Source: a virus | Lineage: Duplodnaviria; Heunggongvirae; Uroviricota; Caudoviricetes | Direction: 5' to 3' (one strand) | Virus record (IMG/VR): IMGVR_UViG_648861009_000009 | Length of the DNA stretch: 43,791 nucleotides | In this document: piece after piece, positions 1 through 43,791 of the stretch | Layout: each line of letters begins with the position of its first letter | Position numbering within the stretch: position 1 is the stretch's first letter | Notes under the pieces: model-generated | Told to the model about the DNA's origin: nothing | Seen by the model: only the letters and a program-made list of their open reading frames with translations | Databases searched by the model: none | Program-made: the position numbers and the translations under genes

Positions 1-933
1 ATGGACAACGACAAAATTGATCAACACAGCGACGAAATTGAAGTTGAGAGCGAAGAAAAAGAGCGCGGCAAAAAAATAGAAATAGATGAAGATCGACTCC
101 CCTCCCGGGCGATGGCAATTCATGAGCATATCCGCCAGGATGGTGAAAAAGAGCTGGAACGCGACGCAATGGCACTACTGTGGTCAGCCATTGCGGCGGG
201 TCTGTCGATGGGCGCTTCATTACTGGCAAAAGGGATATTTCATGTCGAACTGGAAGGTGTGCCGGGCAGCTTCTTGCTGGAGAATCTCGGTTATACCTTT
301 GGTTTTATTATCGTCATTATGGCCCGCCAGCAATTATTTACCGAAAACACCGTGACTGCGGTACTACCCGTCATGCAAAAACCGACAATGAGCAACGTTG
401 GCTTACTTATGCGGTTATGGGGCGTCGTGCTGCTGGGTAATATTCTCGGGACAGGTATTGCGGCGTGGGCATTTGAATATATGCCAATCTTCAATGAAGA
501 AACTCGCGATGCATTTGTCAAAATCGGCATGGATGTGATGAAGAACACCCCCAGCGAGATGTTTGCCAACGCGATCATTTCCGGCTGGCTGATCGCCACT
601 ATGGTATGGATGTTTCCTGCAGCGGGTGCGGCAAAGATTGTGGTGATTATATTGATGACCTGGCTTATTGCCCTGGGTGACACCACTCACATCGTTGTCG
701 GTTCTGTTGAAATCCTCTATCTGGTGTTTAACGGTACGCTGCACTGGAGCGATTTCATCTGGCCCTTCGCACTACCTACTTTAGCGGGGAACATCTGCGG
801 CGGCACCTTTATCTTCGCGTTAATGAGTCATGCACAGATTCGTAACGACATGAGCAACAAGCGCAAAGCAGAAGCACGCCAAAAAGCAGAACGTGCGGAA
901 AACATTAAGAAAAATGATAAAAACCCGGCATAA
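1..933 (+). CDS. yfdC: Formate/nitrite-transporter-family inner membrane protein YfdC (host gene)
   Basis: 310-aa ORF, multi-TM, matches remembered E. coli YfdC; lies immediately upstream of argW as in K-12. Confidence 0.85.
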   Translation: MDNDKIDQHSDEIEVESEEKERGKKIEIDEDRLPSRAMAIHEHIRQDGEKELERDAMALLWSAIAAGLSMGASLLAKGIFHVELEGVPGSFLLENLGYTFGFIIVIMARQQLFTENTVTAVLPVMQKPTMSNVGLLMRLWGVVLLGNILGTGIAAWAFEYMPIFNEETRDAFVKIGMDVMKNTPSEMFANAIISGWLIATMVWMFPAAGAAKIVVIILMTWLIALGDTTHIVVGSVEILYLVFNGTLHWSDFIWPFALPTLAGNICGGTFIFALMSHAQIRNDMSNKRKAEARQKAERAENIKKNDKNPA

Positions 934-1008
934 ATGGCGAGGGTTTAAGCAATCGAGCGGCAGCGTACTTACCCCGCAGTCCATTAGCGGGTATACTCAT
1001 GCCGCATT

Positions 1009-1083
1009 GTCCTCTTAGTTAAATGGATATAACGAGCCCCTCCTAAGGGCTAATTGCAGGTTCGATTCCTGCAGGGGACACCA
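1009..1083 (+). tRNA. argW: tRNA-Arg (anticodon CCU)
   Basis: 75-nt sequence GTCCTCTTAGTTAAATGGATATAACGAGCCCCTCCTAAGGGCTAATTGCAGGTTCGATTCCTGCAGGGGACACCA; cloverleaf, CCT anticodon, 3' CCA. Confidence 0.9.
1069..1083. repeat. attL core (15-bp direct repeat, 3' end of argW)
   Basis: ctgcaggggacacca repeated exactly at 42088-42102. Confidence 0.75.
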
Positions 1084-1244
1084 TTTATCAGTTCGCTCCC
1101 ATCCGTACCAGTCCGCAAAATCCCCTGAATATCAAGCCTTCCGTAGATTCACAGTTCGTCATGGTTCGCGTCAGATCGTTGACAGCCGCACTCCATGACG
1201 GGTAAAAAGTGGATAAAATAATTTTACCCACCGGATTTTTACCC

Positions 1245-2402
1245 ATGCTCACCGTTAAGCAGATTGAAGCAGCAAAGCCGAAAGAAAAACCATACCGCCT
1301 TCTCGATGGTAATGGCCTGTACCTTTATGTCCCTGTGTCAGGGAAAAAGGTATGGCAGCTTCGCTACAAGATTGACGGTAAGGAGAAAATCCTGACCGTC
1401 GGGAAATATCCGCTTATGAGTTTGCAGGAGGCAAGGGATAAAGCATGGACCGCGAGGAAAGACATCTCGGTTGGCATCGATCCGGTAAAAGCGAAAAAGG
1501 CTTCGTCTAACAACAATTCCTTTAGCGCCATTTACAAGGAATGGTACGAGCACAAGAAGCAAGTATGGTCAGTAGGGTATGCGACTGAACTTGCAAAAAT
1601 GTTTGATGACGACATTTTACCTATCATCGGCGGCCTTGAAATTCAGGATATTGAGCCGATAAAACTGCTGGAAGTAATCCGCAGATTTGAAGATCGCGGT
1701 GCAATGGAGCGAGCCAACAAAGCCCGCAGAAGATGCGGAGAGGTTTTCCGTTACGCTATTGTCACTGGTAGGGCTAAATATAACCCGGCACCTGACCTTG
1801 CTGACGCCATGAAGGGATACCGCAAGAAGAACTTCCCGTTTCTCCCAGCAGACCAGATCCCTGCATTCAACAAAGCACTGGCAACATTTTCAGGAAGCAT
1901 CATATCGCTCATTGCGACCAAAGTTTTACGCTACACAGCCCTAAGAACGAAAGAGCTTCGCTCCATGCAATGGAAGAACGTCGATTTTGAAAACAGGATT
2001 ATCACTATCGACGCCAGTGTGATGAAGGGCCGCAAAATTCATGTGGTCCCGATGTCAGACCAGGTGGTTGAACTTCTCACTACGCTAAGCTCAATCACCA
2101 AACCAGTCTCAGAGTTTGTTTTTGCCGGGCGCAACGATAAGAAGAAGCCAATCTGCGAGAACGCGGTTCTACTTGTGATCAAACAAATCGGCTATGAGGG
2201 TCTGGAAAGCGGTCACGGATTCAGGCATGAATTCAGCACGATTATGAACGAGCACGAATGGCCTGCTGACGCTATTGAAGTGCAACTTGCACATGCCAAC
2301 GGCGGATCTGTGCGTGGAATTTACAACCATGCTCAGTATCTCGATAAGCGCAGAGAAATGATGCAGTGGTGGGCGGACTGGATTGATGAAAAGGTGGGCT
2401 AA
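1245..2402 (+). CDS. intS: Tyrosine integrase IntS-type
   Basis: ORF 1209-2402 (GTG at 1209); ATG at 1245 gives MLTVKQIEAAKPKEKPYRLLDGNGLYLYVP matching remembered K-12 IntS; adjacent to argW. Confidence 0.88.
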   Translation: MLTVKQIEAAKPKEKPYRLLDGNGLYLYVPVSGKKVWQLRYKIDGKEKILTVGKYPLMSLQEARDKAWTARKDISVGIDPVKAKKASSNNNSFSAIYKEWYEHKKQVWSVGYATELAKMFDDDILPIIGGLEIQDIEPIKLLEVIRRFEDRGAMERANKARRRCGEVFRYAIVTGRAKYNPAPDLADAMKGYRKKNFPFLPADQIPAFNKALATFSGSIISLIATKVLRYTALRTKELRSMQWKNVDFENRIITIDASVMKGRKIHVVPMSDQVVELLTTLSSITKPVSEFVFAGRNDKKKPICENAVLLVIKQIGYEGLESGHGFRHEFSTIMNEHEWPADAIEVQLAHANGGSVRGIYNHAQYLDKRREMMQWWADWIDEKVG

Positions 2403-2423
2403 CCAACGCTATATCTCAGATAG

Positions 2424-2457
2424 CACAAAGCCTTGCAATCCAGTGCAAAGCTTTGTG
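2424..2457. repeat. Imperfect 14-bp-arm inverted repeat between convergent int and late operon (possible bidirectional terminator)
   Basis: cacaaagccttgca / tgcaaagctttgtg with 6-nt loop; no clear U-tract. Confidence 0.3.
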
Positions 2458-2493
2458 TGTCTCAGTTTTGCCTCATAGGTAACTCTGTGTTAA

Positions 2494-2793
2494 CTACGAT
2501 GCAAGAATCCATACCAATAAGCATCCGATAATTGGGAAAGAAAAATCCAACAAACTTCCCACATCCCACACGCGTGGATCAAAACCTCCCCACCACGGCA
2601 TGTTGACACGTTTCCCTTTCCCAAACTTTTCTATCCAGCGATATTCTGCCTGGGTGTGTTCACGCGCAATGAAGAACGTACAACCGGCTATCGCACCGTA
2701 AGCCCAGTTTCCGGTAAAAATACCAACCAGTACCTGAGCCGCAAAAGCGCAAAGCGAGTGAAGAAATGGAGTGACATCAATGCTCTTAATCAT
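2494..2793 (-). CDS. Small 3-TM membrane protein at the lysogenic-conversion locus (moron, function unknown)
   Basis: 99-aa ORF; start overlaps tailspike stop (ATGA); hydrophobic segments; occupies the slot between tailspike and int where gtrABC/oac lie in relatives. Confidence 0.55.
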   Translation of the reverse strand: MIKSIDVTPFLHSLCAFAAQVLVGIFTGNWAYGAIAGCTFFIAREHTQAEYRWIEKFGKGKRVNMPWWGGFDPRVWDVGSLLDFSFPIIGCLLVWILAS

Positions 2794-4930
2794 GAAACTT
2801 CCCCATTGGTTGAAAATATGGCTCCTCCAACTCCAAGTGTATTTCGTGTTGTGCTCAACCTAAGAGGGCTGGAGTCAGAATTAGAATATCCTGTAGCAGA
2901 AATAAAAGATCCTCCACTAATAGTCAACTGCGGAACATCGGCTATATCTGAATAAGTTCTGTCAGCAACAGTATTATTTATAGCCACATGTGATCCAAAA
3001 AAACTTCTTATTGTTTGGTTTTTAACTTTACTTCCTTCAATGGTTATCCTACTACCACAGTCAGCAATAAATCCTGAATCTGCATCCAGCGTTGCATTCA
3101 TAAAAGAAGCTTCAGATCTCTCTACATCAATCCATCTAATATCTTTTGTGGGATTTGCACCAAATACATGACAAATATTAGAGTTAAACCTTACACCATC
3201 TTGGAGGTGCATTAATTTTTTTATATCTGTACCCCATAGCCTTGGAAAATTAACAGATGCTCCTGCATGGCAATCAAATCCCAACTCAGCCCCTGAGATA
3301 TCTACAGCCTTTCCTGAAATAACAGCACCAGTGTCTGCATTAACGGCTGTTCCACAATTGCGCATATCATTACCAGCAATATCAACACAACTCGCACCAT
3401 CAATACGCACACCAAGTGCACATCCATAAAAACCTTTTTCAATATTTGGTTCAAGGACTTTACCACTTGTTTCTGCATCACTTTCTTCAACGTCATGTCG
3501 TCTTGCATCAACATATGCTGTATGAATGCAGGTTAATCCACGATATGAGCAATGTATAGTTTTATGGTCGCGTATATTAACATTTNNNNNNNNNNNNNNN
3601 NNNNNNNNNNNNNNNNNNNNNNNNNNNNNNNNNNNNNNNNNNNNNNNNNNNNNNNNNNNNNNNNNNNNNAACCATCTCTTACATTCCATCCTATATAACA
3701 ATAGCTTGCACTTGACCCCTGAAAATCTGCTTTAACATTATAAATACAATTAACTGACGCAACCGTACTCTCTGTGCACCGTTCAAACTTGCTTACAGGC
3801 ATTGATGCCTTGACATTATTTACCAGTTGCAGGGAAGAGTATCTGCTATAAGAAAAATCACATACGTAATACCCTTCTGGCATATATGCAGCAACACTTT
3901 CCTCATCAGGAGCACATCCGGTATGATATGCACTAATTTTTGCACCAAAGCTACCATGAATTCCAACGTAGAACTTTCGAGCACCTGAATACGGATAGAA
4001 ATTAAGTTCAGCTTTTTGAGTTACAATAAATGCACAAACATCGCTATCATCTCTATTTTCTTCAATCTGAATAGCAAATACAGGACTTTTTGCTGCATCG
4101 CAAATGTAAAATAAATATTTGTATTCGTAATACGTCCTAACAGTTTTAGTAAACAAACTGGTATCAGAGAAAACCACTGAGTCTTCTGATATTATTTTAA
4201 TCCATGATAAGTCACATCCTGCTGAAATTTCTATTTGCTCATTGAGCACAAAACCGGAAAGAATTTTAATTATGCAAAAGTCAATGCCATTTTTCCATAG
4301 TGGACGCAGTGCAACAGCCGAGTTTAGAGCATCACTAATAGATTTAAAATTACCATATTCCCCAACTGTTATTGTGAATGCATACCTGGAATTAAATACT
4401 GCGGCACTCTCTCCAGAGTTAATAGCTGCAGATATCATGTCATAATTTGATATAAAATCATTTGGCGTGATTATTTCTGCGTTTTTATTGTGCTGTGTTC
4501 TAAGTTTTGAATTTACATGAACACTTTTAACTGCAATACGGGAGTCGTCAACAAGTATTTCATTACCCTCTGTTGCTAACTCTTGTCTTAACTGATCCGG
4601 GTCATACTTCAGCACATTCGGAAAATTGAACTGCTGTGCACCATACGCATCATAAACAGCCATAGAATGGCCTTGCTCAGTTACGAATTTGGCAATCTGT
4701 CCGTTATATACAGGGTAACCAGCAGCGTTAATGATGATTGGTTGCGATACAGGAACGTGAGAACCGTCTTCATTCTCCACATAAACCTGAATCTGGTTTT
4801 CAGGATTTACAGGGTCAGTGTCAATTTTTCCGATATAAATTTTGCCATTGGCAACCGCTTTAAAAGAACGTGCCATAGTGAAGAGTTGCGAAGGCATCGA
4901 TACGATCACATTGGCTGTAATGTCTGTCAT
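2790..4930 (-). CDS. Tailspike protein, P22 gp9-type N-terminal head-binding domain plus distinct receptor-binding domain; interrupted by assembly gap
   Basis: N-terminus [43 protein letters not shown] matches P22 tailspike; ORF spans N-run 3586-3669. Confidence 0.85.
3586..3669. other. Assembly gap (84 N) inside tailspike gene
   Basis: Run of N. Confidence 0.95.
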
Positions 4931-4996
4931 TTAATTTGCTCCAGATACAATGAATCGCCGCAGCGTGGCTACGGTTGGTATTTGTTTTGTTTTTGA

Positions 4997-5015
4997 ACTA
5001 CGAAAATTTCGTAGT
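4997..5015. repeat. Perfect palindrome ACTACGAAA-A-TTTCGTAGT upstream of tailspike
   Basis: 9+1+9 inverted repeat read directly. Confidence 0.5.
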
Positions 5016-5065
5016 GCTATCCATCAAGGCCATCGCCGCTTAGTTGCTGCGGTGAATTTTGGGCA

Positions 5066-5089
5066 TAAAAAAACCCAGCCGAAGCTGGG
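5066..5089 (-). terminator. Rho-independent terminator downstream of ant
   Basis: Minus-strand CCCAGC-TTCG-GCTGGG followed by T7 tract. Confidence 0.65.
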
Positions 5090-5108
5090 TCGTTGCGTTG
5101 GTTATCTG

Positions 5109-6032
5109 TCAGTAGTTATGTACTGAAGGAGGTAATTCTTTATTCTTAAGTCTCATCCATGCTGAAAGATTCGTTGGTCCGTCTGGCTCATTAATATCAA
5201 CATCTCGTGTATGGTTGATTAAAACATCTCTCGCCATATCGATAATACGGGAGAACTCATAACCGCAGTCATGACATCTGCCGGAATAGTTCGATTGAAT
5301 TTGTTTTAATGCCGGATACAGTTCGCGGAATAATGCCTGTGAGCGGTTGGCATAATCCCATAACCATACAAGGCTGTTTGCTTCTTTTGCAGAAAGCTCG
5401 TTTGCTTTCTTCTCTTGTTTGCCAATGAACTCACCTTCAAGTGGAACTCGAGCTGCAAGTGACAGTGCTTCTGTAAACTGCTCCTCACTGATTTCTTTGT
5501 ACGAACATCCAAAATGGGATTTCAGTGACGACCACATGGTGATCATCGCCTTAGCCTGTTTTTCTTTTGGCAGAGACTGACCGCGACTCATGACGAGTTG
5601 TTTAATGGCTTCCTGCTGTTCAGTGGTAATTTTACCCGGCAACGCCTTTTTAGCTTTGCGTGGGTTAACTACATGGCCTTTAGTCCAGTACTCGTATAGC
5701 ACATCGTCACACTCTTCCTGATACTGGATTACCTTGTCGCGGATTTCAGGACGGACTTTGTTTGGTTGAATACTTGAAAGCCAAGCCGCAAATTTACGAA
5801 AGGCAAGACATGTCATTAACTGTTTACCGCCAGCAGAAGGTATTTCGATTTCCGAAATACCTTTGGCAAACCTCTGTTTTAACTTAACAAATTGAGCTGC
5901 CCAAACCATCCCCATGCCTTCAACAACAGGCTTCATAGGAACATAAGGCTCATTGTTAATTCCAACCAAAAAAAGATTTGTTCCGTGGAATGGAACATTG
6001 ATTGTGCGATCTGCAATTGCTAAACTAGTCAT
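5109..6032 (-). CDS. ant: Antirepressor Ant (AntA N-domain type)
   Basis: 307-aa ORF at the immI position adjacent to tailspike, downstream of arc-like gene; RBS AGGAA. Confidence 0.75.
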   Translation of the reverse strand: MTSLAIADRTINVPFHGTNLFLVGINNEPYVPMKPVVEGMGMVWAAQFVKLKQRFAKGISEIEIPSAGGKQLMTCLAFRKFAAWLSSIQPNKVRPEIRDKVIQYQEECDDVLYEYWTKGHVVNPRKAKKALPGKITTEQQEAIKQLVMSRGQSLPKEKQAKAMITMWSSLKSHFGCSYKEISEEQFTEALSLAARVPLEGEFIGKQEKKANELSAKEANSLVWLWDYANRSQALFRELYPALKQIQSNYSGRCHDCGYEFSRIIDMARDVLINHTRDVDINEPDGPTNLSAWMRLKNKELPPSVHNY

Positions 6033-6033
6033 G

Positions 6034-6110
6034 TCGTTAATTCCTATGCGTGGTTTTACGATACCGAAGCCCTGACTGTTCCTGCAGTTGGGGCTTCACT
6101 GTTTTGATTT
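6034..6110 (+). ncRNA. Candidate sar-like antisense RNA complementary to the ant RBS/start
   Basis: Plus-strand -35 TTGATT (5998-6003), 17-bp spacer, -10 TAAACT (6021-6026); hairpin 6066-6097 then U-rich tract; ~75 nt. Confidence 0.35.
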
Positions 6111-6265
6111 CTTTGCCGCATCAAGCATCACTTCTGAAAACGTGCGCTTGCCACTGAATACTCTTTCTCTTCTCAATTTTTCGTTCGCGCCAAATGATTC
6201 GCCATGAACAAAATTTGGTCTCAAAATGGTAAGCACAATCTCTTTGACTACTGCATCCAAGCAAA

Positions 6266-6406
6266 TCACACTGTTACCCCCTCCCTCTTCAGGCTGTCCA
6301 GCACCCGTTTAATTACTTCTGCACTGAATGAGCGACACTCTTCCTTTGCTTTTTCTTCAAGAATTTTTTCTAGCTTCTCTGGCATACGCAGTGTTTTAAC
6401 CTTCAT
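6266..6406 (-). CDS. arc: Arc-like ribbon-helix-helix repressor
   Basis: 46-aa ORF MKVKTLRMPEKLEKILEEKAKEECRSFSAEVIKRVLDSLKREGVTV; RHH pattern like P22 Arc; RBS GGAGGA; upstream of ant; below ORF-track cutoff. Confidence 0.6.
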   Translation of the reverse strand: MKVKTLRMPEKLEKILEEKAKEECRSFSAEVIKRVLDSLKREGVTV

Positions 6407-6511
6407 TGTATCCTCCGTTGTATGTGGTACGCATACATAGTATTTAGGTACGCATTGATAGTCAATAGATACCTACATATCCTGTGGTAAAAAATTATTC
6501 AGGATGCGCCG
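6407..6511. promoter_or_regulatory. immI divergent promoter/operator region
   Basis: Direct repeats GGTACGCAT at 6426-6434 and 6447-6455 (21-bp spacing); TGTGGTA at 6423-6429 and 6483-6489. Confidence 0.4.
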
Positions 6512-6676
6512 ATGTCTGATCGTAAGTACAAAAACCCTCAAGTGAATCTGAGGCTTCCTGTAGAGATAAAGGAACGTCTTATTGAACTGGCTGAGGCTAA
6601 TTCTCGTTCATTAAATGCTGAGATGGTCGCGGCACTTGAAGCGTGGACCGAAAAAATAAACACATTCAAGCACTAG
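6512..6676 (+). CDS. mnt: Mnt-like RHH repressor, apparently truncated (C-terminal domain in -1 frame to 6759)
   Basis: 54-aa ORF MSDRKYKNPQVNLRLPVEIKERLIELAEANSRSLNAEMVAALEAWTEKINTFKH divergent from arc; downstream frame encodes LATIASRLIDLEHDVETLKTMYGKDK. Confidence 0.55.
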   Translation: MSDRKYKNPQVNLRLPVEIKERLIELAEANSRSLNAEMVAALEAWTEKINTFKH

Positions 6677-6761
6677 ACCTTGCAACTATAGCATCACGAT
6701 TGATAGATCTTGAACACGATGTTGAGACGCTAAAGACCATGTATGGTAAGGATAAATAAAT

Positions 6762-7040
6762 ATGACAGATACCAAAGTGAACTTCAGAGAAACCATCTTC
6801 AAGGACTCAAGTGATGCTGTAAATGAGTATGCTGATGGATTTGCTTACTCGTCTTTTGGGGATGTCGGAGCAAGATTTGGTTCAATAGCATTTTTTAAGC
6901 ATGTTTCAGACTGGGTTAATAATGAGGAGATTCAGCCAGTTAGATACCAAATTGCCAACATTCGCATGAGTGAAAATCAACTTCTTGAACTGGCTAAGTA
7001 TATAGTTTCTCAACACGAAGAATCAAAAAAATTAAGCTGA
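6762..7040 (+). CDS. Hypothetical soluble protein, first gene of sieA-position cassette
   Basis: 92-aa ORF, RBS AAGGA, no TM. Confidence 0.5.
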   Translation: MTDTKVNFRETIFKDSSDAVNEYADGFAYSSFGDVGARFGSIAFFKHVSDWVNNEEIQPVRYQIANIRMSENQLLELAKYIVSQHEESKKLS

Positions 7041-7047
7041 CAGAGCC

Positions 7048-7608
7048 ATGATTACTTTTCCTGCCGTAAATGCTGATCATGCAGCGGAGAAAAAGAGAAC
7101 TCTTGGTCGTATGGGGTCGACAGGTGGCATAGGAGAAAAGTCCAATGCTTCGCCTCCAGTTACCAAGAATGATATAACCAAAAACAATAATATCGCTTAT
7201 CTTGGAAAACAATACACTGAGGAGCATGCTATGGGCAGCCCATCAAGAGAAGAGATTGACGCGAAGCTTGGTCAAAACAAAGCAGAAATTGAGTTAATAT
7301 CTGCTAACATGCGCGCTGAAATTTCAGCTTTCAGAGAATTCCAATCTAAGCAATTTACAGCTATGAATCAGTCCCTTAATGAAATTAAGGGACAGATATT
7401 CGCTAGCAATGGCGAAGTTGCAGGGCTCAAAGGTCAAATTGATGGCATTAAAACATCCATGACCGCGACCCAATGGCTCGTTGGTGCGGTTCTCGCTATG
7501 CTTGCGGTAATCATAACGCTTCCGCAGATTCAATCTTACTTCAAGGTTTCTGAGCCGACTGCGAAGGAAGCCGCTAGTGAAACCCATGATACCAAAATAA
7601 AGCAGTGA
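7048..7608 (+). CDS. Coiled-coil protein with C-terminal TM anchor (start may be 7231)
   Basis: 186-aa ORF; strong RBS GAGGAG before internal ATG at 7231; C-terminal WLVGAVLAMLAVIITLP. Confidence 0.5.
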   Translation: MITFPAVNADHAAEKKRTLGRMGSTGGIGEKSNASPPVTKNDITKNNNIAYLGKQYTEEHAMGSPSREEIDAKLGQNKAEIELISANMRAEISAFREFQSKQFTAMNQSLNEIKGQIFASNGEVAGLKGQIDGIKTSMTATQWLVGAVLAMLAVIITLPQIQSYFKVSEPTAKEAASETHDTKIKQ

Positions 7609-7636
7609 TCTTACCAATAAAACCTGGGAGGACAAC

Positions 7637-7864
7637 ATGAAGCAATGGCTCATCATAATTGCTGTTTTTTTGCTCATTTACACTGTTTTCCCAACATTAA
7701 AAGCACCAATGCAAATAATTTCACTGGCAATAATTGCGATTGGTGCTTTCATTGCTGTAGCCGTACTTGTGTTTAAGGTTTTAAAGTTTTTAGTTTGGCT
7801 ATCAAAAGATGATGGATGCAAAGTTCATCAAGAAAAAGAAGGCAAAATAACCAAAGTTGACTAA
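7637..7864 (+). CDS. Small 2-TM membrane protein
   Basis: 75-aa ORF, RBS GGGAGG, two hydrophobic helices, charged C-terminus. Confidence 0.5.
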   Translation: MKQWLIIIAVFLLIYTVFPTLKAPMQIISLAIIAIGAFIAVAVLVFKVLKFLVWLSKDDGCKVHQEKEGKITKVD

Positions 7865-19595: not shown

Positions 19596-21008
19596 TTACC
19601 AACCGGAGGATGAGGGAACGTATATTTCTGTTTCTTCGCGGACCAATGCCGGGCAATGCATACACATCATCAGCGCATCAGCCAGGTTAGGAGATGGAAT
19701 ACCGAGCTTCTGTTTCATTTCGACCTTAGTCATAAGCTCCAGCTTCCCGTTATTATTGAATTTGCGCTGAATCTGCGTCAGTTCTGCAAACAGCTTCTCC
19801 AGCATCTTCTCGCCTATCGCTTCTTTGTCGAAACTCAGCATGTCGTCGGGGTCTGCATACTCACCGTGGACAACCGCCCGATATGTCAGATACAGCCTGT
19901 CAGCTAGCGCGTAATAGAATTGCGCTCGCTTATTGCGGAATACATCGCCAATAGTGCGAACGTTGTCGCCCTGCACGACTTCATCAGCCCATGCTCCCGC
20001 CTGATATGGTGCATCTTCATCAAATGGCGATTCGCTGCCCTTGAACATCGTAGCGGTGATTTTCTTGCCGGAGAACGCTTCCGTTGTCTGTCTGCGTAGC
20101 CCGGCACCAACACCATCACCATCCCACAGGTAGTGGTCAGAGCCGTCTTCAATCGCCAGCGAAGTAGCCCAGTCAGCACCCTCGTTGATGTCCATCAGCA
20201 GACCTTCGGCAATGCGCTTAACTACCGAACCGTGACGCGATGCATAACCTTTAGCATCTGGCCCTGTATCTGACGGGTCATGCGCAGAGACAACAGCGCC
20301 TTTCGCTTTCCATCCGAGTTTCTTGTGCGCATCGGTAGCAGCTTCAAGCCATTCACGTTTGAAGATTGCCATATCACTTGCGCTTACTGGCTCACCAAGC
20401 CAGATGTGACGATACAGTGTCGGATTTCTGCGTTTACACTCTTCCATCTCCAGACGGAGAACTTCAGGAAAGTGCGGATTGTCGGTGTAGTTCACCGTCA
20501 GCAGACAAATATCATCGGGAGGATTTACGACGAATCGCTGATAGGTATCGTCGAGGATGTTCTTCGGGTTAAAGCTCACCCATATTTCAGAGAACGGCTT
20601 GCGGATGGTTGGTATCAGGATATCCCACGATTCCTTTGTTACCGCTTCCGCTTCTTCCACCCAGCAGATATCAATGCCTTCGAGCGATTTAATCTTCGTC
20701 GGGTTGTTTTTGATGCCGTAGAACATGAACTCAGCATTCGTTCCGAGATGACGAATCATGGAACGCTGAATTTCAAACTCAGCCGAATACCCCTCCCGCT
20801 CTATGGTGTCTTCAAGCAACCGGATTACTGAATCGCTGATACTGTTTTGCAGTTCACGAGCGCAGAGAATACGCACAGGCTGCCGACGCGCCGCTTCAAC
20901 AAGCAGCCTCGCAATTGCCCATGACTTACCGCTACCTCGACCGCCTTTGGCGACTTTGTAGCGATGCGCCTCAATGAACGGTTCAAAGATAGGATTAATC
21001 GAGGTCAT
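19596..21008 (-). CDS. Terminase large subunit
   Basis: 470 aa; Walker A GGRGSGKS near N-terminus; ATGA overlap with upstream gene. Confidence 0.85.
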   Translation of the reverse strand: MTSINPIFEPFIEAHRYKVAKGGRGSGKSWAIARLLVEAARRQPVRILCARELQNSISDSVIRLLEDTIEREGYSAEFEIQRSMIRHLGTNAEFMFYGIKNNPTKIKSLEGIDICWVEEAEAVTKESWDILIPTIRKPFSEIWVSFNPKNILDDTYQRFVVNPPDDICLLTVNYTDNPHFPEVLRLEMEECKRRNPTLYRHIWLGEPVSASDMAIFKREWLEAATDAHKKLGWKAKGAVVSAHDPSDTGPDAKGYASRHGSVVKRIAEGLLMDINEGADWATSLAIEDGSDHYLWDGDGVGAGLRRQTTEAFSGKKITATMFKGSESPFDEDAPYQAGAWADEVVQGDNVRTIGDVFRNKRAQFYYALADRLYLTYRAVVHGEYADPDDMLSFDKEAIGEKMLEKLFAELTQIQRKFNNNGKLELMTKVEMKQKLGIPSPNLADALMMCMHCPALVREETEIYVPSSSGW

Positions 21009-21430
21009 TTTCCGAATAGAGTGCTCATCGGTGATGTTTCAATCTGGATTGCGCCGCCGTCCTTACCGACAAGCTCGTTAGTTACCTTGTCGCCATACTT
21101 ACGGGGATTCATTCTGGCCAGCGCCCATTTGCGGGTATCAACGCGAAGTCTTGCCTTTGCCACTTCAGCAGCATCTGGAATCGCAGTGTCAGCAATTTCG
21201 AATATCTCTTCGAAAATAGAATCAGCTCGTGCCTCAGTTGCCTTCGCGTACTTGTCTCTAAATTCTTCATGCTCTGACAGCCAGCGAAATACAGTAGCCT
21301 TTGCTGGCATGCCGGGGCGCTTGCAAACCTTAACCAGACTTTCCCCGGAGGCAAGCAGCGCACAGATATCATCAGCCACCTCCGGCAGGTAATCCGAAGG
21401 GCGACCGACATTCTTTTTCTCAGTCGCCAT
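21005..21430 (-). CDS. Terminase small subunit
   Basis: 141-aa ORF immediately upstream of and overlapping large terminase. Confidence 0.6.
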   Translation of the reverse strand: MATEKKNVGRPSDYLPEVADDICALLASGESLVKVCKRPGMPAKATVFRWLSEHEEFRDKYAKATEARADSIFEEIFEIADTAIPDAAEVAKARLRVDTRKWALARMNPRKYGDKVTNELVGKDGGAIQIETSPMSTLFGK

Positions 21431-21524
21431 ATTGATTATTTCCCTTCTGTTTGCTTATCCCACTCTTCGCGGAATTTGGATGGGTTGTCGAAGCCCTGAG
21501 AGCATGAACAAACTTTGATTACCA

Positions 21525-21719
21525 TTACTTAGCTCCTTCCTGCTTGCCTGTGTTTGATGTCGTTTCAGCAGCAGCCCCGGAGCAATTAACGCTACCCGCA
21601 ACACCATATCCATAACCAGTCTTGAAGAAATTGTTGCCAGTAAATTGGTTAACAATCTTCCCGCAGCACGGGCAGCGTTGGCATTGGCAATAAGGGGATT
21701 GATTATTCCAGTGATACAT
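21525..21719 (-). CDS. Small Cys-rich protein (CQCQRCPCC)
   Basis: Internal ATG at 21719 with RBS AGGAGA; 64 aa. Confidence 0.45.
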   Translation of the reverse strand: MYHWNNQSPYCQCQRCPCCGKIVNQFTGNNFFKTGYGYGVAGSVNCSGAAAETTSNTGKQEGAK

Positions 21720-22092
21720 CTTGTTTCTCCTGAATGAATGGCAGGAAGTGATTAACCATCCTGTCCAGCATGTAACAGTACGTCTCGTTGGCATCTTCAG
21801 GCCTTGTCGTCACGCCGACATCAGAGCAAACGTAAAAGCAGACGTGGGCGCACTCATGAACGAGCGTAGCGATCTGCTGATCGAATACTCCAATCAGATA
21901 GCATCGCTCACCCGTATCAGTGTTTTCATAGTTGCTTGCAAGCCCAAGATTGAATGGCTTCTCATCCCCGCTGCCGCCAAGGAATTTATCAGCGTGCTGA
22001 AACTGTTCTCTGGTTGTTGCGAGGTAGACGTGTGCACTTTGAAACAGCGGAATGGTGAACGCCGGGAGTTTGTGCCATTTGGCCTTAGCCAT
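21703..22092 (-). CDS. Hypothetical protein with HExxH motif (possible zinc metallopeptidase)
   Basis: 129-aa ORF; LVHECAHV; RBS GGAG; start overlaps upstream stop. Confidence 0.5.
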   Translation of the reverse strand: MAKAKWHKLPAFTIPLFQSAHVYLATTREQFQHADKFLGGSGDEKPFNLGLASNYENTDTGERCYLIGVFDQQIATLVHECAHVCFYVCSDVGVTTRPEDANETYCYMLDRMVNHFLPFIQEKQDVSLE

Positions 22093-22093
22093 A

Positions 22094-22336
22094 TCACACT
22101 CCAGCGGTGAACAGGTCTAACGCTTCCTTCGATTTACGCACCGCTTCGATAGTGCGGGTCGTGATATCCGAATTAGCGCCGCCTGACTGGAAGTGAATTT
22201 TGAATAGCTCAAGCTTCAGCTCGTCAGTGCCAATGAACTGAAATGCTTCTTCTGCGGCTGCGTTCTGGTTCATGACCAGTTTGTAAATCTCTAACTGGAA
22301 TTTCTGTTCTTCAGTCATGGGAATAATCTCTGCCAT
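22094..22336 (-). CDS. Hypothetical protein
   Basis: 80-aa ORF, first gene of 3-gene cluster. Confidence 0.45.
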   Translation of the reverse strand: MAEIIPMTEEQKFQLEIYKLVMNQNAAAEEAFQFIGTDELKLELFKIHFQSGGANSDITTRTIEAVRKSKEALDLFTAGV

Positions 22337-22443
22337 TGTTGGCTCCGTTTATCCGTTAAAAGGGATATCAGTTAAGTTATCCCGTGTAGGGTATAAGCCA
22401 TTATCAAAGCCACTCTGTAGGGAATGGCTTTTGTGATGGCAAT

Positions 22444-22466
22444 AAAAAAGGCCGCCTGAGCGACCT
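22444..22466 (-). terminator. Rho-independent terminator
   Basis: Minus-strand AGGTCGC-TCAG-GCGGCCT then TTTTTT. Confidence 0.55.
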
Positions 22467-22483
22467 TTCATTTTTCATCCGTT

Positions 22484-22702
22484 TTAATCATCTGGGTAAT
22501 TAAGCGGCATCCAGTGTGTAACCTTGCTTGCTCCTGAATCGATGAATGCCTTGGTTCTCTGCCAGTAAGAGCCCATACATGATAGTTTGAACACGTCACC
22601 AGTATCAGTAATAGCTATAACCTCTTTAGACCACATCCCTTCTTTGCTTTCTGGTAGCCGGTGTTCAACATTGACCCATTGGTTTCCGTTATCATCCATC
22701 AC
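22484..22702 (-). CDS. DUF551-like phage protein
   Basis: 72 aa; W...LP......THWMPL pattern. Confidence 0.55.
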   Translation of the reverse strand: MMDDNGNQWVNVEHRLPESKEGMWSKEVIAITDTGDVFKLSCMGSYWQRTKAFIDSGASKVTHWMPLNYPDD

Positions 22703-22986
22703 AACCTCGTCTAGTTGTTCGCCATAGATTCAGTGGCAGGCGGTGACGAGTCCGCTTTTCGGGAGCTACCCTAGCCACTGCTTGATTCTATCCGATGTCT
22801 TTCCATCAGTCCGCCACCACAAAGAATCTTTTTTGCCATAAGGCTGGAGGTTCATCTTTCAGTGGCTGCCAGTGTTATTTCCCCACTTTCTGGCTTGGGT
22901 TGTTTCGCTGTACTGCCGCAACTGGTTGCCCAGAATAAATTCCGGTTTCATTATCAAGCCCACCCGTAGATAGGCTTTGTAATGAC

Positions 22987-23175
22987 TTACCCCAGCTTTG
23001 CTCGCACCAGCGCATCTTTAGCTTCGAGCAGCTTGCGGAGACCTGCTGACTTTTCAGCACTGTCCGGCAGTGATTCATCCATCAGTGTCGCAAGGTCACC
23101 GATTGGCTTACTTATTTCCTGCAGATGCGCAGGGAGGTGTTGATAAGCGAAATACTTCATGATTGGAGATGACAT
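22987..23175 (-). CDS. Hypothetical protein downstream of Rz
   Basis: 62-aa ORF. Confidence 0.4.
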   Translation of the reverse strand: MSSPIMKYFAYQHLPAHLQEISKPIGDLATLMDESLPDSAEKSAGLRKLLEAKDALVRAKLG

Positions 23176-23225
23176 TATTTACCCTCGGTTAGTAAAAAGC
23201 CTCGCTATTACGAGGCTATGATTGT

Positions 23226-23693
23226 TCATTTCAGGCACTGCGTGTTGATGTATTCCTGCAGCGCTCTCAGTGATGTTTGGTCGCTGATGATTCCGGATCT
23301 GATACTGAGAACGTTTCGTCCAGCAACTGGAGAGAGTTCGACGGTGGCATCATTGCCCATGCCGGAGGTGCGGGAGGTTTCGGTTGAGGCTGGCACTTGA
23401 CACTTTCCTTTGACGAGCACCCTGCCACCATTATCAAGCTTGCGCCGAAGAGCATCATTTTCAGCTTTCGCATCAGCTAACTCCTTCGTGTATTTTGCAT
23501 CGAGCGCAGCAACATCACGCTGACGCTGCTGCATGTCAGAGATGGTGGCGGTCGCCTGCTTCAGCTCACTGACTTTTTTATCGCGCTGCTCTTTGTAGGC
23601 GATTGCGTTATCACGGTAATGATTAACAGCCCATGACAGACAGACGATGATGCAGATAACCAGAGCGGAGATAATCGCGGTTACTCTGCTCAT
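23226..23693 (-). CDS. Rz: Spanin inner-membrane subunit Rz
   Basis: [31 protein letters not shown] near-identical to lambda Rz. Confidence 0.9.
23267..23473 (-). CDS. Rz1: Spanin outer-membrane lipoprotein Rz1 (embedded in Rz)
   Basis: +1-frame ORF inside Rz; lipobox VAGC; Pro-rich. Confidence 0.75.
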
Positions 23694-24166
23694 ACCTCAA
23701 TCTCTCTGACCGTTCCGCCAGCTTCTTTGAATTTTGCAATCAGGTTGTCAGCCTTATGCTCGAACTGACCATAACCAGCGCCCGGCAGTGAAGCCCAGAT
23801 ATTGCTGCAACGGTCGATTGCCTGACGAATATCACCGCGATCAATCATCGGTAAAGCGCCACGCTCTTTAATCTGCTGCAGCGCAACAGCGTCCTGGCTT
23901 TTGGGAGAGAAGTCTTTCAGGCCAAGCTGCTTACGATAGGCATCCCACCAACGGGAAAGAAGCTGATAGCGCCCGGCTGCTGTTGATTTGAGTTTTGGGT
24001 TTAGCGTGACAAGTTTGCGAGGGTGATCGGAGTAATCGGTAAATAGCTCTCCGCCTACAATGACGTCATAACCATGATTTCTGGTTTTCTGACGTCCATT
24101 ATCAGTTCCCTCTGACCACGCCAGCATATCGAGGAACGCCTTACGTTGATTATTGATTTCCACCAT
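23690..24166 (-). CDS. R: Endolysin R (lytic transglycosylase)
   Basis: 158 aa; [39 protein letters not shown] near-identical to lambda R. Confidence 0.95.
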
Positions 24167-24473
24167 CTTCTACTCCGGCTTTTTTAGCAGCGAAGCGTTT
24201 GATAAGCGACCCAATCGAGTCAGTACCGATGTAGCCGATGAACACGCTCGTTATATAAGCGAGATTGCTACTTAGTCCTGCGAAGTCGAGAAGGTCACGA
24301 ATGAACCAGGCGATAATGGCGCACATCGTTGCGTCGATTACTGTTTTTGTAAACGCACCGCCATTATATCTGCCGCGAAGGTACGCCATTGCAAACGCAA
24401 GGATTGCCCCGATGCCTTGTTCCTTTGCCGCGAGAATGGCGGCTAACAGGTCATGTTTTTCTGGCATCTTCAT
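24150..24473 (-). CDS. S: Holin S (dual-start S107/S105)
   Basis: 107 aa; [34 protein letters not shown] near-identical to lambda S. Confidence 0.95.
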
Positions 24474-24771
24474 GTCTTACCCCCAATAAGGGGATTTGCT
24501 CTATTTAATTAGGAATAAGGTCGATTACTGATAGAACAAATCCAGGCTACTGTGTTTAGTAATCAGATTTGTTCGTGACCGATATGCACGGGCAAAACGG
24601 CAGGAGGTTGTTAGCGCAACCTCATGCCACCCGCTTTCACGAAGCCAGCCATTGCGCTGGTTTTCTTTTATGCAAAGCACACCGCACCGTAGCCACAGCG
24701 GATAAGGTGATTATTTTTGTCTGTCTGGTATTTGGTTTGATGCGCTTTCAGAAAGGTCGTGCTTAAAACGC

Positions 24772-24800
24772 AAAAAGCCCCGAGCTATTAACTCAGGGCT
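24772..24800 (-). terminator. tR'-like terminator ~40-60 nt downstream of pR'
   Basis: Minus-strand AGCCCTGAG-TTAATAG-CTCGGGGCT followed by TTTTT. Confidence 0.7.
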
Positions 24801-24835
24801 TTATTTAACGAGTGCATTTATCCATCGTTGAGTCA

Positions 24836-24864
24836 AATTTACCCAACTTTATTCAAAAAGTCAA
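24836..24864 (-). promoter_or_regulatory. Late promoter pR' (Q target, qut region)
   Basis: Minus-strand TTGACT-17 bp-TAAATT then TGACTCAACGATGG as in lambda pR'. Confidence 0.75.
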
Positions 24865-24906
24865 TATTATGCCGTTAATATGTTGCCATCCGTGGCAATC
24901 ATGCTG

Positions 24907-25530
24907 CTAACGTGTGACCGCATTCAAAATGTTGTCTGCGATTGACTCTTCTTTGTGGCATTGCACCACCAGAGCGTCATACAGCGGCTTAACAGTGCGT
25001 GACCAGGTGGGTTGAGTAAGGTTTGGGATTAGCATCGTTACAGCGCGATATGCGGCGCTTGCTGGCATTCTTGAATAGCCGACACCTTTGCATCTTCCGC
25101 ACTCTTTCTCAACAACTCTCCCCCACTGCTCCGTTTTGGCTATATCAACCGCCCGACCTGTACCGTGGCAATCTCTGCATCTTGCGCCCGGCGTCGCGGC
25201 ACTACGGCAATAATCCGCATAAGCGAATGTTGCGAGCACTTGCAGTACCTTTGCCTTAGTATTTCCTTCAAGCTTTGCCACACCACGGTATTTCCCCGAT
25301 ACCTTGTGTGCAAATTGCATCAGATAGTTGATAGCCTTTTGTTTGTCGTTCTGGCTGAGTTCGTGCTTACCGCAGAATGCAGCCATACCGAATCCGGCTT
25401 GTGATTGCGCCATCCCCATAGCAGCCATCACATCAGTACCGGAAAGAGAGTCAGAAGCCGTGGCCCGTGGTGAGTCGCTCATCATCGGGCTTTTTGGCGA
25501 GTGAAATTTAGCTACGCTTTCGAGTCTCAT
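24907..25530 (-). CDS. Q: Late antiterminator Q (lambda type)
   Basis: 207 aa; matches remembered lambda Q including Cys-rich zinc-binding region. Confidence 0.92.
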   Translation of the reverse strand: MRLESVAKFHSPKSPMMSDSPRATASDSLSGTDVMAAMGMAQSQAGFGMAAFCGKHELSQNDKQKAINYLMQFAHKVSGKYRGVAKLEGNTKAKVLQVLATFAYADYCRSAATPGARCRDCHGTGRAVDIAKTEQWGRVVEKECGRCKGVGYSRMPASAAYRAVTMLIPNLTQPTWSRTVKPLYDALVVQCHKEESIADNILNAVTR

Positions 25531-25715
25531 GGTCTTCCCCTCTTGCCCTGTTTGACCATCAGGACGCCGTTAACTATTACGTGACGCTCGCCTTTGCTGT
25601 CTCGGTTGTACTTGAGCACTGTTCCTCTTGCGCAGGAAAGCATCCTCGCCACTTCGGTCTGATTGCCTCGTGTCTGGATAAGAAGCTCTGGTATCGTTTG
25701 AATTATGGCGTTCAT
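25527..25715 (-). CDS. ninH: NinH
   Basis: 62 aa; GNQTEVARMLSCARGTVLKY...HVIVNGVLMV matches lambda NinH. Confidence 0.8.
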   Translation of the reverse strand: MNAIIQTIPELLIQTRGNQTEVARMLSCARGTVLKYNRDSKGERHVIVNGVLMVKQGKRGRP

Positions 25716-26074
25716 GCGTTCTCCAGTTCGGTTATTTTTATTCCAAGCCTTCCGCCTGGTACTTTCACGCCACGAATTACGCGAATGTCATCGAATTGCT
25801 CGTCGTCTTCCGCAAATCCAGCGTGGATAAGGGAGTCGAGTAAACCTTTCAGGATGTTGTCGAGGTCGCGGCGGCGGGAGTCTGGAACGTCTGCGATGAC
25901 TTTGATACGGAGTCGTGATTTGGTGAAAATGTCTAACTTGAGTTGGCGGATGATTTTCTGAACGTCTTTTCTGTATTTCTGGCCTTTATCGCTAATGTAA
26001 TATTGGCTTCCTCGTCTTCGCCAGTAGGTATTCACCGACGGTGGGTATGGAAGCACAAACTGATATTCGTTCAT
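25712..26074 (-). CDS. rusA: Holliday junction resolvase RusA
   Basis: 120 aa; RRRDLDNILKGLLDSLIHAGF and GGRLGIKITELE match RusA. Confidence 0.85.
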   Translation of the reverse strand: MNEYQFVLPYPPSVNTYWRRRGSQYYISDKGQKYRKDVQKIIRQLKLDIFTKSRLRIKVIADVPDSRRRDLDNILKGLLDSLIHAGFAEDDEQFDDIRVIRGVKVPGGRLGIKITELENA

Positions 26075-26361
26075 GACTTAATCTTCCCCTCCTTCAGCAG
26101 TATCGCCTGCGTCCTGATCACGCCTTCGAGGTGGTAAAGTCTGGCGTCTTTGTTGTCGAGGTTATGGGTGCGTCGGTCGATTTCATCGTGACACGCGCTA
26201 CAAGCCCATGCTCCGATCAGGTCGTCAGGTTTCATTCCCGTTCCGCAAATTCCAGCCATCCGGTAATGTGCCAGAACTGTAGTTTCAGGATTACCATTGC
26301 ATACGCCGTAAATACGTACCTGGCATTCTCTTCCGCGCGCTTCTTTGCGTAGGTTAGCCAT
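26071..26361 (-). CDS. YbcO-like (DUF1364) protein
   Basis: 96 aa; ARGRECQVRIYGVCNGNPETTVLAHYR...CSACHDEIDRRTH. Confidence 0.7.
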   Translation of the reverse strand: MANLRKEARGRECQVRIYGVCNGNPETTVLAHYRMAGICGTGMKPDDLIGAWACSACHDEIDRRTHNLDNKDARLYHLEGVIRTQAILLKEGKIKS

Positions 26362-26566
26362 TTACCTTCCCTCGCAATTGAAGAATTGACTGAAGGTCTT
26401 TTTTAATAAATATGCGAGTGCGAATTGAGCAGTAGTTTTCCTTCATTCTGGCGTAGTAATAGTCCTTTCGTTGTTTAAGCTTGTTGGCATCCGCTGTCAT
26501 CCAGTCTTTTACAGCAAACTTAATTAACCAGCGGTGGCAGAGATACCATTTCAGGTAATCATTCAT
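26354..26566 (-). CDS. Hypothetical protein
   Basis: 70-aa ORF in nin region. Confidence 0.4.
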   Translation of the reverse strand: MNDYLKWYLCHRWLIKFAVKDWMTADANKLKQRKDYYYARMKENYCSIRTRIFIKKDLQSILQLRGKVNG

Positions 26567-26735
26567 CGTCTTCTTCCTCGTACATTGAGCTATTCGGATC
26601 GCTCATCAGTTCTGCGCAGCAGTGCTCACACACGTGAACTTCCAGCACATGCAGCTTCTGGCCGCAGTTAGCGCACGTTAAAGCTCGCTCGACGCTTTCT
26701 TTCTGGTATTGAAGGGATTGGGATGGGCTAAGCAT
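26559..26735 (-). CDS. ninF: NinF
   Basis: Internal start gives [46 protein letters not shown] matching lambda NinF. Confidence 0.7.
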   Translation of the reverse strand: MLSPSQSLQYQKESVERALTCANCGQKLHVLEVHVCEHCCAELMSDPNSSMYEEEDDE

Positions 26736-27135
26736 GGCTTTCACCATTAAAAAGTCGCTTGTAAGCATCAATGTCTCGTTTTGCTTCACCAAGCTTTCGT
26801 CTTAATTCCATGTTTTCTGATTCAAGCTTTTCCATGTCTTGTTGGTATCGATCGCGGTGTTCTTTCCATGCTTTTTGATACGCCTTCATGTATGTCATGT
26901 TGGCCTTTCTCTTTGCCTGACGAACTGCGTGGTGGTTTTTCACAAACCAGTCAGGGTCGTTAAATGCTGCTCTGGCGCATGTATACCAATAATTTGTTGC
27001 CTCCCTGTTTAGCCAATAAATACTGATAAATGGCAACCGGATAGACACCATTTTTCGTTGTGACTCTTTCTCGCCAAACATGTGGCCTTTTTTGATGCTA
27101 AGTCCAAATCCAGGTTGAATTAAAAGCATTGTCAT
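26728..27135 (-). CDS. Hypothetical protein with C-terminal coiled coil (inserted between ninE and ninF)
   Basis: ORF 26728-27171; ATG at 27135 overlaps ninE stop (ATGA). Confidence 0.45.
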
Positions 27136-27308
27136 TTCCTCGCGCGATGTCTTAGCCACCGGATATCCCACAGGTGAGCCGTGTAGTTGAAGGTTTTTAC
27201 GTCAGATTCTTTTGGGATTGGCTTGCGTTTATTTCTGGAGAGTTTCGTTGGAAGGTATTTGCAGTTTTCGCAGATGATGTCGGTGATACTTCGTCGCTGT
27301 CGCCTCAT
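27132..27308 (-). CDS. ninE: NinE
   Basis: Internal start gives [22 protein letters not shown]...[14 protein letters not shown] matching lambda NinE. Confidence 0.75.
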
Positions 27309-28309
27309 GCCGCCCTCCTGACGCCCTGCCCGATCGCCATCAATGCCGCTTTGGATACGGTAGTAAACATCCGTCGAGGACTGATGAACGGTCGCCAAAT
27401 CAGCAGCATGGAGCCTTTGCTGTTTCCCTTCTTCTCTAGCCCCGTCGATGGTTCGATAAAATTAATCCGTCCATCAGTGATAATACGAACTTCGTCAACA
27501 CTCTCCAGAGCCTTGCTGAACCATCCGACTGACATATCCTCTGGCACAAGCATAACTACCGTCTGTCGCTGTTGTATGCACTGCTCAGCGGCTTTTTCCA
27601 CCCACGGCCTGATATTGCTGTACGGTGGGTTATTCCAGATTGCACCGTGGCTTACCCACTCAGAATTGAGCGCGTCGTCGGCCTCAGTTAGCCAGTGAGC
27701 GCACAGAGCATTTTTGNNNNNNNNNNNNNNNNNNNNNNNNNNNNNNNNNNNNNNNNNNNNNNNNNNNNNNNNNNNNNNNNNNNNNNNNNNNNNNNNNNNN
27801 NNNNNNNNNNNNNNNNNNNNNNNNNNNNNNNNNNNNNNNNNNNNNNNNNNNNNNNNNNNNNNNNNNNNNNNNNNNNNNNNNNNNNNNNNNNNNNNNNNNN
27901 NNNNNNNNNNNNNNNNNNNNNNNNNNNNNNNNNNNNNNNNNNNNNNNNNNNNNNNNNNNNNNNNNNNNNNNNNNNNNNNNNNNNAGCCTTGCTGAACCAT
28001 CCGACTGACATTATCCTCTGGCACAAGCATAACTACCGTCTGTCGCTGTTGTATGCACTGCTCAGCGGCTTTTTCCACCCACGGCCTGATATTGCTGTAC
28101 GGTGGGTTATTCCAGATTGCACCGTGGCTTACCCACTCAGAATTGAGCGCGTCGTCGGCCTCAGTTAGCCAGTGAGCGCACAGAGCATTTTTGTCGCTCG
28201 CTGCCGAATCCAGCCAGAATCCAAACTCAATATCCAGTGCATCAAAAAGCCAAAGCGGCGTTTGCCAGCAGTCCTTGTCGTGTGCTGGCGTATTTGATTT
28301 GATAGTCAT
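27305..28309 (-). CDS. Phage N6-adenine DNA methyltransferase (Dam-like), reading frame spans assembly gap and duplicated flank
   Basis: [19 protein letters not shown]...AIWNNPPYS (NPPY motif IV); gap 27717-27984; true gene probably ~180 codons. Confidence 0.7.
27717..27984. other. Assembly gap (268 N) flanked by ~200-bp duplicated sequence
   Basis: 27510-27716 repeats at 27985-28190 with a 1-nt indel. Confidence 0.9.
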
Positions 28310-28752
28310 GCAGCCTTCCCTTTTCGTTGTGACCATTCATACTCTCGCCGGGAGTCATCACTCCACCGCACGTTGCGCTCTGAGCCGAACCAGAACATGA
28401 TTTCGATAAGCTCAGTCATGCTGGCCTTTCGCATTTTGCTGGTACGCACGCCAAGCATAACAACGCCACCGTCGATACCAGGCGCACTTCGTTGCTCCAG
28501 TTTTTTGGTCTTAAGCCACAGGGCAGTGAACAGATCTTTCCAGTCCTCCGGCGCAAGTCTCTCTCCATGCCAGAGCACCTGACGCGATACGTCCTGCAAT
28601 AACGCCCACATAAGGCGGTTTTGAGGATTGCTCCGCTTTGGTTCTTTAATGTGGACTTCGTGAGGTGACTTGTCGTCGATCGGAAGTGAGAGTATTGCGT
28701 CTATGGCGTTGTTTCTGATTGCTTCGTTGCGAAGCATGTATATTTGCTTCAT
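28306..28752 (-). CDS. ninB: NinB (recombination mediator)
   Basis: SNPQNRLMWALLQDVSRQVLWHGERLAPEDWKDLFTA and C-terminal WS...EW match lambda NinB; start at MKQIYML. Confidence 0.8.
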   Translation of the reverse strand: MKQIYMLRNEAIRNNAIDAILSLPIDDKSPHEVHIKEPKRSNPQNRLMWALLQDVSRQVLWHGERLAPEDWKDLFTALWLKTKKLEQRSAPGIDGGVVMLGVRTSKMRKASMTELIEIMFWFGSERNVRWSDDSRREYEWSQRKGKAA

Positions 28753-28759
28753 CGTTACC

Positions 28760-28966
28760 TCAACTAACAAAACGCCACGCCATTTTTGCTACAGCGACAG
28801 GCATAACACCGATAATCACCCAGACAAATGCAGCGCCAAACAACGTATACCATGGGTCTTTACCGTCATTCACAAGACGAATGTAGCTATGCAGAACAAT
28901 AAATAACGTCAGAAGAATCCATCCAACGCCAACGCATTTGAATGCGACGAGCATAAACTCAGCCAC
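28760..28966 (-). CDS. Small membrane protein (ren position)
   Basis: 68-aa hydrophobic ORF between replication gene and ninB. Confidence 0.4.
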   Translation of the reverse strand: MAEFMLVAFKCVGVGWILLTLFIVLHSYIRLVNDGKDPWYTLFGAAFVWVIIGVMPVAVAKMAWRFVS

Positions 28967-28983
28967 GATTTACTCTCCCCCAA

Positions 28984-29013
28984 ATAAAAAGGCCTGCGAT
29001 TACCAGCAGGCCT
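28984..29013 (-). terminator. Rho-independent terminator after replication gene
   Basis: Minus-strand AGGCCTGC-loop-GCAGGCCT then TTTTTAT. Confidence 0.6.
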
Positions 29014-29042
29014 GTTACAAGCTCAGTGATGTAGATGGTCAT

Positions 29043-30923
29043 TTAATACTCCGTCACGTTTTCCTGTCGCCACGCCTCGTCATATTCCGATTTCGGCATA
29101 TTGGCGATGTAGCTATATGGCGATCCTGATTCAAGTTGCAGGAACTGGTGCGATTGCTCGTCAAGGAACAACGGGACGCCACCTTCCCAACCTTCGCCGT
29201 TACGTTGTTTTTCAAGCATCAAAACAGATGCCGGAGACGCCAGTACCTGTTCGTCCTTCTCTGACATCTTTTCACCACTCTGAACTCTCTGTAACGCTCT
29301 CTCGCGAGCCTTGTTACGCCAGATGATGAAAAGGTTGTCTGTCAGGTCTGTTATCGCTCCAGAGCCTTTTACGTCCATTTTCCCGGTTGGTTTTTCTTCG
29401 CTGTCTCCTTTTCGCGAGTGAGTAACGAGAATGACGTGGGAGTTTGTTTTGTTTTTGAAGTCGCAAATCGAGTCAACAAACGCCTTCTGCCCGTTATAGT
29501 CATCGTCGCCTATGCCACATTTCATCAGGCTGTCGATGATGAATAACTGGATCCCGTATCGGCGGCGAGCGTAGTCGAATATTTCGATCAGCCTGTCGGC
29601 TTTCGCCGTTCCGGTCAGGCCAAACACCCAAAGTCTTTCGTCATAAAATTTAAATGCAGAGTCAATTTCCAGCACTGGCGGCATCTTGCAGCACGTCGCC
29701 TGACGGGTAAGGCGCTTAAGGAGAATACCAGGCTTCAGCTCAAGTGACGCGATGCACGTCTTCACACCCTGACGCATTGCCTCAAGTGCCATATGCCCGA
29801 CAACCTCCGTTTTTCCGTGACCGTTCACACCATTGACCAGCGTCAACTCGGCCTCACGGAACTGGAATTTATCTGCCAGAGATTCCCACGGTGGATTAAA
29901 CAGATACTGCTGCTTGCCGTAGAAAGCGTTGATAGTGTCCTGGTAAAACTCTCGCGCGCTGTAGAGTTCTTCAGGATCGAAGTAGGATGCCGTGCCGATG
30001 TACTGCCAGATTTCATCCTCGGTAACACCGTTCATCAGGCATTCGTTGATGTCTTTGTACGGCAGAGTAACAAGACGGCAACGATGTTCACCGAGTCGGC
30101 TTGCGATTTCCCTTGCGGCCTCACGACCAACATCATCAACGTCCATCGAGATGAATATTTCCTCAAACCTGTCGAGGTTGTGATACTCAAACTCAATCCA
30201 CTGTTGCTTAGCACCTTTCCCGCCACCAAACGGCACGGATAACGCCGAGATGCCGTATTGCGCATAGCTCATACAATCAATTTCGCCTTCGCAAAGTACA
30301 ACCGCCCTCACGCCAGCGTCCAGAGCCTGCCATCCGAACAGACAAGGTTCGCAATCACCTTCTGCCATAATGACTTTCTTCCCGTCCGGGCGCTCAGTGC
30401 TGATTCGCTTGACCTGCAACAACTCACCATCGCGTTTGTACGGAAGCACCAGTGCATCAAGTTCTCGTTCTCCATTCCACACCTTGCCGCTGACAACCTC
30501 GTAGCGCTTTACGACTTCTGGCGATATGCCACGCGATTGCAGGTACTCAAGATGGGATTCTGTTCTGGTAACGTAGCGGGCGATTTTCTTGCGGTCAGGT
30601 CTGGAGAATTTCTTCTCACGTCTGGCATCGAAATGGTGATCGTCATCCTTGATACCGAGAAATGCTTTCGCTTCCTGCATAGCCTGATGCAGGTTAATTC
30701 CACGACATGCCATCCACAAATCAAGCATGTCACCGCCGTCTCCCTCAGCGAAATCAGCCCATTTTTTCTTGCCGCTAAGGTTGACCTTAAGGCTGTTTCC
30801 CTTGTCACCGTTGACGTTACCGGCAACCCACTCATGCCCCTCTTTCTTGCCGTTTGGCAACAGGTGCGGAGCCACCCTGTCAACCTGCGCCCAAAGCAGG
30901 TCGCTAAGTTCACTTGGCGTCAT
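29043..30923 (-). CDS. Primase-helicase (toprim primase N-domain + DnaB-like helicase C-domain)
   Basis: 626 aa; Walker A NGVNGHGKT; occupies P/helicase slot downstream of O-like gene. Confidence 0.75.
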   Translation of the reverse strand: MTPSELSDLLWAQVDRVAPHLLPNGKKEGHEWVAGNVNGDKGNSLKVNLSGKKKWADFAEGDGGDMLDLWMACRGINLHQAMQEAKAFLGIKDDDHHFDARREKKFSRPDRKKIARYVTRTESHLEYLQSRGISPEVVKRYEVVSGKVWNGERELDALVLPYKRDGELLQVKRISTERPDGKKVIMAEGDCEPCLFGWQALDAGVRAVVLCEGEIDCMSYAQYGISALSVPFGGGKGAKQQWIEFEYHNLDRFEEIFISMDVDDVGREAAREIASRLGEHRCRLVTLPYKDINECLMNGVTEDEIWQYIGTASYFDPEELYSAREFYQDTINAFYGKQQYLFNPPWESLADKFQFREAELTLVNGVNGHGKTEVVGHMALEAMRQGVKTCIASLELKPGILLKRLTRQATCCKMPPVLEIDSAFKFYDERLWVFGLTGTAKADRLIEIFDYARRRYGIQLFIIDSLMKCGIGDDDYNGQKAFVDSICDFKNKTNSHVILVTHSRKGDSEEKPTGKMDVKGSGAITDLTDNLFIIWRNKARERALQRVQSGEKMSEKDEQVLASPASVLMLEKQRNGEGWEGGVPLFLDEQSHQFLQLESGSPYSYIANMPKSEYDEAWRQENVTEY

Positions 30924-31030
30924 GATTCCCTCAGATTGAGATTTTTAAACCAGAAATCGACAAACGAAATACTTAACCAGCCGTGGTTATAACCAGCGAC
31001 TAGTAGCGATTTGATTTTTGATTTCATGGT

Positions 31031-31891
31031 TCACCTGTCGAAAAACACGTAGCCAGTTTTCGATACGGTGATTGCGGATGATGGTTTGGATTGTGGTTGA
31101 ATGGTTTCTGGCTTTTCGTCGTTCCAGCGTTGACCGTTCAGGTAGCTCGATGGTAACAACCTGTCGAATCCGAACTGCTTACCATTCCTGCATGCGATGT
31201 CTTCTGCCAACATCGTGGCAAACTCGCTTGCCGTACCCCTGGTAGTTTTACGCCATTCCCTGAACTGTGTTCTAAATGCCGAAGCTGCGTTTTTTTTCCC
31301 GGCTTTCCGCATGCCTGCACACCAGAATATTTCCTCGAATGCCTTGTCGGTTTCTTCGTGACGGTCAGGTGATTTTTCACACTCCGTCCGAACACTTTCG
31401 GACATAGTGTTTTTATTATTTCTTTTTTCTTTTGTAATAGTTTCTTTTGTGTGTCCCTGTTTTGGTGACAGCGCTGTCACCGTTTTGGTGACACTTTTTG
31501 TCACCAATGCAGTGACATTATCACCAGAGTAGTGACACCCTTCGATTTGCCATTCCTCGATGTTCTTGTTAGGCCCGATTTGCTGGCCTTCGCGAAGGAT
31601 AACCTTCATCGCGATAAGCTCATTCTTGGCCTTGTTTACCTTCTGTCTTGGCAGCCTGGTAATTTGAGCTAACTGACTATCAGAGATGCGATCCATCTTT
31701 TTACCGTAGCCGTATGTTTTACGGCATATGGCGTGGGCAACCTTGCTCTGATTTTTCGTTAAATCTGCGCCGATAAGCTCTTCATACAGGGCATTTGCAA
31801 GACGGGTATAACCATCTTCAACTTCTGCCACACGACGCTCCACAGGCCGTTGTGAAGGCCTTAAATGTGTTACGGTTGCAAGATTACTCAT
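31031..31891 (-). CDS. Replication initiator, lambda O-like N-terminal domain
   Basis: 286 aa; [53 protein letters not shown] resembles lambda O; iterons inside. Confidence 0.8.
31405..31540. repeat. Origin of replication: iteron-like repeats with adjacent AT-rich tract
   Basis: GGTGACAGCGCTGTCACC, GGTGACACTTTTTGTCACC, AGTGACATTATCACC, AGTGACACCC at ~20-24-bp period; AT-rich 31405-31450; inside O-like gene. Confidence 0.6.
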
Positions 31892-32030
31892 GACCTTTCT
31901 CCTTCTGCATCAGCTTCACTTTTTCCAACTCAGCCCGGAATCGACCAGGCTGCTTGAAGCTGGACAGGAAGCGATCACGTAGTATGTGTTTGTGAATTTT
32001 GTCCTGGTAAGGACTGAGTTGTTTTGTCAT
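31884..32030 (-). CDS. Small hypothetical protein between cII and O
   Basis: 48-aa [24 protein letters not shown]..., RBS GGGAG, stop overlaps O start; below ORF-track cutoff. Confidence 0.4.
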
Positions 32031-32064
32031 AATTACTCCCGTGGATTGATCCAGTCTTTCTACA

Positions 32065-32343
32065 TTAGGCCTCGAAGAATTCGCCGTTCTTCGGGGCTTT
32101 TTCTTTTGTCAGCATTCTGGCTACTTGCTTAGCCAGTTCCGCCAACTCCTCGTCTTCAACACCCCATTCAAGAACAGCCAGAAGCATTCCCATTTTGGGG
32201 ATGAAGCTGTCTTTCCATCGCGAAATTTGCGATTCATTAACCCCTAACGCGTCGGCAACCTTTCGCTGACCACGTACAGCAATTCGATTCAGGATGTTGC
32301 TTGTAATTGCATTCGCTTTCTTGCGAGTACTTGTAAGTTGCAT
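32065..32343 (-). CDS. cII: CII transcriptional activator
   Basis: 92 aa; [25 protein letters not shown] matches lambda CII. Confidence 0.9.
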
Positions 32344-32401
32344 ATGTAAGTATTTCCTTAACTAATAAGAAGTTATGCGCATCAACTTATGCGCGTTGTA
32401 T

Positions 32402-32444
32402 TCCCGCATTTCGGCGGGAATGAGGACCATGACTGTTAAAGAGC
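32402..32444 (-). promoter_or_regulatory. nutR (boxA + boxB)
   Basis: Minus-strand GCTCTTTAACAGTC then TCCCGCCGAAATGCGGGA hairpin, between cro and cII. Confidence 0.7.
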
Positions 32445-32451
32445 GGTGTTA

Positions 32452-32646
32452 CTATTTGTTTTTCTTGTTGCTTGGGAAAGGACGAACTTCCTCTCCAATC
32501 ACACTGCCATCAGGCTTTACCGTAACCATGATGTTACGGCCTGCCAGAATGGCCTTGCTGATAGCGCACTGGATTACACCAAAGTCACTGGCTGCTTTAG
32601 CCTGTCCATGGATTTTGGCGTAATCGGCAAGTGTCATTCGAATCAT
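32452..32646 (-). CDS. cro: Cro repressor
   Basis: [33 protein letters not shown]...FPSNKK resembles lambda Cro; ATG 32646 with RBS GGAG. Confidence 0.85.
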
Positions 32647-32675
32647 ATGCACTCTCCGTTATTAACCATGAACAA

Positions 32676-32739
32676 AGAATACTACAGGTATTCAAAGCAA
32701 TCAATACTCAGGGTATTTTTAGTTTAAGTACCTTAGCTA
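32676..32739. promoter_or_regulatory. OR region: three operators overlapping pR and pRM
   Basis: Half-site palindromes ATACTacaGGTAT (32679-32691), ATACTcagGGTAT (32704-32716), GTACCttaGCTAT (32727-32739); pR -35 TTGATT / -10 TATTCT on minus strand. Confidence 0.5.
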
Positions 32740-32752
32740 TTAGAATTAAGCT

Positions 32753-33469
32753 ATGGAAAATAAAAAATCACTGACGACAGAACAGCTGGAAGACGCTAAG
32801 CGGCTTAAGGCTTTGTATGAGTCAAAAAAGAAAGAATTGGGAATAACCCAATACTCAATCGCTGATGAACTGGGTATCACCCAAGGAGCGGTAGGGCATT
32901 ATCTTAATGGCAGAAATGCGCTAAACGTTGAGGTTGCATCTGGTTTTGCACGATTGTTGCAAGTCTCAATTGCTGATTTTAGCCAGTCAATTGCTGCCAA
33001 GGTTGCAGAACAGGCAGAAAGCCTTAAGAGCGATGCCAACGTAAGGTATGCAGGGGAATACAGAGCAGGAAAGAGGTATCCGGTGTTAAGCAGTATCCAG
33101 GCTGGCTCGTGGTGTGAAGCATGCGAACCATACACCATTAAAGACATAGATGTTTGGCTTGAGTCTGACGCGCATATTCAAGGTAATGCGTTCTGGCTTA
33201 AAGTGGAAGGTGATTCAATGACGGCACCGGTTGGGTTAAGCATTCCAGAGGGAACATTCGTTCTTTTCGATACCGGAAGGGAGGCGATCAACGGCAGCTT
33301 GGTCATAGCAAAACTTTCTGACTCTAACGAAGCAACATTCAAGAAGCTGATAATCGACGGCGGAAATAAATACCTCAAGGGACTTAATCCTGCATGGCCT
33401 CTCGTGCCAATCAATGGAAACTGCAAGATTATAGGCGTTGCAATTGAGACAAAACTCAGACTGGTTTGA
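32753..33469 (+). CDS. cI: CI repressor (HTH + LexA-like peptidase domain)
   Basis: 238 aa; LTTEQLEDAKRLKALYESKKKELGITQ and FWLKVEGDSMTAP...TFKKLI resemble lambda CI. Confidence 0.9.
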   Translation: MENKKSLTTEQLEDAKRLKALYESKKKELGITQYSIADELGITQGAVGHYLNGRNALNVEVASGFARLLQVSIADFSQSIAAKVAEQAESLKSDANVRYAGEYRAGKRYPVLSSIQAGSWCEACEPYTIKDIDVWLESDAHIQGNAFWLKVEGDSMTAPVGLSIPEGTFVLFDTGREAINGSLVIAKLSDSNEATFKKLIIDGGNKYLKGLNPAWPLVPINGNCKIIGVAIETKLRLV

Positions 33470-33487
33470 TCACGCAAGGGGGCGCTT

Positions 33488-33856
33488 ATGGTTGGAACCG
33501 CTATAGCAAGCTTTTTGGGGATGTTGGCAATCTCAACAATTTACGGCTTAGCGCATGCTTTTATTGCGAAATCTCTATCAGAAAAAATAAGCCAGGCTTG
33601 GGCGCATAGATCAGCTCGTTTCATGATTCTAGTGATCATAGCAATACAAGGGATATCTGCATTTATCCTCTATGGATCAAGCTTATACCTATTGTATCAA
33701 GGCGCGACATTTACGCCTTACACCAGTGATTACGGAACCCTATACGATGGTAGTGAAGACATCTCTATGGCTTGGATCGTCTTTGGTTTATCTATGGCCG
33801 TGTCTGTTGTAGCAGACATCATTAAGGTAATTCTCGTCTTAACCTTCGCTGACTAA
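33488..33856 (+). CDS. Membrane protein at rex position (3-4 TM), function unknown
   Basis: 122-aa ORF, RBS AAGGGGG, 19 bp after cI stop on same strand, upstream of pL. Confidence 0.55.
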   Translation: MVGTAIASFLGMLAISTIYGLAHAFIAKSLSEKISQAWAHRSARFMILVIIAIQGISAFILYGSSLYLLYQGATFTPYTSDYGTLYDGSEDISMAWIVFGLSMAVSVVADIIKVILVLTFAD

Positions 33857-33989
33857 CCCATAATCCCGGCAGCAATAGCTATCGGGATCCACTTCACATA
33901 TCCCGCATAAAAAGCACTGAACAAGCAGACACCGAAAAAAATAAATATCCTTTGTATTCATTTATTTATCATTATTTCATCAAAAATAA

Positions 33990-34030
33990 ATACCTTGGGT
34001 ATTTACACAATAAAATACCTACAGTATTCT
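33990..34030 (+). promoter_or_regulatory. OL operators and pL promoter
   Basis: ATACCttgGGTAT (33990-34002), ATACCtacAGTAT (34015-34027); -35 TTTACA (34002-34007), -10 TATTCT (34025-34030), 17-bp spacer. Confidence 0.5.
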
Positions 34031-34076
34031 TTAGCCATCAGCAGGACGCTGGAAGCCAAACGGAAAAGATTGGCAG

Positions 34077-34117
34077 GCTCTTTAACATTGATGGGATTGT
34101 CCCGCCGAAATGCGGGA
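34077..34117 (+). promoter_or_regulatory. nutL (boxA + boxB)
   Basis: GCTCTTTAACA then TCCCGCCGAAATGCGGGA, same elements as nutR. Confidence 0.7.
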
Positions 34118-34224
34118 ACCAAAGAGTAGTTGGCTTTGGGGTGGCGTGAAGTGCAGCTGCACGACGGCAACCGGAAGATAAGCACCCGGCGCGTCACCGC
34201 CAAAGTCAATCATCGGAGGTCAAC

Positions 34225-34530
34225 ATGACAGTAGTCATTACATATCTGGCTGACGATAACGCCAGAAATCGCCGCAGAGCACGCAGACAGGCTCAACGTG
34301 AGCAGGCAATGCAAGAACAGCGACTGGCGCGAAAAATTGCGCTAAAGCTCTCTGGTTGCGTCAGAGCAGACAAAGCAGCATCACTCGGAAGCCTTCTCTG
34401 CAAGAAGGCAGATGAAGTCGAGCGTAAACAGAACCGTATTTACTACCGCAAGCCACGCTGTGAAATGGGTGTGACTTGCTCAGGCCGCCAGAAGCAACGC
34501 GGAAAATCAATTCCAGCTTATTACGATTGA
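34225..34530 (+). CDS. N: N antiterminator (arginine-rich motif)
   Basis: 101 aa; N-terminal NARNRRRARRQAQ; C-terminal GVTCSGRQKQRGKSIP resembles lambda N. Confidence 0.85.
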   Translation: MTVVITYLADDNARNRRRARRQAQREQAMQEQRLARKIALKLSGCVRADKAASLGSLLCKKADEVERKQNRIYYRKPRCEMGVTCSGRQKQRGKSIPAYYD

Positions 34531-34538
34531 GGTGAGCC

Positions 34539-34676
34539 ATGCTCAAGAAAGTCAAACGCCGACTTTACAAAGAAGGTAGATATTCATGCCAGTTGCCAAA
34601 ATGCGACACGACAAAATGGAGTGTCGATGATTGGTGTAACTGGATAGATAGATACGGAACTTGGTGGGATAAATAA
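34539..34676 (+). CDS. Small Cys/Trp-rich hypothetical protein
   Basis: 45-aa ORF with RBS GAGGTGA; below ORF-track cutoff. Confidence 0.3.
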   Translation: MLKKVKRRLYKEGRYSCQLPKCDTTKWSVDDWCNWIDRYGTWWDK

Positions 34677-34800
34677 CAGGTAACTTAAGCGGATTTATTT
34701 TCGCAGCAAACCACTTATTTGAGGTGAGATATGGAAGAAGAATTTGAAGAGTTCGAAGAGCATCCCCAGGATGTGATGGAACAATACCAGGACTATCCTT

Positions 34801-35001
34801 ATGACTACGACTATTGATAAAAATCAATGGTGTGGACAATTCAAGCGATGCAATGGATGCAAGCTGCAATCGGAATGCATGGTTAAGCCTGAAGAAATGT
34901 TTCCTGTAATGGAAGATGGGAAATATGTCGATAAATGGGCAATACGAACGACGGCAATGATTGCCAGAGAACTTGGTAAACAGAATAACAAGGCTGCCTG
35001 A
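34801..35001 (+). CDS. ral: Restriction-alleviation protein Ral-like
   Basis: 66 aa MTTTIDKNQWCGQFKRCNGCKLQSECMVKPEEMF...; position after N; identification from memory. Confidence 0.5.
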   Translation: MTTTIDKNQWCGQFKRCNGCKLQSECMVKPEEMFPVMEDGKYVDKWAIRTTAMIARELGKQNNKAA

Positions 35002-35016
35002 TGGTGGCCTTTATTT

Positions 35017-35331
35017 TTGGCACTAACAACAGAGGCTAACATGGAATTTAAAGGTACTGAAGGTAAGTGGGAAATAATAATGGATGGCGATGAGATTAAA
35101 ATCATCCAGGCAGACTCACTTGAAAATGGCGCAGGCTGGCGTTCGTATATTGCAATCTGTGAGGAAGTTCAATGTATTGAAGATGCCAATCTAATAGCGG
35201 CAGCACCTGACCTTTTAAATGCCCTGAAAGCGATGCTAAACAAGGCATACAAGCAAAACTGGAATGACCATTATCCTGATGAAGTATCGAAAGCACAGTC
35301 AGCAATTAGCAAAGCTCTTGGGGAAGAATGA
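35017..35331 (+). CDS. Hypothetical protein
   Basis: 104-aa ORF (may start at MEFKG, 35041). Confidence 0.45.
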   Translation: MALTTEANMEFKGTEGKWEIIMDGDEIKIIQADSLENGAGWRSYIAICEEVQCIEDANLIAAAPDLLNALKAMLNKAYKQNWNDHYPDEVSKAQSAISKALGEE

Positions 35332-35491
35332 TGAATAAGAAATACATTGTTGAAGTTATAGAGCGAGAAACGAAAGAAGTAATTAAACATTTCGAATTTG
35401 ATAATTATAGAAAAGCTGACCGCGTCGAAGAAGGATTGTTGCGACAAAGTAATCTCGAAAAATTTGATGTTGTCATGCGATGCGAATAAGC
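35330..35491 (+). CDS. Small hypothetical protein
   Basis: 53-aa ORF overlapping upstream stop; below ORF-track cutoff. Confidence 0.3.
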
Positions 35492-35582
35492 GCCTATAGC
35501 AGATTTACGAGTCTGCTATGTGAGCAATGTCGCTCGTAACTAAACAGGAGCCGACTTGTTCTGATTATTGGAAATCTTCTTT

Positions 35583-35608
35583 GCCCTCCAGTGTGAGGGC
35601 GATTTTTT
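35583..35608 (+). terminator. Rho-independent terminator
   Basis: GCCCTC-CAGTGT-GAGGGC followed by GATTTTTTA. Confidence 0.65.
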
Positions 35609-35628
35609 ATCTATGAGGATATGAATAG

Positions 35629-35997
35629 ATGTCAAACATCAAAAAATACATCATTGATTACGACTGGAAAGCATCAATAGAAATTGAAATCGACCATGAC
35701 GTAATGACAGAGGAAAAACTTCACCAGATTAATAATTTCTGGTCAGACTCTAAATACCGACTCAATAAACACGGCGCTGTATTAAATGCTGTATTAATCA
35801 TGCTGGCGCAACATGCTCTGCTTATAGCAATTTCGAAAGACTTAAATGCATATGGTGTTGTTTGTGAGTTCGACTGGGATGATGGAAATGGTCAGGAAGG
35901 ATGGCCTCCAATGGATGGTAGCGAAGGAATAAGAATTACCGATATCGACACATCAGGAATATTTGATTCAGATGATATGACTATCAAAGCCGCCTGA
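35629..35997 (+). CDS. Hypothetical acidic protein (terminator-bracketed moron)
   Basis: 122-aa ORF with RBS GAGGA just after terminator. Confidence 0.5.
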   Translation: MSNIKKYIIDYDWKASIEIEIDHDVMTEEKLHQINNFWSDSKYRLNKHGAVLNAVLIMLAQHALLIAISKDLNAYGVVCEFDWDDGNGQEGWPPMDGSEGIRITDIDTSGIFDSDDMTIKAA

Positions 35998-36031
35998 GAG
36001 CGTTTTTAAAGAATACAACGAAGGAGGATAT

Positions 36032-36886
36032 ATGAGTGAAGTAACAGATTTAGTTGTTATTGAAAAAGCAAATGCAATGACTGTATTTCAGTCTGCCGAC
36101 CAGATTGAAGAAATCCTTCAAAAGGTTGAACGTGAAGTTATGTCCTTTGTGCCTGATATCACAACGGCAAAGGGCAGAAAGGAGATCGCTTCTCTGGCGT
36201 ATAAAGTTGCGCAGACGAAAACATATCTCGATGGTCTTGGCAAAGACCTTGTTGCTGAACTGAAGGAAATTCCAAAGCTAATTGATGCCAACCGCAAGAC
36301 AGTGCGCGATCGCCTTGATGAACTGAAAGCCAAGGCGCGCCAGCCTCTTACTGATTATGAGGAAGAACAGGCGCGGATTAAAGCCGAAGAAGAAGCTAAG
36401 GCAGCAGCTGAAGCTCTCGCAAAGCAAATTGAGTCTGACCATGAAATAGCGATTTTGATGGATCGCGAATTTGACCGCCAAAGAGAAGAGGCAAGACTCA
36501 AAGCGGAGCAGGAAAAGCGAGAGCATGAAGAACGATTAAAAAGAGAAGCTGAAGAGAAAGCCAGAGCAGAAGCCGAAGCAAAGGCAAAAGCCGAAATTGA
36601 AGCAGCAGCAAGGCGAGAAGCAGAAGCTAAGGCCGCAGCGGAACGTGCAGAGCGTGAACGCATTGAAGCCGAGCAACGAGCACAGCGCGAAGCAAAAGAG
36701 GCAGCAGAACGAGCTGAAAGAGAAAAGCAGGCAGCAATTGAAGCAGAACGCAGAAAAGCACAGGAGGAGGCTGAACGAATCCGTCGCGAGGCTGAAGCAA
36801 AAGAGCAAGCCAGAATAGCAGAAGAAAAAGAATCAAGGACGAAGAAGAGCGCAGAGCAAAGGATAAAGCTCACCGGAAAGAAGTAA
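36032..36886 (+). CDS. Coiled-coil protein with long E/A/K/R-rich low-complexity region; possible frameshifted C-terminus to 36999
   Basis: 284-aa ORF, RBS AAGGAGGA; stop-free downstream frame encodes ...NNKILADLIKVGASEDVAKNIITAIVKGEVFATKITY. Confidence 0.55.
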   Translation: MSEVTDLVVIEKANAMTVFQSADQIEEILQKVEREVMSFVPDITTAKGRKEIASLAYKVAQTKTYLDGLGKDLVAELKEIPKLIDANRKTVRDRLDELKAKARQPLTDYEEEQARIKAEEEAKAAAEALAKQIESDHEIAILMDREFDRQREEARLKAEQEKREHEERLKREAEEKARAEAEAKAKAEIEAAARREAEAKAAAERAERERIEAEQRAQREAKEAAERAEREKQAAIEAERRKAQEEAERIRREAEAKEQARIAEEKESRTKKSAEQRIKLTGKK

Positions 36887-37022
36887 ATAACAAAATACTT
36901 GCTGACCTTATCAAGGTTGGCGCATCAGAAGATGTTGCTAAAAATATCATAACAGCCATCGTAAAAGGCGAAGTATTCGCAACAAAAATAACCTACTAAT
37001 AAACCAACATAAGGAACCACCC

Positions 37023-37154
37023 ATGATTTACGCAATCGCGGGAGGCGCTCGCATGGGTGCCTTCCAACTAAATGAATCTTTACTTGAACGAATCACCCGT
37101 AAATTACGTGACGGATGGAAAAGAGTTGAGGTCTTATTATGCGCAATGAAATAG
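37023..37154 (+). CDS. cIII: CIII (FtsH inhibitor)
   Basis: 43 aa; ESLLERITRKLRDGWKR matches lambda CIII core; RBS AAGGAA. Confidence 0.75.
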   Translation: MIYAIAGGARMGAFQLNESLLERITRKLRDGWKRVEVLLCAMK

Positions 37155-37291
37155 CCATCAATCACCAGATGCTTCGTGCTGCACAGAACAAAGCAGTAAT
37201 AGCCAGATTTATTGGTGATTCAAAAATGTGGCTTGAAGCAAATAAAGCGATGAAATCAGCTATCAACCTTCCGTGGTATCGCAGGAAATGA
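37139..37291 (+). CDS. Kil-like small protein
   Basis: 50-aa ORF overlapping cIII 3' end; IARFIGDSKMW resembles remembered lambda Kil motif. Confidence 0.45.
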   Translation: MRNEIAINHQMLRAAQNKAVIARFIGDSKMWLEANKAMKSAINLPWYRRK

Positions 37292-37366
37292 GTTTTACAG
37301 ATAACTGGTCAGACGAAGAATCCATTCGTCAGATGAAAGAATTAATCGGTAACGAAGGAGATATTC

Positions 37367-37537
37367 ATGTCACTTGCAACCACAGTGAAGGAGAGCAAGT
37401 TACAGAGACGCATGTACACGCAGCAGGCGTTAATGTATCGCCAGAAGGGAGATCGTGAAGGTGTTCGCGTATTTTTAAATGCGGCAAAGACTGAAGTATT
37501 AAATCAGCGTTATTTCCTTGGGCCATGTCCATTCTGA
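37367..37537 (+). CDS. Small protein immediately upstream of erf (Arf-like position)
   Basis: 56-aa ORF with RBS GGAG; alternative overlapping frame 37288-37458 also possible. Confidence 0.35.
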   Translation: MSLATTVKESKLQRRMYTQQALMYRQKGDREGVRVFLNAAKTEVLNQRYFLGPCPF

Positions 37538-37547
37538 GAACAATCAT

Positions 37548-38153
37548 ATGAGCAAAGAATTTTACGCAAGACTGGCAGCTATTCAGGAGAATCTGAACGC
37601 GCCAAAGAATCAGTACAACTCATTCGGCAAATATAAATACAGAAGCTGCGAAGATATTCTTGAAGGCGTTAAGCCGTTACTGAATGGTCTGTTTTTATCA
37701 ATCAGCGATGAAGTTGTGTTGATTGGTGATCGGTATTACGTGAAAGCCACGGCAACTATTACCGATGGCGAAAACAGTCATACAGCAACCGCTCTTGCAC
37801 GAGAGGAAGAAAGCAAGAAAGGAATGGATTCTGCACAAGTTACGGGAGCTACAAGCTCTTATGCACGCAAGTATTGCCTCAATGGTTTGTTCGGCATTGA
37901 TGATGCGAAAGATGCAGATACCGACGAGCATAAACATCAGCAGGACGCAGCAGCAAAGCAATCAAAACCATCACCTACACCTGAACAGGTTCTAAAAGCA
38001 TTCACTGACGCAGCATTGCAGAAAAACACCGTAGAAGAGCTTAAACAGGCGTTCGCCAAAGCGTGGAAGATGCTCGAAGGCACACCGGAGCAGCACAAAG
38101 CGCAGGACGTTTACAACATCAGACGAGACGAATTAGAAGGAGCGGCTGCTTAA
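37548..38153 (+). CDS. erf: Single-strand annealing protein Erf
   Basis: MSKEFYARLAAIQENLNAPKNQYNSFGKYKYRSCEDILEGVKPLL matches P22 Erf. Confidence 0.85.
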   Translation: MSKEFYARLAAIQENLNAPKNQYNSFGKYKYRSCEDILEGVKPLLNGLFLSISDEVVLIGDRYYVKATATITDGENSHTATALAREEESKKGMDSAQVTGATSSYARKYCLNGLFGIDDAKDADTDEHKHQQDAAAKQSKPSPTPEQVLKAFTDAALQKNTVEELKQAFAKAWKMLEGTPEQHKAQDVYNIRRDELEGAAA

Positions 38154-38536
38154 TGGCACATTCGATTACTGTAAGACTAAACAAGCCCGCAAGAGAGTTT
38201 CAGGCCGGGGAAAATATCGGATTCAACATCCGTGCTGGAGTTCAGTATTACGATCGCCAGACAAAAAAGAAAGAATGGACAAACTACAGCGCCGTTGTAT
38301 TTGCCAAGCCGGGAGCGCAAGCGGATTACTACCGTAGTGTTCTTGTTGAAGGTGGCATTGTTGAAATTACCGGAGAAAACATCAGGGTTGATGTTTATCA
38401 GGGGCAAAATGGTCAATCAATCACTCTTGAATTACTGAATGCAAAGATTGGATTTGCAACTTCAGGAAATAGCCAACAGCAGCAAAGTAGCAATCATCAA
38501 AATCATCCTGAATACGACGATTCAATTCCCTTCTAA
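38153..38536 (+). CDS. ssb: Single-stranded DNA-binding protein
   Basis: ATG overlaps erf stop (TAATG); Gln-rich linker; acidic C-terminal tail DDSIPF as in SSB. Confidence 0.75.
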   Translation: MAHSITVRLNKPAREFQAGENIGFNIRAGVQYYDRQTKKKEWTNYSAVVFAKPGAQADYYRSVLVEGGIVEITGENIRVDVYQGQNGQSITLELLNAKIGFATSGNSQQQQSSNHQNHPEYDDSIPF

Positions 38537-38559
38537 AGTAGCAACATAAGGATTCCATT

Positions 38560-38853
38560 ATGCCAGCGCCTATGTATGGTGCGGATGACCCGCGCCGCTG
38601 TTCCGGCAATTCCGTATCGGAGGTGCTGGATAAATTCAGAAAAAACTACGACCTGATAATGTCTCTACCGCAGGAAACGAAAGAGGAAAAGGAATTTCGC
38701 CACTGTATATGGCTTGCAGAGAAAGAAGAACGCGAGCGAATTTACCAGACATCAATCCGACCATTCCGCAAAGCCACATATACCCACTTCCCTGAAATTG
38801 ACCCGCGCCTGCGTAATTACCGCTCACGCTATGGCGCTATCAGTAATGACTGA
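38560..38853 (+). CDS. Hypothetical protein
   Basis: 97-aa ORF. Confidence 0.4.
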
Positions 38854-39027
38854 GGAATTTACCATGAGAGGACTTGCATACAATCCCGGCATTCTTCCGG
38901 CAGAAATGATTATTCGCCAACGCGTAAAGCCAATGCCATCGAGAGAGGAATTGCTTAAGAGAAATTCTTTTCCTTCAGTGAATCAAAACAAATATCTGAA
39001 TGCGATGTGGCGTAAAGGAGGCAAGCA

Positions 39028-39327
39028 GTGAGTGTATATCTTATTGATAAACGTCGACGTGGGCAACAAATACCACCTGTAGGAATTCCGAATCACACAT
39101 GGTTTTGCGTACTTGATATCGATGGTATGGATGCGTTGGTTGACACTCGTCATTACTGCGATACCGCAACAGCTACTCCGGCGAAAGCAAAGAAAATGGC
39201 TGCTCTGATAGAAAACTGGACTCCACCTGATGGTTGGTGCAATGGGAATGATCGAGATTGGCATGAAAAAATGAAGGGCTATATCTGCGATTTCTTACGT
39301 AAATGCAACGGATTCAGGGTGATGTGA
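39028..39327 (+). CDS. Hypothetical protein
   Basis: 99-aa ORF. Confidence 0.4.
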
Positions 39328-39328
39328 C

Positions 39329-40144
39329 ATGAACAAGATTGACTATCAGGCACTGCGTGCTAAGGCAGAAAAAGCAACGTGTGGTGAGTGGTCGCTCGAA
39401 TATGGAGAGGAGAGATTTGATGCTGGTGATGCGCTAATTCATCGTGAAGTTGTTGGATATCTTCCCATTTGCAGAATTGAAGGAGCGCATCCTGAAAGCG
39501 GTTTCGATGAAGATTTCCAGATGGAACAGCAGGCCAATGCTGAATTTATTGCTGCCTTTAATCCAAAGGTTGCTTTGGCACTACTGGATGAACGGGAAAG
39601 AAACCAGCAATACATCAAACGCCGTGACCAGGAGAACGAGGATATTGCTCTTACGGTTGGGAAGCTGAGAGTTGAGCTTGAGGAAGTAAAACAACACGCT
39701 GAAGAATTATCCGAAACCAAGGCTGTTCGTAACCAATGGCGGCCAGATATTTGCCCAATAACCGGACGTGCATTTTTCATGTGGATTGAGCATCCAACAT
39801 TGGGGAATGTGCCGACATATGGTGGCCCATTAGATAGTTACACCATTCCAACAAAGGACGGTGACGGTGAGTTTTCATGTGAGCGTTACGATCATGATTT
39901 TGGCGGTTGGGTAGAAAGCGAATGTCTTGGGTTATATCTGATTGATGATAGAGAACAATGCAGGGTCTACGAACTGGAGGAACGCGTTAAGGAACTGGAT
40001 GCTCGGGAAATATCGCTCCCGGAACGTAGCAGCATGCTTCATCGAACAGATTTTCACGATGATTACCAAACGGTAATGGCATACAAAGTTTCTGAAGTCA
40101 TCGCTGCAATCCGCGCCGCTGGCATTCGCATCAAAGGAGAGTGA
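39329..40144 (+). CDS. Ead/Ea22-like protein
   Basis: 271 aa; N-terminus MNKIDYQALRAKAEKATCGEW typical of Ead/Ea22-like prophage proteins. Confidence 0.65.
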   Translation: MNKIDYQALRAKAEKATCGEWSLEYGEERFDAGDALIHREVVGYLPICRIEGAHPESGFDEDFQMEQQANAEFIAAFNPKVALALLDERERNQQYIKRRDQENEDIALTVGKLRVELEEVKQHAEELSETKAVRNQWRPDICPITGRAFFMWIEHPTLGNVPTYGGPLDSYTIPTKDGDGEFSCERYDHDFGGWVESECLGLYLIDDREQCRVYELEERVKELDAREISLPERSSMLHRTDFHDDYQTVMAYKVSEVIAAIRAAGIRIKGE

Positions 40145-40145
40145 T

Positions 40146-40742
40146 ATGAGCGCTATAACCAAAGAACGTATCAAATTATTCATTAAAAATCCGCTTGATA
40201 ACGGACTTACTCGTGGCGAACAAATGGAACTGGCACGAATTGCACTGGCATCACTGGAACGCGAACAGATTCGCCACGAGCATGCCAAATGGTCTGACTC
40301 CACATTTGGCTGCGTTGGCCCCATTGGTCCGCTGAAACATCTCTCAAAAGAGGCACTGGAAGCCGCAGCCGAACCAGACGATCTTAGCGAGTGGGCTGAT
40401 ATGCAGTTTCTGTTGTGGGATGCACAGCGCCGTGCTGGCATCAGCGATGCTGAAATTACCGCTGCTATGGAAGATAAATTGAAGATCAACATGGAGCGCC
40501 AGTGGCCTGAGCCAAAAGATGGTGAGCCTCGCTTGCACATTAAAGAACCCGGCAACTCTCCGGTAATTCCGGATGGTTGGGTTATGGTGCCGAAGGAGTT
40601 AACCCCGGAAATGATGAGAGCCGTTCAGATTAGAAGTGAGCTTGGAGGGTATGCCACTTCCAATCTATCTGGTGCATACAATATGTTTTCTGAGTTCTGG
40701 AATGTTGCTGTCTCAGCTGCGCCTAAGGTGGATGATTTATGA
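40146..40742 (+). CDS. Hypothetical protein
   Basis: 198-aa ORF, ATGA-type overlap with upstream gene. Confidence 0.45.
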   Translation: MSAITKERIKLFIKNPLDNGLTRGEQMELARIALASLEREQIRHEHAKWSDSTFGCVGPIGPLKHLSKEALEAAAEPDDLSEWADMQFLLWDAQRRAGISDAEITAAMEDKLKINMERQWPEPKDGEPRLHIKEPGNSPVIPDGWVMVPKELTPEMMRAVQIRSELGGYATSNLSGAYNMFSEFWNVAVSAAPKVDDL

Positions 40743-41041
40743 ATCTATATCGCTGCCCATTCTGTGGTTCCACTGTGCTTAACATCGGATACTCATTCAG
40801 TATCAGAGGGAAAATGCGCTATGTGTCATGCAAATGTGGTGCCCAAGGACCAGAAAAACGAACTAAATCTGAAGCGATTTCTTCATGGAATAGTCGAATG
40901 AAAGTATGGGTTTATGATCCAGAAACCATATTAAACGCTGAAGAGCGCAGGAGAACGGAAGTCTATATTCATAACCTTAATGAAGATGGATTTACACCAG
41001 TGCTTGTAAAGGCTACTCCGCAGGAGGTTAACCATGGCTAA
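40739..41041 (+). CDS. Lar-family restriction-alleviation-like zinc-finger protein
   Basis: 100 aa; LYRCPFCGS ... YVSCKCGAQGP Cys pairs. Confidence 0.55.
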   Translation: MNLYRCPFCGSTVLNIGYSFSIRGKMRYVSCKCGAQGPEKRTKSEAISSWNSRMKVWVYDPETILNAEERRRTEVYIHNLNEDGFTPVLVKATPQEVNHG

Positions 41042-41071
41042 CCTGCAACTTGCCGTCAAAGGTGAATAACA

Positions 41072-41128
41072 ATCCTCGCACTCGCGGGGATTTATTTTAT
41101 CTGAACTCGCTACGGCGAGTTTTGTTTT
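41072..41128 (+). terminator. Tandem rho-independent terminators
   Basis: ATCCTCGC-ACTC-GCGGGGAT + TTTATTTTAT; AACTCGC-TACG-GCGAGTT + TTTGTTTT. Confidence 0.6.
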
Positions 41129-41141
41129 ATGGAGATGATAA

Positions 41142-41309
41142 ATGCACTTCCGAGTCACAGGTGAATGGAATGGAGAACCATTCAACAGAGTTATCGAAGC
41201 AGAGAACATCAATGACTGCTATGACCACTGGATGATATGGGCGCAGATAGCACATGCAGAAGTAACCAATATTCGAATTGAAGAACTGAAAGAACACCAA
41301 GCCGCCTGA
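41142..41309 (+). CDS. Small hypothetical protein between terminators
   Basis: 55-aa ORF with RBS GGAG; followed by hairpin GCCGCC-TGAT-GGCGGT + T6; below ORF-track cutoff. Confidence 0.35.
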   Translation: MHFRVTGEWNGEPFNRVIEAENINDCYDHWMIWAQIAHAEVTNIRIEELKEHQAA

Positions 41310-41335
41310 TGGCGGTTTTTTATTGGAGACAAGAA

Positions 41336-41680
41336 ATGTCAGATTTGGCTATGAAGGTTTTGAAATGGCAATCAACTGGCGATGTCGGCATCAGTAGCGC
41401 AACTCTTGCCTCAATCGCATGCGGCCTGAAAAAGAATATCTATGGTCATCACTTCGGCGCTCCCCATGACGCAGCAGACTTTCGGCGATGCGTTGCACTT
41501 GTTGAGCAGATTCCAGAAATCAGAGATTCATTCGACAAGGTTGCAAAGCGCGTTCCGGCATTCAAAGGAATCCTCAACGAATGGGATTCACTCGTTGCTC
41601 TGTTGAAGTCTGAAATGAAGACGTACGGGAACAAAGCACCAGAGACTTACAGTAGAATTAGCGAGTTACGCAAGGACTAA
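41336..41680 (+). CDS. Hypothetical protein
   Basis: ORF 41309-41680; preferred start MSDLAMKVLKW at 41336 with RBS GGAG. Confidence 0.45.
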   Translation: MSDLAMKVLKWQSTGDVGISSATLASIACGLKKNIYGHHFGAPHDAADFRRCVALVEQIPEIRDSFDKVAKRVPAFKGILNEWDSLVALLKSEMKTYGNKAPETYSRISELRKD

Positions 41681-41813
41681 CCATAAAATAACACGCCTCA
41701 CACTCGATGAGGCATGTTCATTGCTCAAGATATCCAGACCTATCATCGCCGCATCAATGCGTTTTTTTATTGCCTGATTTGCAGGTTCGATTCCCTATTC
41801 GGAGATAGCACTC

Positions 41814-42014
41814 ATGCAACACGAACTACAGCCTGATTCACTGGTTGATTTGAAATTCATCATGGCCGATACTGGCTTCGGTAAAACCTTCATCTATGAC
41901 CGGATTAAGTCCGGCGACCTGCCAAAAGCCAAAGTTATCCACGGGCGAGCAAGATGGTTATATCGTGACCATTGTGAATTCAAAAATAAGCTCTTAAGCC
42001 GCGCCAATGGGTAA
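41814..42014 (+). CDS. torI: Excisionase TorI/AlpA family
   Basis: 66 aa MQHELQPDSLVDLKFIMADTGFGKTFIYDRIKSGDLPKAKVIHGRARWLY; winged-helix excisionase pattern matching remembered KplE1 TorI; adjacent to attR. Confidence 0.8.
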   Translation: MQHELQPDSLVDLKFIMADTGFGKTFIYDRIKSGDLPKAKVIHGRARWLYRDHCEFKNKLLSRANG

Positions 42015-42087
42015 AATAGCGGGTAAAATATTTCTCACATCTAAAAAACATCATTCTAATCAATCCCCTGTCACGTCAAGTAGATGT

Positions 42088-42102
42088 CTGCAGGGGACAC
42101 CA
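42088..42102. repeat. attR core (15-bp direct repeat of argW 3' end)
   Basis: ctgcaggggacacca identical to 1069-1083. Confidence 0.75.
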
Positions 42103-42543
42103 GATACCCTTCTAACAATATCTACCTTCACCCCGTAAAAGATGGGTTTGGCAGCACACTTGCCCTATATCTACTCATTTTTACTGCAACAGGTTGAAAT
42201 CTCAGCACTGTCAGAAAGCGCTGATGACTAAACAGCCCTGGGCCGGGCGATGTAACCATCATACAGAATCCTGATAGCGAAATATGGCGTGACTCGATAC
42301 TTCACTCTGCAATGCGTTCCTTGATGAATTCGCAGGCCCGTGATACACGGGACAAGTCGCTGAATGACGACAATGTCCTGGAAATCAGCGAACCGCGTAT
42401 CCGGAGTACATTTGAGCGACTGTACCAGAACATGAATGAGGCGTTTGGATTAGGTGATTATTAGTTGGGCTAAGCATTTTTGTATTATTATTTTCCGGTT
42501 GAGGGATATGGAGATATCGACAACAACCGGAAAAAGTTTACGT

Positions 42544-43791
42544 CTATATTGCTGAAGGTACAGGCGTTTCCATAACTATTTGCTCGCGTTTTTTACTCAG
42601 GAAGAAAATGCCAAATAGCAACATCAGGCAGACAATACCCGAAATTGCGAAGAAAACTGTCTGGTAGCCTGCGTGGTCAAAGAGTATCCCAGTCGGCGTT
42701 GAAAGCAGCACAATCCCAAGCGAACTGGCAATTTGAAAACCAATCAGAAAGATCGTCGACGACAGGCGCTTATCAAAGTTTGCCACGCTGTATTTGAAGA
42801 CGGATATGACACAAAGTGGAACCTCAATGGCATGTAACAGCTTCACTAATGAAATAATCCAGGGGTTAACGAACAACGCGCAGGAAAGGATACGCAACGC
42901 CATAATCACAACACCGATAAGTAATGCATTTTTTGGCCCTACCCGATTCACAAAGAAAGGAATAATCGCCATGCACAGCGCTTCGAGTACCACCTGGAAT
43001 GAGTTGAGATAACCATACAGGCGCGTTCCTACATCGTGTGATTCGAATAAACCTGCATAAAAGACAGGAAAGAGTTGTTGATCAAAAATGTTATAGAAAG
43101 ACCACGTCCCCACAATAAATATGACAAAAACCCAGAAGTTTCGATCCTTGAAAACTGCGATAAAATCCTCTTTTTTTACCCCTCCCGCATCCGCCGCTAC
43201 ACACTGGTGACCCTTATCTTTAAAACGCATGTTGATCATCATAAATACAGCGCCAAATAGCGAGACCAGCCAGAAGTTGATATGGGGACTGATACTAAAA
43301 AATATGCCGGCAAAGAACGCGCCAATAGCATAGCCAAAAGATCCCCAGGCGCGCGCTGTTCCATATTCGAAATGAAAATTTCGCGCCATTTTTTCAGTGA
43401 AGCTGTCAAGCAAACCACATCCCGCCAGATACCCCAGGCCAAAAAAGAGCGCCCCCAGAATTAGACCTACAGAAAAATTGCTTTGCAGTAACGGTTCATA
43501 AACGTAAATCATAAACGGTCCGGTCAAGACCAGAATGAAACTCATACACCAGATGAGCGGTTTCTTCAGACCGAGTTTATCCTGAACGATGCCGTAGAAC
43601 ATCATAAATAGAATGCTGGTAAACTGGTTGACCGAATAAAGTGTACCTAATTCCGTCCCTGTTAATCCTAGATGTCCTTTCAGCCAAATAGCGTATAACG
43701 ACCACCACAGCGACCAGGAAATAAAAAAGAGAAATGAGTAACTGGATGCAAAACGATAGTACGCATTTCTGAATGGAATATTCAGTGCCAT
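42544..43791 (-). CDS. cscB: Sucrose:H+ symporter CscB (LacY-family MFS)
   Basis: 415 aa, 12-TM, matches remembered E. coli CscB; csc locus is known to lie near argW in sucrose-positive strains. Confidence 0.85.
   Translation of the reverse strand: MALNIPFRNAYYRFASSYSFLFFISWSLWWSLYAIWLKGHLGLTGTELGTLYSVNQFTSILFMMFYGIVQDKLGLKKPLIWCMSFILVLTGPFMIYVYEPLLQSNFSVGLILGALFFGLGYLAGCGLLDSFTEKMARNFHFEYGTARAWGSFGYAIGAFFAGIFFSISPHINFWLVSLFGAVFMMINMRFKDKGHQCVAADAGGVKKEDFIAVFKDRNFWVFVIFIVGTWSFYNIFDQQLFPVFYAGLFESHDVGTRLYGYLNSFQVVLEALCMAIIPFFVNRVGPKNALLIGVVIMALRILSCALFVNPWIISLVKLLHAIEVPLCVISVFKYSVANFDKRLSSTIFLIGFQIASSLGIVLLSTPTGILFDHAGYQTVFFAISGIVCLMLLFGIFFLSKKREQIVMETPVPSAI

Follow-up and report, generated by a model that had tools for sequence, protein, structure and literature searches.

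An apparently complete Sf6/HK620-type prophage in Escherichia coli argW, with integrase and excisionase genes at opposite ends

The tRNA gene argW of E. coli is a hypervariable locus rich in prophage remnants (PMC8787464), and intS adjoins it in 1687 of 5426 complete genomes. The window analysed here, a stretch of DNA of 43,791 nucleotides, holds at this locus a phage-like element whose integrase and excisionase genes lie far apart, and the question is whether the element is a whole phage or a remnant of the kind known in K-12 as KplE1/CPS-53, and what the separation of the two genes signifies. With considerable confidence, we assign it to the temperate P22-like podoviruses (Lederbergvirus), and among these to the Sf6/HK620/CUS-3/Kapi1 group, and attribute its insertion at the 3' end of E. 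coli argW to the well-studied IntS/TorI recombination module.

ARAGORN places argW, a tRNA-Arg(CCU) gene that is complete after integration, at 1009-1083 (+). Its 3' end constitutes the 15-bp attL core CTGCAGGGGACACCA (1069-1083, +), of which an exact repeat at 42088-42102 (+) constitutes the attR core; these are the only two copies in the window, also when up to two mismatches are allowed, and two matches occurred in none of 100 shuffled sequences. Both boundaries were fixed by a match to the empty site. The junction that results from excision in silico (700-1083 joined to 42103-42520) is identical at 802 of 802 bases, in one piece, to many complete E. coli genomes, and is covered to at least 80% at a single place in 1414 genomes. 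The element is therefore a precise insertion with exact boundaries, in agreement with a preliminary description that had placed a prophage at argW between exact 15-bp cores, and the tRNA gene is restored by the core copy that the phage carries. The shared core measures 15 bp in this host rather than the 16 bp published for K-12, because the base following attB is a G here and a T in K-12, a consequence of the host right flank being cscB here and dsdC at KplE1. On the left, yfdC (1..933, +) is 100% identical to the annotated gene of E. coli MS 198-1, while the right flank (42103..43791) contains a 50-aa DUF4942 gene fragment (42312-42464, +) and the sucrose permease gene cscB (42544-43791, -), as annotated in MS 198-1 and the empty-site genomes.

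The recombination genes occupy the two extremities of the insertion. The 385-aa tyrosine integrase IntS (1245-2402, +; Pfam Arm-DNA-bind_3, Phage_int_M and Phage_integrase) shares 98.2% identity with IntS of K-12, 97.9% with that of Sf6 and 97.4% with that of HK620; its gene adjoins attL downstream of argW in the orientation of the tRNA (the 'STI' shape) and points away from the tRNA gene, towards the prophage interior. The last prophage gene is torI/xis (41814-42014, +), which ends 73 bp before the attR core and encodes a 66-aa recombination directionality factor (RDF) that matches the excisionase family phrog_66 and is 100% identical to K-12 TorI, Sf6 gp18 and HK620 HkaC. An attP rebuilt from the left arm of attR and the right arm of attL can be aligned over its whole length with the attP annotated in Sf6 and HK620, and the order in the circular phage is torI, attP, intS in one orientation. 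Given this order and a crossover in the 15 bp that phage and argW have in common, intS comes to lie beside attL and torI beside attR. Such an arrangement, with a tRNA-proximal integrase gene reading into the prophage, an excisionase gene at the far end beside attR and the two being neighbours only in the circle, across attP, had already been proposed in the preliminary description and is fully borne out.

The P' arm of attL (1084..1244, +) contains a -35 element TTGACA (1179-1184) and a -10 element TAAAAA (1203-1208) for intS as well as GGTAAAA-type arm repeats at 1201, 1211, 1222 and 1237. The part carrying promoter and arm sites is identical to K-12, and three substitutions further upstream are common to Sf6. 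In K-12, the intS promoter and transcription start have been mapped experimentally (PMC2951348); as there, the promoter is predicted here to lie within attL and to overlap arm-type IntS sites and TorI sites. The P arm of attR (42015..42087, +), aligned with K-12, Sf6 and HK620, has GGTAAAA repeats at 42010 and 42022 and a few substitutions that are absent from all three and fall in a spacer in which relatives differ as well. Exact matches to the IHF consensus WATCAANNNNTTR were searched for in the att arms and none was present. By analogy with work on K-12 KplE1 and HK620, intS would be transcribed in the lysogen from its own sigma-70 promoter inside attL, and TorI, together with IntS occupying the arm sites, would keep its expression low. 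As the final gene of an N-antiterminated PL operon, torI would be expressed only once the S24-type cI repressor is inactivated, whereupon TorI, IntS and IHF would recombine attL with attR.

Between the two recombination genes lies what the preliminary description had announced as a full phage genome, and P22-like virion, lysis, replication and immunity genes are indeed present. The virion set, as judged by Pfam and PHROG matches, is full and comprises the terminases, portal, scaffold, coat, gp4, gp10, gp26, gp14, gp7, gp20 and gp16. The small terminase (21005-21430, -; phrog_1482), large terminase (19596-21008, -; Pfam Terminase_3), portal (17467-19593, -; P22_portal), scaffold (16569-17453, -; Phage-scaffold) and coat (15286-16557, -; P22_CoatProtein) form a block (15286..21430) with 99-100% full-length matches to reference phages, and gp14, the needle gp26, gp10, gp4 and an hkbT-like ORF (12018..15243, -; Pfam DUF2824, Phage_stabilise and P22_Tail-4) match HK620, Sf6 and 611R6 over their full length. 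The ejection-protein block (7861..12015), in nucleotide sequence 98% identical to phages E212 and EC.P3, consists of gp7 (11323-12015, -; P22_gp7 matched over 1-230 of 230), a gp20-like protein (9969-11312, -) and a gp16-like protein (7861-9984, -; phrog_6704 matched over 1-707 of 707), with further matches of the block to the DNA transfer protein family phrog_770 and to phrog_917. The tailspike gene (2790..4930, -; Pfam Head_binding at 1-113) contains the first of two assembly gaps (3586-3669) and encodes 685 aa once this is closed; 264 C-terminal residues share 99% identity with those of the isolated phages HZ41, JEP4 and HEMP4, which makes it a tailspike common to isolated coliphages.

Interspersed with the virion genes are an immI region and several accessory ORFs. 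The antirepressor gene ant (5109..6032, -; Pfam P22_AR_N and P22_AR_C) is accompanied by an Arc-like ribbon-helix-helix regulator (6266-6406, -; 50% identical to an Arc-family protein of MS 198-1) and, divergent from it, a Mnt-like one (6512-6676, +; Pfam Arc). Three accessory ORFs of 92, 186 and 75 aa follow downstream of mnt (6762..7864, +; phrog_4231, phrog_5820 and phrog_7294) in the position of P22 sieA, two of them with membrane segments predicted from hydropathy. Another small membrane protein is predicted for orf99 (2494..2793, -; 99 aa; phrog_1443, with Kyte-Doolittle hydrophobic segments), which is 100% identical in MS 198-1 and occupies the position of the seroconversion genes of relatives. 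Ten accessory ORFs, among them the 6204-7864 cluster, orf99, an hkaS-like ORF and a gp33-like gene, gave no PADLOC match to defence systems, and Pfam returned nothing informative for most of them. The few uncharacterised ORFs with predicted membrane segments would be expressed from the lysogen-side strand, and their products may modify the cell surface or keep out other phages.

The right half carries a complete lambdoid control circuit, with a cI that includes an S24 peptidase, cro, cII, N, Q and a lysis cassette. The cassette and Q block (Pfam Phage_lysis, Phage_holin_3_1 and Antiterm) consists of Rz (23226-23693, -), an endolysin 99% identical to that of mEp043 (23690-24166, -), a holin (24150-24473, -) and the late antiterminator Q (24907-25530, -). 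It is followed by a nin region (25527..28966, -) with ninH, rusA, ninF, ninE, a Dam methylase gene, ninB and others, which holds the second gap (27717-27984) and a duplicated contig end (27985-28193). The primase-helicase (29043-30923, -; Toprim_2/DnaB_C) and O (31031-31891, -; Phage_rep_O) form a replication pair 100% identical to gp55 and gp54 of mEp043. Beyond cII (32065-32343, -; Phage_CII), both cro (32452-32652, -; Cro) and cI (32753-33469, +; HTH_3 and Peptidase_S24) are 100% identical to HK620. The early-left (PL) operon, which ends at torI, contains N, ral, a DUF2528 gene, the gp33-like gene, cIII, kil, erf, abc2, ea genes and a dATP/dGTP pyrophosphohydrolase gene (34225..41680, +), and several terminator-like sites lie on the plus strand of this region.

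As written, the span 1069-42102 measures 41,034 bp, which is the length that the preliminary description had assigned to the element, but both N runs in it are assembly artefacts. Compared with strain MS 198-1, the first stands for a single base, and replacing it by one base opens the 685-aa tailspike frame, identical to the MS 198-1 protein at 682 of 686 positions. The flanks of the second overlap by 208 bp, 27509-27716 being the same as 27985-28193 save one extra T; once this overlap is collapsed, the Dam reading frame has 175 aa and is identical to its counterpart in strain E7476. The corrected length thus comes to about 40,474 bp, corresponding to a phage genome of about 40,459 bp, and the written figure is inflated by about 560 bp. 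Two other readings of the N runs were rejected: an IS element inside the first gap, as the flanks abut within one base of an intact homologue, no target duplication is seen and the estimated gap is 84 bp; and a same-length mask of real sequence at the second, as its flanks duplicate each other.

Whether the prophage is intact in the stricter sense was approached through its lesions. A length-filtered ORF set and a frameshift screen by tblastn, which together replaced a first ORF-against-ORF table dominated by shadow ORFs, showed a single frameshift relative to near-identical references: a run of five A in place of six at about 36826-36830 shortens the accessory Sf6-gp33-like gene from 322 to 284 aa. 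The earlier statements that the prophage is intact and free of obvious lesions besides its gaps require amendment for the gp33-like gene; both gaps close in silico into intact genes. Immunity, replication, lysis and virion modules, the loss of any of which would mark a remnant, are all present at full length. The prophage accordingly looks complete, 'intact' being meant at the level of sequence only, and it is probably inducible. The sequence nevertheless stems from a draft assembly that has two gaps and, at a contig end, one homopolymer error or more, and unnoticed errors or real point lesions may be present.

Such lesions are at the centre of the alternative that the prophage is complete-looking but cryptic, with unflagged point mutations blocking induction or infectious particles, and domesticated, less far decayed than KplE1 but otherwise comparable to it. 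The frameshift in the gp33-like gene could be read as a first step in this direction, as could the unique substitutions in the attR P arm, and both the remnant-rich character of argW and the frequency of intS beside it fit such a history. However, the frameshift affects an accessory gene and lies in a homopolymer of a draft assembly that has the same type of error at a contig end, the attR spacer differs among relatives too, and every essential gene is full-length, with most products 91-100% identical to proteins of propagated phages, so that we regard a cryptic prophage as unlikely. It is highly improbable that contigs of different lambdoid prophages of the same genome were joined across the N runs into a chimera: there are two scaffold gaps, and contigs typically break in repeats such as the nin/Dam region around the second, which recurs among lambdoid prophages and is matched by 2214 of 5426 genomes, but the flanks of the first are halves of one tailspike gene lacking one base relative to MS 198-1, the contig ends at the second share 208 identical bases that merge into an intact Dam gene, the outer ends flank one and the same chromosomal site, and the gene order is canonical for Sf6/HK620 throughout.

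For the complete-looking prophage, comparison with K-12 confirms the earlier suggestion that its layout matches KplE1/CPS-53. The two elements have the argW site and core in common, along with the near-identical IntS and identical TorI, an identical attL promoter and arm region, a nearly identical attR arm, and equally oriented intS and torI genes beside attL and attR, respectively. In contrast to the approximately 40.5 kb phage genome found here, KplE1 is a 10.2-kb remnant without cI, replication, lysis or virion genes. This contrast is not new, as the separation of int and xis in whole phages has already been published (Panis 2010, 2012; the Kapi1 paper). Panis et al. described the IntS/TorI module as preserved in CUS-3, HK620 and Sf6, all of them live phages (PMC2951348), and gave the identity of TorI with HkaC and Sf6 P18 as 100% (PMC3509656), and for Kapi1 it was stated explicitly that attP lies between int and xis, which places the genes at opposite prophage ends (PMC8787464). 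The records of Sf6 and HK620 annotate the torI-attP-int arrangement with the gene order seen here, and Kapi1, CUS-3 and the prophage-derived vB_EcoP-611R6 are likewise P22-like temperate phages at argW whose prophages have int at one end and xis at the other (PMC8787464; PMC2951348), the 611R6 record having the same yfdC-argW ... torI-csc context. An integrase and an excisionase at opposite ends are thus documented in live phages and have been predicted for hundreds of tRNA-linked integrases. Lambda likewise recombines attL with attR through a tyrosine integrase that has an arm-binding domain and a small excisionase, assisted by IHF; its int and xis genes, however, are neighbours on the same side of attP, and induction brings their joint transcription from PL. 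In the present phage the two genes are separated by attP and are for this reason uncoupled in the prophage, and intS would have its own autoregulated promoter in attL, as described for K-12 (PMC2951348).

What distinguishes the prophage is its combination of parts, and it is best described as a new mosaic of parts and of an arrangement already described. The exact mosaic is absent from deposited phages and complete E. coli genomes, the best match reaching 89% coverage at 96.4% identity, and the top-ranking DNA matches belong to the Sf6/HK620/N7/HF4s/611R6 group and comprise isolated phages as well as prophage-derived records. Over the left half, coverage by Kapi1, CUS-3 and 611R6 amounts to only 37-62%, at 93-97% nucleotide identity. 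In size, the approximately 40.5 kb compare with 39.0 kb for Sf6, 38.3 kb for HK620 and 40.2 kb for CUS-3. The portal, coat, gp10, gp4, scaffold and TerL proteins are 91-100% identical to those of Sf6 and HK620, from which the prophage differs in an mEp043-like primase-helicase replication module, in the C-terminal allele of gp16/gp20, in the receptor-binding domain of the tailspike and in having the 99-aa membrane ORF in place of an oac or O-antigen polymerase gene. The immI region (ant/arc/mnt), a remnant in HK620, looks functional here. Beyond annotation, that a strain carries an apparently complete phage of this type at argW has little significance; the practical yield is a corrected map, with artefactual gaps, a true size of about 40.5 kb and one homopolymer frameshift.

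A 16-mer located 20 nt upstream of torI (41779..41794, +) is identical to positions 1054-1069 of argW, in the T-arm, a match that none of 100 shuffled sequences reproduced. It is conserved in K-12, Sf6 and HK620, and the HK620 record annotates a cII-dependent integration promoter at that spot. It is conceivable, if rather doubtful, that the split layout of int and xis stems from an RDF cassette inserted or recombined within a longer, tRNA-homologous ancestral attP, or that a 16-mer of tRNA origin later took on the role of the cII-dependent integration promoter. Viral contigs were scanned for an ancestral attP with an uninterrupted 30-nt argW 3' end; all matches with enough upstream sequence to judge carry the rest of argW upstream with at most five mismatches and are host tRNA copies rather than phage attP sites. 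In the literature examined, no mention was found of the 16-mer and the core as two halves. As observed in the window, the last 30 nt of argW recur in the phage as two separated halves, the 16-mer (41779-41794) and the core (42088-42102), which bracket torI and the P arm of attP, and both argW-derived halves are kept in K-12 KplE1, Sf6 and HK620.

ARAGORN predicts a single tRNA gene in the window, tRNA-Arg(CCU) (argW, 1009-1083, + strand), whose 3'-terminal 15 nt (CTGCAGGGGACACCA, 1069-1083) recur in one other exact copy at 42088-42102. No third copy was found on either strand with up to two mismatches allowed, and two matches occurred in 0 of 100 shuffled sequences. When the outer flanks were fused in silico (700-1083 to 42103-42520) and searched against complete E. 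coli genomes, many of them matched this empty site in one piece over 802 of 802 bases at 100% identity, and 1414 hold at least 80% of it in one place. The prophage is therefore a precise insertion into its host, E. coli, bounded by both exact 15-bp cores, as the preliminary description had stated. The base following attB is G in this host, so that the shared core measures 15 bp and not 16 bp. The left host flank is yfdC-argW, while the right flank (42103-43791) carries a 50-aa DUF4942 gene fragment and then the sucrose permease gene cscB of the csc locus, where K-12 has dsdC on the host side of attR. Since the DUF4942 fragment is also found in empty-site genomes, it is an older remnant at the hypervariable argW locus.

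The two recombination genes lie at opposite ends of the element. On the tRNA side, the 385-aa product of intS (1245-2402, + strand) combines Arm-DNA-bind_3, Phage_int_M and Phage_integrase, the three-domain set of lambda-type tyrosine integrases, and at the far end torI (41814-42014, + strand) encodes a 66-aa excisionase, its stop 73 bp short of the attR core. The excisionase is 100% identical to K-12 TorI, Sf6 gp18 and HK620 HkaC, an identity that Panis et al. (2012) also report for TorI, HkaC and Sf6 P18 (PMC3509656). IntS is 98.2%, 97.9% and 97.4% identical to its K-12, Sf6 and HK620 counterparts, respectively, and, judged by eye, none of its seven differences from K-12 falls in the conserved catalytic motifs considered (the Arg in LRTKEL, HGFRHEF and the Tyr in RGIYNH). 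The intS promoter (-35 TTGACA at 1179, -10 TAAAAA at 1203, transcription start about 28 nt upstream of the ATG) and the TAAA-containing arm repeats (1201, 1211, 1222 and 1237 on the attL side, 42010 and 42022 on the attR side) are identical to those of K-12, where the promoter has been mapped experimentally (PMC2951348). The proposed likeness to KplE1, the cryptic prophage of K-12, thus holds in direct comparison. The attR P arm (42015-42087) has a few substitutions not present in K-12, Sf6 or HK620; for example, CATCATTCT replaces CACCATTCC, and its spacer reads TCACG instead of CTGCT, a spacer that also varies in the E. coli strain MS 198-1 and in the prophage-derived record vB_EcoP-611R6.

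That integrase and excisionase genes are neighbours only in the circular phage, with attP between them, is borne out by an attP rebuilt in silico from the left arm of attR and the right arm of attL, which is collinear end to end with the attP regions that Sf6 and HK620 actually carry, with only scattered substitutions; in both records the annotated attP core lies between int and the gene for the TorI homologue. On this reconstruction the circular phage is shown to carry torI, attP and intS in one orientation, and a crossover in the argW-shared core to leave intS at attL and torI at attR. By analogy with the KplE1 and HK620 literature, intS would be transcribed in the lysogen from its own promoter inside attL and repressed by IntS and TorI, while torI, which appears to come last in the PL operon, after several terminator-like sites, would be expressed only once cI is inactivated and N antiterminates, and excision would then proceed by TorI, IntS and IHF (PMC2951348). 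The 16 nt of argW preceding and overlapping the core (TTGCAGGTTCGATTCC, 1054-1069) are repeated 20 nt before the start of torI (41779-41794), and this second copy is kept in K-12 KplE1, Sf6 and HK620. The last 30 nt of argW (1054-1083) are hence present in the phage as two halves, the 16-mer and the 15-bp core, which bracket torI and the attP P arm; HK620 is annotated with a cII-dependent integration promoter at the 16-mer. Viral contigs scanned for this 30-mer in unbroken form yielded only host argW, as judged from the matches with sufficient upstream sequence.

A full phage genome does lie between the ends. In DNA searches the element groups with the P22-like phages Sf6, HK620, CUS-3, N7 and HF4s, its early region being closest to mEp043 and Sf101. 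From attL, intS (+) is followed by a 99-aa membrane ORF (-) and the tailspike gene (-), then by immI with ant (-), an arc-like gene (-), a divergent mnt-like gene (+) and three accessory ORFs (+). On the minus strand follow gp16, gp20, gp7, gp14, gp26, gp10, gp4, coat, scaffold, portal, TerL and TerS, and then Rz, endolysin, holin, Q, the nin region, primase-helicase, O, cII and cro, whereas cI, N and the PL operon (ral, cIII, kil, erf, abc2, ea genes), with torI last, are on the plus strand. Every protein of the virion, lysis, replication and control sets has full-length Pfam and PHROG matches, and most are 91-100% identical over their full length to proteins of Sf6, HK620, mEp043 or 611R6. 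The Peptidase_S24 domain in cI makes SOS-type induction expected; that the prophage looks complete and is nevertheless non-inducible appears unlikely, though it retains some weight. The replication module (29043-31891, O and a Toprim/DnaB-type primase-helicase) shares 100% protein identity with the siphovirus mEp043, rather than with Sf6 or HK620 and their O/P genes, and so illustrates clearly how lambdoid mosaicism crosses tail types.

The accessory ORFs (6762-7864, + strand; 92, 186 and 75 aa), downstream of and co-directional with the mnt-like gene, occupy the position of sieA in P22. Membrane segments are predicted in two of the three, all belong to PHROG families of unknown function, and PADLOC gave no defence-system match for them; superinfection exclusion or conversion is a possible role. 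The predicted 99-aa membrane protein encoded by orf99 (2494-2793, - strand), between tailspike and intS, belongs to phrog_1443, a family of unknown function; this place is taken by oac in Sf6 and by an O-antigen polymerase-like gene in HK620. A Kapi1 ORF that shares the position of orf99, though not necessarily its ancestry, left LPS unchanged when tested (PMC8787464).

Both N runs are, as judged from their flanks, scaffolding artefacts. The first (84 N, 3586-3669) lies within the tailspike gene and its flanks are one base apart in MS 198-1; its length alone puts the tailspike halves out of frame as written, and with a single base in its place the gene is one 685-aa frame, identical to MS 198-1 at 682 of 686 positions. 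The second (268 N, 27717-27984) is flanked by duplicates (27509-27716 and 27985-28193, 208 bp) that differ by one additional T, so that the contig ends overlap and the gap is artefactual. When the overlap is merged onto the left copy, the Dam methylase gene is intact and its 175-aa product matches that of strain E7476 exactly; with the right copy the gene is frameshifted, and a read error in a homopolymer at the contig end is the likely cause. Since each gap join is backed by continuous or overlapping sequence and a single chromosomal site supplies both outer ends, a scaffold chimera is very improbable. The 41,034 bp reported previously is thus the span as written, the true one being about 40,474 bp (41,034 - 83 - 477) and the phage genome about 40,459 bp. 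Reference ORFs compared by tblastn with the window after gap correction gave only one near-identical protein split over two frames, so that the claim of no obvious lesion beyond the gaps stands except for this accessory, Sf6-gp33-like early-left gene (TolA-like, Glu/Ala/Lys-rich product). It has A5 at about 36826-36830 where Sf6 and mEp043 have A6, giving 284 aa against 322 aa, which may be a real lesion or a homopolymer sequencing error. The observation is confirmed and its interpretation supported, with corrections to length, gaps and this one frameshift.

The novelty of the prophage is low, its layout and parts being already known. The contrast drawn earlier, of a layout known from defective KplE1 but here enclosing a full phage, is not new, as opposite-end int and xis have been published for live phages (PMC2951348, PMC3509656, PMC8787464). 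Panis et al. describe the module as conserved in CUS-3, HK620 and Sf6, all of them live phages (PMC2951348), and the Kapi1 study places attP between int and xis, which puts these genes at opposite ends of the prophage (PMC8787464). The tRNA-then-integrase ('STI') layout has 736 representatives in the survey of Panis et al. (PMC2951348). The vB_EcoP-611R6 record shares the yfdC-argW ... torI-csc context. The exact mosaic is absent from deposited phages and complete E. coli genomes, the best match having 96.4% identity over 89% of a 22.8-kb core segment, and the element is thus a new mosaic of a well-known kind. In its receptor domain the tailspike shows 99% identity to the tailspikes of HZ41, JEP4 and HEMP4, all isolated phages.

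Follow-up and report, generated by a model that had tools for sequence, protein, structure and literature searches.

The DNA analysed here, in its full length of 43,791 nucleotides (the window), is a segment of an E. coli chromosome that begins with yfdC (1-933) and argW and continues into a P22-like (Lederbergvirus-type) prophage of ~41 kb. The prophage is bounded by a 20-nt att repeat, found at 1064-1083 and again, as the attR copy, at 42083-42102, and a host LacY-family permease lies beyond it at 42544-43791. Its late operon ends at the left, where the tailspike gene is followed by a small open reading frame (ORF) that faces the convergent intS. The same locus is present in strain MS 198-1 with 99% identity. 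The features of this left end are:

1009-1083, plus strand: tRNA-Arg(CCT), argW, whose 3' end (1064-1083) is the attL core (ARAGORN; direct repeat).
1245-2402, plus strand: integrase IntS of the CPS-53/KplE1 type, which runs towards the small ORF (RefSeq annotation for the nearly identical locus of MS 198-1; ORF list).
2424-2457, no strand: 14-bp inverted repeat, with a loop of 6 nt, in the gap between intS and the small ORF, which converge (repeat search).
2494-2793, minus strand: small ORF, predicted inner-membrane protein and full-length member of PHROG 1443 (ORF, profile match, AlphaFold, invariant residues, dN/dS).
2779-2781, minus strand: codon 5 of the small ORF (ATT), apparent recombination junction, at which the ATG start of most relatives lies (blastn boundaries, junction sequences).
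2790-2793, minus strand: ATGA, four-base overlap of the small-ORF start with the tailspike stop (direct sequence reading).
2790-4930, minus strand: P22-type tailspike, made up of an N-terminal head-binding domain and a receptor-binding domain of low GC (Pfam Head_binding, E 3.8e-66 for the copy of MS 198-1).
2798-2804, minus strand: weak Shine-Dalgarno-like GGGGAAG inside the tailspike coding sequence (sequence).

The small ORF is the sole gene between tailspike and int, as a preliminary description of this DNA had stated, and only 91 nt separate its stop (2494) from that of intS (2402). Within this interval the arms of the inverted repeat (2424-2437 and 2444-2457) are 93% complementary, and the 14-bp repeat is a candidate two-way transcription stop; a terminator scan made no call at the 2424-2457 hairpin, and no T-run follows it. 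The tailspike gene appears split solely through an artificial run of 83 Ns at 3587-3669. This run is an insertion, in that 2141 minus 83 gives 2058 nt or 685 aa, the length of the annotated MS 198-1 tailspike, and the alignment with phage JEP4 runs straight across it. The tailspike is evidently intact, the N run notwithstanding.

On the minus strand, the sequence that precedes the small-ORF start is ...GGGGAAGTTTC ATG A..., and the junction reads TTC ATG A, with the ATG of the ORF at 2793-2791 and the TGA of the tailspike at 2792-2790. Direct reading of the sequence thus confirms the overlap of start and stop codons claimed earlier for a 99-aa ORF. The ATG at 2793 is the sole canonical in-frame start 5' of the first hydrophobic helix, and the JEP4 annotation uses the equivalent ATG, while the PGAP model of MS 198-1 is a 95-aa protein that begins at the ATT of codon 5. 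Judged from the sequence, the annotation is to be corrected, with the start at the ATG at 2793 and not at PGAP's ATT.

Codon 5 is also where the history of the locus changes. In blastn comparisons, DNA homology to phages 611R6, phage 21 and PhiR41_1 begins exactly at this codon, which is ATG in all three and ATT in the window, and in the case of 611R6 the homology extends onward through int. The base composition steps at the same junction, from a GC content of 0.33-0.40 in the receptor-binding domain to 0.46-0.48 in the small gene and int; the small gene differs from the tailspike in this respect and equals int. A swap of the tailspike may have put the junction on the original start codon of the small gene, now ATT. 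The translation start would then have shifted four codons upstream, to an ATG fused with the tailspike stop, and the protein would be made alongside the late proteins via translational coupling.

The signals around this start were also considered. The Shine-Dalgarno-like GGGGAAG (2804-2798) stands only 4 nt from the ATG, and phage 21 has a strong AAAGGAGG at the equivalent position. No promoter-like sites were found within 1.4 kb upstream of the ORF on the minus strand, and promoter-like counts matched the shuffled expectation both in the region and in relatives, with no promoter better than chance. Because the Shine-Dalgarno sequence is weak and no promoter-like site was detected, coupling to the late tailspike message is the simplest reading. 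The suggestion that the gene might also be expressed in the lysogen is unsupported, since no promoter is detectable and the ORF runs in the direction of the late operon.

JEP4 has this ATGA junction too, and so do 6 IMG/VR loci and 5 loci whose spike is of 729 aa. The 729-aa spike has the receptor-binding domain in common (89% identity over 545 aa), but its N-terminal anchor is a different, non-P22 one. The presence of the shared junction and receptor-binding domain on a different anchor therefore argues that the domain and the small gene move as a unit. In other relatives the distance from the gene for the receptor-binding protein (RBP) to the small gene ranges from overlap up to 284 nt, and the upstream sequence varies with each RBP. 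Most relatives have their own Shine-Dalgarno sequence and a gap of 10-284 nt before the gene, and several have a terminator-like hairpin in this gap. The ATGA coupling is thus a local feature of the recombination, specific to this junction. Conserved translational coupling to the tailspike as a family trait was considered and rejected; the coupling is confined to this type of receptor-binding domain.

The ORF list and its translation give an open frame of 99 aa at 2494-2793 on the minus strand, of which residues 5-98 align to positions 1-94 of the 97 in the PHROG 1443 profile (E 9.1e-54). PHROG 1443 carries no functional annotation, and the RefSeq entry is a 'hypothetical protein' (WP_024166873.1). 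Phages JEP4 and HZ41 encode an identical 99-aa protein; known members include JEP4_21 and CPT_21_24 of phage 21, the latter annotated 'putative membrane protein'. The window protein is like other PHROG 1443 members in profile, helix layout and position after an RBP gene, which relatives that are identical or 75-90% identical to it share; its start alone is shifted, by four codons upstream (MIKS). Most members start with 'MD(I/V)TP' and have their own ribosome-binding site, and the window protein is extended by MIKS. The family length is ~95-100 aa, and the window protein is full-length.

The family is large. When 5.8 billion proteins were searched by a word index, 424 relatives came back, every one 'hypothetical' and none with a Pfam domain. 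When a profile was run exhaustively against 1.84 billion cluster representatives, 435 clusters at 50% identity matched, and those listed are stand-alone proteins of roughly 60-140 aa. Among complete E. coli genomes, 1,918 of 5,426 (about 35%) carry the gene, with a median of two copies and up to seven. Family hosts include Alpha-, Beta- and Gammaproteobacteria and Desulfovibrio, and in the species-representative set nearly all are Gram-negative, the two exceptions being metagenome bins of Collinsella and Dehalococcoidia. The PhiR phages that carry the gene reportedly come from the work of Brenes & Laub in 2025. The idea that the ORF is a novelty private to this prophage cannot be kept for a PHROG 1443 gene that about 35% of complete E. 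coli genomes carry and that recurs in many types of phage. From its sequence, the ORF is a member of a catalogued, very common and functionally blank family, and not a singular substitute for gtr or oac.

The homology and structure searches proposed in the preliminary description placed the ORF in PHROG 1443, gave a confident three-helix model and yielded no characterised homologue. Pfam (at E<=1), NCBIfam, PADLOC and PDB-sequence searches found no relative of the window protein. No meaningful match in Pfam, NCBIfam, PADLOC or PDB emerged from 52 distant members, whether scanned singly or as a profile, and fold searches detected no similarity to characterised exclusion, conversion or defence proteins. 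An MlaA match (E 0.15) and scattered Pfam matches of single members were rejected as noise. No paper on the family came up in literature searches that covered small membrane proteins encoded next to tailspikes, phrog_1443, JEP4 and the prophages of the ECOR panel.

Conservation is sharply focused. The conserved motif reads AREHTQAEYRWI...GKRxNMPWWGGFDPRVW, and in alignments of 60 close and 52 distant members R44, E45 and W76 are invariant down to about 30% identity. Nearly invariant across distant relatives are H12, Q48, A49, E50 and P87, and D83 is invariant among close members. The window protein has all of the family-wide residues H12, R44, E45, Q48, E50, W76 and P87. Cys occupies position 38 in 60/60 close homologues and not throughout the distant set. 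Pairwise comparison of E. coli-type copies, among which dS reaches 0.9, gave a median dN/dS of 0.16, with 0.08 in residues 30-77 and about 0.24 in the flanking helices. The protein is evidently under strong purifying selection, and is neither a remnant nor a chance ORF.

These values bear on the notion that the gene is a functionless hitch-hiker, conserved DNA that serves only as a 3' homology anchor for the exchange of RBP cassettes. A sharp break in homology at the start of the gene, upstream of which the RBP sequences are unrelated, would be expected of such an anchor, as would the fragments that remain after tailspikes in phages HC6, anhysbys and KFSST3. However, a dN/dS of 0.08-0.16 with dS up to 0.9 denotes strong purifying selection, invariant residues are kept across bacterial classes at 30-40% identity, and reading frames are intact in hundreds of clusters, so that a functionless role is highly improbable.

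The most telling result is the genomic linkage. In six or more phage types, which differ greatly, the gene comes directly behind the most distal receptor-binding gene. P22-type tailspikes of at least 8 kinds precede it, including one of the K1-endosialidase type, and the epsilon15-like phage phiv142-3 has the order tailspike, gene, membrane protein, holin, endolysin. Lambdoid side-fibre tips (after stf) precede it in phage 21, in a Qin-like prophage of E. coli C and in many IMG/VR prophages. In P2/HAP-1-like phages the gene lies between the tail fibre (or assembly protein) and the next tail gene (sheath), in a Comamonas prophage it follows a J-like tip protein, and it is also found between the Mtd-like gene and the Avd gene of diversity-generating retroelements. 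An SSU5-like phage-plasmid carries it after the RBP, and there is a copy on a small plasmid as well. The lytic Cobetia phage Carin-5 has an intact copy between tailspike genes, a metagenomic phage has the gene directly upstream of a holin-muramidase-spanin cluster, and HC6, anhysbys and KFSST3 have decayed fragments after their tailspikes. Among linked copies, overlapping stop and start codons with the RBP gene are frequent.

A survey of 39 loci in species-representative genomes of Alpha-, Beta- and Gammaproteobacteria and Desulfovibrio gave the same picture, in that all functionally annotated PHROGs among the top 25 upstream-neighbour families belong to tails or tail fibres. On the downstream side, a search for a conserved partner found none, the neighbours there being heterogeneous. 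Two exceptions to the linkage were noted: in one lytic phage the gene follows a dCMP deaminase in an early-type region, and in Aeromonas jumbo phages it lies elsewhere. The RBP partners themselves are structurally diverse, and comprise tailspikes, fibres with S74 chaperone domains, and Mtd-like and Laminin_G-type tips. From these gene orders the protein evidently travels at the 3' edge of RBP cassettes.

Such linkage could reflect a direct service to the RBP, with the protein acting as a membrane factor for the folding, trimerisation, membrane staging or attachment of tailspikes and fibres. The strong positional link to the most distal RBP gene, with stop and start codons that frequently overlap, speaks for such a helper, and so do the intact copy between the Carin-5 tailspike genes and the joint movement of the receptor-binding domain and small gene onto a different N-terminal anchor. 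A helper would, however, have to be one nearly invariant protein for structurally unrelated RBPs. P22-type tailspikes fold unaided, without a helper, and many P22-like phages are without the gene; virulent phages, moreover, often carry a decayed remnant, and some members lie in early regions distant from the tail genes. We consider a helper function quite improbable.

The structural prediction offers other clues. An AlphaFold2 model built on a 60-sequence alignment (pLDDT 91.7) has helices at 8-27, 30-57 and 78-98, with helix 1 and the first half of helix 2 paired as a tight hairpin. The three-TM label of the preliminary description is roughly right: of the three helices only the first and third are strongly hydrophobic, and the first half of helix 2 is moderately so. 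Segment 44-77 averages about 5.5 Lys/Arg, and the N-terminus, the helix 1-2 turn and the C-terminus average <0.5 each. From these counts, the positive-inside rule and the helix register alone, we infer an inner-membrane protein whose loop 44-77 and N-terminus lie in the cytoplasm and whose C-terminus lies outside. The helix register would place H12, E45 and D83 at the same depth, ~one and a half turns from the cytoplasmic face, with R44, H46, Q48, E50 and the Trp-rich MPWWGGFDPRVW stretch probably beside them. Helix 2 also contains G33xxxG37, which would point to packing of helices or to oligomerisation, and this motif, the residue-38 Cys and the invariant polar residues would fit a binding or catalytic site combined with oligomerisation. 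Since the conserved part probably faces the cytoplasm, direct masking of the surface receptor, which had been raised as a possible role, is argued against, and it is unlikely if the predicted topology holds.

The family shares size, helix number and an occasional position before a lysis cassette with the class I holins (three TM helices, about 100 aa). Those holins have a charged C-terminal tail, whereas the window protein has none and ends within helix 3; it has instead a long conserved loop, predicted to be cytoplasmic, and gives no match to holin profiles. A role as the holin of this prophage was rejected, the window having a complete holin/endolysin/Rz cassette at 23226-24473, 20 kb from the small ORF. 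A broader lysis-related role, as an antiholin, holin modulator or lysis-timing factor made late with the virion proteins, would suit a membrane protein that is small, has three helices and is both coupled to late genes and oriented like them. It would also suit the position directly upstream of lysis genes in phiv142-3 and the one metagenomic phage, and the weak match of one distant member to Phage_holin_8 (E 0.0036). The complete cassette 20 kb away and the absent charged tail count against this role, as do the heterogeneous downstream neighbours and the fact that lysis genes are not nearby in most contexts (P22-like, lambdoid, P2-like and SSU5-like), which leaves a lysis factor unlikely.

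The positions that the gene occupies are familiar ones. The tailspike-int interval of P22-like phages, the tailspike-holin interval of epsilon15-like phages, the tail fibre-sheath interval of P2/HAP-1-like phages and the post-stf position of lambdoid phages are classical lysogenic-conversion or moron slots. The earlier statement that Sf6, P22 and KplE1 relatives carry O-antigen conversion genes between tailspike and int stands: the slot now occupied by the ORF contains gtr or oac genes in K-12 CPS-53, P22 and their relatives, those of CPS-53 being yfdGHI. In P22, gtrCBA lie in the same slot in the opposite orientation, with their own promoter and with attP between gtrA and int. Tblastn with P22 GtrA, GtrB, GtrC and SieA and with 611R6 OafA found nothing in the window, and Pfam searches of ten other unassigned ORFs of the window found no glycosyltransferase or acyltransferase, in agreement with the claim that such genes are missing here.

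The possibility that the ORF is a truncated remnant of a conversion gene, which had been named as grounds for abandoning the original proposal, was rejected on two counts: the ORF belongs at full length to a ~95-aa family, and it has no similarity to GtrA, GtrB, GtrC, OafA or another acyltransferase. It does not match GtrA (PF04138; about 120 aa, 4 TM), and no gtrB or gtrC is adjacent; nor does Pfam match it to acyltransferase-3 (about 330+ aa, about 10 TM) or a fragment thereof. An arrangement of the Iap type (D3, epsilon15), in which a phage wzy polymerase gene neighbours that for a small hydrophobic peptide, is not present: the ORF is alone in the tailspike-int interval and so has no polymerase gene beside it. 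Among 130 related loci, tblastn of the sampled flanks detected OafA in 1 (the 611R6 type) and Gtr in 0. The proposed strict replacement of conversion genes does not survive the case of phage 611R6, which has the gene alongside the O-acetylase OafA. As far as these loci show, the gene usually replaces the classical conversion genes yet may coexist with them. This would fit 'another occupant of the conversion slot', with the proviso that the same slot need not mean the same job.

The known conversion systems (P22/SfV gtrABC, Sf6 oac/OafA, D3 iap and the epsilon15 polymerase inhibitor) are like the ORF in slot, in specifying a membrane protein and in almost never coexisting with it. They differ in that the ORF has neither a GtrA or acyltransferase domain nor a partner glycosyltransferase or polymerase. 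Compared with P22 gtr in particular, the ORF is oppositely oriented, lacks a promoter of its own like that of gtr, and is conserved across classes rather than serotype-specific.

A surface-glycan conversion factor of a different kind is possible, if doubtful. Such a protein would inhibit or retune undecaprenyl-phosphate-linked assembly of O-antigen or capsule, at initiation, flipping, polymerisation, chain-length control or ligation, in the manner of Iap or the epsilon15 inhibitor, and would thereby reduce a glycan phage receptor. This proposal draws on the gtr/oac slot adjoining glycan-degrading tailspikes, including the K1 endosialidase type, on the coexistence with Gtr or OafA in only 1/130 related loci, and on the nearly exclusive Gram-negative hosts. 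The conserved site, furthermore, is predicted at the cytoplasmic leaflet, where lipid-linked sugars are built. Against it, the protein is conserved across classes whereas Wzy, Wzx and O-antigen genes are hypervariable, which would require the target to be a conserved step, and late-only expression would allow no time for LPS remodelling. OafA is present alongside in 611R6, the gene also follows lambdoid side-fibre tips and lies in early regions of lytic phages, and similarity to GtrA or acyltransferases is lacking.

The reading that we tentatively prefer, at low confidence, is that the ORF specifies a late-expressed inner-membrane accessory protein with a putative exclusion-like protective role, exerted through a conserved inner-membrane component. 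The protein would bind or modify such a component of the Gram-negative envelope at the cytoplasmic leaflet, with H12, R44-E45-H46, Q48, E50, D83 and the Trp-, Arg/Lys-rich loop 44-77 facing the cytoplasm. The hypothetical target may be some lipid-linked intermediate of the envelope or a protein involved in DNA entry, and the infected or lysogenic cell would gain protection from further phage attack in the style of superinfection exclusion.

Several observations touch on this exclusion-like role. The window is without SieA, Gtr and OafA, and family members occupy conversion or moron slots, both of which are in keeping with it. Exclusion proteins are usually found among early genes, and exclusion genes are usually expressed in the lysogen; some lytic phages indeed carry the family gene among early genes, while the window ORF is co-oriented with the late operon and has no detectable promoter, which speaks against exclusion. 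The protein also has no homology to a characterised exclusion, conversion or defence protein, and the diversity of the partner RBPs and ejection machineries offers no obvious common target.

P22 SieA, T4 Imm and HK97 gp15 are likewise small phage inner-membrane accessory proteins, but no similarity to them in sequence or fold was detected for the window ORF. Kinship with SieA, Imm or gp15 found no backing in Pfam, annotated-PHROG or PADLOC matches, and tblastn with P22 SieA was negative. In addition, sieA of P22 is driven from its own promoter and read in the direction opposed to the late operon, whereas the window ORF is coupled to a late gene.

A bolder form of this proposal, which we regard as rather unlikely, is that the family represents a new class of tiny membrane-embedded enzyme or regulator carried with RBP cassettes across morphotypes. 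Its H-(R)EH-E-D cluster would act on one conserved step of the Gram-negative envelope (e.g. an undecaprenyl-phosphate-linked intermediate or an inner-membrane machine) and would confer protection or conversion independent of the receptor. A third of E. coli genomes would in that case have, in this family, a general and minimal alternative to gtr/oac modules.

The interest of the ORF lies in the family, which is ubiquitous, has a sharply conserved polar motif and is tied to host-range genes across phage morphotypes. The gene is among the commonest unannotated genes of E. coli prophages, and has no Pfam family, solved structure or published phenotype. Should it change the surface of the cell or its susceptibility to phages, it would act as a hidden and widespread determinant of phage-host specificity, with a bearing on phage therapy, on the engineering of tailspike cassettes (the gene moves with the receptor-binding domain) and on the biology of serotypes and lysogenic conversion. 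Otherwise, it would still be a useful marker for the 3' recombination boundary of RBP cassettes.

There is precedent for accessory envelope proteins that are encoded beside tail-fibre genes and spread with them, as the ORF does, in T5 Llp, phi80/N15 Cor and lambda Lom. These are outer-membrane proteins or lipoproteins directed at one receptor each, whereas the window ORF has no signal-peptidase II motif, is predicted to be an inner-membrane protein with a conserved domain facing the cytoplasm, and belongs to a family with many different RBP partners. In E. coli C, Lom lies in the same tail-fibre region as the family gene.

The receptor-binding domain of the window tailspike recurs in a prophage from IMG/VR (L025), where it forms part of a 729-aa spike (L025 2815-5004); the two domains match at 89% identity over 545 aa. 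The N-terminal anchor of the L025 spike is unlike that of the window tailspike and is without the Pfam Head_binding domain. The pair is a clear case in which one receptor-binding domain was transferred between phage types, with the small membrane gene moving along with it.

The window copy of the tailspike gene carries a run of 83 N (3587-3669), which is a pure insertion. Once this run is removed the gene is 2058 nt long (685 aa), the same as in E. coli MS 198-1, and the alignment with phage JEP4 spans the run with one base in between. Because the run disrupts the reading frame, the window tailspike appears as two ORFs. The annotation of the small membrane gene also differs in MS 198-1, where the RefSeq/PGAP model of the homolog (L001 4595-4882, equivalent to window 2494-2781) is 95 aa long and begins at an ATT (window 2781-2779), bypassing the ATG equivalent to window 2793, which shares bases with the stop codon of the tailspike gene. 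This choice of start probably reflects the use of protein-cluster homology in start placement.

In lambdoid loci, a conserved protein of about 92 aa and unknown function (phrog_1361) is encoded by a gene that overlaps the stop of the side-tail-fibre gene. It was located in three loci that carry members of the small membrane protein family:

L002 (phage 21), 4710-4988, phrog_1361 gene
L100 (E. coli C), 3995-4276, phrog_1361 gene
L007, 3716-3994, phrog_1361 gene

The phrog_1361 gene directly precedes the small membrane gene in phage 21 and PhiR41_1, while in E. coli C a distinct gene, for a distal "tail fiber domain" protein, separates the two. The phrog_1361 protein may be an uncharacterised fibre-assembly factor. 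In phage 21, the small membrane gene is directly followed by a complete sitABCD iron/manganese transporter operon (L002 5386-8835), which is encoded on the other strand.

In Comamonas nitrativorans and Pigmentiphaga humi (L129 and L131, about 3290-5190), the family member lies between an upstream protein of ~370-380 aa and a 128-aa ORF that begins 4 nt past it. Two downstream neighbours in the locus set match Avd of diversity-generating retroelements (phrog_3206), and our guess is that these are the two 128-aa ORFs. If so, the family member in both loci would sit between a retroelement target gene and avd.

Several other window genes deserve mention:

6762-7040, plus strand, phrog_4231 ORF, function unknown
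7048-7608, plus strand, phrog_5820 ORF, function unknown
27305-28336, 343-aa ORF with a Dam (N6-adenine methyltransferase) domain
42544-43791, minus strand, LacY-family sugar/proton symporter (E 7e-193)

The first two are transcribed against the late operon and, with the ejection-protein genes on one side and the immI (ant) region on the other, take the position held in P22 by sieA, of which the window has no homolog; they are candidates for accessory genes expressed in the lysogen. The Dam domain is matched in two stretches, and the ORF contains an exact direct repeat of ~209 nt (27509-27716 and 27985-28193, spacing 476-477 nt), perhaps a duplication within the methylase gene. The symporter ORF, at the right edge past attR, is host DNA outside the prophage.

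Follow-up and report, generated by a model that had tools for sequence, protein, structure and literature searches.

The window, i.e., the whole analysed stretch of 43,791 nt, starts in yfdC and continues with the tRNA-Arg(CCU) gene argW (1009–1083) and intS (1209–2402). A P22-like prophage is integrated at argW, adjoining yfdC. Its minus strand carries, in this order, a 99-aa open reading frame (ORF), the tailspike gene, a terminator-like hairpin, a P22-type antirepressor gene (ant, 5109–6032), Arc-family genes, and genes for ejection proteins. With arc/mnt and the ejection genes upstream and int, argW, and yfdC downstream, the tailspike gene occupies the location of a gp9-type gene, i.e., it is flanked by the immI region (arc/mnt, ant) on one side and by int and the attachment site on the other, a layout typical of the right end of P22-like prophages in argW. 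Late transcription would, by analogy with P22, read through the hairpin that separates the antirepressor and tailspike genes. The features of the locus are compiled in Table 1.

The coordinates at which a sequence-only reading had placed the minus-strand tailspike gene proved exact, with the start codon (ATG) at 4930–4928 and the stop codon (TGA) at 2792–2790. Antisense ORFs of the region, e.g., at 2656–2955 and 4667–4996 (both plus strand), are regarded as a side effect of the long gene on the minus strand.

Table 1 Features of the tailspike locus in window coordinates
Feature	Position	Strand	Basis or remark
99-aa membrane-like ORF (phrog_1443)	2494..2793	−	Overlaps the tailspike stop (ATGA); separate from the tailspike
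Tailspike gene as scaffolded	2790..4930	−	2141 positions including 84 N; ORFs and translations
Receptor-binding beta-helix (predicted), second part, last base of codon 421 and aa 422–685	2793..3585	−	Translation
N run of 84	3586..3669		Stands in for a single C of the coding strand (G on the plus strand)
Receptor-binding beta-helix (predicted), first part, aa 181–420 and first base of codon 421	3670..4390	−	Model, Foldseek, blastn
Linker/neck, aa 114–180, partly helical	4391..4591	−	Blastn boundaries, model helices
P22-type head-binding (virion anchor) domain, aa 1–113	4592..4930	−	Pfam PF09008, PDB matches, DNA homology
Shine-Dalgarno-like GGAG	4939..4942	−	Precedes the ATG at 4930 by 8 nt; direct sequence reading
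Terminator-like GC hairpin and T run	5072..5091	−	Between antirepressor and tailspike genes; consensus scan

Reading frame and N run of the tailspike gene

The number of positions in the scaffolded gene is not divisible by three. The halves flanking the N run sit in different frames and were returned as two ORFs by the ORF lister, the 5′ part comprising 420 codons and one base and the 3′ part one base, 264 codons, and the stop. The sequence-only reading had counted exactly 84 N at this site, which was confirmed, and had considered the length of the gene and the continuity of its frame unverified. This doubt was justified for the gene as written, since the flanks are out of frame, but a single C between them restores an ORF of 685 aa.

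The 30-mers flanking the N run are exactly one base (C) apart in E. coli MS198-1 and in the phages JEP4 and HZ41, and the same spacing was obtained with blastn for phage 92CQ and for the epsilon15-type prophage of E. coli strain 118UI, i.e., for five relatives with three different N-terminal anchor types. In addition, a gap-free Logan contig (SRR10969700) holds one base, C, between the flanks. Compared with the window, this contig shows 0 mismatches in the 4261 nt and 921 nt that flank the gap, its sole difference being a T6/T7 run near window position 6656. The missing base is position 2 of codon 421 (TCA, Ser). In MS198-1 and HZ41, the gene has 2058 nt, and the annotated CDS of JEP4 (2151 nt) starts upstream; the comparison puts the true length of the gene at 2058 nt (685 aa and stop). 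After joining of the flanks via TCA (Ser421), the reconstructed protein was matched over its full length by PHROG 5662 (tail fiber protein; E = 0, 1269.6 bits, residues 1–685 on profile positions 37–729 of 729), and an exact look-up found an identical public protein (P0029), which the Logan contig also encodes. The cluster of this protein has 190 members, of which the named ones are 685-aa entries termed “phage head-binding domain-containing protein” or “bifunctional tail protein.”

The window has one further N run (268 N, 27717–27984), at which 208 nt on the left are repeated as 209 nt on the right. Two overlapping contig ends were thus joined with Ns at this position, and N runs in the window hence act as placeholders. 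The second run falls in the multi-copy nin region. The contig break in the tailspike probably arose because its receptor module (the 3′ part of the gene) can occur twice per genome, as it does in three of 16 carrier genomes; many members of the 190-member cluster are fragments ending at contig ends, and the position of the other break in a multi-copy region points in the same direction.

That the tailspike is really interrupted here, with an insertion, the end of an IS element, or a frameshift hidden in the gap and the gene reduced to a pseudogene, is very improbable, even though the two halves are out of frame as scaffolded and IS insertions sometimes coincide with contig breaks. Exactly one base separates the flanks in all five relatives as well as in a contig without mismatches to either flank, and the flanks fall short of each other by one base instead of overlapping, which leaves no target-site duplication. 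The exact intact protein is present in a public collection, and the second N run is a demonstrable overlap artefact. From these comparisons, we read the 84 N as an assembly or scaffolding artefact standing for a single base and the gene as intact. The “undetermined internal sequence” of the sequence-only reading is hence reduced to one base, and gap closure is unnecessary for interpreting the tailspike gene. The gap had also been placed at the junction of the two parts of the protein, which does not hold: homology of the anchor stops at gene nt ~340–358 (window ~4573–4590), and the N run lies at codon 421, inside the predicted beta-helix and ~900 nt 3′ of the anchor/receptor junction.

Anchor, neck, and predicted receptor-binding beta-helix

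Residues 1–113 correspond to the Pfam family Head_binding (PF09008; E = 1.8e-64, profile positions 1–113 of 113), and a PDB search matched the N-terminus to the solved head-binding domains of Sf6 gp14 (E = 1.6e-69) and P22 gp9 (E = 3.7e-50), in agreement with the earlier assignment of the first ~115 residues to a P22-type head-binding domain. In DNA comparisons, the first ~342 nt of the gene share 85–94% identity with 34 phage records (including HK620, Sf6, CUS-3, and epsilon34) and with ~1100 E. coli genomes, after which homology stops. In the protein search, weak similarity to Sf6 extends to aa 160. The neck, for which the AlphaFold model predicts helices in the region of residues 111–119, 146–152, and 162–175, holds the recombination boundaries, i.e., the end of anchor homology given above and the beginning of homology to phage 92CQ at window position 4502. 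GC content is 43.1% in the anchor and 34.3% in the neck (34–37% in neck and helix), compared to 46% in the window.

Besides PF09008, no Pfam family and no NCBIfam family was found for the receptor part. None of the curated pectate-lyase-like beta-helix, glycosidase, or lyase models in Pfam or NCBIfam matched the tailspike significantly, and neither the tailspike nor the downstream 99-aa ORF had a match in NCBIfam or PADLOC. Searches of the PDB with phmmer and with a profile of 24 homologues gave matches only at profile positions 1–~180, and similarity to P22, Sf6, or HK620 past residue ~160 was not detected with phmmer or the profile against the PDB, while megablast similarity ended at nt ~342. 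At the threshold of ~30% amino acid identity or more for receptor-domain subtypes (PMC10408124), the receptor part falls into none of the P22, Sf6, and HK620 subtypes. The earlier claim of a C-terminal part distinct from the P22, Sf6, and HK620 domains was thereby borne out, and with it the chimeric architecture of a P22-type anchor joined to a receptor part unrelated to these three. Such chimerism is the normal design of Lederbergvirus tailspikes and no oddity.

The structure of the C-terminal domain, the prediction of which had been proposed along with the sequence-only reading, was modelled with AlphaFold2 as a monomer from an alignment of homologues, by way of a homologue whose receptor region is 99% identical. 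The model (mean pLDDT 85.7, above 90 over aa ~180–685) is all-beta and consists of a stack of short strands. With Foldseek, the closest folds were right-handed beta-helix tailspikes, receptor-binding proteins, and lyases (TM ≤ 0.57). The top solved match was gp15 of Staphylococcus phage Andhra (PDB 8egr_A; TM 0.48–0.53, 15% identity), followed at low TM by the Sf6, HK620, and CBA120 tailspikes and by PL6 and GH28 enzymes. The receptor module is thus confidently predicted to form a right-handed parallel beta-helix, the resemblance being one of fold class only. Andhra gp15 is itself a podovirus beta-helix appendage, described as trimeric and resembling polysaccharide-degrading enzymes (PMC9710869), but it belongs to a phage of a Gram-positive host and sits on another anchor, and there is no sign of common descent with the tailspike described here. 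The tailspikes of P22 (gp9), Sf6 (gp14), HK620 (gp9), and CUS-3 (endosialidase) share with it the PF09008 domain and its DNA, a gene location flanked by immI and int, the beta-helix (predicted in our case), and a modular boundary at aa ~113–120, and differ in a receptor part devoid of detectable sequence similarity, with TM ≤ 0.26 to the Sf6 and HK620 helices.

An alignment of homologues from E. coli, Salmonella, and Aeromonas contains 59 invariant columns, many of them Asp, Glu, Arg, or Lys. The invariant acidic residues include D240, D250, E291, D358, D419, and D494. One may speculate that these invariant charged residues would suit an enzyme whose substrate is a charged glycan.

The homotrimeric tailspikes of P22, Sf6, and HK620 dock on the tail hub via their head-binding domain. 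Trimer formation, catalysis, and the nature of the receptor are transferred from this paradigm to the protein described here. Residues 1–113 would accordingly plug a tailspike trimer into the tail hub; they are followed, after a short neck, by the horizontally exchanged receptor module, predicted to be a right-handed parallel beta-helix. This beta-helix would most likely bind and enzymatically cut a surface polysaccharide like other podovirus tailspikes, and cleavage would let the virion with its tail needle reach the outer membrane. Overall, we consider it highly probable that window positions 4930–2790 encode one intact 685-aa Lederbergvirus-type prophage tailspike with an exchanged beta-helix and a one-base gap, at which two contig ends would abut with the C of Ser421 missing. 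The enzymatic part of this reading has to contend with a beta-helix body that matched no Pfam, NCBIfam, or PDB sequence and reached TM values of 0.57 at most.

The same lack of any sequence match to a glycosidase or lyase family would suit a beta-helix that only binds its receptor, or that acts as an esterase or deacetylase instead of cleaving the glycan. Two distant homologues carry an additional C-terminal SGNH esterase domain (PF13472/PF00657), which can be cited for this alternative; such an added domain also implies, however, that esterase activity does not reside in the helix. As charged residues are strongly conserved along the helix and the fold class is common to depolymerising tailspikes, we regard a non-catalytic or esterase module as unlikely and retain the polysaccharide-cleaving beta-helix as the preferred reading.

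Distribution of the receptor module and O-antigen loci of its carriers

The complete tailspike gene was found at 97–99% nucleotide identity in the isolated phages HZ41 (OM022251) and JEP4 (QOC67869.1, MT740315) and in seven complete E. coli genome records. The corresponding E. coli proteins WP_338799719.1 and WP_004015050.1 are “phage head-binding domain-containing protein” entries. HZ41 and the chromosomal copies share the length of 685 aa, and JEP4, HZ41, and the WP_ relatives share the genomic position and the downstream small ORF, with a few amino acid substitutions relative to the tailspike of the window. The tailspike protein is therefore already public, and none of its homologues is biochemically characterised. 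Identity of the C-terminal domain with a characterised tailspike had been named as the finding that would speak against a new specificity; near-identical domains do exist in JEP4, HZ41, and the WP_ entries, but none of these is a characterised protein.

Of 5426 complete E. coli genomes, 16 contain the receptor module, with 99–99.9% nucleotide identity to its second part (window 2793–3585). At 96–99% identity, the module was found on an epsilon15-type anchor in nine genomes (P0002; homology from window position 4245), in phage 92CQ (130 kb) as part of a “tail fiber protein,” and in phage HEMP4. The epsilon15-type (Uetakevirus-like) tailspike of E. coli 118UI (WP_000218903.1, 729 aa) shares the module over aa ~229–685 and is followed by the same small ORF, but it has a different N-terminal anchor (MTVSTEVDHNEYTGNG...) and belongs to a prophage that adjoins yfgI, not argW. 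The C-terminal 264 residues matched only 16 clusters among 1.84 billion representative proteins. Distant homologues (36–69% amino acid identity), whose named sources include Aeromonas and Salmonella, sit on PF18668, PF12571, PF03906, or PF09008 anchors, and a pattern scan of GTDB species representatives gave only one distant match (26% identity) in a MAG labelled Mycoplasma.

The occurrence of the same module on P22-type and epsilon15-type anchors and in phage 92CQ, together with its low GC content (37% versus 46% for the window), argues that the receptor module is horizontally exchanged between anchors, i.e., a case of textbook modular exchange. Lederbergviruses, Uetakeviruses, and lytic phages are well known to exchange receptor domains (PMC10408124; PMC11990801). 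The module is rare and has neither a Pfam model nor a solved relative. It is common to P22-like, epsilon15-like, and large lytic phages, is joined to several anchors, and has lysogens that span many O types.

The O-antigen loci of 11 carrier genomes were typed from their PGAP annotation, the other carriers being FORC_082, 24A16CRGN010, CP033635, GPEC1186, and OZ392470 (identical to CB7286 in length and coordinates). Seven different loci were found: O11 (MS198-1), O15 (118UI, ECO_2_R, ECO_1_S, EECO1006, and MSB1_7C), O7 (PCP07083), the O17/O44/O73/O77/O106 group (CB7286), an unnamed rfbBDAC/glf/EpsG-wzy (Rha/Galf) cluster (EC332), O25 with a frameshifted wzy (GN02461), and O83 (PD23). Specificity of the module for O11 was considered and rejected, as MS198-1 was the only genome with the module among 60 listed of 66 O11 genomes.

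An O-antigen specificity differing from those of P22, Sf6, and HK620, as the sequence-only reading had implied, is plausible judging from the divergent receptor part. A simple one-serogroup reading is not supported, given at least seven O-antigen loci among the lysogens, and the preferred reading of a polysaccharide-cleaving tailspike fits these loci poorly if it is taken as a simple O-serogroup-specific endoglycosidase. The receptor may be other than a single O serogroup.

A conventional endoglycosidase for one O serogroup, with O15 as the best candidate and the remaining types explained by O-antigen replacement or inherited prophages, is conceivable but somewhat doubtful. O15 was found in 5 of 16 carriers compared to 100 of 5426 genomes overall, and the O15 and O25 loci both contain fnlA/wbjC/wecB genes for L-FucNAc. 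It would also agree with the general rule that receptor proteins of Lederbergvirus and Uetakevirus prophages track the host serogroup (PMC10408124). However, all five O15 carriers have the same epsilon15-type prophage, and none of the four typed P22-type carriers is O15 (O11, O7, O17 group, and the unnamed type). In 118UI and GN02461, the prophage lies ~0.5 Mb from the O-antigen locus, and the O15 carriers are therefore probably not independent.

The spread of the typed lysogens over O11, O15, O7, the O17 group, the Rha/Galf type, O25, and O83 would be explained by a module that recognises an O-serogroup-independent polymer (e.g., enterobacterial common antigen (ECA), colanic acid, capsule, or a shared LPS element) and thereby gives its phages a host range of unusual breadth. 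Of 67 AMR isolates, 32 were lysed by JEP4, whose tailspike gene is 97% identical, including 28 of 38 in phylogroup A (PMC8425383), which is a broad host range for a P22-like phage, and the 59 invariant columns with their many charged residues extend across homologues from E. coli, Salmonella, and Aeromonas. On the other hand, prophages can outlast O-antigen switching, several lysogens may share both their lineage and the insertion site of the prophage, and the host range of JEP4 may not rest on its tailspike. Moreover, Aeromonas has, to our knowledge, neither ECA nor colanic acid. We put serogroup-independent recognition forward as a tentative possibility. The literature on JEP4, HZ41, HEMP4, and 92CQ contained only mentions of host range and phylogeny and no receptor or enzymatic data.

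The main value of the analysis is a correction, i.e., that the gap is an artefact, the gene intact and already deposited, and the chimerism normal, and the point most worth noting is that the receptor module does not correlate with the host O serogroup. If its target were indeed a serogroup-independent glycan, the tailspike would depart from the rule by which Lederbergvirus and Uetakevirus prophage tailspikes predict the host O serogroup and would be a caveat for serotype prediction from prophage tailspikes, and the module would be useful for engineering the host range of phages or tailocins.

The 99-aa membrane ORF downstream of the tailspike was considered as a receptor-specific conversion gene travelling with the module, and this was rejected as the ORF also follows other receptor domains. 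Related ORFs are widespread behind the tail-fibre and tailspike genes of lambdoid and P22-like phages whose receptor domains differ from this one, with examples in phage 21, lambda-like phages, Gally, 611R6, and Aeromonas phages, and phage 92CQ carries a different small membrane ORF.

Relationship of the prophage to its close relatives

Over 5.2 kb, the window and the gap-free public contig spanning the tailspike gene (Logan contig of SRR10969700) differed solely in the length of a T run near position ~6656, upstream of the antirepressor gene ant, which comprised six Ts (T6) in the window and seven (T7) in the SRR10969700 contig. This difference is probably a homopolymer error of sequencing or assembly in one of the two sequences. 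On the 3' side of the 84-N gap in the tailspike gene (window 3585-1, including int and yfdC), identity to E. coli MS198-1 (L001) was 99.9% over 3585 nt, whereas it reached only 98.0% on the 5' side (window 4975-3670) and 86% in ant, farther upstream. Based on this drop in sequence identity, the window prophage is a mosaic relative to MS198-1, with the switch point placed at or near the gap.

Receptor module carriers and their O-antigen loci

At least seven different O-antigen clusters (loci L007, L008, L010, L011, L015, L018, and L021) were found among the genomes carrying the receptor module of the tailspike, and the O types of these carriers comprised O7, O11, O15, O25, O83, the O17 group, and one unnamed type. 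This spread runs against the usual expectation that the tailspike type of a prophage follows the serogroup of its host. As to the integrity of individual loci, galF was interrupted by IS4 in the O-antigen locus of MS198-1, and wzy carried a frameshift in that of GN02461.

In the complete genomes of E. coli MS198-1, EC332, and GPEC1186, the receptor module was present at two places each, presumably in one P22-type and one epsilon15-type prophage, i.e., two prophages of the same specificity within one cell. A scan of GTDB representatives returned a single match to the receptor module (L006, JBOFTB010000051.1 3385-4812, 26% identity), located on a 6-kb contig from a MAG that bears the label Mycoplasma sp. 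Such a placement is unexpected for this module family, and the contig may be of phage origin or mis-binned.

Second N run and small ORF behind the tailspike gene

Two further features of the window
Feature	Position	Strand	Remark
Second N run (268 N)	27717-27984		nin region
99-aa membrane-like ORF (phrog_1443)	2494-2793	minus	overlaps tailspike stop by ATGA

The 208 nt to the left of the second N run (27509-27716) recurred to its right as 209 nt (27985-28193) with one 1-nt indel, and the flanks overlapped when set against strain E7476. Thus, two contig ends that share sequence were linked through a run of Ns, and the duplication is artificial.

The 99-aa ORF had no match in Pfam, NCBIfam, or PADLOC. 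In phage 21, in lambda-like and other P22-like phages, and in phages of Aeromonas and Halomonas, its homologues immediately followed a tail-fibre or tailspike gene, regardless of the receptor domain; the ORF is possibly a moron or conversion gene.

Follow-up and report, generated by a model that had tools for sequence, protein, structure and literature searches.

The plus strand of the window (the whole stretch of phage DNA analysed here, 43,791 nucleotides in length) very probably carries, from 6033 to about 6105, the sar gene of a P22/CUS-3-like prophage, which encodes a cis-antisense RNA of about 70 nt that would block the translation of ant. We identify it as sar on the grounds of its homology, position and fold, of covariation and strand bias, and of its conserved promoter and gene context; that the RNA is produced and that it blocks ant translation would follow from the published work on P22. 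sar is among the early antisense RNAs described in phages. The family to which the element belongs, as an ordinary member, is curated and experimentally characterised, and we therefore regard the element as already known.

According to the initial annotation of this DNA, the ant ribosome-binding site would be covered by a sar-like antisense RNA. An Rfam scan of the window bore this out. The sar family (RF00262) matched 6034-6100 (+) with a score of 73.8 bits (E 1.2e-13). The match covered the model over its full length (positions 1-68 of 68) and exceeded its gathering score, which is 43 bits. For reference, the sar sequences of P22 and CUS-3 score 97.8 bits and 84.6 bits with RF00262. Our own covariance model (R1) matched 6033-6106 at 90.6 bits.

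The gene that had been named as the target is a real ant. It encodes a 307-aa antirepressor (5109-6032, minus strand, with the ATG at 6032-6030), which contains the Pfam domains P22_AR_N (8.1e-40) and P22_AR_C (1.3e-27) and matches PHROG 245, 'anti-repressor Ant' (7.5e-94). We observed that the sar element lies antisense to the ant leader, that its predicted 5' end adjoins the ant start codon and that the Shine-Dalgarno sequence of ant is covered. The initial annotation had described this as the same relative position as that of P22 sar. We found it to be so for Psar, for the sar RNA and for the terminator, all of which match the annotated P22 placement relative to the ant start codon. In the P22 record (BK000583), sar is annotated at 15021-15090. 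In the coordinates of our P22 locus (L002), Psar lies at 1484-1512, the sar RNA at 1519-1588 and the sar terminator at 1551-1588, with the ant start codon ending at 1518 and the arc stop at 1587.

The predicted sar RNA (6033-6105, +; about 70-73 nt) has its 5' end placed by homology to P22 sar and its 3' end in a U run, and it folds into two stem-loops. Hairpin I (6033-6062), which was found by folding, has the closing stem GUCGU.UA / UUACGAU and lies over the complement of the ribosome-binding site. Its apical part contains UUCCU (6041-6045, read directly from the sequence), the minus-strand complement of which is AGGAA, the ant Shine-Dalgarno sequence, 8 nt upstream of the ant ATG. Hairpin II (6066-6097, +) was found both by a terminator scan and by folding. 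It is a terminator stem of 14 bp with the loop UCCU; it holds 7 G-C pairs, and is followed by ACUGUUUUG. Three of its pairs are G-U, and these would be A-C mismatches on the strand of the ant mRNA. The terminator ends with the U run UUUU (6102-6105), which was read directly and also reported by the terminator scan. The scan reported this combination of hairpin II and a T run on the plus strand only.

A hairpin followed by a U-rich tract about 70 nt from the start had been noted in the initial annotation. The hairpin and the UUUU stood, while the likely 3' end moved to 6102-6105 from the 6110 given there. When the 76-nt RNA was folded, its energy was -30.6 kcal/mol, in comparison to -15.3 +/- 2.7 kcal/mol for shuffled sequences (z -5.7), and none of the 200 shuffles was as stable. 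On the Rfam match and the fold energy, the element as a whole is beyond chance. We also considered whether the hairpin could be the terminator of an upstream gene on the plus strand. This was rejected, since the plus strand in that region is antisense to ant and to the tailspike gene. Upstream of the hairpin, the list of plus-strand ORFs has only short ones (30-109 aa), all of which lie inside these two genes.

Psar is predicted to lie in the first codons of ant and to read away from it. The promoter-like sequence that had been pointed out earlier (TTGATT, 17 bp, TAAACT) was present in all its parts, as read directly. The -35 hexamer TTGATT (5998-6003, +) matches TTGACA at 4/6 positions and falls inside ant codons 10-12. 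A spacer of 17 nt (6004-6020) separates it from the -10 hexamer TAAACT (6021-6026), the complement of which encodes Ser3-Leu4 of ant. The -10 is additionally extended by TGc (6018-6026 with the hexamer), and it aligns with the annotated Psar -10 of P22. After the hexamer come AGT, then CAT (6030-6032, +), which is the complement of the ant ATG, and then G6033. With a start 7 nt past the -10, the predicted first base is therefore G6033, which adjoins the ant start codon as had been proposed.

The promoter hexamers alone did not exceed chance. They match at 8 of 12 positions, which is under the cut-off of the promoter scan, and this is why Psar is missing from the list of sites; at the cut-off of 9/12, the scan of the region found 4 sites, and 4.5 were expected from shuffles. 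As the hexamers alone are insufficient, homology and conservation carry the claim for Psar. When 57 distinct upstream contexts were scanned automatically, TGn preceded the best-scoring -10 in 51, with a few of the picks lying elsewhere than at the homologous site. At this site, the hexamers include TATACT, TAAACT, TACACT, TACAAT, TAAATT and TAAGCT, all of which retain T1, A2 and T6. Across the homologues, the distance between the motif TGnTAnnnT and the ant start codon is constant. The ant codons under the -10 vary (Ser-Ile, Ser-Leu, Ser-Val, Ile-Val and others), and a motif that stays fixed while the underlying codons vary points to selection on the promoter itself.

The -10 of the window (TAAACT) has 4/6 matches, versus 5/6 for the TATACT of P22, CUS-3 and TL-2011b. 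A -10 with one match fewer than in the closest relatives might be taken as the sign of a relic, i.e. a sar-derived sequence that is no longer usefully transcribed or relevant, in an immI region that is decaying. The whole 621-nt region is also absent in one piece from complete E. coli genomes, where the best match has 81% coverage. We consider a relic unlikely, however. TAAACT is a recurrent natural allele, which was also found in three other IMG/VR contexts, and the whole promoter sequence of the window is identical in the Stx phage YYZ-2008. Stx-phage records match the stretch at 97.4%. T1, A2, T6 and the TG extension are all in place in the window. The two hairpins are intact as well, and so is the U run, which is longer than that of P22 (the tail is ACUGUUUU in the window and AACUUUA in P22).

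The genes around the element bear on the same question. They form an immI-type setting, in which Ant is accompanied by Arc, encoded upstream in the same operon, and by a divergent Mnt. The first gene of the ant operon (6266-6406, -) encodes an Arc-like ribbon-helix-helix repressor of 46 aa (Pfam Arc PF03869, 3.4e-08). Between arc and ant lies an ORF of 57 aa and of unknown function (6096-6269, -), which matches PHROG 17642 over its full length (6e-40) and has no Pfam match. At its start, a GTG, it overlaps the arc stop (GTGA), and its stop codon (6096-6098) is located within the 3' arm of the sar terminator. In the window, the 3' end of sar overlaps the stop of this extra ORF and not the arc stop, whereas in P22 it is the arc stop that is overlapped. 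A counterpart of the 57-aa ORF is annotated in phage phiv205-1; no gene between arc and ant is annotated in the P22, epsilon34 and TL-2011b records. The promoter scan also gave a Pant-like promoter, TTGACT-17-TACTAT (6465 to 6437, -), and a Pmnt-like promoter, TTGATA-17-TATCCT (6455-6483, +). These two sites overlap face-to-face (6437-6483), in the same arrangement as the annotated Pant and Pmnt of P22, and they lie around a candidate operator, an inverted repeat of 18 nt (6441-6479).

The Mnt-like repressor (6512-6676, +) has 54 aa, and is shortened in comparison to CUS-3 mnt. We observed that an A run in the gene (6651-6656) has six bases in the window and seven in CUS-3 mnt, and that the gene (6512-6759, +) appears frameshifted. 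The C-terminal part that is missing from the 54-aa product continues in the other frame (6643-6759). This one-base change could be a real inactivation, or it could be a homopolymer sequencing error. Owing to the apparent frameshift, the immI region could be decaying, which would favour a relic. Against this, the reading frames of ant, arc and the 57-aa ORF are open, and the mnt change itself may be no more than an error in the A run. The annotation of the element as sar marks the ant of this prophage as under the usual three-layer control by Mnt, Arc and sar; should mnt truly be frameshifted, Ant would be held back in this prophage by sar and Arc alone.

We further compared the fold of the element across its homologues. 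IMG/VR was scanned with a hairpin II pattern, which returned 120 loci. With the phage records added, the set comprised 76 distinct sar sequences and 40 distinct hairpin I sequences. When the 40 hairpin I variants were folded alone, without any alignment, every one of them formed a stem that closed at or near the first base. Most of them have a pyrimidine-rich CCU or CUCC toward the apex, which is likely to be the anti-Shine-Dalgarno sequence. A plain MAFFT alignment of the diverse sar sequences was discarded, since it misaligned hairpin I, and this alignment-free folding was used instead, along with a covariance-model alignment. The covariance model was built from nine sequences and used to align 45 distinct homologues. 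Standard pairs were seen in 95.5% of the cells, in comparison to 35-42% when the partners were slid by 1-3 columns, and both sides had changed in nine pairs, including 7/7 of hairpin I; these counts come from an alignment fitted to the model structure, which favours that structure. None of 500 shuffles reached the observed pairing values. The near-invariance of hairpin II is in part by construction, since the search pattern that yielded most of the homologues required hairpin II.

A hairpin on one strand always has its mirror image on the other, and the selected structure might be that of the ant mRNA leader (minus strand), for example a hairpin hiding its own ribosome-binding site, with the plus-strand RNA being incidental. 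The ant leader can form a weaker version of the fold (-20.6 kcal/mol). The two strands can be told apart by their G-U pairs, each of which counts as standard on its own strand but not on the complementary one, and here many of them are standard on the plus strand only. In hairpin I, 89.9% of the cells were paired on the sar strand and 67.2% on the ant-mRNA strand; in hairpin II, the corresponding values were 98.3% and 78.7%. The mean fold energy was -30.5 kcal/mol for the sar strand and -21.2 kcal/mol for the ant-mRNA strand, with the sar strand being the more stable in 45/45 variants. The minus strand also has no U run after the hairpin. This asymmetry in pairing and stability indicates that the fold belongs to the plus-strand RNA and not to the ant leader; we rejected the structure as a feature of the ant mRNA on these grounds, and consider such a reading hardly credible. 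For the sar RNA, the comparison modestly strengthens the case for the published structure and indicates that its fold is selected on the sar strand.

The likeness of the element to P22 sar extends to most of its parts. The geometry is the same (promoter inside ant, start adjoining the ant ATG, antisense to the ribosome-binding site), as is the layout of two hairpins, and the two belong to one family by the covariance model. Two loop bases of hairpin II differ between P22 and the window, and nothing else does in this hairpin. The -10 regions are one base apart (TTGCTAAACT in the window, TTGCTATACT in P22), and the TG of the extended -10 is at the same place in both (TGcTATACT in P22). The -35, however, is TTGATT in the window and GTGTTA in P22, so that in comparison to P22 the -10 of the window is one match weaker and its -35 one match better. 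Hairpin I differs in sequence, since the ant leader differs, and its pairs are compensated (GUCGUUA/UUACGAU in the window, GUUGGU/ACUGAC in P22). The N-terminal coding region of ant differs in length between the two, and the cutting of the Mnt homologue to 54 aa is a further departure from P22.

The E. coli phages CUS-3 (CP000711) and TL-2011b (NC_019445) have sar homologues as well, which are unannotated in their records. Hairpin I of CUS-3 is identical to that of the window, and that of TL-2011b differs at three positions. In the alignment, the window, CUS-3 and TL-2011b fall into one hairpin I class, and P22, epsilon34 and phiv205-1 into another. A common promoter architecture, TTGAT[AT], 17 nt, TGcTA[TA]ACT, is found in CUS-3, TL-2011b and the window, the first two having TTGATA at the site of the TTGATT of the window and TATACT as the -10. 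The ant and mnt genes of the window are CUS-3-like. To the right of the hairpin, CUS-3 and TL-2011b have other DNA, without the 57-aa ORF, whereas the right-hand flank of phiv205-1 is of the same type as that of the window.

This exchange of flanks is seen throughout the homologues. At the window (6063-6100) and the homologous loci L001-L125, we counted 22 types to the left of hairpin II (the ant side) and 26 types to its right (the arc side), which occur in 49 combinations with 29 four-gamete cases. The window is itself a mosaic, with an ant side of a type that is also found in Stx phages and a right side of the phiv205-1 type. The flanks reassort freely, with hairpin II as the mosaic joint between them. 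In the CUS-3 record, the stretch is labelled 'bsq2; boundary sequence', and the conserved hairpin might accordingly be seen as mainly a structural or recombination element (a 'boundary sequence' for module exchange, or a hairpin that stabilises or processes RNA) and not as part of a regulatory RNA. We find this very improbable. It leaves unexplained the promoter at its fixed distance, the covariation of hairpin I with an anti-Shine-Dalgarno sequence near its top, and a U run that is confined to the plus strand. Moreover, a role in recombination is compatible with sar function, and is not an alternative to it. As a sar gene, the element accounts for a seemingly gene-free, highly conserved stretch, which is unlabelled or called 'boundary sequence' in phage records.

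The sar family could be broader and more modular than the Rfam model, with a constant hairpin II joint and with re-paired classes below the threshold, but we hold this only tentatively and think it rather doubtful. The constant terminator hairpin may serve as a joint at which phages exchange ant modules and arc/mnt modules with one another. Further sar classes may also exist in which hairpin II is re-paired and the score is too low for the Rfam threshold, as beside the ant genes of Stx phages.

Two other loci were noted during this comparison. In the Stx-type phage YYZ-2008 (FJ184280; L126), ant is 93.5% identical to that of the window and Psar has the identical sequence. A sar-like RNA lies at 1274-1345 (+) of this locus, with a hairpin II that has diverged but is re-paired (GAAGCCUCAAUGGU / GCCAUUGAGGCUUC, then GCUGUUUUU). 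It scores 36.3 bits with our own model, and RF00262 does not report it at the gathering threshold. One IMG/VR contig (L020) has two minus-strand sar-like elements, at 1629-1703 and 2573-2649, with a distance of about 945 nt between them. Each lies where a plus-strand ORF begins; this suggests that ant-like genes occur there in tandem, every one with its own antisense RNA.

Other cis-antisense RNAs that cover a ribosome-binding site are IS10 RNA-OUT, P22 sas and the OOP RNA of lambda and P22. The principle that they share with sar is that of a short, structured antisense RNA which pairs with the translation start of its target (for this working principle, see the reviews PMC5415839 and PMC7968456). 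They have no sequence or structural relationship to the sar of the window, and none of IS10 RNA-OUT, sas and OOP was matched in the Rfam scan of the window.

If the element works as in P22, RNA polymerase would start at the TG-extended -10 promoter inside the first codons of ant, transcribe away from ant over its Shine-Dalgarno sequence and leader, and stop at the 14-bp hairpin and the U run. According to the 1987 papers on P22, Psar reportedly fires effectively after Arc shuts off the converging Pant. The product would be a two-hairpin RNA. By construction, its complementarity to the ant mRNA is perfect and extends from the base that precedes the AUG, over the Shine-Dalgarno sequence, up to and including the stop codon of the ORF upstream. 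Pairing would hide the ant ribosome-binding site, so that no Ant would be made from leftover Pant transcripts or from late-operon read-through, and the prophage repressor would thereby be protected during the establishment and maintenance of lysogeny. In P22, sar pairs with the ant ribosome-binding site and blocks Ant synthesis (PMC7968456, PMC13397905), and sar reads were detected during P22 infection (PMC13397905). The late promoter also transcribes arc and ant (PMC12111858), and since Pant and the late promoter both do so, a block of Ant by sar matters. Beyond its correct annotation, the element in the window matters little, as it is a textbook regulator.

The immI block of the window lies between a large ejection/DNA-transfer-type gene (7861-9984, -) and the tailspike gene (3533-4930, -). 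This location inside the late operon, between ejection-protein and tailspike genes, is common to P22 and the window, and the immI 'ant moron' of P22-like phages is described in the same late-operon setting (PMC2629481). In the tailspike-like ORF, undetermined bases at about 3580-3670 (X in the translations) interrupt the C-terminal part. A tRNA-Arg gene (anticodon CCU; 1009-1083, +), which is possibly the attachment site of the prophage, lies about 2.4 kb away from where the tailspike gene ends. Elsewhere in the window, the int-alpA RNA (RF02996) was matched at 22719-22781 (-) with 45.1 bits, in comparison to a gathering score of 35.8.

Follow-up and report, generated by a model that had tools for sequence, protein, structure and literature searches.

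The immunity region of a P22-like prophage of Escherichia coli holds an mnt-like repressor gene whose reading frame, as the sequence stands, is broken, and the question that it raises is whether the break belongs to the prophage or to the sequence recorded for it. The gene occupies positions 6512..6759 (+ strand, 248 nt as written) of a stretch of 43,791 nucleotides (IMG/VR record IMGVR_UViG_648861009_000009), which at its full length is called the window here, and the break coincides with a 1-nt deficit in a run of six adenines (A6) at 6651..6656. The initial annotation had offered two explanations, a homopolymer sequencing error or a real truncation that removes an oligomerisation domain and could derepress the antirepressor gene ant.

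Locus and prophage context

Scaffold GG774912.1 of the draft assembly GCA_000163215.1 is 100% identical to the window, runs of N included, and a protein specific to that scaffold bears the name E. coli FVEC1302; the source of the window is thus the FVEC1302 draft. A P22-like prophage integrated at argW lies within the window in its entirety. At the left end of the window are yfdC (1-933), the tRNA-Arg-CCT gene that serves as the prophage site (1009-1083) and an intS-like integrase gene (1209-2402; the prophage begins after), and at its right end, beyond the prophage, is the MFS transporter gene of the csc (sucrose) operon (42544-43791, - strand).

The mnt-like gene lies between a gp16-like ejection gene (7861-9984, - strand) and the tailspike gene (2790-4930, - strand), and is divergent from arc and ant. 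The ant gene (5109..6032, - strand) is intact and encodes an antirepressor of 307 aa that matches Pfam P22_AR_N (E 8e-40) and P22_AR_C (E 1e-27). The arc-like gene (6266..6406, - strand) encodes 46 aa, matches PF03869 (E 3e-8), and in relatives carries the annotation Arc family DNA-binding protein. This is the "immunity I / ant moron" layout described for P22 (PMC2629481). Between arc and ant is a small ORF (6096-6269, - strand, 57 aa from a GTG start) that has no Pfam match and is called as a gene of 54-67 aa in several independent assemblies; in P22 itself, by comparison, arc and ant are adjacent.

Within the arc/mnt intergenic control region (6407..6511), a consensus scan placed two promoter-like sites face to face, one directed towards mnt (6455-6483, + strand) and one towards arc-ant (6465-6437, - strand). 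A repeat scan added a 21-bp direct repeat in tandem (6426-6467, GGTACGCAT...), an inverted repeat of 18 nt with its arms at 6441-6458 and 6462-6479, and a palindrome at 6419-6437. By analogy with the P22 immI layout, the repeats and the palindrome are plausible candidate operators. One contig that bears the A6 run (L004, near 2936) has exactly one copy of the 21-bp repeat fewer than NRG857C.

Reading frames across the A run

The frames proved to be as the initial annotation had described them. An ORF of 54 aa (6512..6676, + strand) opens with ATG at 6512 and closes with TAG at 6674-6676; its residues 1-48 make up a complete ribbon-helix-helix (RHH) domain, and these are followed by six out-of-frame residues, INTFKH, and the stop. 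In the -1 frame an ORF runs from 6643 to 6759, encoding ...LDLATIASRLIDLEHDVETLKTMYGKDK and ending with TAA at 6757-6759. The part of it that lies beyond the A run (6657..6759, + strand) is the displaced 3' part of the mnt-like gene, and holds the linker and the conserved C-terminal helix NKHIQALDLATIASRLIDLEHDVETLKTMYGKDK.

Insertion of one A into the run fuses the two frames into a single protein, MSDRKYKNPQVNLRLPVEIKERLIELAEANSRSLNAEMVAALEAWTEKNKHIQALDLATIASRLIDLEHDVETLKTMYGKDK, encoded by 249 nt with the stop. The fusion had been predicted correctly, its size not quite: the product has 82 aa rather than about 83, the gene having 83 codons only when the stop is counted, and 82 aa is also the size of P22 Mnt, to which it had been likened. 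The repaired protein (P0123) is encoded without any difference on 999 public contigs, and relatives annotate the full-length gene, at 82-85 aa, as "Arc family DNA-binding protein" or "mnt". Given that the exact fused protein is this widespread and that close relatives annotate it, the fusion of the two frames is more than chance.

The repaired protein as a two-domain repressor

Both the 54-aa and the repaired 82-aa protein match the Arc-like ribbon-helix-helix family PF03869 above the cut-off (E 2-3e-10), and neither gave a hit to PF11423, the C-terminal domain of Repressor_Mnt, at E <= 0.1. Among PDB entries the closest by sequence is 1mnt, P22 Mnt (E 3e-5), and Arc comes next. The top Foldseek hits are chains of Arc repressor, with a probability of about 1.0 and TM scores, normalised by target, of about 0.7-0.8, and other RHH proteins were also found. 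Together with the layout of the locus, the PF03869 and 1mnt matches bear out the earlier description of the gene as an mnt-like repressor divergent from arc-ant.

In the AlphaFold (AF2) model of a 94%-identical homologue, helices are predicted at residues 17-29, 34-48 (helix B) and 57-79, the last with a pLDDT of up to 92. Since helix B ends at residue 48 in this model, the frame break falls just past the DNA-binding domain, and what it removes is, as modelled, a real C-terminal helix. The segment concerned is conserved (..KNKHIQALDLASIAERLIxLExEVxxLK) in 36 homologues of 77-88 aa found throughout Enterobacterales, which agrees with the suggestion, made from the displaced frame, that it encodes a genuine helix. 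The repaired gene is therefore that of a two-domain Mnt-like repressor, with an RHH domain and a C-terminal helix, and the gene underlying it is common and has been annotated before, as a Mnt-like repressor found in the P22-like prophages of both Salmonella and E. coli.

In ant morons of the CUS-3 type the mnt-like gene is followed directly downstream by another Mnt gene, of a different kind (82-88 aa, with a PF11423 match). Such tandem genes are present in L002 (CUS-3, 3518-3766), L005, L007, L009, L010, L012 and L013; in the window there is no PF11423-type paralogue.

Length of the A run among relatives

Among finished genomes, every close relative has a run of seven adenines (A7), the downstream frame fused, and an annotated gene of 82-85 aa, so that the comparison with homologous prophages proposed at the outset came out uniformly. 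The 75-bp core of the gene is present in 98 complete E. coli genomes, and a perfect match to the A6 query was found in none of them. The run is A7 on 30 of 31 IMG/VR contigs, and the exception is the STEC_7v draft, with A6. A pattern scan of genome contigs for the A6-A8 site gave no match.

The exact 54-aa product of the A6 form was nonetheless found on 51 contigs, as against 276 to more than 1000 contigs for each of the individual full-length alleles. The counterpart with one A too many (A8), a 49-aa product ending ...AWTEKK, was found on 2. At least five distinct C-terminal haplotypes carry the A6 run, and none of the 12 A6 copies examined has a disrupted downstream frame. The number of haplotypes and the undegraded frame together indicate recurrent events, either very recent mutations or errors, and not an old pseudogene.

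In eight of the ten A6 contigs that were examined, further homopolymers within a few kb have also lost a single base, often other A7 runs, and the run in mnt is accordingly not special. The remaining two, L005 (STEC_7v, GCA_000194575.2) and L011 (SRR17036757), had no demonstrable noise in a comparison limited to short stretches, and for this reason a real A6 allele may exist somewhere.

Sister assemblies reveal further homopolymer deletions in the draft

Relatives at 96-99% identity had made the window look clean, in favour of a real mutation; comparison with one at 97% turned up no isolated homopolymer indel across some 14 kb, which indicates that errors in the draft are sparse and not pervasive. 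It was two independent assemblies of the same prophage, 100% identical to it, that exposed the other homopolymer deletions. These sister assemblies (Logan SRR10969700 and GCA_014138985.1, about 33.9 kb compared in total) were located through the rarer Ant, 626-aa and 198-aa proteins, the coat protein being present on more than 14,000 blocks. A scan of the window alone for ORFs that merge upon addition or removal of one homopolymer base was too noisy to use, because adjacent genes merge by chance.

Over 13,284 bp, SRR10969700 differs from the window by no mismatches and one gap, which is the A tract of mnt (A7>A6). Over 20,597 bp, GCA_014138985.1 differs from FVEC1302 by no mismatches and three gaps, each of them a 1-nt homopolymer deletion in FVEC1302: A6>A5 at 36825-36829 of the window, T8>T7 at 41762-41768, and, outside the window, T7>T6 in the csc DNA of the chromosome. 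Thus 4 of the 54 runs of at least six bases have lost a base, in each case in FVEC1302, and there is not one substitution. The deletion at 36825 lies in the ORF at 36032-36886 (+ strand) and cuts a conserved early-region gene from the 322 aa that it has in five relatives to 284 aa. Besides the sister assembly, four other relatives have the longer run and the intact 322-aa gene, and the A5 at 36825-36829 is almost certainly a sequencing artefact. The T7 at 41762-41768 lies upstream of a 66-aa ORF near the end of the prophage.

The scaffolding of the draft is faulty as well, both runs of N being spurious gaps. The 84-N run at 3586-3669 corresponds to a single base (G) in SRR10969700, where the tailspike is one gene of 685 aa; the window shows it as two ORFs (2790-3701 and 3533-4930, - strand), and since the 84 Ns stand for one base, this split and change of frame are artefactual. 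The 268-N run at 27717-27984 is flanked by duplicated contig ends of about 208 bp (27509-28193), which differ from each other in having T (27535) or TT (28011-28012). This false gap artificially divides the gene for the phage Dam methylase. The artefactual frameshifts and gaps at 36825, 41762, 28012 and the two N runs could yield further false findings if the window is taken as it stands.

Error, mutation, recoding or a natural short protein

If the A6 run were genuine, it would have arisen very recently in the FVEC1302 prophage through slippage from A7 to A6, and the prophage would be left with a 54-aa, dimer-only RHH protein that lacks the oligomerisation helix, binds its operator more weakly and leaves ant derepressed. 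That A7 runs are natural sites of slippage, that the window is otherwise fairly clean by comparison with its 96-99% relatives, and that the A6 allele is found in L005 and L011 all speak for such a mutation, and the loss would plausibly matter, since a passage of PMC3325190, citing Waldburger & Sauer 1995, states that the C-terminal domain of P22 Mnt stabilises the tetramer. Four homopolymer deletions with no substitution over about 33.9 kb are, however, unlike real divergence; one of the four affects chromosomal csc DNA, and a second disrupts an unrelated gene of the prophage. The undegraded downstream frame of the A6 copies and the absence of A6 among the 98 finished genomes (perfect-match query) argue in the same direction. 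In P22, an mnt null with an intact ant should destabilise lysogeny, and here ant is intact, so that by analogy a lysogen with a null mnt should not be stable. We give a genuine mutation in FVEC1302 a small chance, and a real slippage hot spot, at which the A7 run occasionally switches prophages to a dimer-only repressor, one that is smaller by a shade; were there such a hot spot, it would bring leaky expression of the antirepressor and induction, and FVEC1302, or L005 and L011, would be natural examples. The real truncation that had been thought to derepress ant is thus unsupported, and the homopolymer error put forward beside it accords with the A7 runs of the substitution-free sisters and with the three further deletions in the draft.

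The A7 allele (GA A AAA AAT AAA) contains in frame a heptamer of the X_XXY_YYZ type, A_AAA_AAT, with a TAA at once in the -1 frame, and in this it resembles dnaX; the run might then be a programmed recoding site, where ribosomal -1 frameshifting or transcriptional slippage yields a short RHH-only form beside the full-length one. However, distant homologues with the same or similar residues have the run broken (GAG AAG AAC, ATT AAG AAT, GTT AAG AAT, GAA AAG AAC and others), no conserved stimulatory element was seen, the shift required of the A6 copies would merely repair their 1-nt deficit, and those copies are clustered in error-prone assemblies. A dnaX-type slippery site was rejected on the codons themselves, since among 49 distinct IMG/VR homologues the more distant ones show free variation at this position. 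Because conservation of the run does not extend to distant homologues, programmed frameshifting is unsupported, and the idea, which we consider very improbable, was dropped. Arc-type repressors of 46-53 aa do exist, the product of the neighbouring arc gene included, and the 54-aa ORF might accordingly be a natural short protein of this kind with a coincidental open frame downstream. That frame, though, encodes the segment conserved in the 36 homologues of 77-88 aa, both parts are fused in all clean relatives, and INTFKH follows the A run only in the A6 copies; the alignment of A7 homologues, the intact downstream frame and the C-terminal conservation refute a natural short Arc-like protein, the probability of which we regard as negligible.

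From the frames, the homology, the C-terminal conservation and the pattern of artefacts, we conclude with high confidence that the mnt-like gene is ordinary and intact, that its true run is A7, and that the A6 is a homopolymer under-call in a draft assembly, GCA_000163215.1, that under-calls homopolymer lengths. The true product would have 82 aa, in which an RHH DNA-binding domain (about 8-48) is joined by a short linker to a C-terminal helix (about 57-79). If it behaves as P22 Mnt does, this helix would pair dimers into a higher oligomer, the oligomer would bind an operator between arc and mnt, and binding there would keep the ant promoter shut in the lysogen. The "truncated mnt" of this prophage should not be taken as evidence of a derepressed antirepressor or of a decaying immunity region.

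Comparison with known systems

The defects of the FVEC1302 draft resemble the homopolymer under-calls of the pyrosequencing era, in that single-base deletions occur only in A/T runs of 6-8 and no substitutions separate the draft from its sisters; the spurious scaffold gaps with overlapping contig ends are likewise a feature of drafts of that time. We take this Broad draft to have been sequenced on 454; the literature searched on FVEC1302 held no information on the sequencing platform.

The repaired protein is like P22 Mnt (PDB 1mnt, 1qey) in having 82 aa and an N-terminal ribbon-helix-helix followed by a C-terminal helix, predicted in the present case, and its gene is placed as in P22, reading away from arc-ant and lying between the genes for the gp16-like ejection protein and the tailspike. 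It differs in that the two are only about 32% identical, with a presumed sequence for the C-terminal half of P22 Mnt, and in that its C-terminal part has no match to the Pfam family PF11423. The mnt gene of CUS-3 (ECRS218_0005) and the "Arc family DNA-binding protein" of P22-like prophages in E. coli and Salmonella, such as WP_021514397.1, are the same gene as that in the window. In E. coli O114:H49 90-9280, the strain of WP_021514397.1, the DNA is identical to the window over 6500-6770 except for one extra A.

Follow-up and report, generated by a model that had tools for sequence, protein, structure and literature searches.

The window analysed here is a 43,791-nucleotide stretch of viral DNA (IMG/VR record IMGVR_UViG_648861009_000009; Caudoviricetes). 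Three small genes, g1, g2 and g3, lie on its + strand between the repressor gene mnt and the gene for a gp16-type ejection protein, in a region with the following features.

5109-6032, - strand: ant (Pfam P22_AR_N, E 8e-40; P22_AR_C, E 1e-27)
6266-6406, - strand: arc (Pfam Arc, E 3e-8)
6437..6483, no single strand: putative divergent Pant/Pmnt promoter-operator region in the arc/mnt interval, from consensus matches only
6512..6759, + strand: mnt, frameshifted, Arc/Mnt-type ribbon-helix-helix repressor (Pfam Arc PF03869, E 2.4e-10, from the 54-aa ORF)
6762..7040, + strand: g1, soluble acidic protein of 92 aa, the small partner of the pair described below (phrog_4231)
7048..7608, + strand: g2, 186-aa protein with a coiled-coil-type long helix and a C-terminal transmembrane (TM) anchor (phrog_5820)
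7637..7864, + strand: g3, 75-aa two-TM protein with a charged C-terminal tail (phrog_7294)
7861..9984, - strand: gp16-type ejection (DNA transfer) protein (phrog_6704 over its full length; phrog_770 'DNA transfer protein', E 1e-26)

The genes follow the order ant-arc-mnt-g1-g2-g3-gp16, in which ant and arc make up the remainder of the immI region (5109..6406, - strand), and in relatives a gp20 homologue (Inj_translocase) comes next after gp16. Since ant, arc, mnt and gp16 are arranged as in P22, an earlier note on this DNA was right to place the locus in the sieA or 'ant moron' slot of a P22-like prophage. Indeed, the locus lies between homologues of genes 16 and 9, in P22-like order. The interval between these two genes has been described as a variable 'ant moron' (PMC2629481), and the sieA product encoded in this slot of P22 is an inner-membrane exclusion protein (PMC10883804).

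All three open reading frames proposed in the earlier note were present on the + strand, with products of 92, 186 and 75 aa, and hydropathy analysis bore out the protein types assigned to them: g1 has no hydrophobic segment, g2 has one at its C-terminus and g3 has two. The good ribosome-binding sites ascribed to all of them were found for g1 (AAGGA, 9 nt before the ATG) and g3 (a strong Shine-Dalgarno sequence, GGGAGG, 5-6 nt before the start) but not for g2, which has only a weak Shine-Dalgarno sequence and an ATG 7 nt past the g1 stop. The convergent arrangement of g3 and gp16 was also as described, with the g3 stop (7862-7864) overlapping the gp16 stop (complement of 7861-7863) and 4 nt shared between the genes.

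The arc-mnt interval contains promoter-like sites on the + strand (6455-6483, TTGATA-17-TATCCT, Pmnt-like) and on the - strand (6465-6437), and an imperfect inverted repeat of 18 nt (6441-6479) covers both. Between the + strand site and the end of g3, no terminator-like site or further promoter-like site was found on that strand. The stop of the full-length mnt frame lies 2 nt before the start of g1, and the two frames overlap in relatives (locus L004 and phage UPF_BP1). The sequence is thus compatible with the proposed co-transcription of the genes with mnt. In the window itself, mnt carries six A residues at 6651-6656, as compared with seven in all nine of the complete E. coli genomes that bear the cassette. 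Consequently, the gene is split into an ORF of 54 aa (6512-6676) and an out-of-frame remainder of 38 aa, whereas the product in relatives has 82 aa. Regulation may therefore differ here from that in the intact relatives, or the prophage may be decaying.

Protein families and predicted architecture

The claim that none of the three proteins belongs to a known family withstood the searches. Each matches, over nearly the entire profile, a single PHROG of unknown function: g1 phrog_4231 (E 3e-47), g2 phrog_5820 (E 5e-97) and g3 phrog_7294 (E 1e-50). The homology search that the earlier note had suggested as a check returned no SieA and no characterised defence, Pfam or NCBIfam family. Pfam gave nothing above threshold for g1, g2 or g3, NCBIfam gave noise only, and PADLOC produced nothing but a meaningless match at E 0.48. 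Profile searches of the PDB by sequence yielded coiled-coil or chance matches only.

The g1 product has a pI of 5.0 and a maximum KD19 hydropathy of 0.80. An alignment of 11 homologues contains 36 invariant columns, and pN of 0.22 against pS of 0.81 indicates purifying selection. The AlphaFold2 model (mean pLDDT 73) shows disordered residues 1-20, three long beta strands and a C-terminal helix. A fold search with this medium-confidence model gave no significant match; the COMM domain and the beta-sheet-plus-helix dimer modules of PC4/Pur-alpha type are counted among the closest known systems. The family is tiny, with eight clusters, none of them informative, in an exhaustive profile search of 1.84 billion representatives.

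In g2, the single hydrophobic segment spans approximately residues 141-163. Its AlphaFold2 model has a continuous helix from 67 to 157 that leads into the TM segment, with pLDDT below 50 at residues 1-4 and 16-60 and a low-confidence helix drawn at 5-20. The conserved core extends from the motif SREEIDAKL through the TM segment, and dN/dS of 0.30 points to purifying selection. A profile of g2 found only five loci among species-representative genomes, all in Enterobacterales. The Pfam CCDC90-like family (PF07798, formerly DUF1640, which includes MCUR1/CCDC90B) resembles g2 in having a coiled coil followed by a C-terminal TM segment. The g2 of the window scores 21.5 bits against it (E 2.4e-4), below the gathering cut-off of 33.5. 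Nine of ten g2-family members match its C-terminal half weakly and below threshold (best E 8.6e-6), which may reflect coiled-coil/TM composition. One g2 homologue has a precomputed PF07798 match, and PGAP names some copies 'CCDC90 family protein'; no function in bacteria or phages could be carried over from this family to g2. XhlA of PBSX likewise combines a coiled coil with a C-terminal TM segment and adjoins a two-TM holin. The Pfam XhlA family was not matched at E up to 1 by g2 or up to 0.1 by the ten family members.

By hydropathy, g3 consists of two hydrophobic segments and a charged C-terminal tail, and in this it has the traits of a class II holin. A role as the lysis holin was rejected, as the S-type holin (PF05106, 24150-24473) and Rz (23226-23693) of the window lie elsewhere; g3 also matched no holin family in Pfam or PHROGs.

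A conserved gene pair downstream of prophage repressors

The earlier note had treated g1, g2 and g3 as a single three-gene cassette. This did not hold, given that the g1-g2 pair also follows cI in lambdoid prophages and that g3 occurs alone, without g1-g2, in 25 of the 34 matching complete E. coli genomes (including E. coli 55989). It is likewise found without the pair in phages EC.P3 and E212, and at other g1-g2 loci g3 is absent or its place is taken by small envelope genes unrelated to it. At all g3 loci examined, the gene overlaps the gp16 type of the window. Comparison with L004 placed a recombination breakpoint within g2, at about 7446: from there across g3 into gp16, identity is 92-100%, while g1 and the first two-thirds of g2 are swapped en bloc. 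All g3 homologues found are at least 83% identical, and dN/dS of 0.46-0.86 on few substitutions suggests weak constraint without demonstrating it. On the best reading of these sequences, g3 would be a small inner-membrane gene in its own right, passed on together with neighbouring gp16 but co-transcribed with the pair in this lineage.

Homologues of g1 and g2 occur in the same gene order down to 37-57% identity, with frames intact and synteny and invariant motifs kept in E. coli, Morganella and Yersinia. At every locus, g1 and g2 are either separated by 0-15 nt or overlap by 13-14 nt. The two genes are therefore a tightly coupled, conserved pair under purifying selection. The strong PHROG matches, the syntenic homologues and, for g1 and g2, the selection values all speak for the ORFs being real genes.

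The pair also recurs directly downstream of, and co-oriented with, prophage repressors of three unrelated kinds. The order mnt, g1, g2 was found in P22-like prophages of E. coli (the window and L004-L007) and Morganella (L008-L011) and on two IMG/VR contigs (L023 and L024). A cI gene (HTH plus Peptidase_S24) followed by a small ORF and a g2 homologue was found in HK97 (gp49/gp48), in Yersinia aleksiciae and at L014, L025, L026, L034 and L035-37. At L022 and L027-L031, a short HTH repressor takes the place of cI ahead of the small ORF and the g2 homologue. L033 was the sole exception found to this placement. In Yersinia, cI is directly followed by a gene clearly homologous to g1 (E 1e-18, 39% identity) and then by one homologous to g2 (55% identity). 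A second class of small partner, of about 100 aa, gives a full-length alignment to the g1 profile (hhalign 82%, E 1e-5); the partner at L014 (L014_93) in turn aligns with this class (hhalign 95%). The motif at the N-terminus of g2 changes together with the class of its partner.

The distribution of the pair is patchy and mosaic, as is typical of accessory cargo. The mnt allele of the window is present in 184 complete E. coli genomes, only nine of which carry g1-g2, and the junction falls at the mnt stop. The module accompanies virion genes of both podovirus (P22-like) and siphovirus (lambdoid) type, so its role is not tied to one injection apparatus.

Two phages carry related arrangements. HK97 encodes in gp48 a genuine homologue of the g2 core (E 3e-21, 38% identity across 104 residues), again with coiled coil and TM segment. 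Ahead of it comes gp49 (88 aa), whose gene shares 13 nt with that of gp48, and both genes immediately follow the repressor, on its strand, in the interval between cI and N. HK97 differs from the window in that its repressor is cI rather than Mnt, there is no third gene and gp48 and g2 show no relationship in their N- and C-terminal tails. gp49 was rejected as a g1 homologue (BLAST negative, hhalign probability below 10%). Salmonella phage UPF_BP1, an isolated plaque-forming Lederbergvirus, has mnt followed by a homologue of g1 (gp49, 45% identity). Its 149-aa gp48 resembles g2 in architecture: a low-complexity N-terminal region rich in Gly, Ser and Met precedes a coiled coil, and the C-terminus is hydrophobic. 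It was rejected as a g2 homologue, as similarity was not detected, and belongs to phrog_3556. An unannotated third ORF of 62 aa encodes a two-TM protein, convergent with gp16 and without detectable homology to g3, which completes the same three-part layout as in the window. A literature search on HK97 gp48/gp49, DUF1640 in phages and rex-slot hotspots found no functional study of these proteins.

The pair also invites comparison with lambda RexA and RexB, as in lambdoid prophages it sits in the cI-N interval, the rexAB slot of lambda. The rexAB genes are co-transcribed with the maintenance repressor from this interval and made in the lysogen, and one product is cytoplasmic and the other resides in the inner membrane. 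As for rexAB, two genes directly downstream of the repressor and co-oriented with it were found both in the window (mnt) and at the cI loci. However, neither size nor architecture agrees: RexA has 279 aa and RexB four TM segments, as compared with the 92 aa of g1 and the lone C-terminal TM segment of g2. No homology of the genes to RexA or RexB was found in PADLOC-DB, which is presumed to include Rex models, Pfam or NCBIfam.

Candidate functions of the module

The reading that we lean towards, with confidence just short of even, is that g1-g2 is a lysogen-expressed, repressor-coupled module at the cytoplasmic face of the inner membrane that acts in phage exclusion or abortive infection, a function suggested by position alone. 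The accessory (moron) module would ride on the maintenance-repressor transcript, from Pmnt here and on the cI transcript in lambdoid phages, and would hence be made in the lysogen. The g2 protein is most likely tail-anchored in the inner membrane, with its variable N-terminal region and long coiled coil in the cytoplasm and a short Pro/Gln/Ser-rich tail in the periplasm. By its model, g1 would be a small cytoplasmic beta-beta-beta-alpha protein with a dimer-type topology; translational coupling may keep its output in fixed proportion to that of g2, and its probable docking site is the N-terminal part of g2 that is specific to each partner. Recognition of the invader could then fall to the variable small subunit together with the N-terminus of g2, leaving the conserved coiled-coil/TM part to act at the membrane. 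As published context, the mnt region of the Gally prophage, which carries the mnt allele of the window but lacks g1-g2, is transcribed in lysogens and induced 40-fold in macrophages (PMC9928086). Against a role in defence, the position downstream of a repressor fits non-defence cargo too, and no homology links g1, g2 or g3 to phage resistance (PADLOC, Pfam, NCBIfam, PDB). The frameshift in mnt and the truncated copies at some other loci (L041, L044) also count against this reading, as does the background-level expression of Gally mnt in LB (PMC9928086), which suggests that genes behind this Pmnt may be expressed only under certain conditions.

Non-defence cargo of the lysogen is a weaker candidate, which we regard as rather unlikely. 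The genes would then serve membrane or stress physiology, host interaction or induction control, or form an addiction-like pair, with g1 as the antidote to a membrane-active g2 and/or g3 and the prophage stabilised as a result. The repressor-linked position would serve such roles equally well, and a small acidic soluble protein encoded just before a membrane protein is in keeping with them. Comparable slots in lambdoid phages hold non-defence genes, and bor and lom, elsewhere in the lambda genome, are such cargo. The 6- to 40-fold induction of the Gally mnt region in macrophages (PMC9928086) would fit such roles as well. However, deletion of Gally mnt left survival in macrophages unaffected, albeit in a prophage without g1-g2. 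The genes also matched no toxin-antitoxin, virulence or regulator family in Pfam or NCBIfam, and the diversified small partner and g2 N-terminus resemble an arms race more than housekeeping.

A SieA-like injection block is improbable. Here, membrane protein(s), most plausibly g3, would disturb the gp16/gp20 conduit of superinfecting P22-like phages, as a functional replacement of sieA. The locus shares with sieA the slot between gene 16 and mnt and the convergence with gene 16, and SieA is likewise an inner-membrane protein. The joint inheritance of g3 with the gp16 type that it overlaps would also fit, but this linkage may be mere physical adjacency. SieA is a single polytopic protein (about 160-200 aa), and its gene has a promoter of its own and is set behind a terminator, whereas here three genes follow mnt without a terminator and g3 is a 75-aa protein with two TM segments. 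The analogy that the genes, being downstream of mnt, are expressed like sieA is therefore inexact. Furthermore, BLASTP of g1, g2 and g3 against SieA gave a best E of 4.5, tblastn of SieA against the whole window a best E of 1.7, and the SieA motif FxRYPxEAxxFNK is absent from all six frames of the window. The weak constraint on g3 also speaks against this block, as does the presence of g1-g2 in siphovirus-type lambdoid prophages without gp16/gp20, so that the pair cannot be specific for P22-type ejection proteins. Far less probable still is that the genes are non-functional remnants, decaying or chance ORFs in a defective prophage, a view largely refuted for g1 and g2. The frameshift in mnt, truncated copies of g1 or g2 in a few assemblies (L041, L044) and the lack of clear purifying selection on g3 would agree with decay. 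Against it stand the preservation of g1 and g2 in E. coli, Morganella and Yersinia alike, with pN much lower than pS, the g1 homologue beside mnt in plaque-forming UPF_BP1, the g2 homologue in HK97 and the occurrence of the exact g3 protein in 1108 blocks of the assembly collection.

Returning to the exclusion reading, a broader and more speculative proposal, in which we place less confidence, is that g1-g2, HK97 gp49-gp48 and their relatives constitute an unrecognised family of two-component anti-phage systems, coupled to repressors and carried by enterobacterial prophages. The membrane effector would be the conserved tail-anchored coiled-coil protein, and interchangeable small subunits together with its co-varying N-terminal peptide would set which phages are sensed. 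Freely mobile between immC (cI) and immI (mnt), such a family would offer a structural alternative to RexAB.

The genes of dormant prophages decide which other phages can infect a lysogen and are a main source of new defence mechanisms, and lysogen-expressed genes bear on phage therapy and on the ecology of prophages in E. coli and Salmonella. The pair described here has no characterised relative, yet it occupies two classic 'immunity' slots, that of rexAB in lambdoid phages and that of sieA/ant moron in P22-like phages, and it includes genes of the model phage HK97. Should it act in defence, a tail-anchored coiled coil with exchangeable small partners would add a new architecture to the known effectors; otherwise, the pair would still be a conserved membrane module expressed in the lysogen.

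Layout of the locus and identity of its three genes

The three open reading frames that the earlier note had placed between mnt and gp16, and had proposed as an exclusion or abortive-infection module, were all found in the sequence, at the coordinates given there. The interval lies within a P22-like prophage and corresponds to the P22 immI/sieA region in reverse orientation.

left end of the window: formate/nitrite-transporter gene and integrase
5109-6032 (-): ant
6266-6406 (-): arc
6512-6759 (+): mnt, frameshifted
6762-7040 (+): g1, 92 aa
7048-7608 (+): g2, 186 aa
7637-7864 (+): g3, 75 aa
7861-9984 (-): gp16-type DNA-transfer gene

The convergent arrangement of g3 and gp16 with overlapping stop codons was borne out. 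The good ribosome-binding sites claimed for all three genes held for g1 and g3, which have strong Shine-Dalgarno sequences, but not for g2, whose start lies 7 nt past the g1 stop. The arc-mnt gap contains a divergent pair of promoter-like sites and an 18-nt inverted repeat, and on the plus strand no promoter-like or terminator-like site was found from this pair to the end of g3. In P22, by contrast, a terminator follows orf59a and PsieA is a promoter of its own. On the minus strand, a 117-aa ORF (7324-7677) covers the g2-g3 junction and the 3' half of g2; it is probably open by chance only, lying opposite a conserved gene.

In mnt itself, positions 6651-6656 read A6 in the window, against A7 in each of the nine complete E. 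coli genomes that have the cassette. This 1-base deletion cuts the RHH protein to 54 aa and puts its C-terminal coiled-coil part out of frame. It may be a sequencing error in the homopolymer or a recent event that inactivated Mnt; if Mnt is truly inactivated, derepression of ant is possible.

None of the three proteins showed similarity to P22 SieA or orf59a, matched a PADLOC model, reached the cut-off of any Pfam or NCBIfam family, or had a relative with solved structure detectable by sequence search, and no SieA-like ORF or SieA motif was present anywhere within the window. These results support the view that the genes are uncharacterised and distinct from SieA. Near-full-length PHROG matches were obtained for g1 (phrog_4231), g2 (phrog_5820) and g3 (phrog_7294), all labelled 'unknown function'. 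The g2 protein and eight of nine aligned relatives gave sub-threshold matches to the Pfam CCDC90-like family, in which a coiled coil precedes a TM segment (21.5 bits for the window's g2; cut-off 33.5 bits), which accounts for the PGAP label 'CCDC90 family protein'.

The g1 protein is acidic and has no hydrophobic segment, g2 has a single one near its C-terminus, and g3 has two together with a charged tail. A lysis holin function for g3 was ruled out; an S-type holin and an Rz gene are encoded elsewhere in the window. In the AF2 model of g2, residues 1-4 and 16-60 have pLDDT below 50, and one helix (67-157) continues into the hydrophobic segment. The g1 alignment retains 36 invariant columns with homologues down to 56% identity, and the conserved core of g2 runs from SREEIDAKL to the TM segment. 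Relative to the diverged E. coli variant (locus L004), pN was 0.22 and pS 0.81 for g1, and dN/dS was 0.30 for g2. Together with the PHROG matches, these values indicate that g1 and g2 are real genes under constraint. Despite a dN/dS of 0.46-0.86, calculated from few substitutions, g3 is very probably also a real gene, since the identical protein turns up in 1108 indexed blocks of the assembly collection.

The g1-g2 pair across temperate phages

The order mnt-g1-g2-g3-gp16 is repeated in the diverged E. coli lineage, with protein identities of 69% (g1), 60% (g2) and 95% (g3). Morganella P22-like prophages carry mnt, an extra 92-aa gene, g1 (57%) and g2 (37%), after which comes an unrelated protein of 76 aa with a coiled coil and a single TM segment. 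In a Yersinia aleksiciae lambdoid prophage, homologues of g1 (39%, E 1e-18) and g2 (55%) lie directly after cI and precede the N region. Likewise, gp48 of HK97 is homologous to g2 (38%, E 3e-21) and is overlapped from upstream by the 88-aa gp49, which directly follows cI. In the Salmonella phage isolate UPF_BP1, the gene after mnt encodes a g1 homologue (45%), and the next one a non-homologous protein of g2 architecture. At 3778-3966, between gp48 and gp16, this phage (NC_047875) also has a 62-aa two-TM ORF that is missing from the annotation; preceded by an AAGGAGG ribosome-binding site, it resembles g3 in position and architecture but is not homologous to it.

Scanning IMG/VR with a g2 profile yielded 23 loci. 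In all but one, a small ORF and the g2 homologue follow a repressor gene on the same strand, the repressor being Mnt, a cI-type HTH + Peptidase_S24 protein or a short HTH/Phage_CI_repr protein. At the exception, L033 (contig 2924493850_000002, 3462-4465), small minus-strand membrane ORFs and no repressor gene lie upstream of the pair. The junction is tight at every locus (0-15 nt gap or 13-14 nt overlap). Several kinds of small partner were seen: members of the g1 family, a second class of ~100 aa, an unrelated, Cys-rich protein (118-127 aa) and a 147-aa protein. The second class matches the g1 profile along its whole length (hhalign 82%, E 1e-5); it also aligns with L014_93 (95%), from another g2-family locus. 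The Cys-rich partner, with two CxxC pairs and not g1-like, was seen at L025 (3631-4014) and L035 (3508-3864), the latter copy matching phrog_4293 (unknown function). The Cys-rich partners in some lambdoid contigs suggest that the partners of g2 are interchangeable, and the N-terminal motif of g2 covaries with partner class. Taken together, these comparisons showed that g1-g2 is a tightly coupled, conserved pair, linked to three unrelated kinds of repressor in podovirus- and siphovirus-type temperate phages.

The window carries a further ORF next to a repressor gene.

32753-33469: c2/cI-type repressor gene
33488-33856 (+): 122-aa polytopic membrane ORF, phrog_6534 (unknown function), no Pfam match
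34225-34530: N-like gene

This ORF begins 19 nt past the repressor gene, upstream of the N-like gene, and is a second repressor-linked membrane cargo of the same prophage, in a rex/bstA-type slot.

Distribution and mosaic breakpoints

Of 5426 complete E. coli genomes, 9 have the intact cassette and 184 have the window's mnt allele with its promoter region. The latter include NRG 857C, closely related to LF82 and host to a Gally-type prophage. The match to the window stops at the mnt stop codon and is followed by different cargo, so that the mnt stop/g1 start (6753-6767) reads as a sharp mosaic junction. Among 1.84 billion representative proteins, the g1 family accounts for just 8 clusters at the 50% identity level. 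When species-representative genomes were scanned with the g2 profile in a pattern-based search, hits came from just five genera, all of them Enterobacterales. Two E. coli assemblies carry near-identical cassettes with shortened genes: GCA_949768545.1 (L041), with g2 called as 125 aa, and GCA_051218015.1 (L044), with a 57-aa g1 and a 358-aa gp16. These truncations show that in some strains both module and prophage are decaying.

The reading of all three genes as one cassette did not hold: the key unit is the g1-g2 pair, and g3 is found without it and is co-inherited with gp16. Among 34 complete E. coli genomes carrying any part of the cassette, 25 have g3 without g1-g2, as do phages EC.P3 and E212. 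In one such strain, E. coli 55989, other genes separate mnt from g3, and homology to the window starts at the g3 start codon. In the loci examined, g3 overlaps the same 707-aa gp16 type, truncated in one copy. Nucleotide identity to L004 rises from ~65% to 100% at ~7446, within the conserved g2 core, and stays at 92-100% through g3 into gp16; this position marks a recombination breakpoint inside g2. In these lineages, then, g3 and gp16 are inherited together with the final third of g2, and the diverged block consists of g1 and the first two-thirds of g2.

A proposed role in the lysogen

By analogy with rexAB, which is transcribed with lambda cI in the lysogen, g1-g2 would be transcribed together with the adjacent repressor. 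The g2 protein, without a signal sequence, with ~140 hydrophilic residues before its only TM segment and with post-TM tails rich in Pro, Gln, Ser and Thr, is predicted to be tail-anchored, its N-terminus and coiled coil being cytoplasmic. We propose that g1 docks on the partner-specific N-terminal part of g2, and that the module would shield the lysogen against other phages.

Not being confined to a single virion type, the g1-g2 pair is unlikely to act as SieA does, by blocking the ejection-protein conduit of P22; a Rex-type arrangement of sensor and membrane effector would suit it better. A SieA-like role is possible for g3, which is inherited together with gp16. The pair may instead serve a purpose other than defence, in membrane physiology, in control of induction or as an addiction-like pair. 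Published context is consistent, though indirect: the gene 16-gene 9 interval is a variable 'ant moron' (PMC2629481), SieA is an inner-membrane blocker of injection absent from most P22-like phages (PMC10883804), and in Gally lysogens the mnt-region genes are transcribed, with induction in macrophages (PMC9928086). The Gally prophage carries the window's mnt allele.

The observation in the earlier note was thus confirmed and its interpretation partly supported. The unit that matters is a repressor-coupled g1-g2 pair that reaches the lambdoid rex slot and HK97, with g3 as a separable neighbour; the three genes are a new, unrelated gene set in a known kind of slot, and their role is directly testable.

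Follow-up and report, generated by a model that had tools for sequence, protein, structure and literature searches.

Small accessory genes in the lysis-terminase slot of a P22-like prophage, including a putative minimal zincin-type metalloenzyme

Genes and signals of the lysis-terminase slot

The DNA analysed here (hereafter the window, 43,791 nucleotides in full) carries a P22-like prophage in which the lysis cassette and the small terminase gene flank a variable slot. A preliminary description of the window had placed in this slot, between the lysis genes and the terminase, a cluster of three minus-strand genes encoding 80, 129 and 64 amino acids (aa). All three are seen in the ORF list and in the sequence, between Rz and the small terminase gene, and a fourth ORF of 29 aa (21436-21525) had been overlooked. 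The cluster is best read as a mosaic, made up of four small accessory genes that assort independently, and not as one functional three-gene unit. The features of the locus are as follows:

23226-23693, upstream flank: Rz
Upstream flank, along with Rz and the DUF551 ORF: a 62-aa ORF
22484-22702, upstream flank: DUF551 ORF (Pfam, E 2e-8)
22444-22466, minus strand: intrinsic-terminator-like hairpin, 3' of the DUF551 gene, at the upstream edge of the cluster
22094-22336, minus strand: 80-aa DUF2560 / PHROG 571 protein, acidic (pI 4.7), with GGAG 6 nt before the ATG
21703-22092, minus strand: 129-aa putative zincin-like metallopeptidase, stand-alone (pI 5.25), PHROG 1365, Orf-129/hkcC family
21844-21858, minus strand: codons H79-E80-C81-A82-H83, predicted zinc-binding/catalytic motif, in predicted helix 74-91
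21784-21786, minus strand: codon E103, predicted third zinc ligand, within N-E-T-Y-C-Y at the start of helix 103-128
21525-21719, minus strand: 64-aa basic protein (pI 8.6), ATG at 21719, with AGGAG 7 nt before the ATG
21436-21525, minus strand: 29-aa micro-ORF with its own GGAG, ending 5 nt before the small terminase gene
21005-21430, downstream flank: small terminase, Sf6-type (Pfam, E 1e-44)
Downstream flank, with the small terminase: large terminase

The ribosome-binding sites claimed for the three larger ORFs were found, with GGAG 6-7 nt before each start codon, and so was the overlapping or abutting arrangement: 1 nt separates the 80- and 129-aa ORFs, and the 129-aa ORF shares 17 nt with the 64-aa ORF. 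The upstream gene described as DUF551-like is indeed a DUF551 ORF. The terminator reported after it also holds, as RNA folding gives a hairpin of -18.1 kcal/mol (z = -2.6; 0/200 shuffles as stable) followed by a U-run; a simple terminator scanner did not list it because the stem includes part of the T-run. The 62-aa ORF was considered as a candidate Acb2-like gene and rejected, giving no BLASTP alignment to a bona fide Acb2-like protein.

The 80-aa ORF encodes a DUF2560 protein (PF10834), with a Pfam match of E 1.1e-43 and 147.7 bits against a cut-off of 25, covering profile positions 1-72 of 72. It also matches phrog_571 (E 6.6e-41), and its orthologues include Sf6 gp67, HK620 hkbM and epsilon34 gp69. 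The gene is found at 95-99% DNA identity in 146 phage records, and its dN/dS is 0.29 in comparison with the copy in a related locus (L004).

The last of the three larger ORFs had been described as carrying CQCQRCPCC, which is present at about 21663-21689. The 64-aa protein consists of an invariant N-terminal C-x-C-Q-R-C-P-C-C-G-K and a variable Gly/Tyr/Ser-rich tail. It has no family match in Pfam, PHROG or NCBIfam, and AlphaFold2 (AF2) yields no confident fold for it (pLDDT 42.7). Five divergent copies are intact, of which one starts with GTG and another carries a 6-nt indel that keeps the frame; a further copy is frameshifted, and dN/dS ranges from 0.15 to 0.49. The gene is scarce: it forms six clusters in a collection of 5.8 billion proteins, only 16 viral contigs out of 2.9 million carry its motif, and tblastn against 50,697 phage records gave no match. 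A longer, 89-aa reading of this ORF, starting at 21794, was rejected, as homologues begin further in, at an ATG or GTG preceded by an AGGAG of its own.

The 64-aa ORF's stop codon and the ATG of the 29-aa ORF overlap in TAATG. The conserved core of the 29-aa ORF is QGFDNPSKFR(D/E)EWDKQTEG, and five divergent copies of it (the window, L059, L028, L004 and L069) are intact, with an in-frame 18-nt indel and dN/dS of 0.09-0.40. It is called as a gene in L004 and L005 and occurs in eight phage records, sometimes directly after DUF2560 with no peptidase gene; a weak match to DUF2740 (E 0.06-0.12) was also obtained. The 64- and 29-aa micro-genes, unannotated so far, appear to be genuine.

Family, motif and predicted fold of the 129-aa protein

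The 129-aa protein matches phrog_1365 (E 2.1e-37; residues 1-125 on profile positions 3-121 of 127), as do P22 hkcC, mEp044 gp72 and phCDa gp24. The family comprises 206 close clusters and 814 representatives at 50% identity, nearly all of 105-140 aa and single-domain. In comparison with a divergent copy, dN/dS is 0.03 at dS 1.47, which indicates strong constraint. In the searchable literature and records this family has been hypothetical only, with hkcC and Orf-129 labelled 'unknown', and the literature searched yielded no functional study of DUF2560, hkcC, their PHROGs or phage zincin anti-defence. From motif conservation and structure prediction, it is recognised here as a putative minimal zincin of the HExxH...E kind.

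The sequence LVHECAHV, which drew attention to this ORF, is present, with the HExxH codons at 21844-21858. Its presence alone is not beyond chance, as the open frames of at least 60 aa across the window, 31,180 aa in sum, contain HExxH twice; its conservation is far beyond chance. HExxH is kept by 240 of 242 full-length relatives, and 238 of the 242 show HExxH with a downstream Glu ...[YFW] pattern, in which the second His and the Glu are 20 residues apart in 168/238 and 19 apart in 52/238. Among 84 representatives at 24-49% identity, the sole invariant columns are G50, H79, E80, H83 and E103, the last of which is invariant in three family alignments (A1, A3 and A4).

The AF2 model of the 129-aa protein (pLDDT 85.5, pTM 0.81) has the topology beta-beta-alpha-beta-beta-alpha(HExxH)-alpha(E), with strands at 11-13, 20-25, 50-56 and 63-69 and helices at 28-37, 74-91 (HExxH; pLDDT about 92-95) and 103-128 (Glu). 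This topology is zincin-like in the model, and the meeting of H79, H83 and E103 in space is assumed from it. The zincin metallopeptidase (MPTase) domains of phage polyvalent proteins have a core of a beta-sheet, an N-terminal helix, the HExxH helix and a next helix with the Glu ligand (PMC5512222), and the modelled sheet and backing helix ahead of the HExxH helix correspond to that core.

A PDB sequence-profile search with the close alignment of the family gave 0 matches at E up to 10, and a Foldseek search of the model against the PDB gave nothing below E 0.05. The marginal PDB profile matches are all zinc endopeptidases (myroilysin at E 0.046, the BMP1/tolloid astacins and peptidyl-Lys metalloendopeptidase), aligned via the sheet and HExxH. 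In BFVD, 31 viral proteins match the model at E < 1e-3, a few of which are labelled SprT-like (two), PolyVal metallopeptidase domain (one) or metalloprotease.

No Pfam, NCBIfam or PADLOC model reaches threshold for the 129-aa protein, and a PADLOC search at E up to 0.1 finds no defence model for the six small proteins. Two small HExxH families that are likewise common in phages, SprT-like (PF10263) and ImmA/IrrE (Peptidase M78), were considered for membership. The SprT-like model gives the only Pfam match, which reaches 12.7 bits against a cut-off of 25.6 (E 0.12) and covers only the 19 residues 73-91; among 84 distant relatives, Pfam returned just one weak SprT match (E < 0.01). For ImmA/IrrE there is no Pfam match at E up to 1 and none among the 84 relatives, and the neighbours are DUF2560, the Cys-rich ORF and terminase. 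The TLVHEcAH of the family resembles the SprT-type TLLHEMIH, but unlike SprT and M78 proteins the 129-aa protein has no adjacent HTH repressor and no DNA-binding module, and its predicted third ligand is a Glu.

The closest known relatives are Orf-129 of ST64T and L, epsilon34 gp70 and g341c gp66, which also belong to PHROG 1365 and show about 59-61% identity over 124 residues. They share the HECAH and NETYCY motifs as well as the location, which follows a DUF2560-type gene and precedes the packaging genes; in these phages the next gene is Dec, whereas in the window the 64- and 29-aa ORFs occupy that place. More distant is hkcC of P22 and HK620, an intact ORF of 121-125 aa in the same PHROG (E 1.4e-39; 35% identity) with both HECAH and NETYCY, which lies elsewhere in the genome, between sieA and mnt and divergent from sieA. 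In some P22 records hkcC is unannotated, and there it overlaps the annotated P-sieA promoter.

Thermolysin carries HExxH...NExxSD, in which the second His and the Glu are 20 residues apart and the Glu belongs to an N-E dipeptide, as in the 129-aa family. Thermolysin-type gluzincins and the archaeal minigluzincins have the HExxH plus Glu ligand set in common with the 129-aa protein, and minigluzincins are similar in size (about 110-130 aa). This likeness is one of motif and topology only, with no significant sequence or structure match. The polyvalent-protein MPTases, including the ArdC C-terminal domain (Iyer et al. 2017, PMC5512222), have the same minimal core and a setting of mobile-element conflict; they are domains of giant multidomain proteins, whereas the 129-aa protein is stand-alone at about 125 aa and has no Pfam match to MPTase models.

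Genomic settings and transcription

Cluster presence varies among related phages. In a survey of 80 loci, a redundant set biased to close relatives (the alignment favours at least 55% identity), a DUF2560-type gene directly adjoins the peptidase gene in 49 of the 74 IMG/VR loci whose flanks are long enough (upstream in 43, downstream in 6), counts that come from phylogenetically non-independent loci. The preliminary description had paired the metallopeptidase with the Cys-rich protein as its partner. The survey does not support this pairing: the 64-aa ORF follows the peptidase gene in just 14 of the 74 loci, its six clusters compare with 814 for the peptidase family, and both genes also occur apart, the 64-aa ORF being separated from the peptidase gene by DUF2560 in one locus (L057) and lying in an unrelated phage region in another (L111). 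The 64-aa ORF is a real but rare gene and not a conserved peptidase partner; the commoner neighbour, in either order, is DUF2560.

Relatives of the peptidase gene occupy four kinds of setting. In the lysis-terminase gap they lie upstream of at least four small-terminase types, with or without Dec. In P22, hkcC lies in the ant moron beside sieA, one relative is found in the nin region after NinB/YbcO/RusA, and others lie in accessory regions of N4-like phages. These varied locations argue against a packaging role, and no ORF of the cluster has a match among known packaging accessory proteins.

The region had also been called a late-region moron hotspot, with a possible anti-defence or exclusion function for the metallopeptidase and the Cys-rich protein. 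An accessory-gene hotspot is well founded, as the lysis-terminase gap of related phages holds Tad2-like and Acb2/Tad1-like anti-defence genes, and members of the peptidase family often have such genes close by. In Klebsiella prophages, the peptidase gene can have as its direct upstream neighbour, 60-100 nt away, a gene that is Tad2-like (PF11195, E 6.5e-24) or one of the Acb2/Tad1-hairpin type (PF24729, E 1.7e-18). Tad2-like or Acb2-type genes are likewise present in several IMG/VR P22-like loci, and on a metagenome contig a very distant member of the peptidase family has an Acb2/Tad1-hairpin gene four genes away. The same slot also carries the Dec capsid decoration protein, a GIY-YIG nuclease and DUF551, and the Tad2/Acb2 association may reflect mere tolerance of the gap for any cargo. 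As judged from the neighbour genes only, an anti-defence role of the 129-aa protein is plausible.

The term moron, in its strict sense, is not supported for the cluster, as no sigma-70-like promoter was found between the upstream terminator and the first gene. A promoter scan of 3.7 kb found three weak sites against 3.9 expected, none of them placed to drive the cluster, and no terminator was found between the cluster and the small terminase gene. With no promoter found, the cluster is probably read within the antiterminated late operon. Anti-defence genes are usually expressed early, and late-operon expression is atypical for them, which is a point against the anti-defence reading.

Proposed role and competing explanations

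With slightly better than even confidence, we regard the locus as a four-gene accessory mosaic in which the 129-aa protein is a minimal zincin-type metalloenzyme with a dispensable role in conflict and not in assembly or packaging. The four genes would most likely be transcribed with the antiterminated late operon and their ORFs translated as a coupled chain. The 129-aa protein is predicted to be a cytoplasmic, stand-alone enzyme in which a zinc ion would be held by H79 and H83 of the active-site helix and E103 of the next helix, with E80 as the general base and a peptide substrate docking on the edge strand just before the HExxH helix. Its most likely role would be proteolysis of a host or competing-mobile-element protein, for example, an immune sensor or effector. 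For this protein, zinc binding, peptidase activity, the substrate class and the anti-defence role are what we infer.

A more ambitious version of this proposal, which we put forward only tentatively and with low probability, is that the Orf-129/hkcC family consists of widespread stand-alone counter-defence proteases of about 125 aa, directed against an immune sensor or effector or a rival-phage protein, with DUF2560 as an optional specificity or regulatory partner and the locus as part of an island with Tad2/Acb2 sponges. If it is true, proteolytic inactivation by a minimal enzyme would be a mechanism distinct from sponge, mimic and nuclease anti-defence, and thousands of phage genes would be annotated at once. 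The family spans 814 clusters, with members in such classic phages as P22, L, ST64T and HK620. The minimal-zincin reading, the four kinds of accessory region and the Tad2/Acb2 neighbours together make a hypothesis that is genetically testable in P22 and E. coli. If the family is not one of counter-defence proteases, the analysis would still be useful, as the 'three-gene unit' is a chance juxtaposition of cassettes and the micro-genes appear real.

Several other explanations deserve consideration. The peptidase and DUF2560 could form a two-gene module, with DUF2560 as regulator, inhibitor, adaptor or substrate, so that the pair and not the peptidase by itself would be the functional unit. The frequent adjacency of the two genes and the 1-nt gap between them in the window suggest such a module, as do the reversed order (peptidase, a gap of about 6 nt, DUF2560) in two distinct lineages (74% and 56% identity), and ST64T orf-118, a DUF2560 protein with an N-terminal extension. 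We nevertheless regard the module as rather unlikely. Each gene also occurs without the other: DUF2560 lacks a peptidase gene alongside in Sf6 and in the APC_JM3.2 matches, and the peptidase gene lacks DUF2560 in Klebsiella prophages, the P22 ant moron, the nin region, N4-like phages and mEp044. Moreover, in four loci (L009-L012) a 395-aa gene lies between the two.

A morphogenetic or late-stage role, in which the peptidase would process a virion-associated, decoration or packaging protein, is improbable. It would suit the position of the gene directly upstream of the small terminase or Dec gene, in the late operon, in many phages. No proteolytic maturation step is known in P22-like assembly, which counts against this role. 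So do the association of the peptidase with unrelated types of small terminase (at least four), with or without Dec, the paralogues in the ant moron, the nin region and N4-like accessory regions, and Sf6, which has no match to the peptidase; the DNA match to Sf6 does not continue past its DUF2560 gene, which sits about 200 bp from the genome end. A precedent of a kind is offered by the MPTase domains of polyvalent proteins, which have been proposed to process virion cargo (PMC5512222).

About equally improbable is a function in superinfection exclusion or host modification expressed from the prophage, which would make the cluster a true moron in the lysogen. The P22 paralogue hkcC, divergent beside sieA in a region with its own promoters, and the intrinsic terminator that insulates the cluster on its upstream side are consistent with this explanation, but no sigma-70-like promoter lies between that terminator and the DUF2560 start, and the gene arrangement suits translational coupling within the late operon.

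Still less probable is a SprT/Spartan/Wss1-like DNA-dependent protease that clears DNA-protein crosslinks or phage-DNA-bound proteins before packaging. The sub-threshold SprT-like match, the source name 'SprT-like family protein' of one family cluster, the two BFVD neighbours likewise labelled and the adjoining packaging genes point in this direction. The third metal ligand of SprT/Spartan is a His, whereas the one predicted for the 129-aa family is a Glu 19-20 residues downstream; in addition, the protein is acidic, with neither a zinc ribbon nor a basic DNA-binding region.

The weakest explanation, and a highly improbable one, is a peptide-modifying or other metal enzyme (e.g., an aKG-HExxH hydroxylase) that would act on the 64-aa Cys/Gly-rich peptide to yield a modified peptide encoded by the phage. 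In its favour are the 64-aa ORF, which overlaps the end of the peptidase gene and resembles a small Cys/Gly-rich precursor, and the sole NCBIfam match of the 129-aa protein, a weak one to TIGR04267 (aKG-HExxH peptide beta-hydroxylase; E 0.0022, residues 75-104). That match scores 18 bits, below the cut-off of 40, and is confined to the motif region, and the 64-aa ORF is separable from the peptidase gene and absent from nearly all of the 814-cluster family.

The cluster within the late operon

The window is a P22-like prophage, in which a tRNA-Arg(CCT) gene is followed by an ORF in the position where a prophage integrase is expected; this arrangement suggests integration at an argU-type tRNA site. 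The cluster lies in the late operon between the DUF551 ORF and the small terminase gene, and its setting is as follows.

1009-1083, +: tRNA-Arg(CCT) gene
1209-2402, +: probable integrase ORF, 397 aa
17467-19665, -: portal, late operon
19596-21008, -: large terminase, late operon
21005-21430, -: small terminase, Sf6-type, late operon
21436-21525, -: 29-aa ORF, cluster
21525-21719, -: 64-aa Cys-rich ORF, cluster
21703-22092, -: 129-aa HExxH ORF (the putative peptidase), cluster
22094-22336, -: 80-aa DUF2560 ORF, cluster
22484-22702, -: DUF551 ORF, late operon
22987-23175, -: 62-aa ORF, late operon
23226-23693, -: Rz, with Rz1 nested within, late operon
23690-24166, -: lysozyme, late operon
24150-24473, -: holin, late operon

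The preliminary description listed the 80-, 129- and 64-aa ORFs as overlapping or abutting genes, each with a ribosome binding site, and their positions and signals are borne out: GGAG precedes each ATG by 6-7 nt, the gap between the 80- and 129-aa ORFs is 1 nt, and the 129-aa ORF shares 17 nt with the 64-aa ORF. The motifs LVHECAHV and CQCQRCPCC are both present. A fourth ORF had been overlooked; it encodes 29 aa (MVIKVCSCSQGFDNPSKFREEWDKQTEGK) and, preceded by an AAGGAG of its own, starts at an ATG that overlaps the stop codon of the 64-aa ORF (TAATG); 5 nt lie between its end and the ATG of the small terminase gene.

The hairpin at 22444-22466, already described as a terminator, behaves like one of the intrinsic type: it folds at -18.1 kcal/mol (z = -2.6), and a U-run comes after it. 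No sigma-70-like promoter was found between it and the first ORF of the cluster, and no terminator between the cluster and the terminase genes. The simplest interpretation is that the cluster is expressed from the antiterminated late operon and that its genes are translationally coupled; the cluster, which had been proposed to consist of morons, would then not be a moron in the classical sense. A second intrinsic-terminator-like hairpin (23198-23217, minus strand) lies within the operon directly 3' of Rz and corresponds to the intra-operon terminator annotated at the equivalent position in epsilon34.

A divergent copy of the whole cassette, with the same four ORFs in the same order, occurs in a metagenome contig (L004). 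Against this copy, dN/dS is 0.03 for the 129-aa ORF (dS 1.47), 0.29 for the DUF2560 ORF, 0.35 for the 64-aa ORF and 0.21 for the 29-aa ORF; once four more divergent copies (L059, L028, L069 and L057) are added, the ranges for the latter two are 0.15-0.49 and 0.09-0.40. Indels among the copies of the small ORFs preserve the frame (6 nt, 18 nt); for the 64-aa ORF, one copy starts with GTG at the same position, and one has a frameshift. The L004 copy, the low dN/dS values and the in-frame indels indicate that all four ORFs are very probably translated. In E. coli strain LSC52, the PGAP annotation covers only the first two.

The 129-aa HExxH protein

The 129-aa protein is a member of the Orf-129/hkcC family. 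It matches phrog_1365 (E 2e-37). Identity is about 60% to ST64T Orf-129, phage L Orf129, epsilon34 gp70 and g341c gp66, 42-44% to proteins of mEp021-like lambdoid phages, and 35% to hkcC, an intact ORF of 121-125 aa that sieA and mnt flank in the P22 ant moron. More distant members occur in N4-like phages (e.g., phCDa gp24, KP8 and ECBP1). An exhaustive profile search gave 814 representatives at 50% identity, and the members listed are nearly all single-domain proteins of 105-140 aa. The family is thus already catalogued, as PHROG 1365, hkcC and Orf-129, with one member automatically labelled SprT-like by one source; the literature searched gives no functional assignment, and hkcC is listed as "unknown".

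In the P22-pbi record AF527608, the P22 paralogue hkcC is an intact but unannotated ORF (~13849-14226; L007 2489-2866), which starts about 30 nt from the divergent sieA, overlaps the annotated P-sieA promoter and ends at the bidirectional "t mnt" terminator. The mEp021-like phages (L006 3501-4085, i.e., mEp044 gp72; clusters P0116-P0120) encode a version of 180-194 aa, whose Ala/Glu/Lys-rich C-terminal extension, with a weak alanine-zipper match and a basic KKGKRKPKAK tail, is missing from the 129-aa form.

HExxH alone is unremarkable because it occurs twice in the open frames of the window. Its conservation in homologues, the main check set by the preliminary description, is borne out: in this family the motif is kept in 240 of 242 full-length relatives, and in 238 of them it is followed by x-E-x-x-x-[Y/F/W], with the Glu 20 residues (168 relatives) or 19 residues (52 relatives) after the second His. 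Across 84 representatives with 24-49% identity to the query, no columns other than G50, H79, E80, H83 and E103 are invariant.

AlphaFold2, run with 75 homologues, gave a model with pLDDT 85.5 and pTM 0.81. It has predicted strands at 11-13, 20-25, 50-56 and 63-69 and a helix at 28-37; HExxH is on helix 74-91, and E103 opens helix 103-128. The zincin-like metallopeptidase domains of Iyer et al. have a core of a sheet, an N-terminal helix, the HExxH helix and a second helix with the Glu ligand (PMC5512222), and the model matches this core.

The best PDB profile matches were marginal (E 0.05-1), namely myroilysin, BMP1/tolloid and peptidyl-Lys endopeptidase; all are zinc endopeptidases, and the alignment runs through the sheet and HExxH. 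Foldseek found no match to the model in the PDB, and PADLOC none to the protein. Among predicted viral structures there were 31 matches at E < 1e-3, mostly uncharacterised, a few of them labelled SprT-like, PolyVal metallopeptidase or metalloprotease. Of the established families considered, SprT scored 12.7 bits against a cut-off of 25.6, ImmA/IrrE (M78) gave no match, and TIGR04267 was rejected at 18 bits against a cut-off of 40. The protein belongs neither to SprT nor to ImmA/IrrE; on the motif, the model and the sub-threshold library scores, we class it as a minimal zincin with HExxH plus Glu that stands alone as a protein. That it is a zincin-type metalloenzyme we consider likely.

Neighbours of the putative peptidase gene

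The genomic context was surveyed in 80 IMG/VR loci encoding relatives at ≥55% identity, together with individual look-ups. The gap between the lysis and terminase genes is organised as a series of slots, running from Rz to a small terminase, of which at least four unrelated types occur. After Rz comes a GIY-YIG nuclease, Tad2-like, Acb2/Tad1-like, DUF551 or 62-aa ORF, then a DUF2560-type gene and the peptidase; 3' of the peptidase are the 64- and 29-aa ORFs, Dec, a 110-aa protein, or nothing.

In the 74 loci with sufficient flank, the upstream neighbour is of the DUF2560 type in 43; directly downstream, 25 loci have Dec, 14 the 64-aa ORF, at least 10 a small terminase and 6 a DUF2560-type gene. 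Two lineages have the reversed order, from peptidase to DUF2560, with a gap of about 6 nt. Thus, DUF2560 is the more consistent partner. The 80-aa protein spans the complete DUF2560 domain (Pfam E 1e-43; phrog_571), is acidic (pI 4.7) and is orthologous to Sf6 gp67, HK620 hkbM and epsilon34 gp69; the literature found that mentions DUF2560 states no function for it. Each gene also occurs without the other: DUF2560 in the Sf6 and APC_JM3.2 matches, and the peptidase in Klebsiella prophages, the P22 ant moron, the nin region and N4-like phages.

The Cys-rich ORF had been proposed as the partner of the metallopeptidase. This pairing does not hold up, since the 64-aa ORF is downstream in only 14 of the 74 loci, comes after DUF2560 and not after the peptidase in L057, and shares its motif with a protein elsewhere; it is a real but independent small gene. 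Its N-terminal C-x-C-Q-R-C-P-C-C-G-K is invariant and its Gly/Tyr/Ser-rich tail variable. The family is very rare, with six clusters among 5.8 billion proteins, no match in 50,697 phage records and, for the back-translated motif, 16 of 2.9 million viral contigs; AlphaFold2 gave no confident structure. The protein sharing the motif YCQCQRCPCCGK is a 74-aa Cys-rich protein (L111 1835-2059), encoded upstream of a 777-aa ORF in the early region of an unrelated phage, which makes the motif a small module that is mobile and may bind metal.

The 29-aa ORF is independent as well: L069 has it but lacks the 64-aa ORF, and in some phages, APC_JM3.2 among them, it directly follows DUF2560. It may encode a micro-protein or serve as a conserved linker for recombination where mosaic segments join. 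Its core QGFDNPSKFRDEWDKQTEG is kept before at least three downstream genes (Sf6-type TerS, gp3-type TerS and the 110-aa protein).

In other loci, the position just 5' of the small terminase is taken by Dec, by a 172-aa Dec-like protein (phrog_3018 head decoration, E 2.6e-16) or by the conserved 110-aa protein, which has a weak DUF1737 match and may be another decoration-type protein (L004 1671-2003; L059 4660-4992; L069 4464-4796; L028 4642-5160). The window has none of the three.

Distant members of the peptidase family are found in a nin region after NinB, YbcO and RusA, in an ant moron next to an Arc/Mnt-like gene and the tailspike, and within a run of small genes including an Acb2/Tad1-hairpin gene. 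A role as a packaging accessory can be set aside, because the peptidase is dispensable, moves among accessory regions of four kinds and occurs irrespective of terminase type and virion morphology.

Putative role of the peptidase and the 62-aa ORF

In Klebsiella prophages, the gene directly upstream of the peptidase encodes a Tad2-like (E 6.5e-24) or Acb2/Tad1-hairpin protein (E 1.7e-18). Such genes (PF11195 and PF24729, respectively) are found in the lysis-terminase gap of prophages of Klebsiella and other enterobacteria, immediately 5' of the peptidase homologue (L013 4665-4940; L015 and L016 4619-4900; several IMG/VR loci). Since Tad2-like and Acb2-type genes occupy it, the lysis-terminase gap of the late operon is an anti-defence cargo site. 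The peptidase's neighbours point towards host-conflict functions, a link that stays an association because the same slot also holds a capsid decoration protein and a homing-type nuclease.

The 129-aa protein is acidic (pI 5.25) and, with no signal peptide or hydrophobic segment seen in its sequence, probably cytoplasmic. By analogy with the established zincin mechanism, and given the observed conservation and the predicted topology, one zinc ion would be held by H79, H83 and E103, with the conserved Y107 near the metal, and water would be activated by E80. The substrate peptide would be added as an extra strand to the edge strand 63-69, just before the active-site helix. Our best estimate is that the enzyme plays a conflict role and acts on a protein of the host or of a competitor; a counter-defence or host-takeover protease is a tentative assignment. 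The protein is new, or newly recognised, among the zincin-like peptidases of mobile elements, and the hypothesis can be tested in model phages.

The 62-aa ORF upstream of DUF551 (MSSPIMKYFAYQHLPAHLQEISKPIGDLATLMDE...) matches phrog_1761 and phrog_5120 and is conserved across an exceptionally wide variety of phages: it is present in 319 phage records and in at least 1788 protein clusters, all of which bear the name hypothetical. In Pfam it has only a weak match, to Acb2_Tad1_hairpin (E 0.18), and BLASTP found no similarity to a bona fide Acb2-like protein. Identity is 60-79% in Vibrio, Acinetobacter, Erwinia jumbo and Alteromonas phages and 36-57% in Gordonia, Brevibacterium and Myxococcus phages, a breadth which suggests that the predicted product binds something universal.

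Follow-up and report, generated by a model that had tools for sequence, protein, structure and literature searches.

A catalogued nin-region layout in a tailed-phage genome, with a scaffold gap inside its Dam methyltransferase gene

The virus record IMGVR_UViG_648861009_000009, a stretch of 43,791 nucleotides that was analysed as a whole and is referred to below as the window, contains a block of small genes that occupies the place of the lambda nin region but does not follow the lambda gene order. The first-pass annotation described this block as a nin region remodelled with an inserted coiled-coil protein, a YbcO-like protein and a Dam-like methyltransferase. The question is then whether the layout is unusual, what its genes encode, and why its methyltransferase gene looks odd.

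Gene order and its counterparts in other phages

The gene order and the positions of the ORFs given in that annotation were borne out, with all of the ORFs on the minus strand. Read along this strand, the order is NinB, Dam, NinE, a protein of 133 or 135 aa (orf133), NinF, a 70-aa protein (orf70), YbcO, RusA, NinH and Q. Upstream of the block are a Phage_rep_O gene (31891-31031), a Toprim/DnaB-like gene (30923-29043) and orf68 (28760..28966, minus strand), which lies directly upstream of NinB and encodes a small hydrophobic protein of phrog_1165, a family without an assigned function; downstream of Q are holin, endolysin and Rz genes. This location, between replication genes and Q, is that of ninR.

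The named genes of the block are all supported by Pfam, PHROG and NCBIfam, and NinB, Dam, NinE, NinF, YbcO, RusA and NinH exceed the curated cut-offs of Pfam. For the Nin proteins, the gathering cut-off is exceeded by NinB, the Orf recombination mediator (28306..28752, minus strand, 148 aa; PF05772, E=1.5e-48; phrog_72), NinE (27132..27308, minus strand, 58 aa; PF05322, E=6.7e-43), NinF (26559..26735, minus strand, 58 aa; PF05810, E=1.8e-12, with four cysteines in the matched stretch; phrog_672) and NinH (25527..25715, minus strand, 62 aa; PF06322, E=1.1e-23). The RusA Holliday-junction resolvase (25712..26074, minus strand, 120 aa) matches PF05866 over residues 9-114 (E=1.2e-16) and phrog_34 (E=5.4e-54). 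YbcO, or DUF1364 (26071..26361, minus strand, 96 aa), matches PF07102 over nearly its full length (2-91 of 92, E=1.8e-44) and is a predicted His-Me finger nuclease, a fold class taken from the structure PDB 3g27 (PMC5714182). The last gene of the operon (24907..25530, minus strand, 207 aa) is a Q-type late antiterminator, annotated as an antitermination protein in the Escherichia coli GPEC1240 locus described below. The Dam-like, YbcO-like and RusA assignments of the earlier annotation were right, as was its statement that the order differs from that of lambda.

The locus of E. coli GPEC1240 (NZ_CM142783.1, 3484459-3486675) is 99.3% identical to the window at the nucleotide level over 2217 nt, from NinH to distal Dam, and the full order NinB-Dam-NinE-133 aa-NinF-70 aa-DUF1364-RusA-NinH-Q is annotated there. 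It differs from the window in its replication module, which is of the lambda O/P/Ren type, whereas the window has O plus a primase-helicase module. When the segment from NinH to distal Dam was used as the query, 2254 of the 5426 complete E. coli genomes had some match, and in 67 genomes at least 80% of the query was covered in one place.

The backbone of the layout is also known from individual phages. In HK97, which is 95.7% identical where it aligns, the backbone NinB-Dam-NinE-NinF-[slot]-YbcO-RusA-NinH-Q is published; as in the window, the methyltransferase HK97p49 lies between NinB and NinE, and YbcO and RusA replace NinG/Rap. Unlike the window, HK97 has nothing between NinE and NinF, and the variable slot between NinF and YbcO contains Roi (anti-repressor-like, 241 aa) instead of orf70. 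Phage ECP1 (NC_049926) shares with the window the order of Dam, YbcO, RusA, NinH and Q, but has in the NinF-YbcO slot a different, 89-aa ORF that has no Pfam match. In VT2-Sakai, orf32 lies between NinB and NinE like the Dam gene of the window, but the region continues with Ant, Roi and NinG/Rap rather than with orf133, NinF, orf70, YbcO and RusA. The lambda ninR (ren, ninA-ninH, orf221, Q) is found in the same place between the replication genes and Q (PMC8022706, PMC10695390, PMC4118853) and has NinB, NinE, NinF, NinH and ATGA-type packing in common with the window; however, lambda has ninC/ninD in the place of Dam and NinG/Rap in the place of orf70, YbcO and RusA, and its orf221 (NinI phosphatase) is absent from the window. 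That RusA and Rap/NinG alternate and that nin genes are shuffled has been described (PMC4118853).

The words "remodelled" and "inserted" were thus too strong, since the backbone is the published HK97 arrangement and the ten-gene order is annotated in GPEC1240: the layout is a usual, already catalogued nin block. We regard it as very probable that the interval belongs to an E. coli prophage of the P22 type (HK620/Sf6-like) and that it is ninR, at the distal end of the early-right (PR) operon, in an HK97/Stx-phage mosaic variant. Nothing in the analysis contradicts its reading as an ordinary nin region.

The genes of the block are tightly packed. Five of its ten junctions are 4-nt ATGA overlaps and three are 8-nt overlaps; for example, the Dam ATG overlaps the NinB stop codon in an ATGA, NinE is coupled to Dam in the same manner, and NinF overlaps the 3' end of orf133 by 8 nt. 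Nin regions in general show ATGA coupling and tight packing (PMC8022706). A consensus scan gave as candidate signals a terminator-like GC hairpin with a T-run in the gap between the primase-helicase gene and orf68 (28990..29013, minus strand) and, downstream of Q (24774..24864, minus strand), a PR'-like promoter (24864-24836) with a terminator-like hairpin (24802-24774). Within 25500-28900 the scan gave no terminator-like sites except for a weak 5-bp match at 28474. The hairpin at 28990..29013 has the same position as lambda tR2 upstream of nin.

From the tR2-like terminator to Q, the ten genes would be coupled in translation through their 4-nt ATGA or 8-nt overlaps, and their expression would be that of delayed-early genes, starting when antitermination sets in. 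The block would supply dispensable DNA-metabolism functions: NinB/Orf would load recombinases onto SSB-coated ssDNA, the predicted YbcO nuclease and the RusA resolvase would stand in for lambda Rap/NinG, NinH would bind DNA, and Q would turn on the late genes. In lambda, the nin genes are dispensable (PMC10695390).

The Dam gene: assembly gap and proposed role

The Dam ORF of the window (28309-27305) has 334 codons, 90 of which are translated as X. Its odd look is explained by an assembly gap that runs through the gene: a run of 268 N (27717..27984) separates the 5' part of the gene at the end of the upstream contig (27985..28309, minus strand) from the 3' part (27305..27716, minus strand). 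The flanks of this run, 27509-27716 (208 nt) and 27985-28193 (209 nt), are direct copies of each other except for one indel; they are overlapping contig ends that were left unmerged. The indel is an extra A in the upstream copy near 28011, about 26 nt from the contig end, and it shifts the frame of the last ~26 nt. When the flanks are merged, the Dam gene becomes 528 nt long and encodes 175 aa; in this form it can be aligned to GPEC1240 with no gap, while an alignment of the upstream copy requires one. In the window itself the Dam frame is interrupted, and only merging makes it intact. The length of 334 codons, 90 of them X, is an artefact of an assembly that left the overlap of two contigs unmerged around the scaffold gap. 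Since the gap with its overlapping ends lies inside it, the ORF is not to be taken for a long or fused protein. The first-pass annotation named the family correctly but missed this gap.

The window does hold two copies of ~208 nt with 268 undetermined bases between them, as would be expected of a real tandem duplication or of an insertion that disrupts the methyltransferase gene. This is very improbable, however: both copies stop exactly at the run of N, which is the mark left when a scaffolder joins contigs with overlapping ends, and the sole difference between them is the additional A, 26 nt away from the end of the contig. Moreover, there is one intact 528-nt gene in all of the close relatives sampled, namely ECP1, HK97, VT2-Sakai and GPEC1240, the last of which has no gap at this position.

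The merged 175-aa protein matches PF05869 with E=6.4e-65 (218.4 bits against a cut-off of 28.1) and the equivalog TIGR01712 with 265.9 bits against a cut-off of 97.05. Direct reading of the sequence gives NPPY at residues 68-71 as the catalytic (D/N)PPY motif, and the protein is identical to VT2-Sakai orf32 (NP_050531.1) at 175 of 175 residues. The phage Dam-like proteins listed in PMC7556043 include VT-2 dam, for which Radlinska and Bujnicki 2001 is cited. Judged by its sequence, the protein is a phage-type N6-adenine methyltransferase, already cloned and published as VT-2 dam. The VT-2 Dam cloned by Radlinska and Bujnicki in 2001 was reportedly GATC-specific.

As to the role of the enzyme, host Dam leaves the virion DNA of lambda and P22 under-methylated (PMC3299994, PMC8022706), and the phage enzyme would top up GATC methylation on fast-replicating DNA that host Dam leaves in this state. 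An anti-restriction role is plausible and a reasonable reading. A stronger version holds that Dam is primarily anti-restriction, full GATC methylation of the progeny DNA guarding against MboI/DpnII-type enzymes in the next host; we consider this a serious possibility, but not the favoured one. Under-methylation of virion DNA by host Dam speaks for it, as does the company of the gene: a PF05869 Dam gene in Yersinia phage PY54 is two genes away from a Lar-like restriction-alleviation gene, and a Lar-like gene lies just upstream of NinB-Dam in VT2-Sakai. In addition, PADLOC classes Dam with orphan methyltransferases, and DefenseFinder-type annotation scores phage methyltransferases as anti-RM in EHEC phages (PMC12502783). 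On the other hand, with E. coli hosts that are Dam+ to begin with, the protection gained would be partial; GATC methylation exposes DNA to methyl-dependent enzymes of the DpnI type; the GATC sites of this phage are already depleted to 0.47 of expectation, which lowers the stake; and this Dam family is not known from experiment to affect how efficiently phages plate on hosts that restrict. Published work on GATC counterselection is said to propose the avoidance of MutH cutting as another role, which also counts against a primarily anti-restriction function. Yet another role that has been proposed is lysogeny stability (PMC3342100).

Two other connections of the nin Dam were considered and rejected. 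The prophage "16S rRNA methyltransferase" (PMC10810198) is the MT-A70 protein gp5: its family is a different one, and its gene, which in phiPA8 lies near position 3,300 of the genome, is at another locus than the nin Dam. Similarly, PhiOS31_p25 and phiP27 L24 are reported to be relaxed in their specificity, but this does not carry over, because phiP27 L24 is an unrelated 352-aa methyltransferase that gives a BLASTP E value of 0.15 with the nin Dam and has the PPY motif alone in common with it.

orf133 and orf70 in the variable slots

Profile searches assigned the 133-aa and 70-aa proteins to the existing PHROG families phrog_1511 and phrog_3973, to which no function has been assigned. Both matches are full-length: orf133 (26728..27129, minus strand) aligns over 1-133 of 133 with E=1.6e-86, and orf70 (26354..26566, minus strand) over 1-70 of 70 with E=4.1e-52. 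Neither protein matched a Pfam or NCBIfam family, and PADLOC and NCBIfam scans of orf133, orf70 and orf68 were without a meaningful match. Of the supposed insertions, Dam is already published, while the 133-aa and 70-aa proteins match no named Nin protein. The named protein that was specifically excluded is P22 NinX (PF10765, 117 aa), which is similar in size to orf133 and occupies the slot directly upstream of NinF in P22-like phages, such as 683R2. No relationship to it is detectable: orf133 does not match PF10765 at E<0.01, and when its family profile was compared with 683R2 NinX by hhalign, the probability was 0.1%.

The start codon of orf133 is likely to be the second ATG (27129), which gives a protein of 133 aa, rather than the ATG at 27135, which gives 135 aa. 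An AGGA is found 7 nt upstream of the second ATG, the homologues all begin with MLLIQ or MILIQ, and the RefSeq annotation is of 133 aa. The ATGA that had been described as coupling NinE to the 135-aa ORF is present in the sequence (27135-27132), but because of the likely start at 27129 the junction is really TGA-CA-ATG.

The family of orf133 is narrow and phage-restricted, with 59 representatives, and 39 of 39 distant relatives match phrog_1511 as well. The 133-aa protein is found at 100% identity in ECP1 and in VT1-Sakai and Stx1-converting phages, and at 46% identity in PY54; NinE flanks it in ECP1 and in a Stx1-converting phage, and in ECP1 so does NinF. A conserved two-gene module of orf133 and a NinF-like zinc ribbon was rejected on the basis of PY54, in which ORF54, downstream of the orf133 homologue, lacks cysteines and does not match NinF. 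Two single-protein scans of IMG/VR for the context of distant family members found none.

That orf133, orf70 or both are chance ORFs rather than genes is scarcely conceivable. It is true that neither has a Pfam or NCBIfam family, that the predicted structure of orf70 is one long helix of low to modest confidence, and that the substitutions in orf70 (3 synonymous and 3 nonsynonymous) are too few for a robust dN/dS. However, besides the full-length PHROG matches, the homologues of orf133 are of constant length even where identity falls to 20-46%, and those of orf70, at 61-64% identity, stay at 70-71 aa. Both genes are tightly coupled to their neighbours through frame-compatible overlaps and both are annotated in RefSeq. 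For orf133, the dN/dS against Salmonella SI8 is 0.12, calculated from 60 substitutions, and the gene is under purifying selection. orf133 and orf70 are genuine accessory genes, both of them conserved, and each lies in a known variable slot, the former between NinE and NinF and the latter between NinF and YbcO.

Architecture and candidate function of orf133

The coiled coil that had been noticed in the 135-aa ORF is supported by an AF2 model (pLDDT 77.9), in which residues 67-127 form one continuous C-terminal helix, and by a family-wide 4-3 heptad pattern: in 39 sequences, residues 88-127 have hydrophobic positions at 88, 92, 95, 99, 102, 106, 109, 113, 116, 120, 123 and 127. The layout of the protein is a small beta-rich N-terminal domain, a conserved FNDPDW motif, a basic helix and a heptad coiled coil of ~40 residues. 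The basic patch covers residues 70-82 across 39 family members, and the net charge over residues 65-85 is +3.7. A ribbon-helix-helix at residues 28-75 was considered and rejected, as AF2 gives a four-stranded sheet followed by helices. Comparison of the model with PDB and BFVD gave no significant fold match beyond its own family (no Foldseek match at E<0.67).

Because a conserved basic helix is followed by a clean heptad zipper, our best guess, a tentative one, is that orf133 is a dimeric nucleic-acid-binding protein. The eukaryotic bZIP factors GCN4 and Pap1 likewise have a basic helix that runs straight into a heptad, leucine-zipper-like coiled coil, but this is an analogy only: orf133 has a further ~15 residues separating the basic patch from the clean heptads, as well as an additional beta-rich N-terminal domain, and no Pfam bZIP or other DNA-binding model matched it. 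In a search of PDB sequences with its profile, the matches were of the coiled-coil type only, and those to the Pap1 and GCN4 bZIPs (E 0.027-0.19) do not amount to significant homology and possibly reflect coiled-coil composition.

An alternative, which we think unlikely, is that orf133 is a protein-binding host-takeover or anti-defence factor whose coiled coil serves as an oligomerisation or decoy module. A narrow, phage-restricted family without a DNA-binding domain match would suit such a factor, as would its place in a variable accessory slot that is filled by the unrelated NinX in other phages and, in PY54, its proximity to Lar-like and Dam genes. Nevertheless, among the PADLOC models LmuB alone gave a match, which was non-significant and of the coiled-coil type, and a conserved basic patch directly N-terminal to a zipper is more typical of nucleic-acid binding.

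As a discovery, the locus carries little weight: public records of phages and of E. coli already contain its layout, Dam, RusA, YbcO and both hypothetical proteins at 97-100% identity. What gives phrog_1511 interest is that the family is conserved, under purifying selection and carried by medically relevant Stx1/Stx2 phages, and that its basic-helix-plus-zipper architecture offers a hypothesis that is cheap to test. It is conceivable, though improbable, that phrog_1511 represents a class of dimeric, bZIP-like phage proteins that bind DNA or RNA and had gone unrecognised, perhaps acting alongside Dam/Lar-type restriction-evasion genes. If so, the protein might, for example, target or regulate methylation, or block a host nuclease on phage DNA, and this would explain its recurrence beside PF05869 Dam genes in Stx phages, in Tbat2_3 and in Yersinia PY54.

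Gene content and predicted transcription of the nin region

The interval 26354-28309 lies on the minus strand of a prophage whose virion genes are 96-97% identical to those of HK620, Sf6 and other Lederbergvirus (P22-type) phages. The window also encodes an integrase, a P22-type antirepressor, a CI-like repressor, a Phage_rep_O protein and a fused Toprim/DnaB-like primase-helicase. On the nin side of the replication genes, the minus strand carries in order orf68 (28966-28760), NinB (28752-28306), the DNA adenine methyltransferase gene Dam (start 28309), NinE (27308-27132), orf133 (27129 or 27135 to 26728), NinF (26735-26559), orf70 (26566-26354), YbcO (26361-26071), RusA (26074-25712), NinH (25715-25527) and Q (25530-24907), followed by holin, endolysin and Rz. 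NinB, Dam (PF05869), NinE, NinF, YbcO (PF07102), RusA and NinH are matched by Pfam above the curated cut-offs, PHROGs agrees, and NCBIfam also identifies Dam; therefore, the gene calls and gene order of the first-pass annotation are correct. YbcO (DUF1364) is classified as a His-Me finger domain, for which a structure (3g27) has been solved, and it typically neighbours RusA and Q (PMC5714182). The first ORF, orf68 (phrog_1165, listed with a GTG start), encodes a small, very hydrophobic protein with no match in Pfam, NCBIfam or PADLOC.

The junctions comprise five 4-nt ATGA overlaps, three 8-nt overlaps and two short gaps. Such ATGA packing is general in nin regions, and rusA is present in the P22-like phage L (PMC8022706). 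A consensus scan, which registers pattern matches only, detected a strong terminator-like hairpin (29013-28990, minus strand) between the primase-helicase gene and orf68, the same position as that of lambda tR2, and a promoter-like site with a terminator-like hairpin directly downstream of Q (24864-24774, minus strand), which match the PR'/tR' arrangement. The same scan found no comparable promoter or terminator signal inside the nin block. The block may be transcribed in one piece as a delayed-early unit, dependent on antitermination.

The methyltransferase gene and GATC sites

Of the two N-runs in the window, one (268 N, 27717-27984) falls within the Dam ORF and had been overlooked. The flanks of this run, 27509-27716 on the left (208 nt) and 27985-28193 on the right (209 nt), are the same sequence, the single difference being an additional A some 26 nt from the gap's right-hand edge, and both copies end exactly at the N-run. 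This exact stop is the trace of a scaffolder that left overlapping contig ends unmerged. Merging the flanks yields a 528-nt gene with a gap-free alignment, at 98.7% identity, to the prophage of E. coli GPEC1240; the upstream copy by itself aligns only with one gap. The merged product has 175 aa, with NPPY at residues 68-71, and is identical at 175/175 residues to orf32 of VT2-Sakai. Judged from the sequence, the 334-codon ORF with 90 X residues is an artefact, and there appears to be no fused or duplicated methyltransferase. The other run (84 N, 3586-3669) breaks the minus-strand tailspike gene and, unlike the Dam gap, has flanks that are not duplicated; the PF09008 head-binding domain of the tailspike starts at 4930, and the receptor-binding part of the gene has a low GC content (35-37%).

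The Dam protein matches NCBIfam TIGR01712, 'phage N-6-adenine-methyltransferase', at the equivalog level, is identical in several Stx1- and Stx2-converting phages, and has homologues in 1908 phage records. It has already been cloned and published as the VT-2 gene, for which a 2001 paper reportedly described GATC specificity. In PMC7556043, VT-2 dam is listed as a cloned gene among phage Dam-like proteins, whose role is, according to that paper, still not well understood. Two other identifications were ruled out: the 'prophage rRNA methyltransferase' of PMC10810198 is encoded at a different locus and is of the MT-A70 type, and the enzymes of relaxed specificity to which phiP27 L24 is related belong to an unrelated 352-aa family.

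In lambda and P22 virion DNA, GATC is only partly methylated, as the host enzyme cannot keep pace with replication (PMC3299994; PMC8022706). A phage Dam expressed during replication would close this gap left by a Dam+ host; the benefit could lie in protection against GATC-cutting restriction enzymes, as the first-pass annotation proposed, in avoidance of MutH, or in regulation. In the window, GATC occurs 93 times against 198.5 expected (0.47 of the Markov expectation); among 4-nt palindromes only CTAG is more strongly depleted, despite the phage's own Dam-family methyltransferase. This depletion fits long-standing selection against unmethylated GATC, and is equally compatible with each of the proposed roles.

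The two small proteins orf133 and orf70

The ORF between NinE and NinF, orf133, matches phrog_1511 end to end, with no Pfam or NCBIfam match and no meaningful PADLOC match. The ATGA previously taken to couple it to NinE is present (27135-27132), but the likely start is the second ATG, at 27129, which has AGGA 7 nt upstream; all homologues start MLLIQ or MILIQ, and RefSeq annotates 133 aa. The product thus most likely has 133 aa and starts 2 nt past the NinE stop. VT1-Sakai, Stx1-converting phages and ECP1 carry it at 100% identity; identity is 82-87% for the copies of Salmonella P22-like phages, 69% for that of Tbat2_3 and 46% for that of Yersinia phage PY54. Among 1.84 billion representatives, an exhaustive profile search yielded only 59 related proteins, the distant ones being of equal length, at 20-30% identity, and all within phrog_1511.

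A dN/dS of 0.12 against the copy in Salmonella phage SI8 (60 substitutions) marks orf133 as a real gene. Nucleotide identity between 26728-27129 and SI8 (1507-1908 in its record) falls from 94.4% in the first 180 nt to 77.5% in the remainder, and the amino-acid differences all lie beyond residue 62. This unevenness suggests a recombination joint within the gene, where the N-terminal domain meets the basic helix and coiled coil.

The AlphaFold model (pLDDT 77.9) contains four short strands (residues 2-40), helices at 42-57 and 59-65, and a long helix at 67-127. When 39 members are aligned, W61 proves almost invariant, a basic patch is conserved at residues 70-82 (net charge +3.7 across 65-85), and the hydrophobic positions 88, 92, 95, 99, 102, 106, 109, 113, 116, 120, 123 and 127 keep a clean 4-3 heptad register; the (F/L)xDPDW motif around W61 is invariant among close relatives only. 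This architecture, a basic helix leading into a zipper, makes a dimeric nucleic-acid-binding accessory protein our best, though tentative, guess. Sequence matches in the PDB are weak and only to coiled coils, including the bZIPs Pap1 and GCN4 (E 0.027-0.19), and a Foldseek search with the model found no significant PDB match, only family members in BFVD. The main alternative, a protein-binding host-takeover or anti-defence factor, draws mild support from PY54, where a Lar-like gene and a PF05869 Dam lie on either side of the homologue. In that phage (2567-4257 in its record), genes of these kinds are arranged differently around the homologue ORF53, with the Lar-like restriction-alleviation protein (PF14354) on one side and one small ORF separating it from Dam on the other. 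NinX was ruled out by direct comparison, and no conserved downstream partner was found across the homologue loci compared.

The 70-aa protein orf70 matches phrog_3973 over its entire length; only 7 phage records and 18 protein clusters contain it, and its length is maintained in homologues down to 61% identity. Its predicted structure is a single helix of modest confidence, and its substitutions are too few for a meaningful selection test.

Layout of the nin region among relatives

The region does differ from that of lambda, and two of its proteins lack an assignment, but the layout first described as remodelled is a standard, already annotated variant. When a 2217-nt query, from NinH to the distal part of Dam, was compared with 5426 complete E. 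coli genomes, 2254 gave some match and 67 covered at least 80% of the query in one place. The prophage of GPEC1240, matched at 100% coverage and 99.3% identity, has the whole NinB-to-Q order annotated exactly as in the window. The backbone is shared with HK97 (NinB-Dam-NinE-NinF-Roi-YbcO-RusA-NinH-Q) and with ECP1, in which the 133-aa gene likewise separates NinE from NinF; VT2-Sakai has NinB-Dam-NinE, then Ant, Roi and NinG.

The replication module of the window (29043-31891) consists of Phage_rep_O and the fused Toprim/DnaB-like protein of 626 aa. Unlike in the window, the near-identical nin block of GPEC1240 is joined to lambda-type O/P/Ren, and those of HK97 and ECP1 to a DnaB-type helicase; therefore, a mosaic joint lies just upstream of NinB.

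The nin genes of lambda are dispensable (PMC10695390), and shuffling of nin genes is described, in which the small ninD/E/F genes keep their synteny and either rap or rusA lies downstream of orf (PMC4118853). The slot between NinE and NinF is empty in lambda and HK97, and is occupied by NinX (PF10765) in the P22-like 683R2 and by phrog_1511 in the window; that between NinF and YbcO holds Roi in HK97, an 89-aa ORF in ECP1 and phrog_3973 in the window. The arrangement in the window is already known and is not unusual: as far as these gene orders indicate, the nin region is a fixed backbone with two variable slots.

Follow-up and report, generated by a model that had tools for sequence, protein, structure and literature searches.

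The DNA analysed here (the window) is a stretch of 43,791 nucleotides held as IMG/VR virus record IMGVR_UViG_648861009_000009, and comprises a complete prophage in an E. coli chromosome, the two argW ends of which lie on opposite sides of a 268-N gap. The left end (window 1-2402) carries yfdC, a tRNA-Arg(CCT) gene at 1009-1083 and intS, followed by the tailspike gene, a set of P22-like morphogenesis genes, the lysis genes and Q. The nin region is organized, from left to right, as ninH, rusA, an HNH/DUF1364 gene, ninF, ninE, dam and ninB. To the right of ninB lie a toprim primase gene, O, the immunity region, erf, the ea genes, torI and a host gene for an oligosaccharide MFS transporter; the last two, the transporter being cscB-like, occupy the right end (41700-43791). 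The prophage therefore joins a KplE1-type IntS/TorI recombination module to P22-like morphogenesis genes and to an early region of the lambdoid type. The gene order across the 268-N gap is the same as that of phages mEp043 and Sf101. Megablast of large pieces of the window against phages and complete E. coli genomes found no near-identical prophage, and returned mosaic relatives only, with at most 76% coverage at ~97-98% identity.

The nin region also contains an ORF of 147 aa (26728-27171, minus strand) between ninF and ninE, which has no Pfam match at E ≤ 0.001; mEp043 has no counterpart of this ORF, and its ninF directly abuts ninE. Farther to the right, an imperfect GAA/GCA-rich coding repeat at 36386-36823, rich in Glu, Ala and Lys, is located within an ORF at 36032-36886, a region in which related phages have a protein annotated as 'TolA'.

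The dam gene is split by the scaffold gap, which is flanked on its two sides by copies of one block of sequence (Table 1). The two copies differ by a single inserted T only, reading GACATATCC at 27531 in copy 1 and GACATTATCC at 28007 in copy 2, and the remaining 208 positions are identical. A repeat finder splits the block into exact matches of 27 nt and 182 nt, with offsets of 476 and 477 nt, respectively. No other direct repeat in the 43.8-kb window comes close to it in length, the runners-up being imperfect repeats of 25-30 nt, and an identity over 208 nt cannot have arisen by chance. The preliminary description, made from the letters alone, had reported near-identical blocks with one extra T on either side of 268 N; the repeat and the length of the N run proved exact, but the limits given for the blocks (27510-27716 and 27985-28190) were slightly too narrow.

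Table 1. Features of the dam locus and of the scaffold gap, in window coordinates
Feature	Coordinates	Strand	Length	Remarks
ninE	27132..27308	-		directly downstream of dam; ATG overlaps dam stop as ATGA; PF05322, profile 1-58 of 58, E 2.1e-42
dam, 3' part	27305..27716	-		codons 40-175 and stop; codon 39 split across the join; joins directly to 28194-28309
Copy 1 of duplicated block	27509..27716		208 nt	3' end of left contig; allele with a single T (27535)
Scaffold gap	27717..27984		268 N	left and right flank match identical bases in the comparators; 624 nt in the record versus 1101 nt in the query
Copy 2 of duplicated block	27985..28193		209 nt	5' end of right contig; with the extra T
Extra T	28011..28012		1-nt insertion	TT versus single T in copy 1 and in the database sequences examined; 27 nt from right-contig start
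dam, 5' part	28194..28309	-	116 nt	first 116 nt of the gene; ATG at 28309-28307 overlaps ninB stop as ATGA
ninB (recombination protein NinB)	28306..28752	-		directly upstream of dam; PF05772, profile 1-131 of 131, E 1.8e-48; comparator NinB 447 nt

The geometry of the block is itself informative. Copy 1 ends at the last base before the N run and copy 2 starts at the first base after it, such that the suffix of the left contig is the prefix of the right contig. An overlap between two contig ends that was never merged predicts exactly this arrangement, whereas a genuine tandem duplication gives no reason for both edges of the repeat to match the edges of the gap. Such a duplication, with a period of ~477 nt in or around dam and with ~268 nt of real but unassembled sequence inside the N run, would nevertheless be compatible with the window alone. 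The 477-nt offset keeps the reading frame; an offset in frame has, in any case, a one-in-three chance.

To reconstruct the gene, we built two collapsed versions of the locus, in which either 27716 was joined to 28194, keeping the allele of copy 1, or the join was made through copy 2. The copy-1 join yields an uninterrupted minus-strand ORF, which has 528 nt and encodes 175 aa if counted from the ATG at the ninB stop, and encodes 184 aa if counted from the first in-frame ATG. The copy-2 join is frameshifted after ...VPED and reaches a stop 12 codons on. The 175-aa product of the copy-1 join is 100% identical, over all 175 residues, to RefSeq WP_000153280.1, a phage N-6-adenine-methyltransferase annotated in E. 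coli STEC346, where the start of dam and its 4-nt overlaps with ninB and ninE are identical as well. Profile searches matched the collapsed protein to the NCBIfam equivalog TIGR01712 (profile 1-165 of 165, 265.9 bits against a cut-off of 97.05) and to Pfam PF05869 (Dam; profile 1-167 of 169, E 7.6e-65, 218.1 bits against a cut-off of 28.1), and no other family was found in either Pfam or NCBIfam at the default E-value cut-off of 0.001. Judged from these profiles, the protein is a single complete domain that neither lacks a part nor carries an additional one.

The translation of the collapsed gene contains NPPY, one form of the catalytic (D/N)PPY motif, the role of which in amino-methyltransferases is well established. 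By its family, the product is predicted to be an orphan phage N6-adenine DNA methyltransferase (PF05869/TIGR01712) that methylates adenine; related phage enzymes have been reported to methylate GATC. For Stx phage Phi24B, the related gene has been termed only a 'putative Dam methyltransferase' (PMC3342100). Both size and position agree with what is expected of a nin-region dam, namely a single domain of ~170-195 aa encoded between ninB and ninE: the proteins at this position have 175 aa in STEC346, 181 aa in mEp043 and, as annotated, 195 aa in Sf101. On the downstream side, the PF05322 match of ninE begins at residue 31 of the mechanical ORF. The ATGA start/stop overlaps that dam shares with both neighbours suggest that the three genes may be translationally coupled in the early-right operon.

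These results also account for the long ORF that spans the gap. It has 343 codons (27305-28336, minus strand), is translated as X residues over the N run and stays in frame across the gap owing to the 477-nt offset, a multiple of 3. This ORF is a mechanical product of the N run and no real gene. The preliminary description had dismissed it in the same way and had put the methyltransferase at about 180 aa, and the collapsed gene agrees on both counts, its product having 175 or 184 aa depending on the start codon and, at 175 aa, full identity to WP_000153280.1. Run on the uncollapsed scaffold, a gene caller would give a methyltransferase of 343 aa with X residues in it, a pair of fragments or a pseudogene.

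Comparison with finished sequences placed the collapsed locus in a familiar setting. The collapsed 824-nt ninE-dam-ninB stretch aligns from 1 to 824 in one ungapped piece, at 98.5-99.0% identity, with the complete E. coli genomes and phages listed. Counting every record in which at least 80% of the 824-nt query is covered in one place, the colinearity extends to 631 records of complete E. coli genomes, which represent 626 genomes, and to 119 phage records; the matching records are annotated as NinE, phage N-6-adenine-methyltransferase and NinB, and the phages include VT2-Sakai, AU5Stx1 and the PA series. Local blastn further showed that in each of three comparators, E. coli STEC346 and the phages mEp043 and Sf101, both copies of the block land on a single stretch of 208 bases. 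In the comparator locus L001, for example, window 27135-27716 aligns to 2936-3517 without gaps and window 27985-28787 to 3310-4111 with one gap, so that positions 3310-3517 are covered by both copies of the window; the equivalent holds for mEp043 and Sf101.

The same was seen from the opposite direction with the uncollapsed locus (27300-28400, 1101 nt) as the query, for which 60 rows were taken at even spacing from the ranked list of 1578 matching records. The sampled matches that span query positions 1-1101 all occupy 624 nt, and those that span 1-1016 all occupy 539 nt, which is always 477 nt shorter than the query. The duplicated arrangement was found in none of the sampled finished genomes that span the stretch (60 rows over 1578 records). 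Neither this constant difference nor the colinearity of the collapsed sequence with the 631 E. coli and 119 phage records fits a real tandem duplication, and the collapsed gene already encodes a complete and database-identical enzyme.

An inserted element concealed by the N run and flanked by its target-site duplication was considered and rejected, as the sampled finished genomes are uninterrupted at this site and no known target-site duplication is nearly as long as 208 nt. Similarity of the window to mEp043 and Sf101 ends at 28315, a position within the 3' end of ninB and shortly before dam starts, and resumes at 28973. Sequence comparison places a mosaic boundary at 28315 and assigns the ninB of the window to the STEC346/Stx-phage type. 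The point at which similarity to mEp043 and Sf101 ends does not coincide with an edge of the block, and gives no support for the block edges as natural points of divergence.

Another N run of the window, 84 N long (3586-3669), interrupts the tailspike gene, which is annotated with a 'phage head-binding domain'. A flanking duplication was looked for at this gap and none was found. The complete genomes of E. coli MS 198-1 and CB7286 align without gaps on both sides of the run and have exactly one base, a G, in place of the 84 N. Replacing the run by one base fuses two overlapping mechanical ORFs (2790-3701 and 3533-4930) into one gene of 2058 nt, the same length as annotated in both comparators. 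Since 84 N stand for one base, the N runs of this scaffold neither record measured distances nor act as masks that preserve length. To the left of this gap (1-3585) the window is 99.9% identical to E. coli MS 198-1, and to the right (3670-4975) 98.0%, and the contig break coincides with this change of relatedness, which may reflect either a mosaic boundary in the tailspike gene or a contig end bounded by a repeat.

The second gap bears directly on the first. The positive gap estimate of the scaffolder would favour real sequence between the two copies, but the spurious length of the 84-N run removes this argument, which was the only one for real sequence inside the 268-N run. Taken with the edge-to-edge match of block and gap and with the 477-nt-shorter records, this makes a tandem duplication extremely unlikely. 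Some public collections do mask stretches of sequence with N, and the 268-N run could accordingly be read as a mask laid by the provider over real bases, with no assembly gap at all. A mask, however, preserves length, yet the 84-N run replaces one base in two comparators, and a mask over 268 N would need the very duplication that was rejected above; its probability is negligible.

The extra T decides whether the gene is intact. If it were real, dam would be frameshifted after ...VPED and would encode a product of 112 aa from the MTIKS start, or of 121 aa from the upstream ATG. When 5426 complete E. coli genomes were searched with an 81-mer that includes the extra T, the top-ranked rows had 98.8% identity at full coverage; an exact match over the full length would have ranked above these, so that none exists. 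The 80-mer without the extra T is found exactly in 785 records of complete E. coli genomes. Collections of 185,579 species-representative genomes, of 2.9 million viral contigs (IMG/VR) and of 241 million JGI metagenome records likewise yielded no exact match to a 41-mer with the extra T. The insertion and the start of the right contig are 27 nt apart, and the corresponding position in the left contig is 182 nt from the contig end. The extra T is very probably a contig-end consensus error or a homopolymer-type sequencing error, and dam would then be intact: the T-less allele gives a protein identical to the database entry, and the extra-T allele, which sits close to a contig end, was found nowhere else. 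The preliminary description had left the integrity of the gene uncertain on account of the indel, a doubt that is mostly settled by these searches in favour of an intact gene.

An alternative accepts the overlap as artefactual and takes the extra T as real, so that either dam is frameshifted and the T-less copy is wrong, or the two contig ends derive from two near-identical dam copies in different prophages. In the latter case, one of the dam copies would be a pseudogene and the scaffold would be locally chimeric. Complete E. coli genomes carry the dam gene at up to 5-6 places each, which makes a second copy plausible; a repeat common to different prophages would account for both contigs breaking off precisely where the 208-nt block begins or ends, and the indel would explain why the ends were left unmerged. 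Against this, no full-length exact match to the allele exists among the complete E. coli genomes and no match at all in the three contig collections, and the change from T to TT lies 27 nt from a contig end, in the zone of lowest consensus quality. At the other 208 positions the two copies agree throughout. In addition, the scaffold contains both ends of one argW prophage, in an order colinear with mEp043 and Sf101. We consider a real extra T unlikely. It is very improbable that the source strain has either a true tandem duplication of 477 nt in the ninB-dam region or a second dam copy with a true frameshift.

A chimeric join of two prophages at the scale of the whole scaffold was also considered and appears unlikely, as yfdC-argW-intS and torI-MFS transporter are the two ends of one argW prophage; chimerism limited to the 208-nt block itself is possible. 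Because both argW ends are present in one scaffold and the gene order is colinear, the join links two halves of one locus. On this evidence, the join itself is probably correct and only the overlap was mishandled.

Altogether, the same-base mapping of the two copies, the colinearity of the collapsed sequence and the 477-nt-shorter records argue for a scaffolding artefact, in which a contig overlap of ~208 nt inside the prophage dam gene was left unmerged and bridged by an N run; we put the probability of this reading at about 0.93. That overlapping contig ends had been scaffolded rather than merged was the central proposal of the preliminary description, and it stands. We propose that the window is a scaffold of a draft E. 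coli assembly carrying a complete P22-like/lambdoid prophage at tRNA-Arg (argW). Two of its contigs would have been linked by an N run of estimated length at 27717-27984 although their ends overlap by ~208 nt in dam, the overlap thus being present twice and the 343-codon ORF reading through the N. The true locus would be ninB-dam-ninE with one dam of 528 nt and a product of 175 aa. The merge may have failed at the 1-nt discrepancy, or because the block recurs as a repeat in a further prophage of that genome, or for both reasons. The gap placed by the scaffolder (+268) and the true value (about -208) differ by a large amount, which can be explained in general terms only.

Unmerged overlapping contig ends are a known class of artefact in draft assemblies. 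Like other members of this class, the dam block has identity between contig suffix and prefix, a run of N whose estimated length is arbitrary, and a minor mismatch close to a contig end. The typical k-mer overlap in unmerged contigs is shorter than the 208 nt seen here, and this length may point to an assembler of the overlap type or to a contig break bounded by a repeat. The significance of the case is confined to annotation hygiene: the window should be read with both gaps collapsed, and it holds no new biology.

The gene itself is ordinary and well known, and nothing in it is biologically different from WP_000153280.1. It occupies the same position between ninB and ninE, with the same 4-nt overlaps, as the N-6-adenine-methyltransferase gene of lambdoid/Stx prophages (dam in VT2-Sakai, AU5Stx1, mEp043 and Sf101), and the gene region of the window has 98.5-99% nucleotide identity to many phages and prophages. 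Compared to these, the window differs only in how the scaffold represents the gene, that is, in the duplicated 208-nt block, the 268 N and the one extra T. The host Dam of E. coli and the Dam of phage T4 are D12-class N6-adenine DNA methyltransferases with a (D/N)PPY motif. The window protein shares this motif with them in the form of NPPY; however, it belongs to a different family, matching PF05869/TIGR01712 only, and is, at 175 aa, much shorter.
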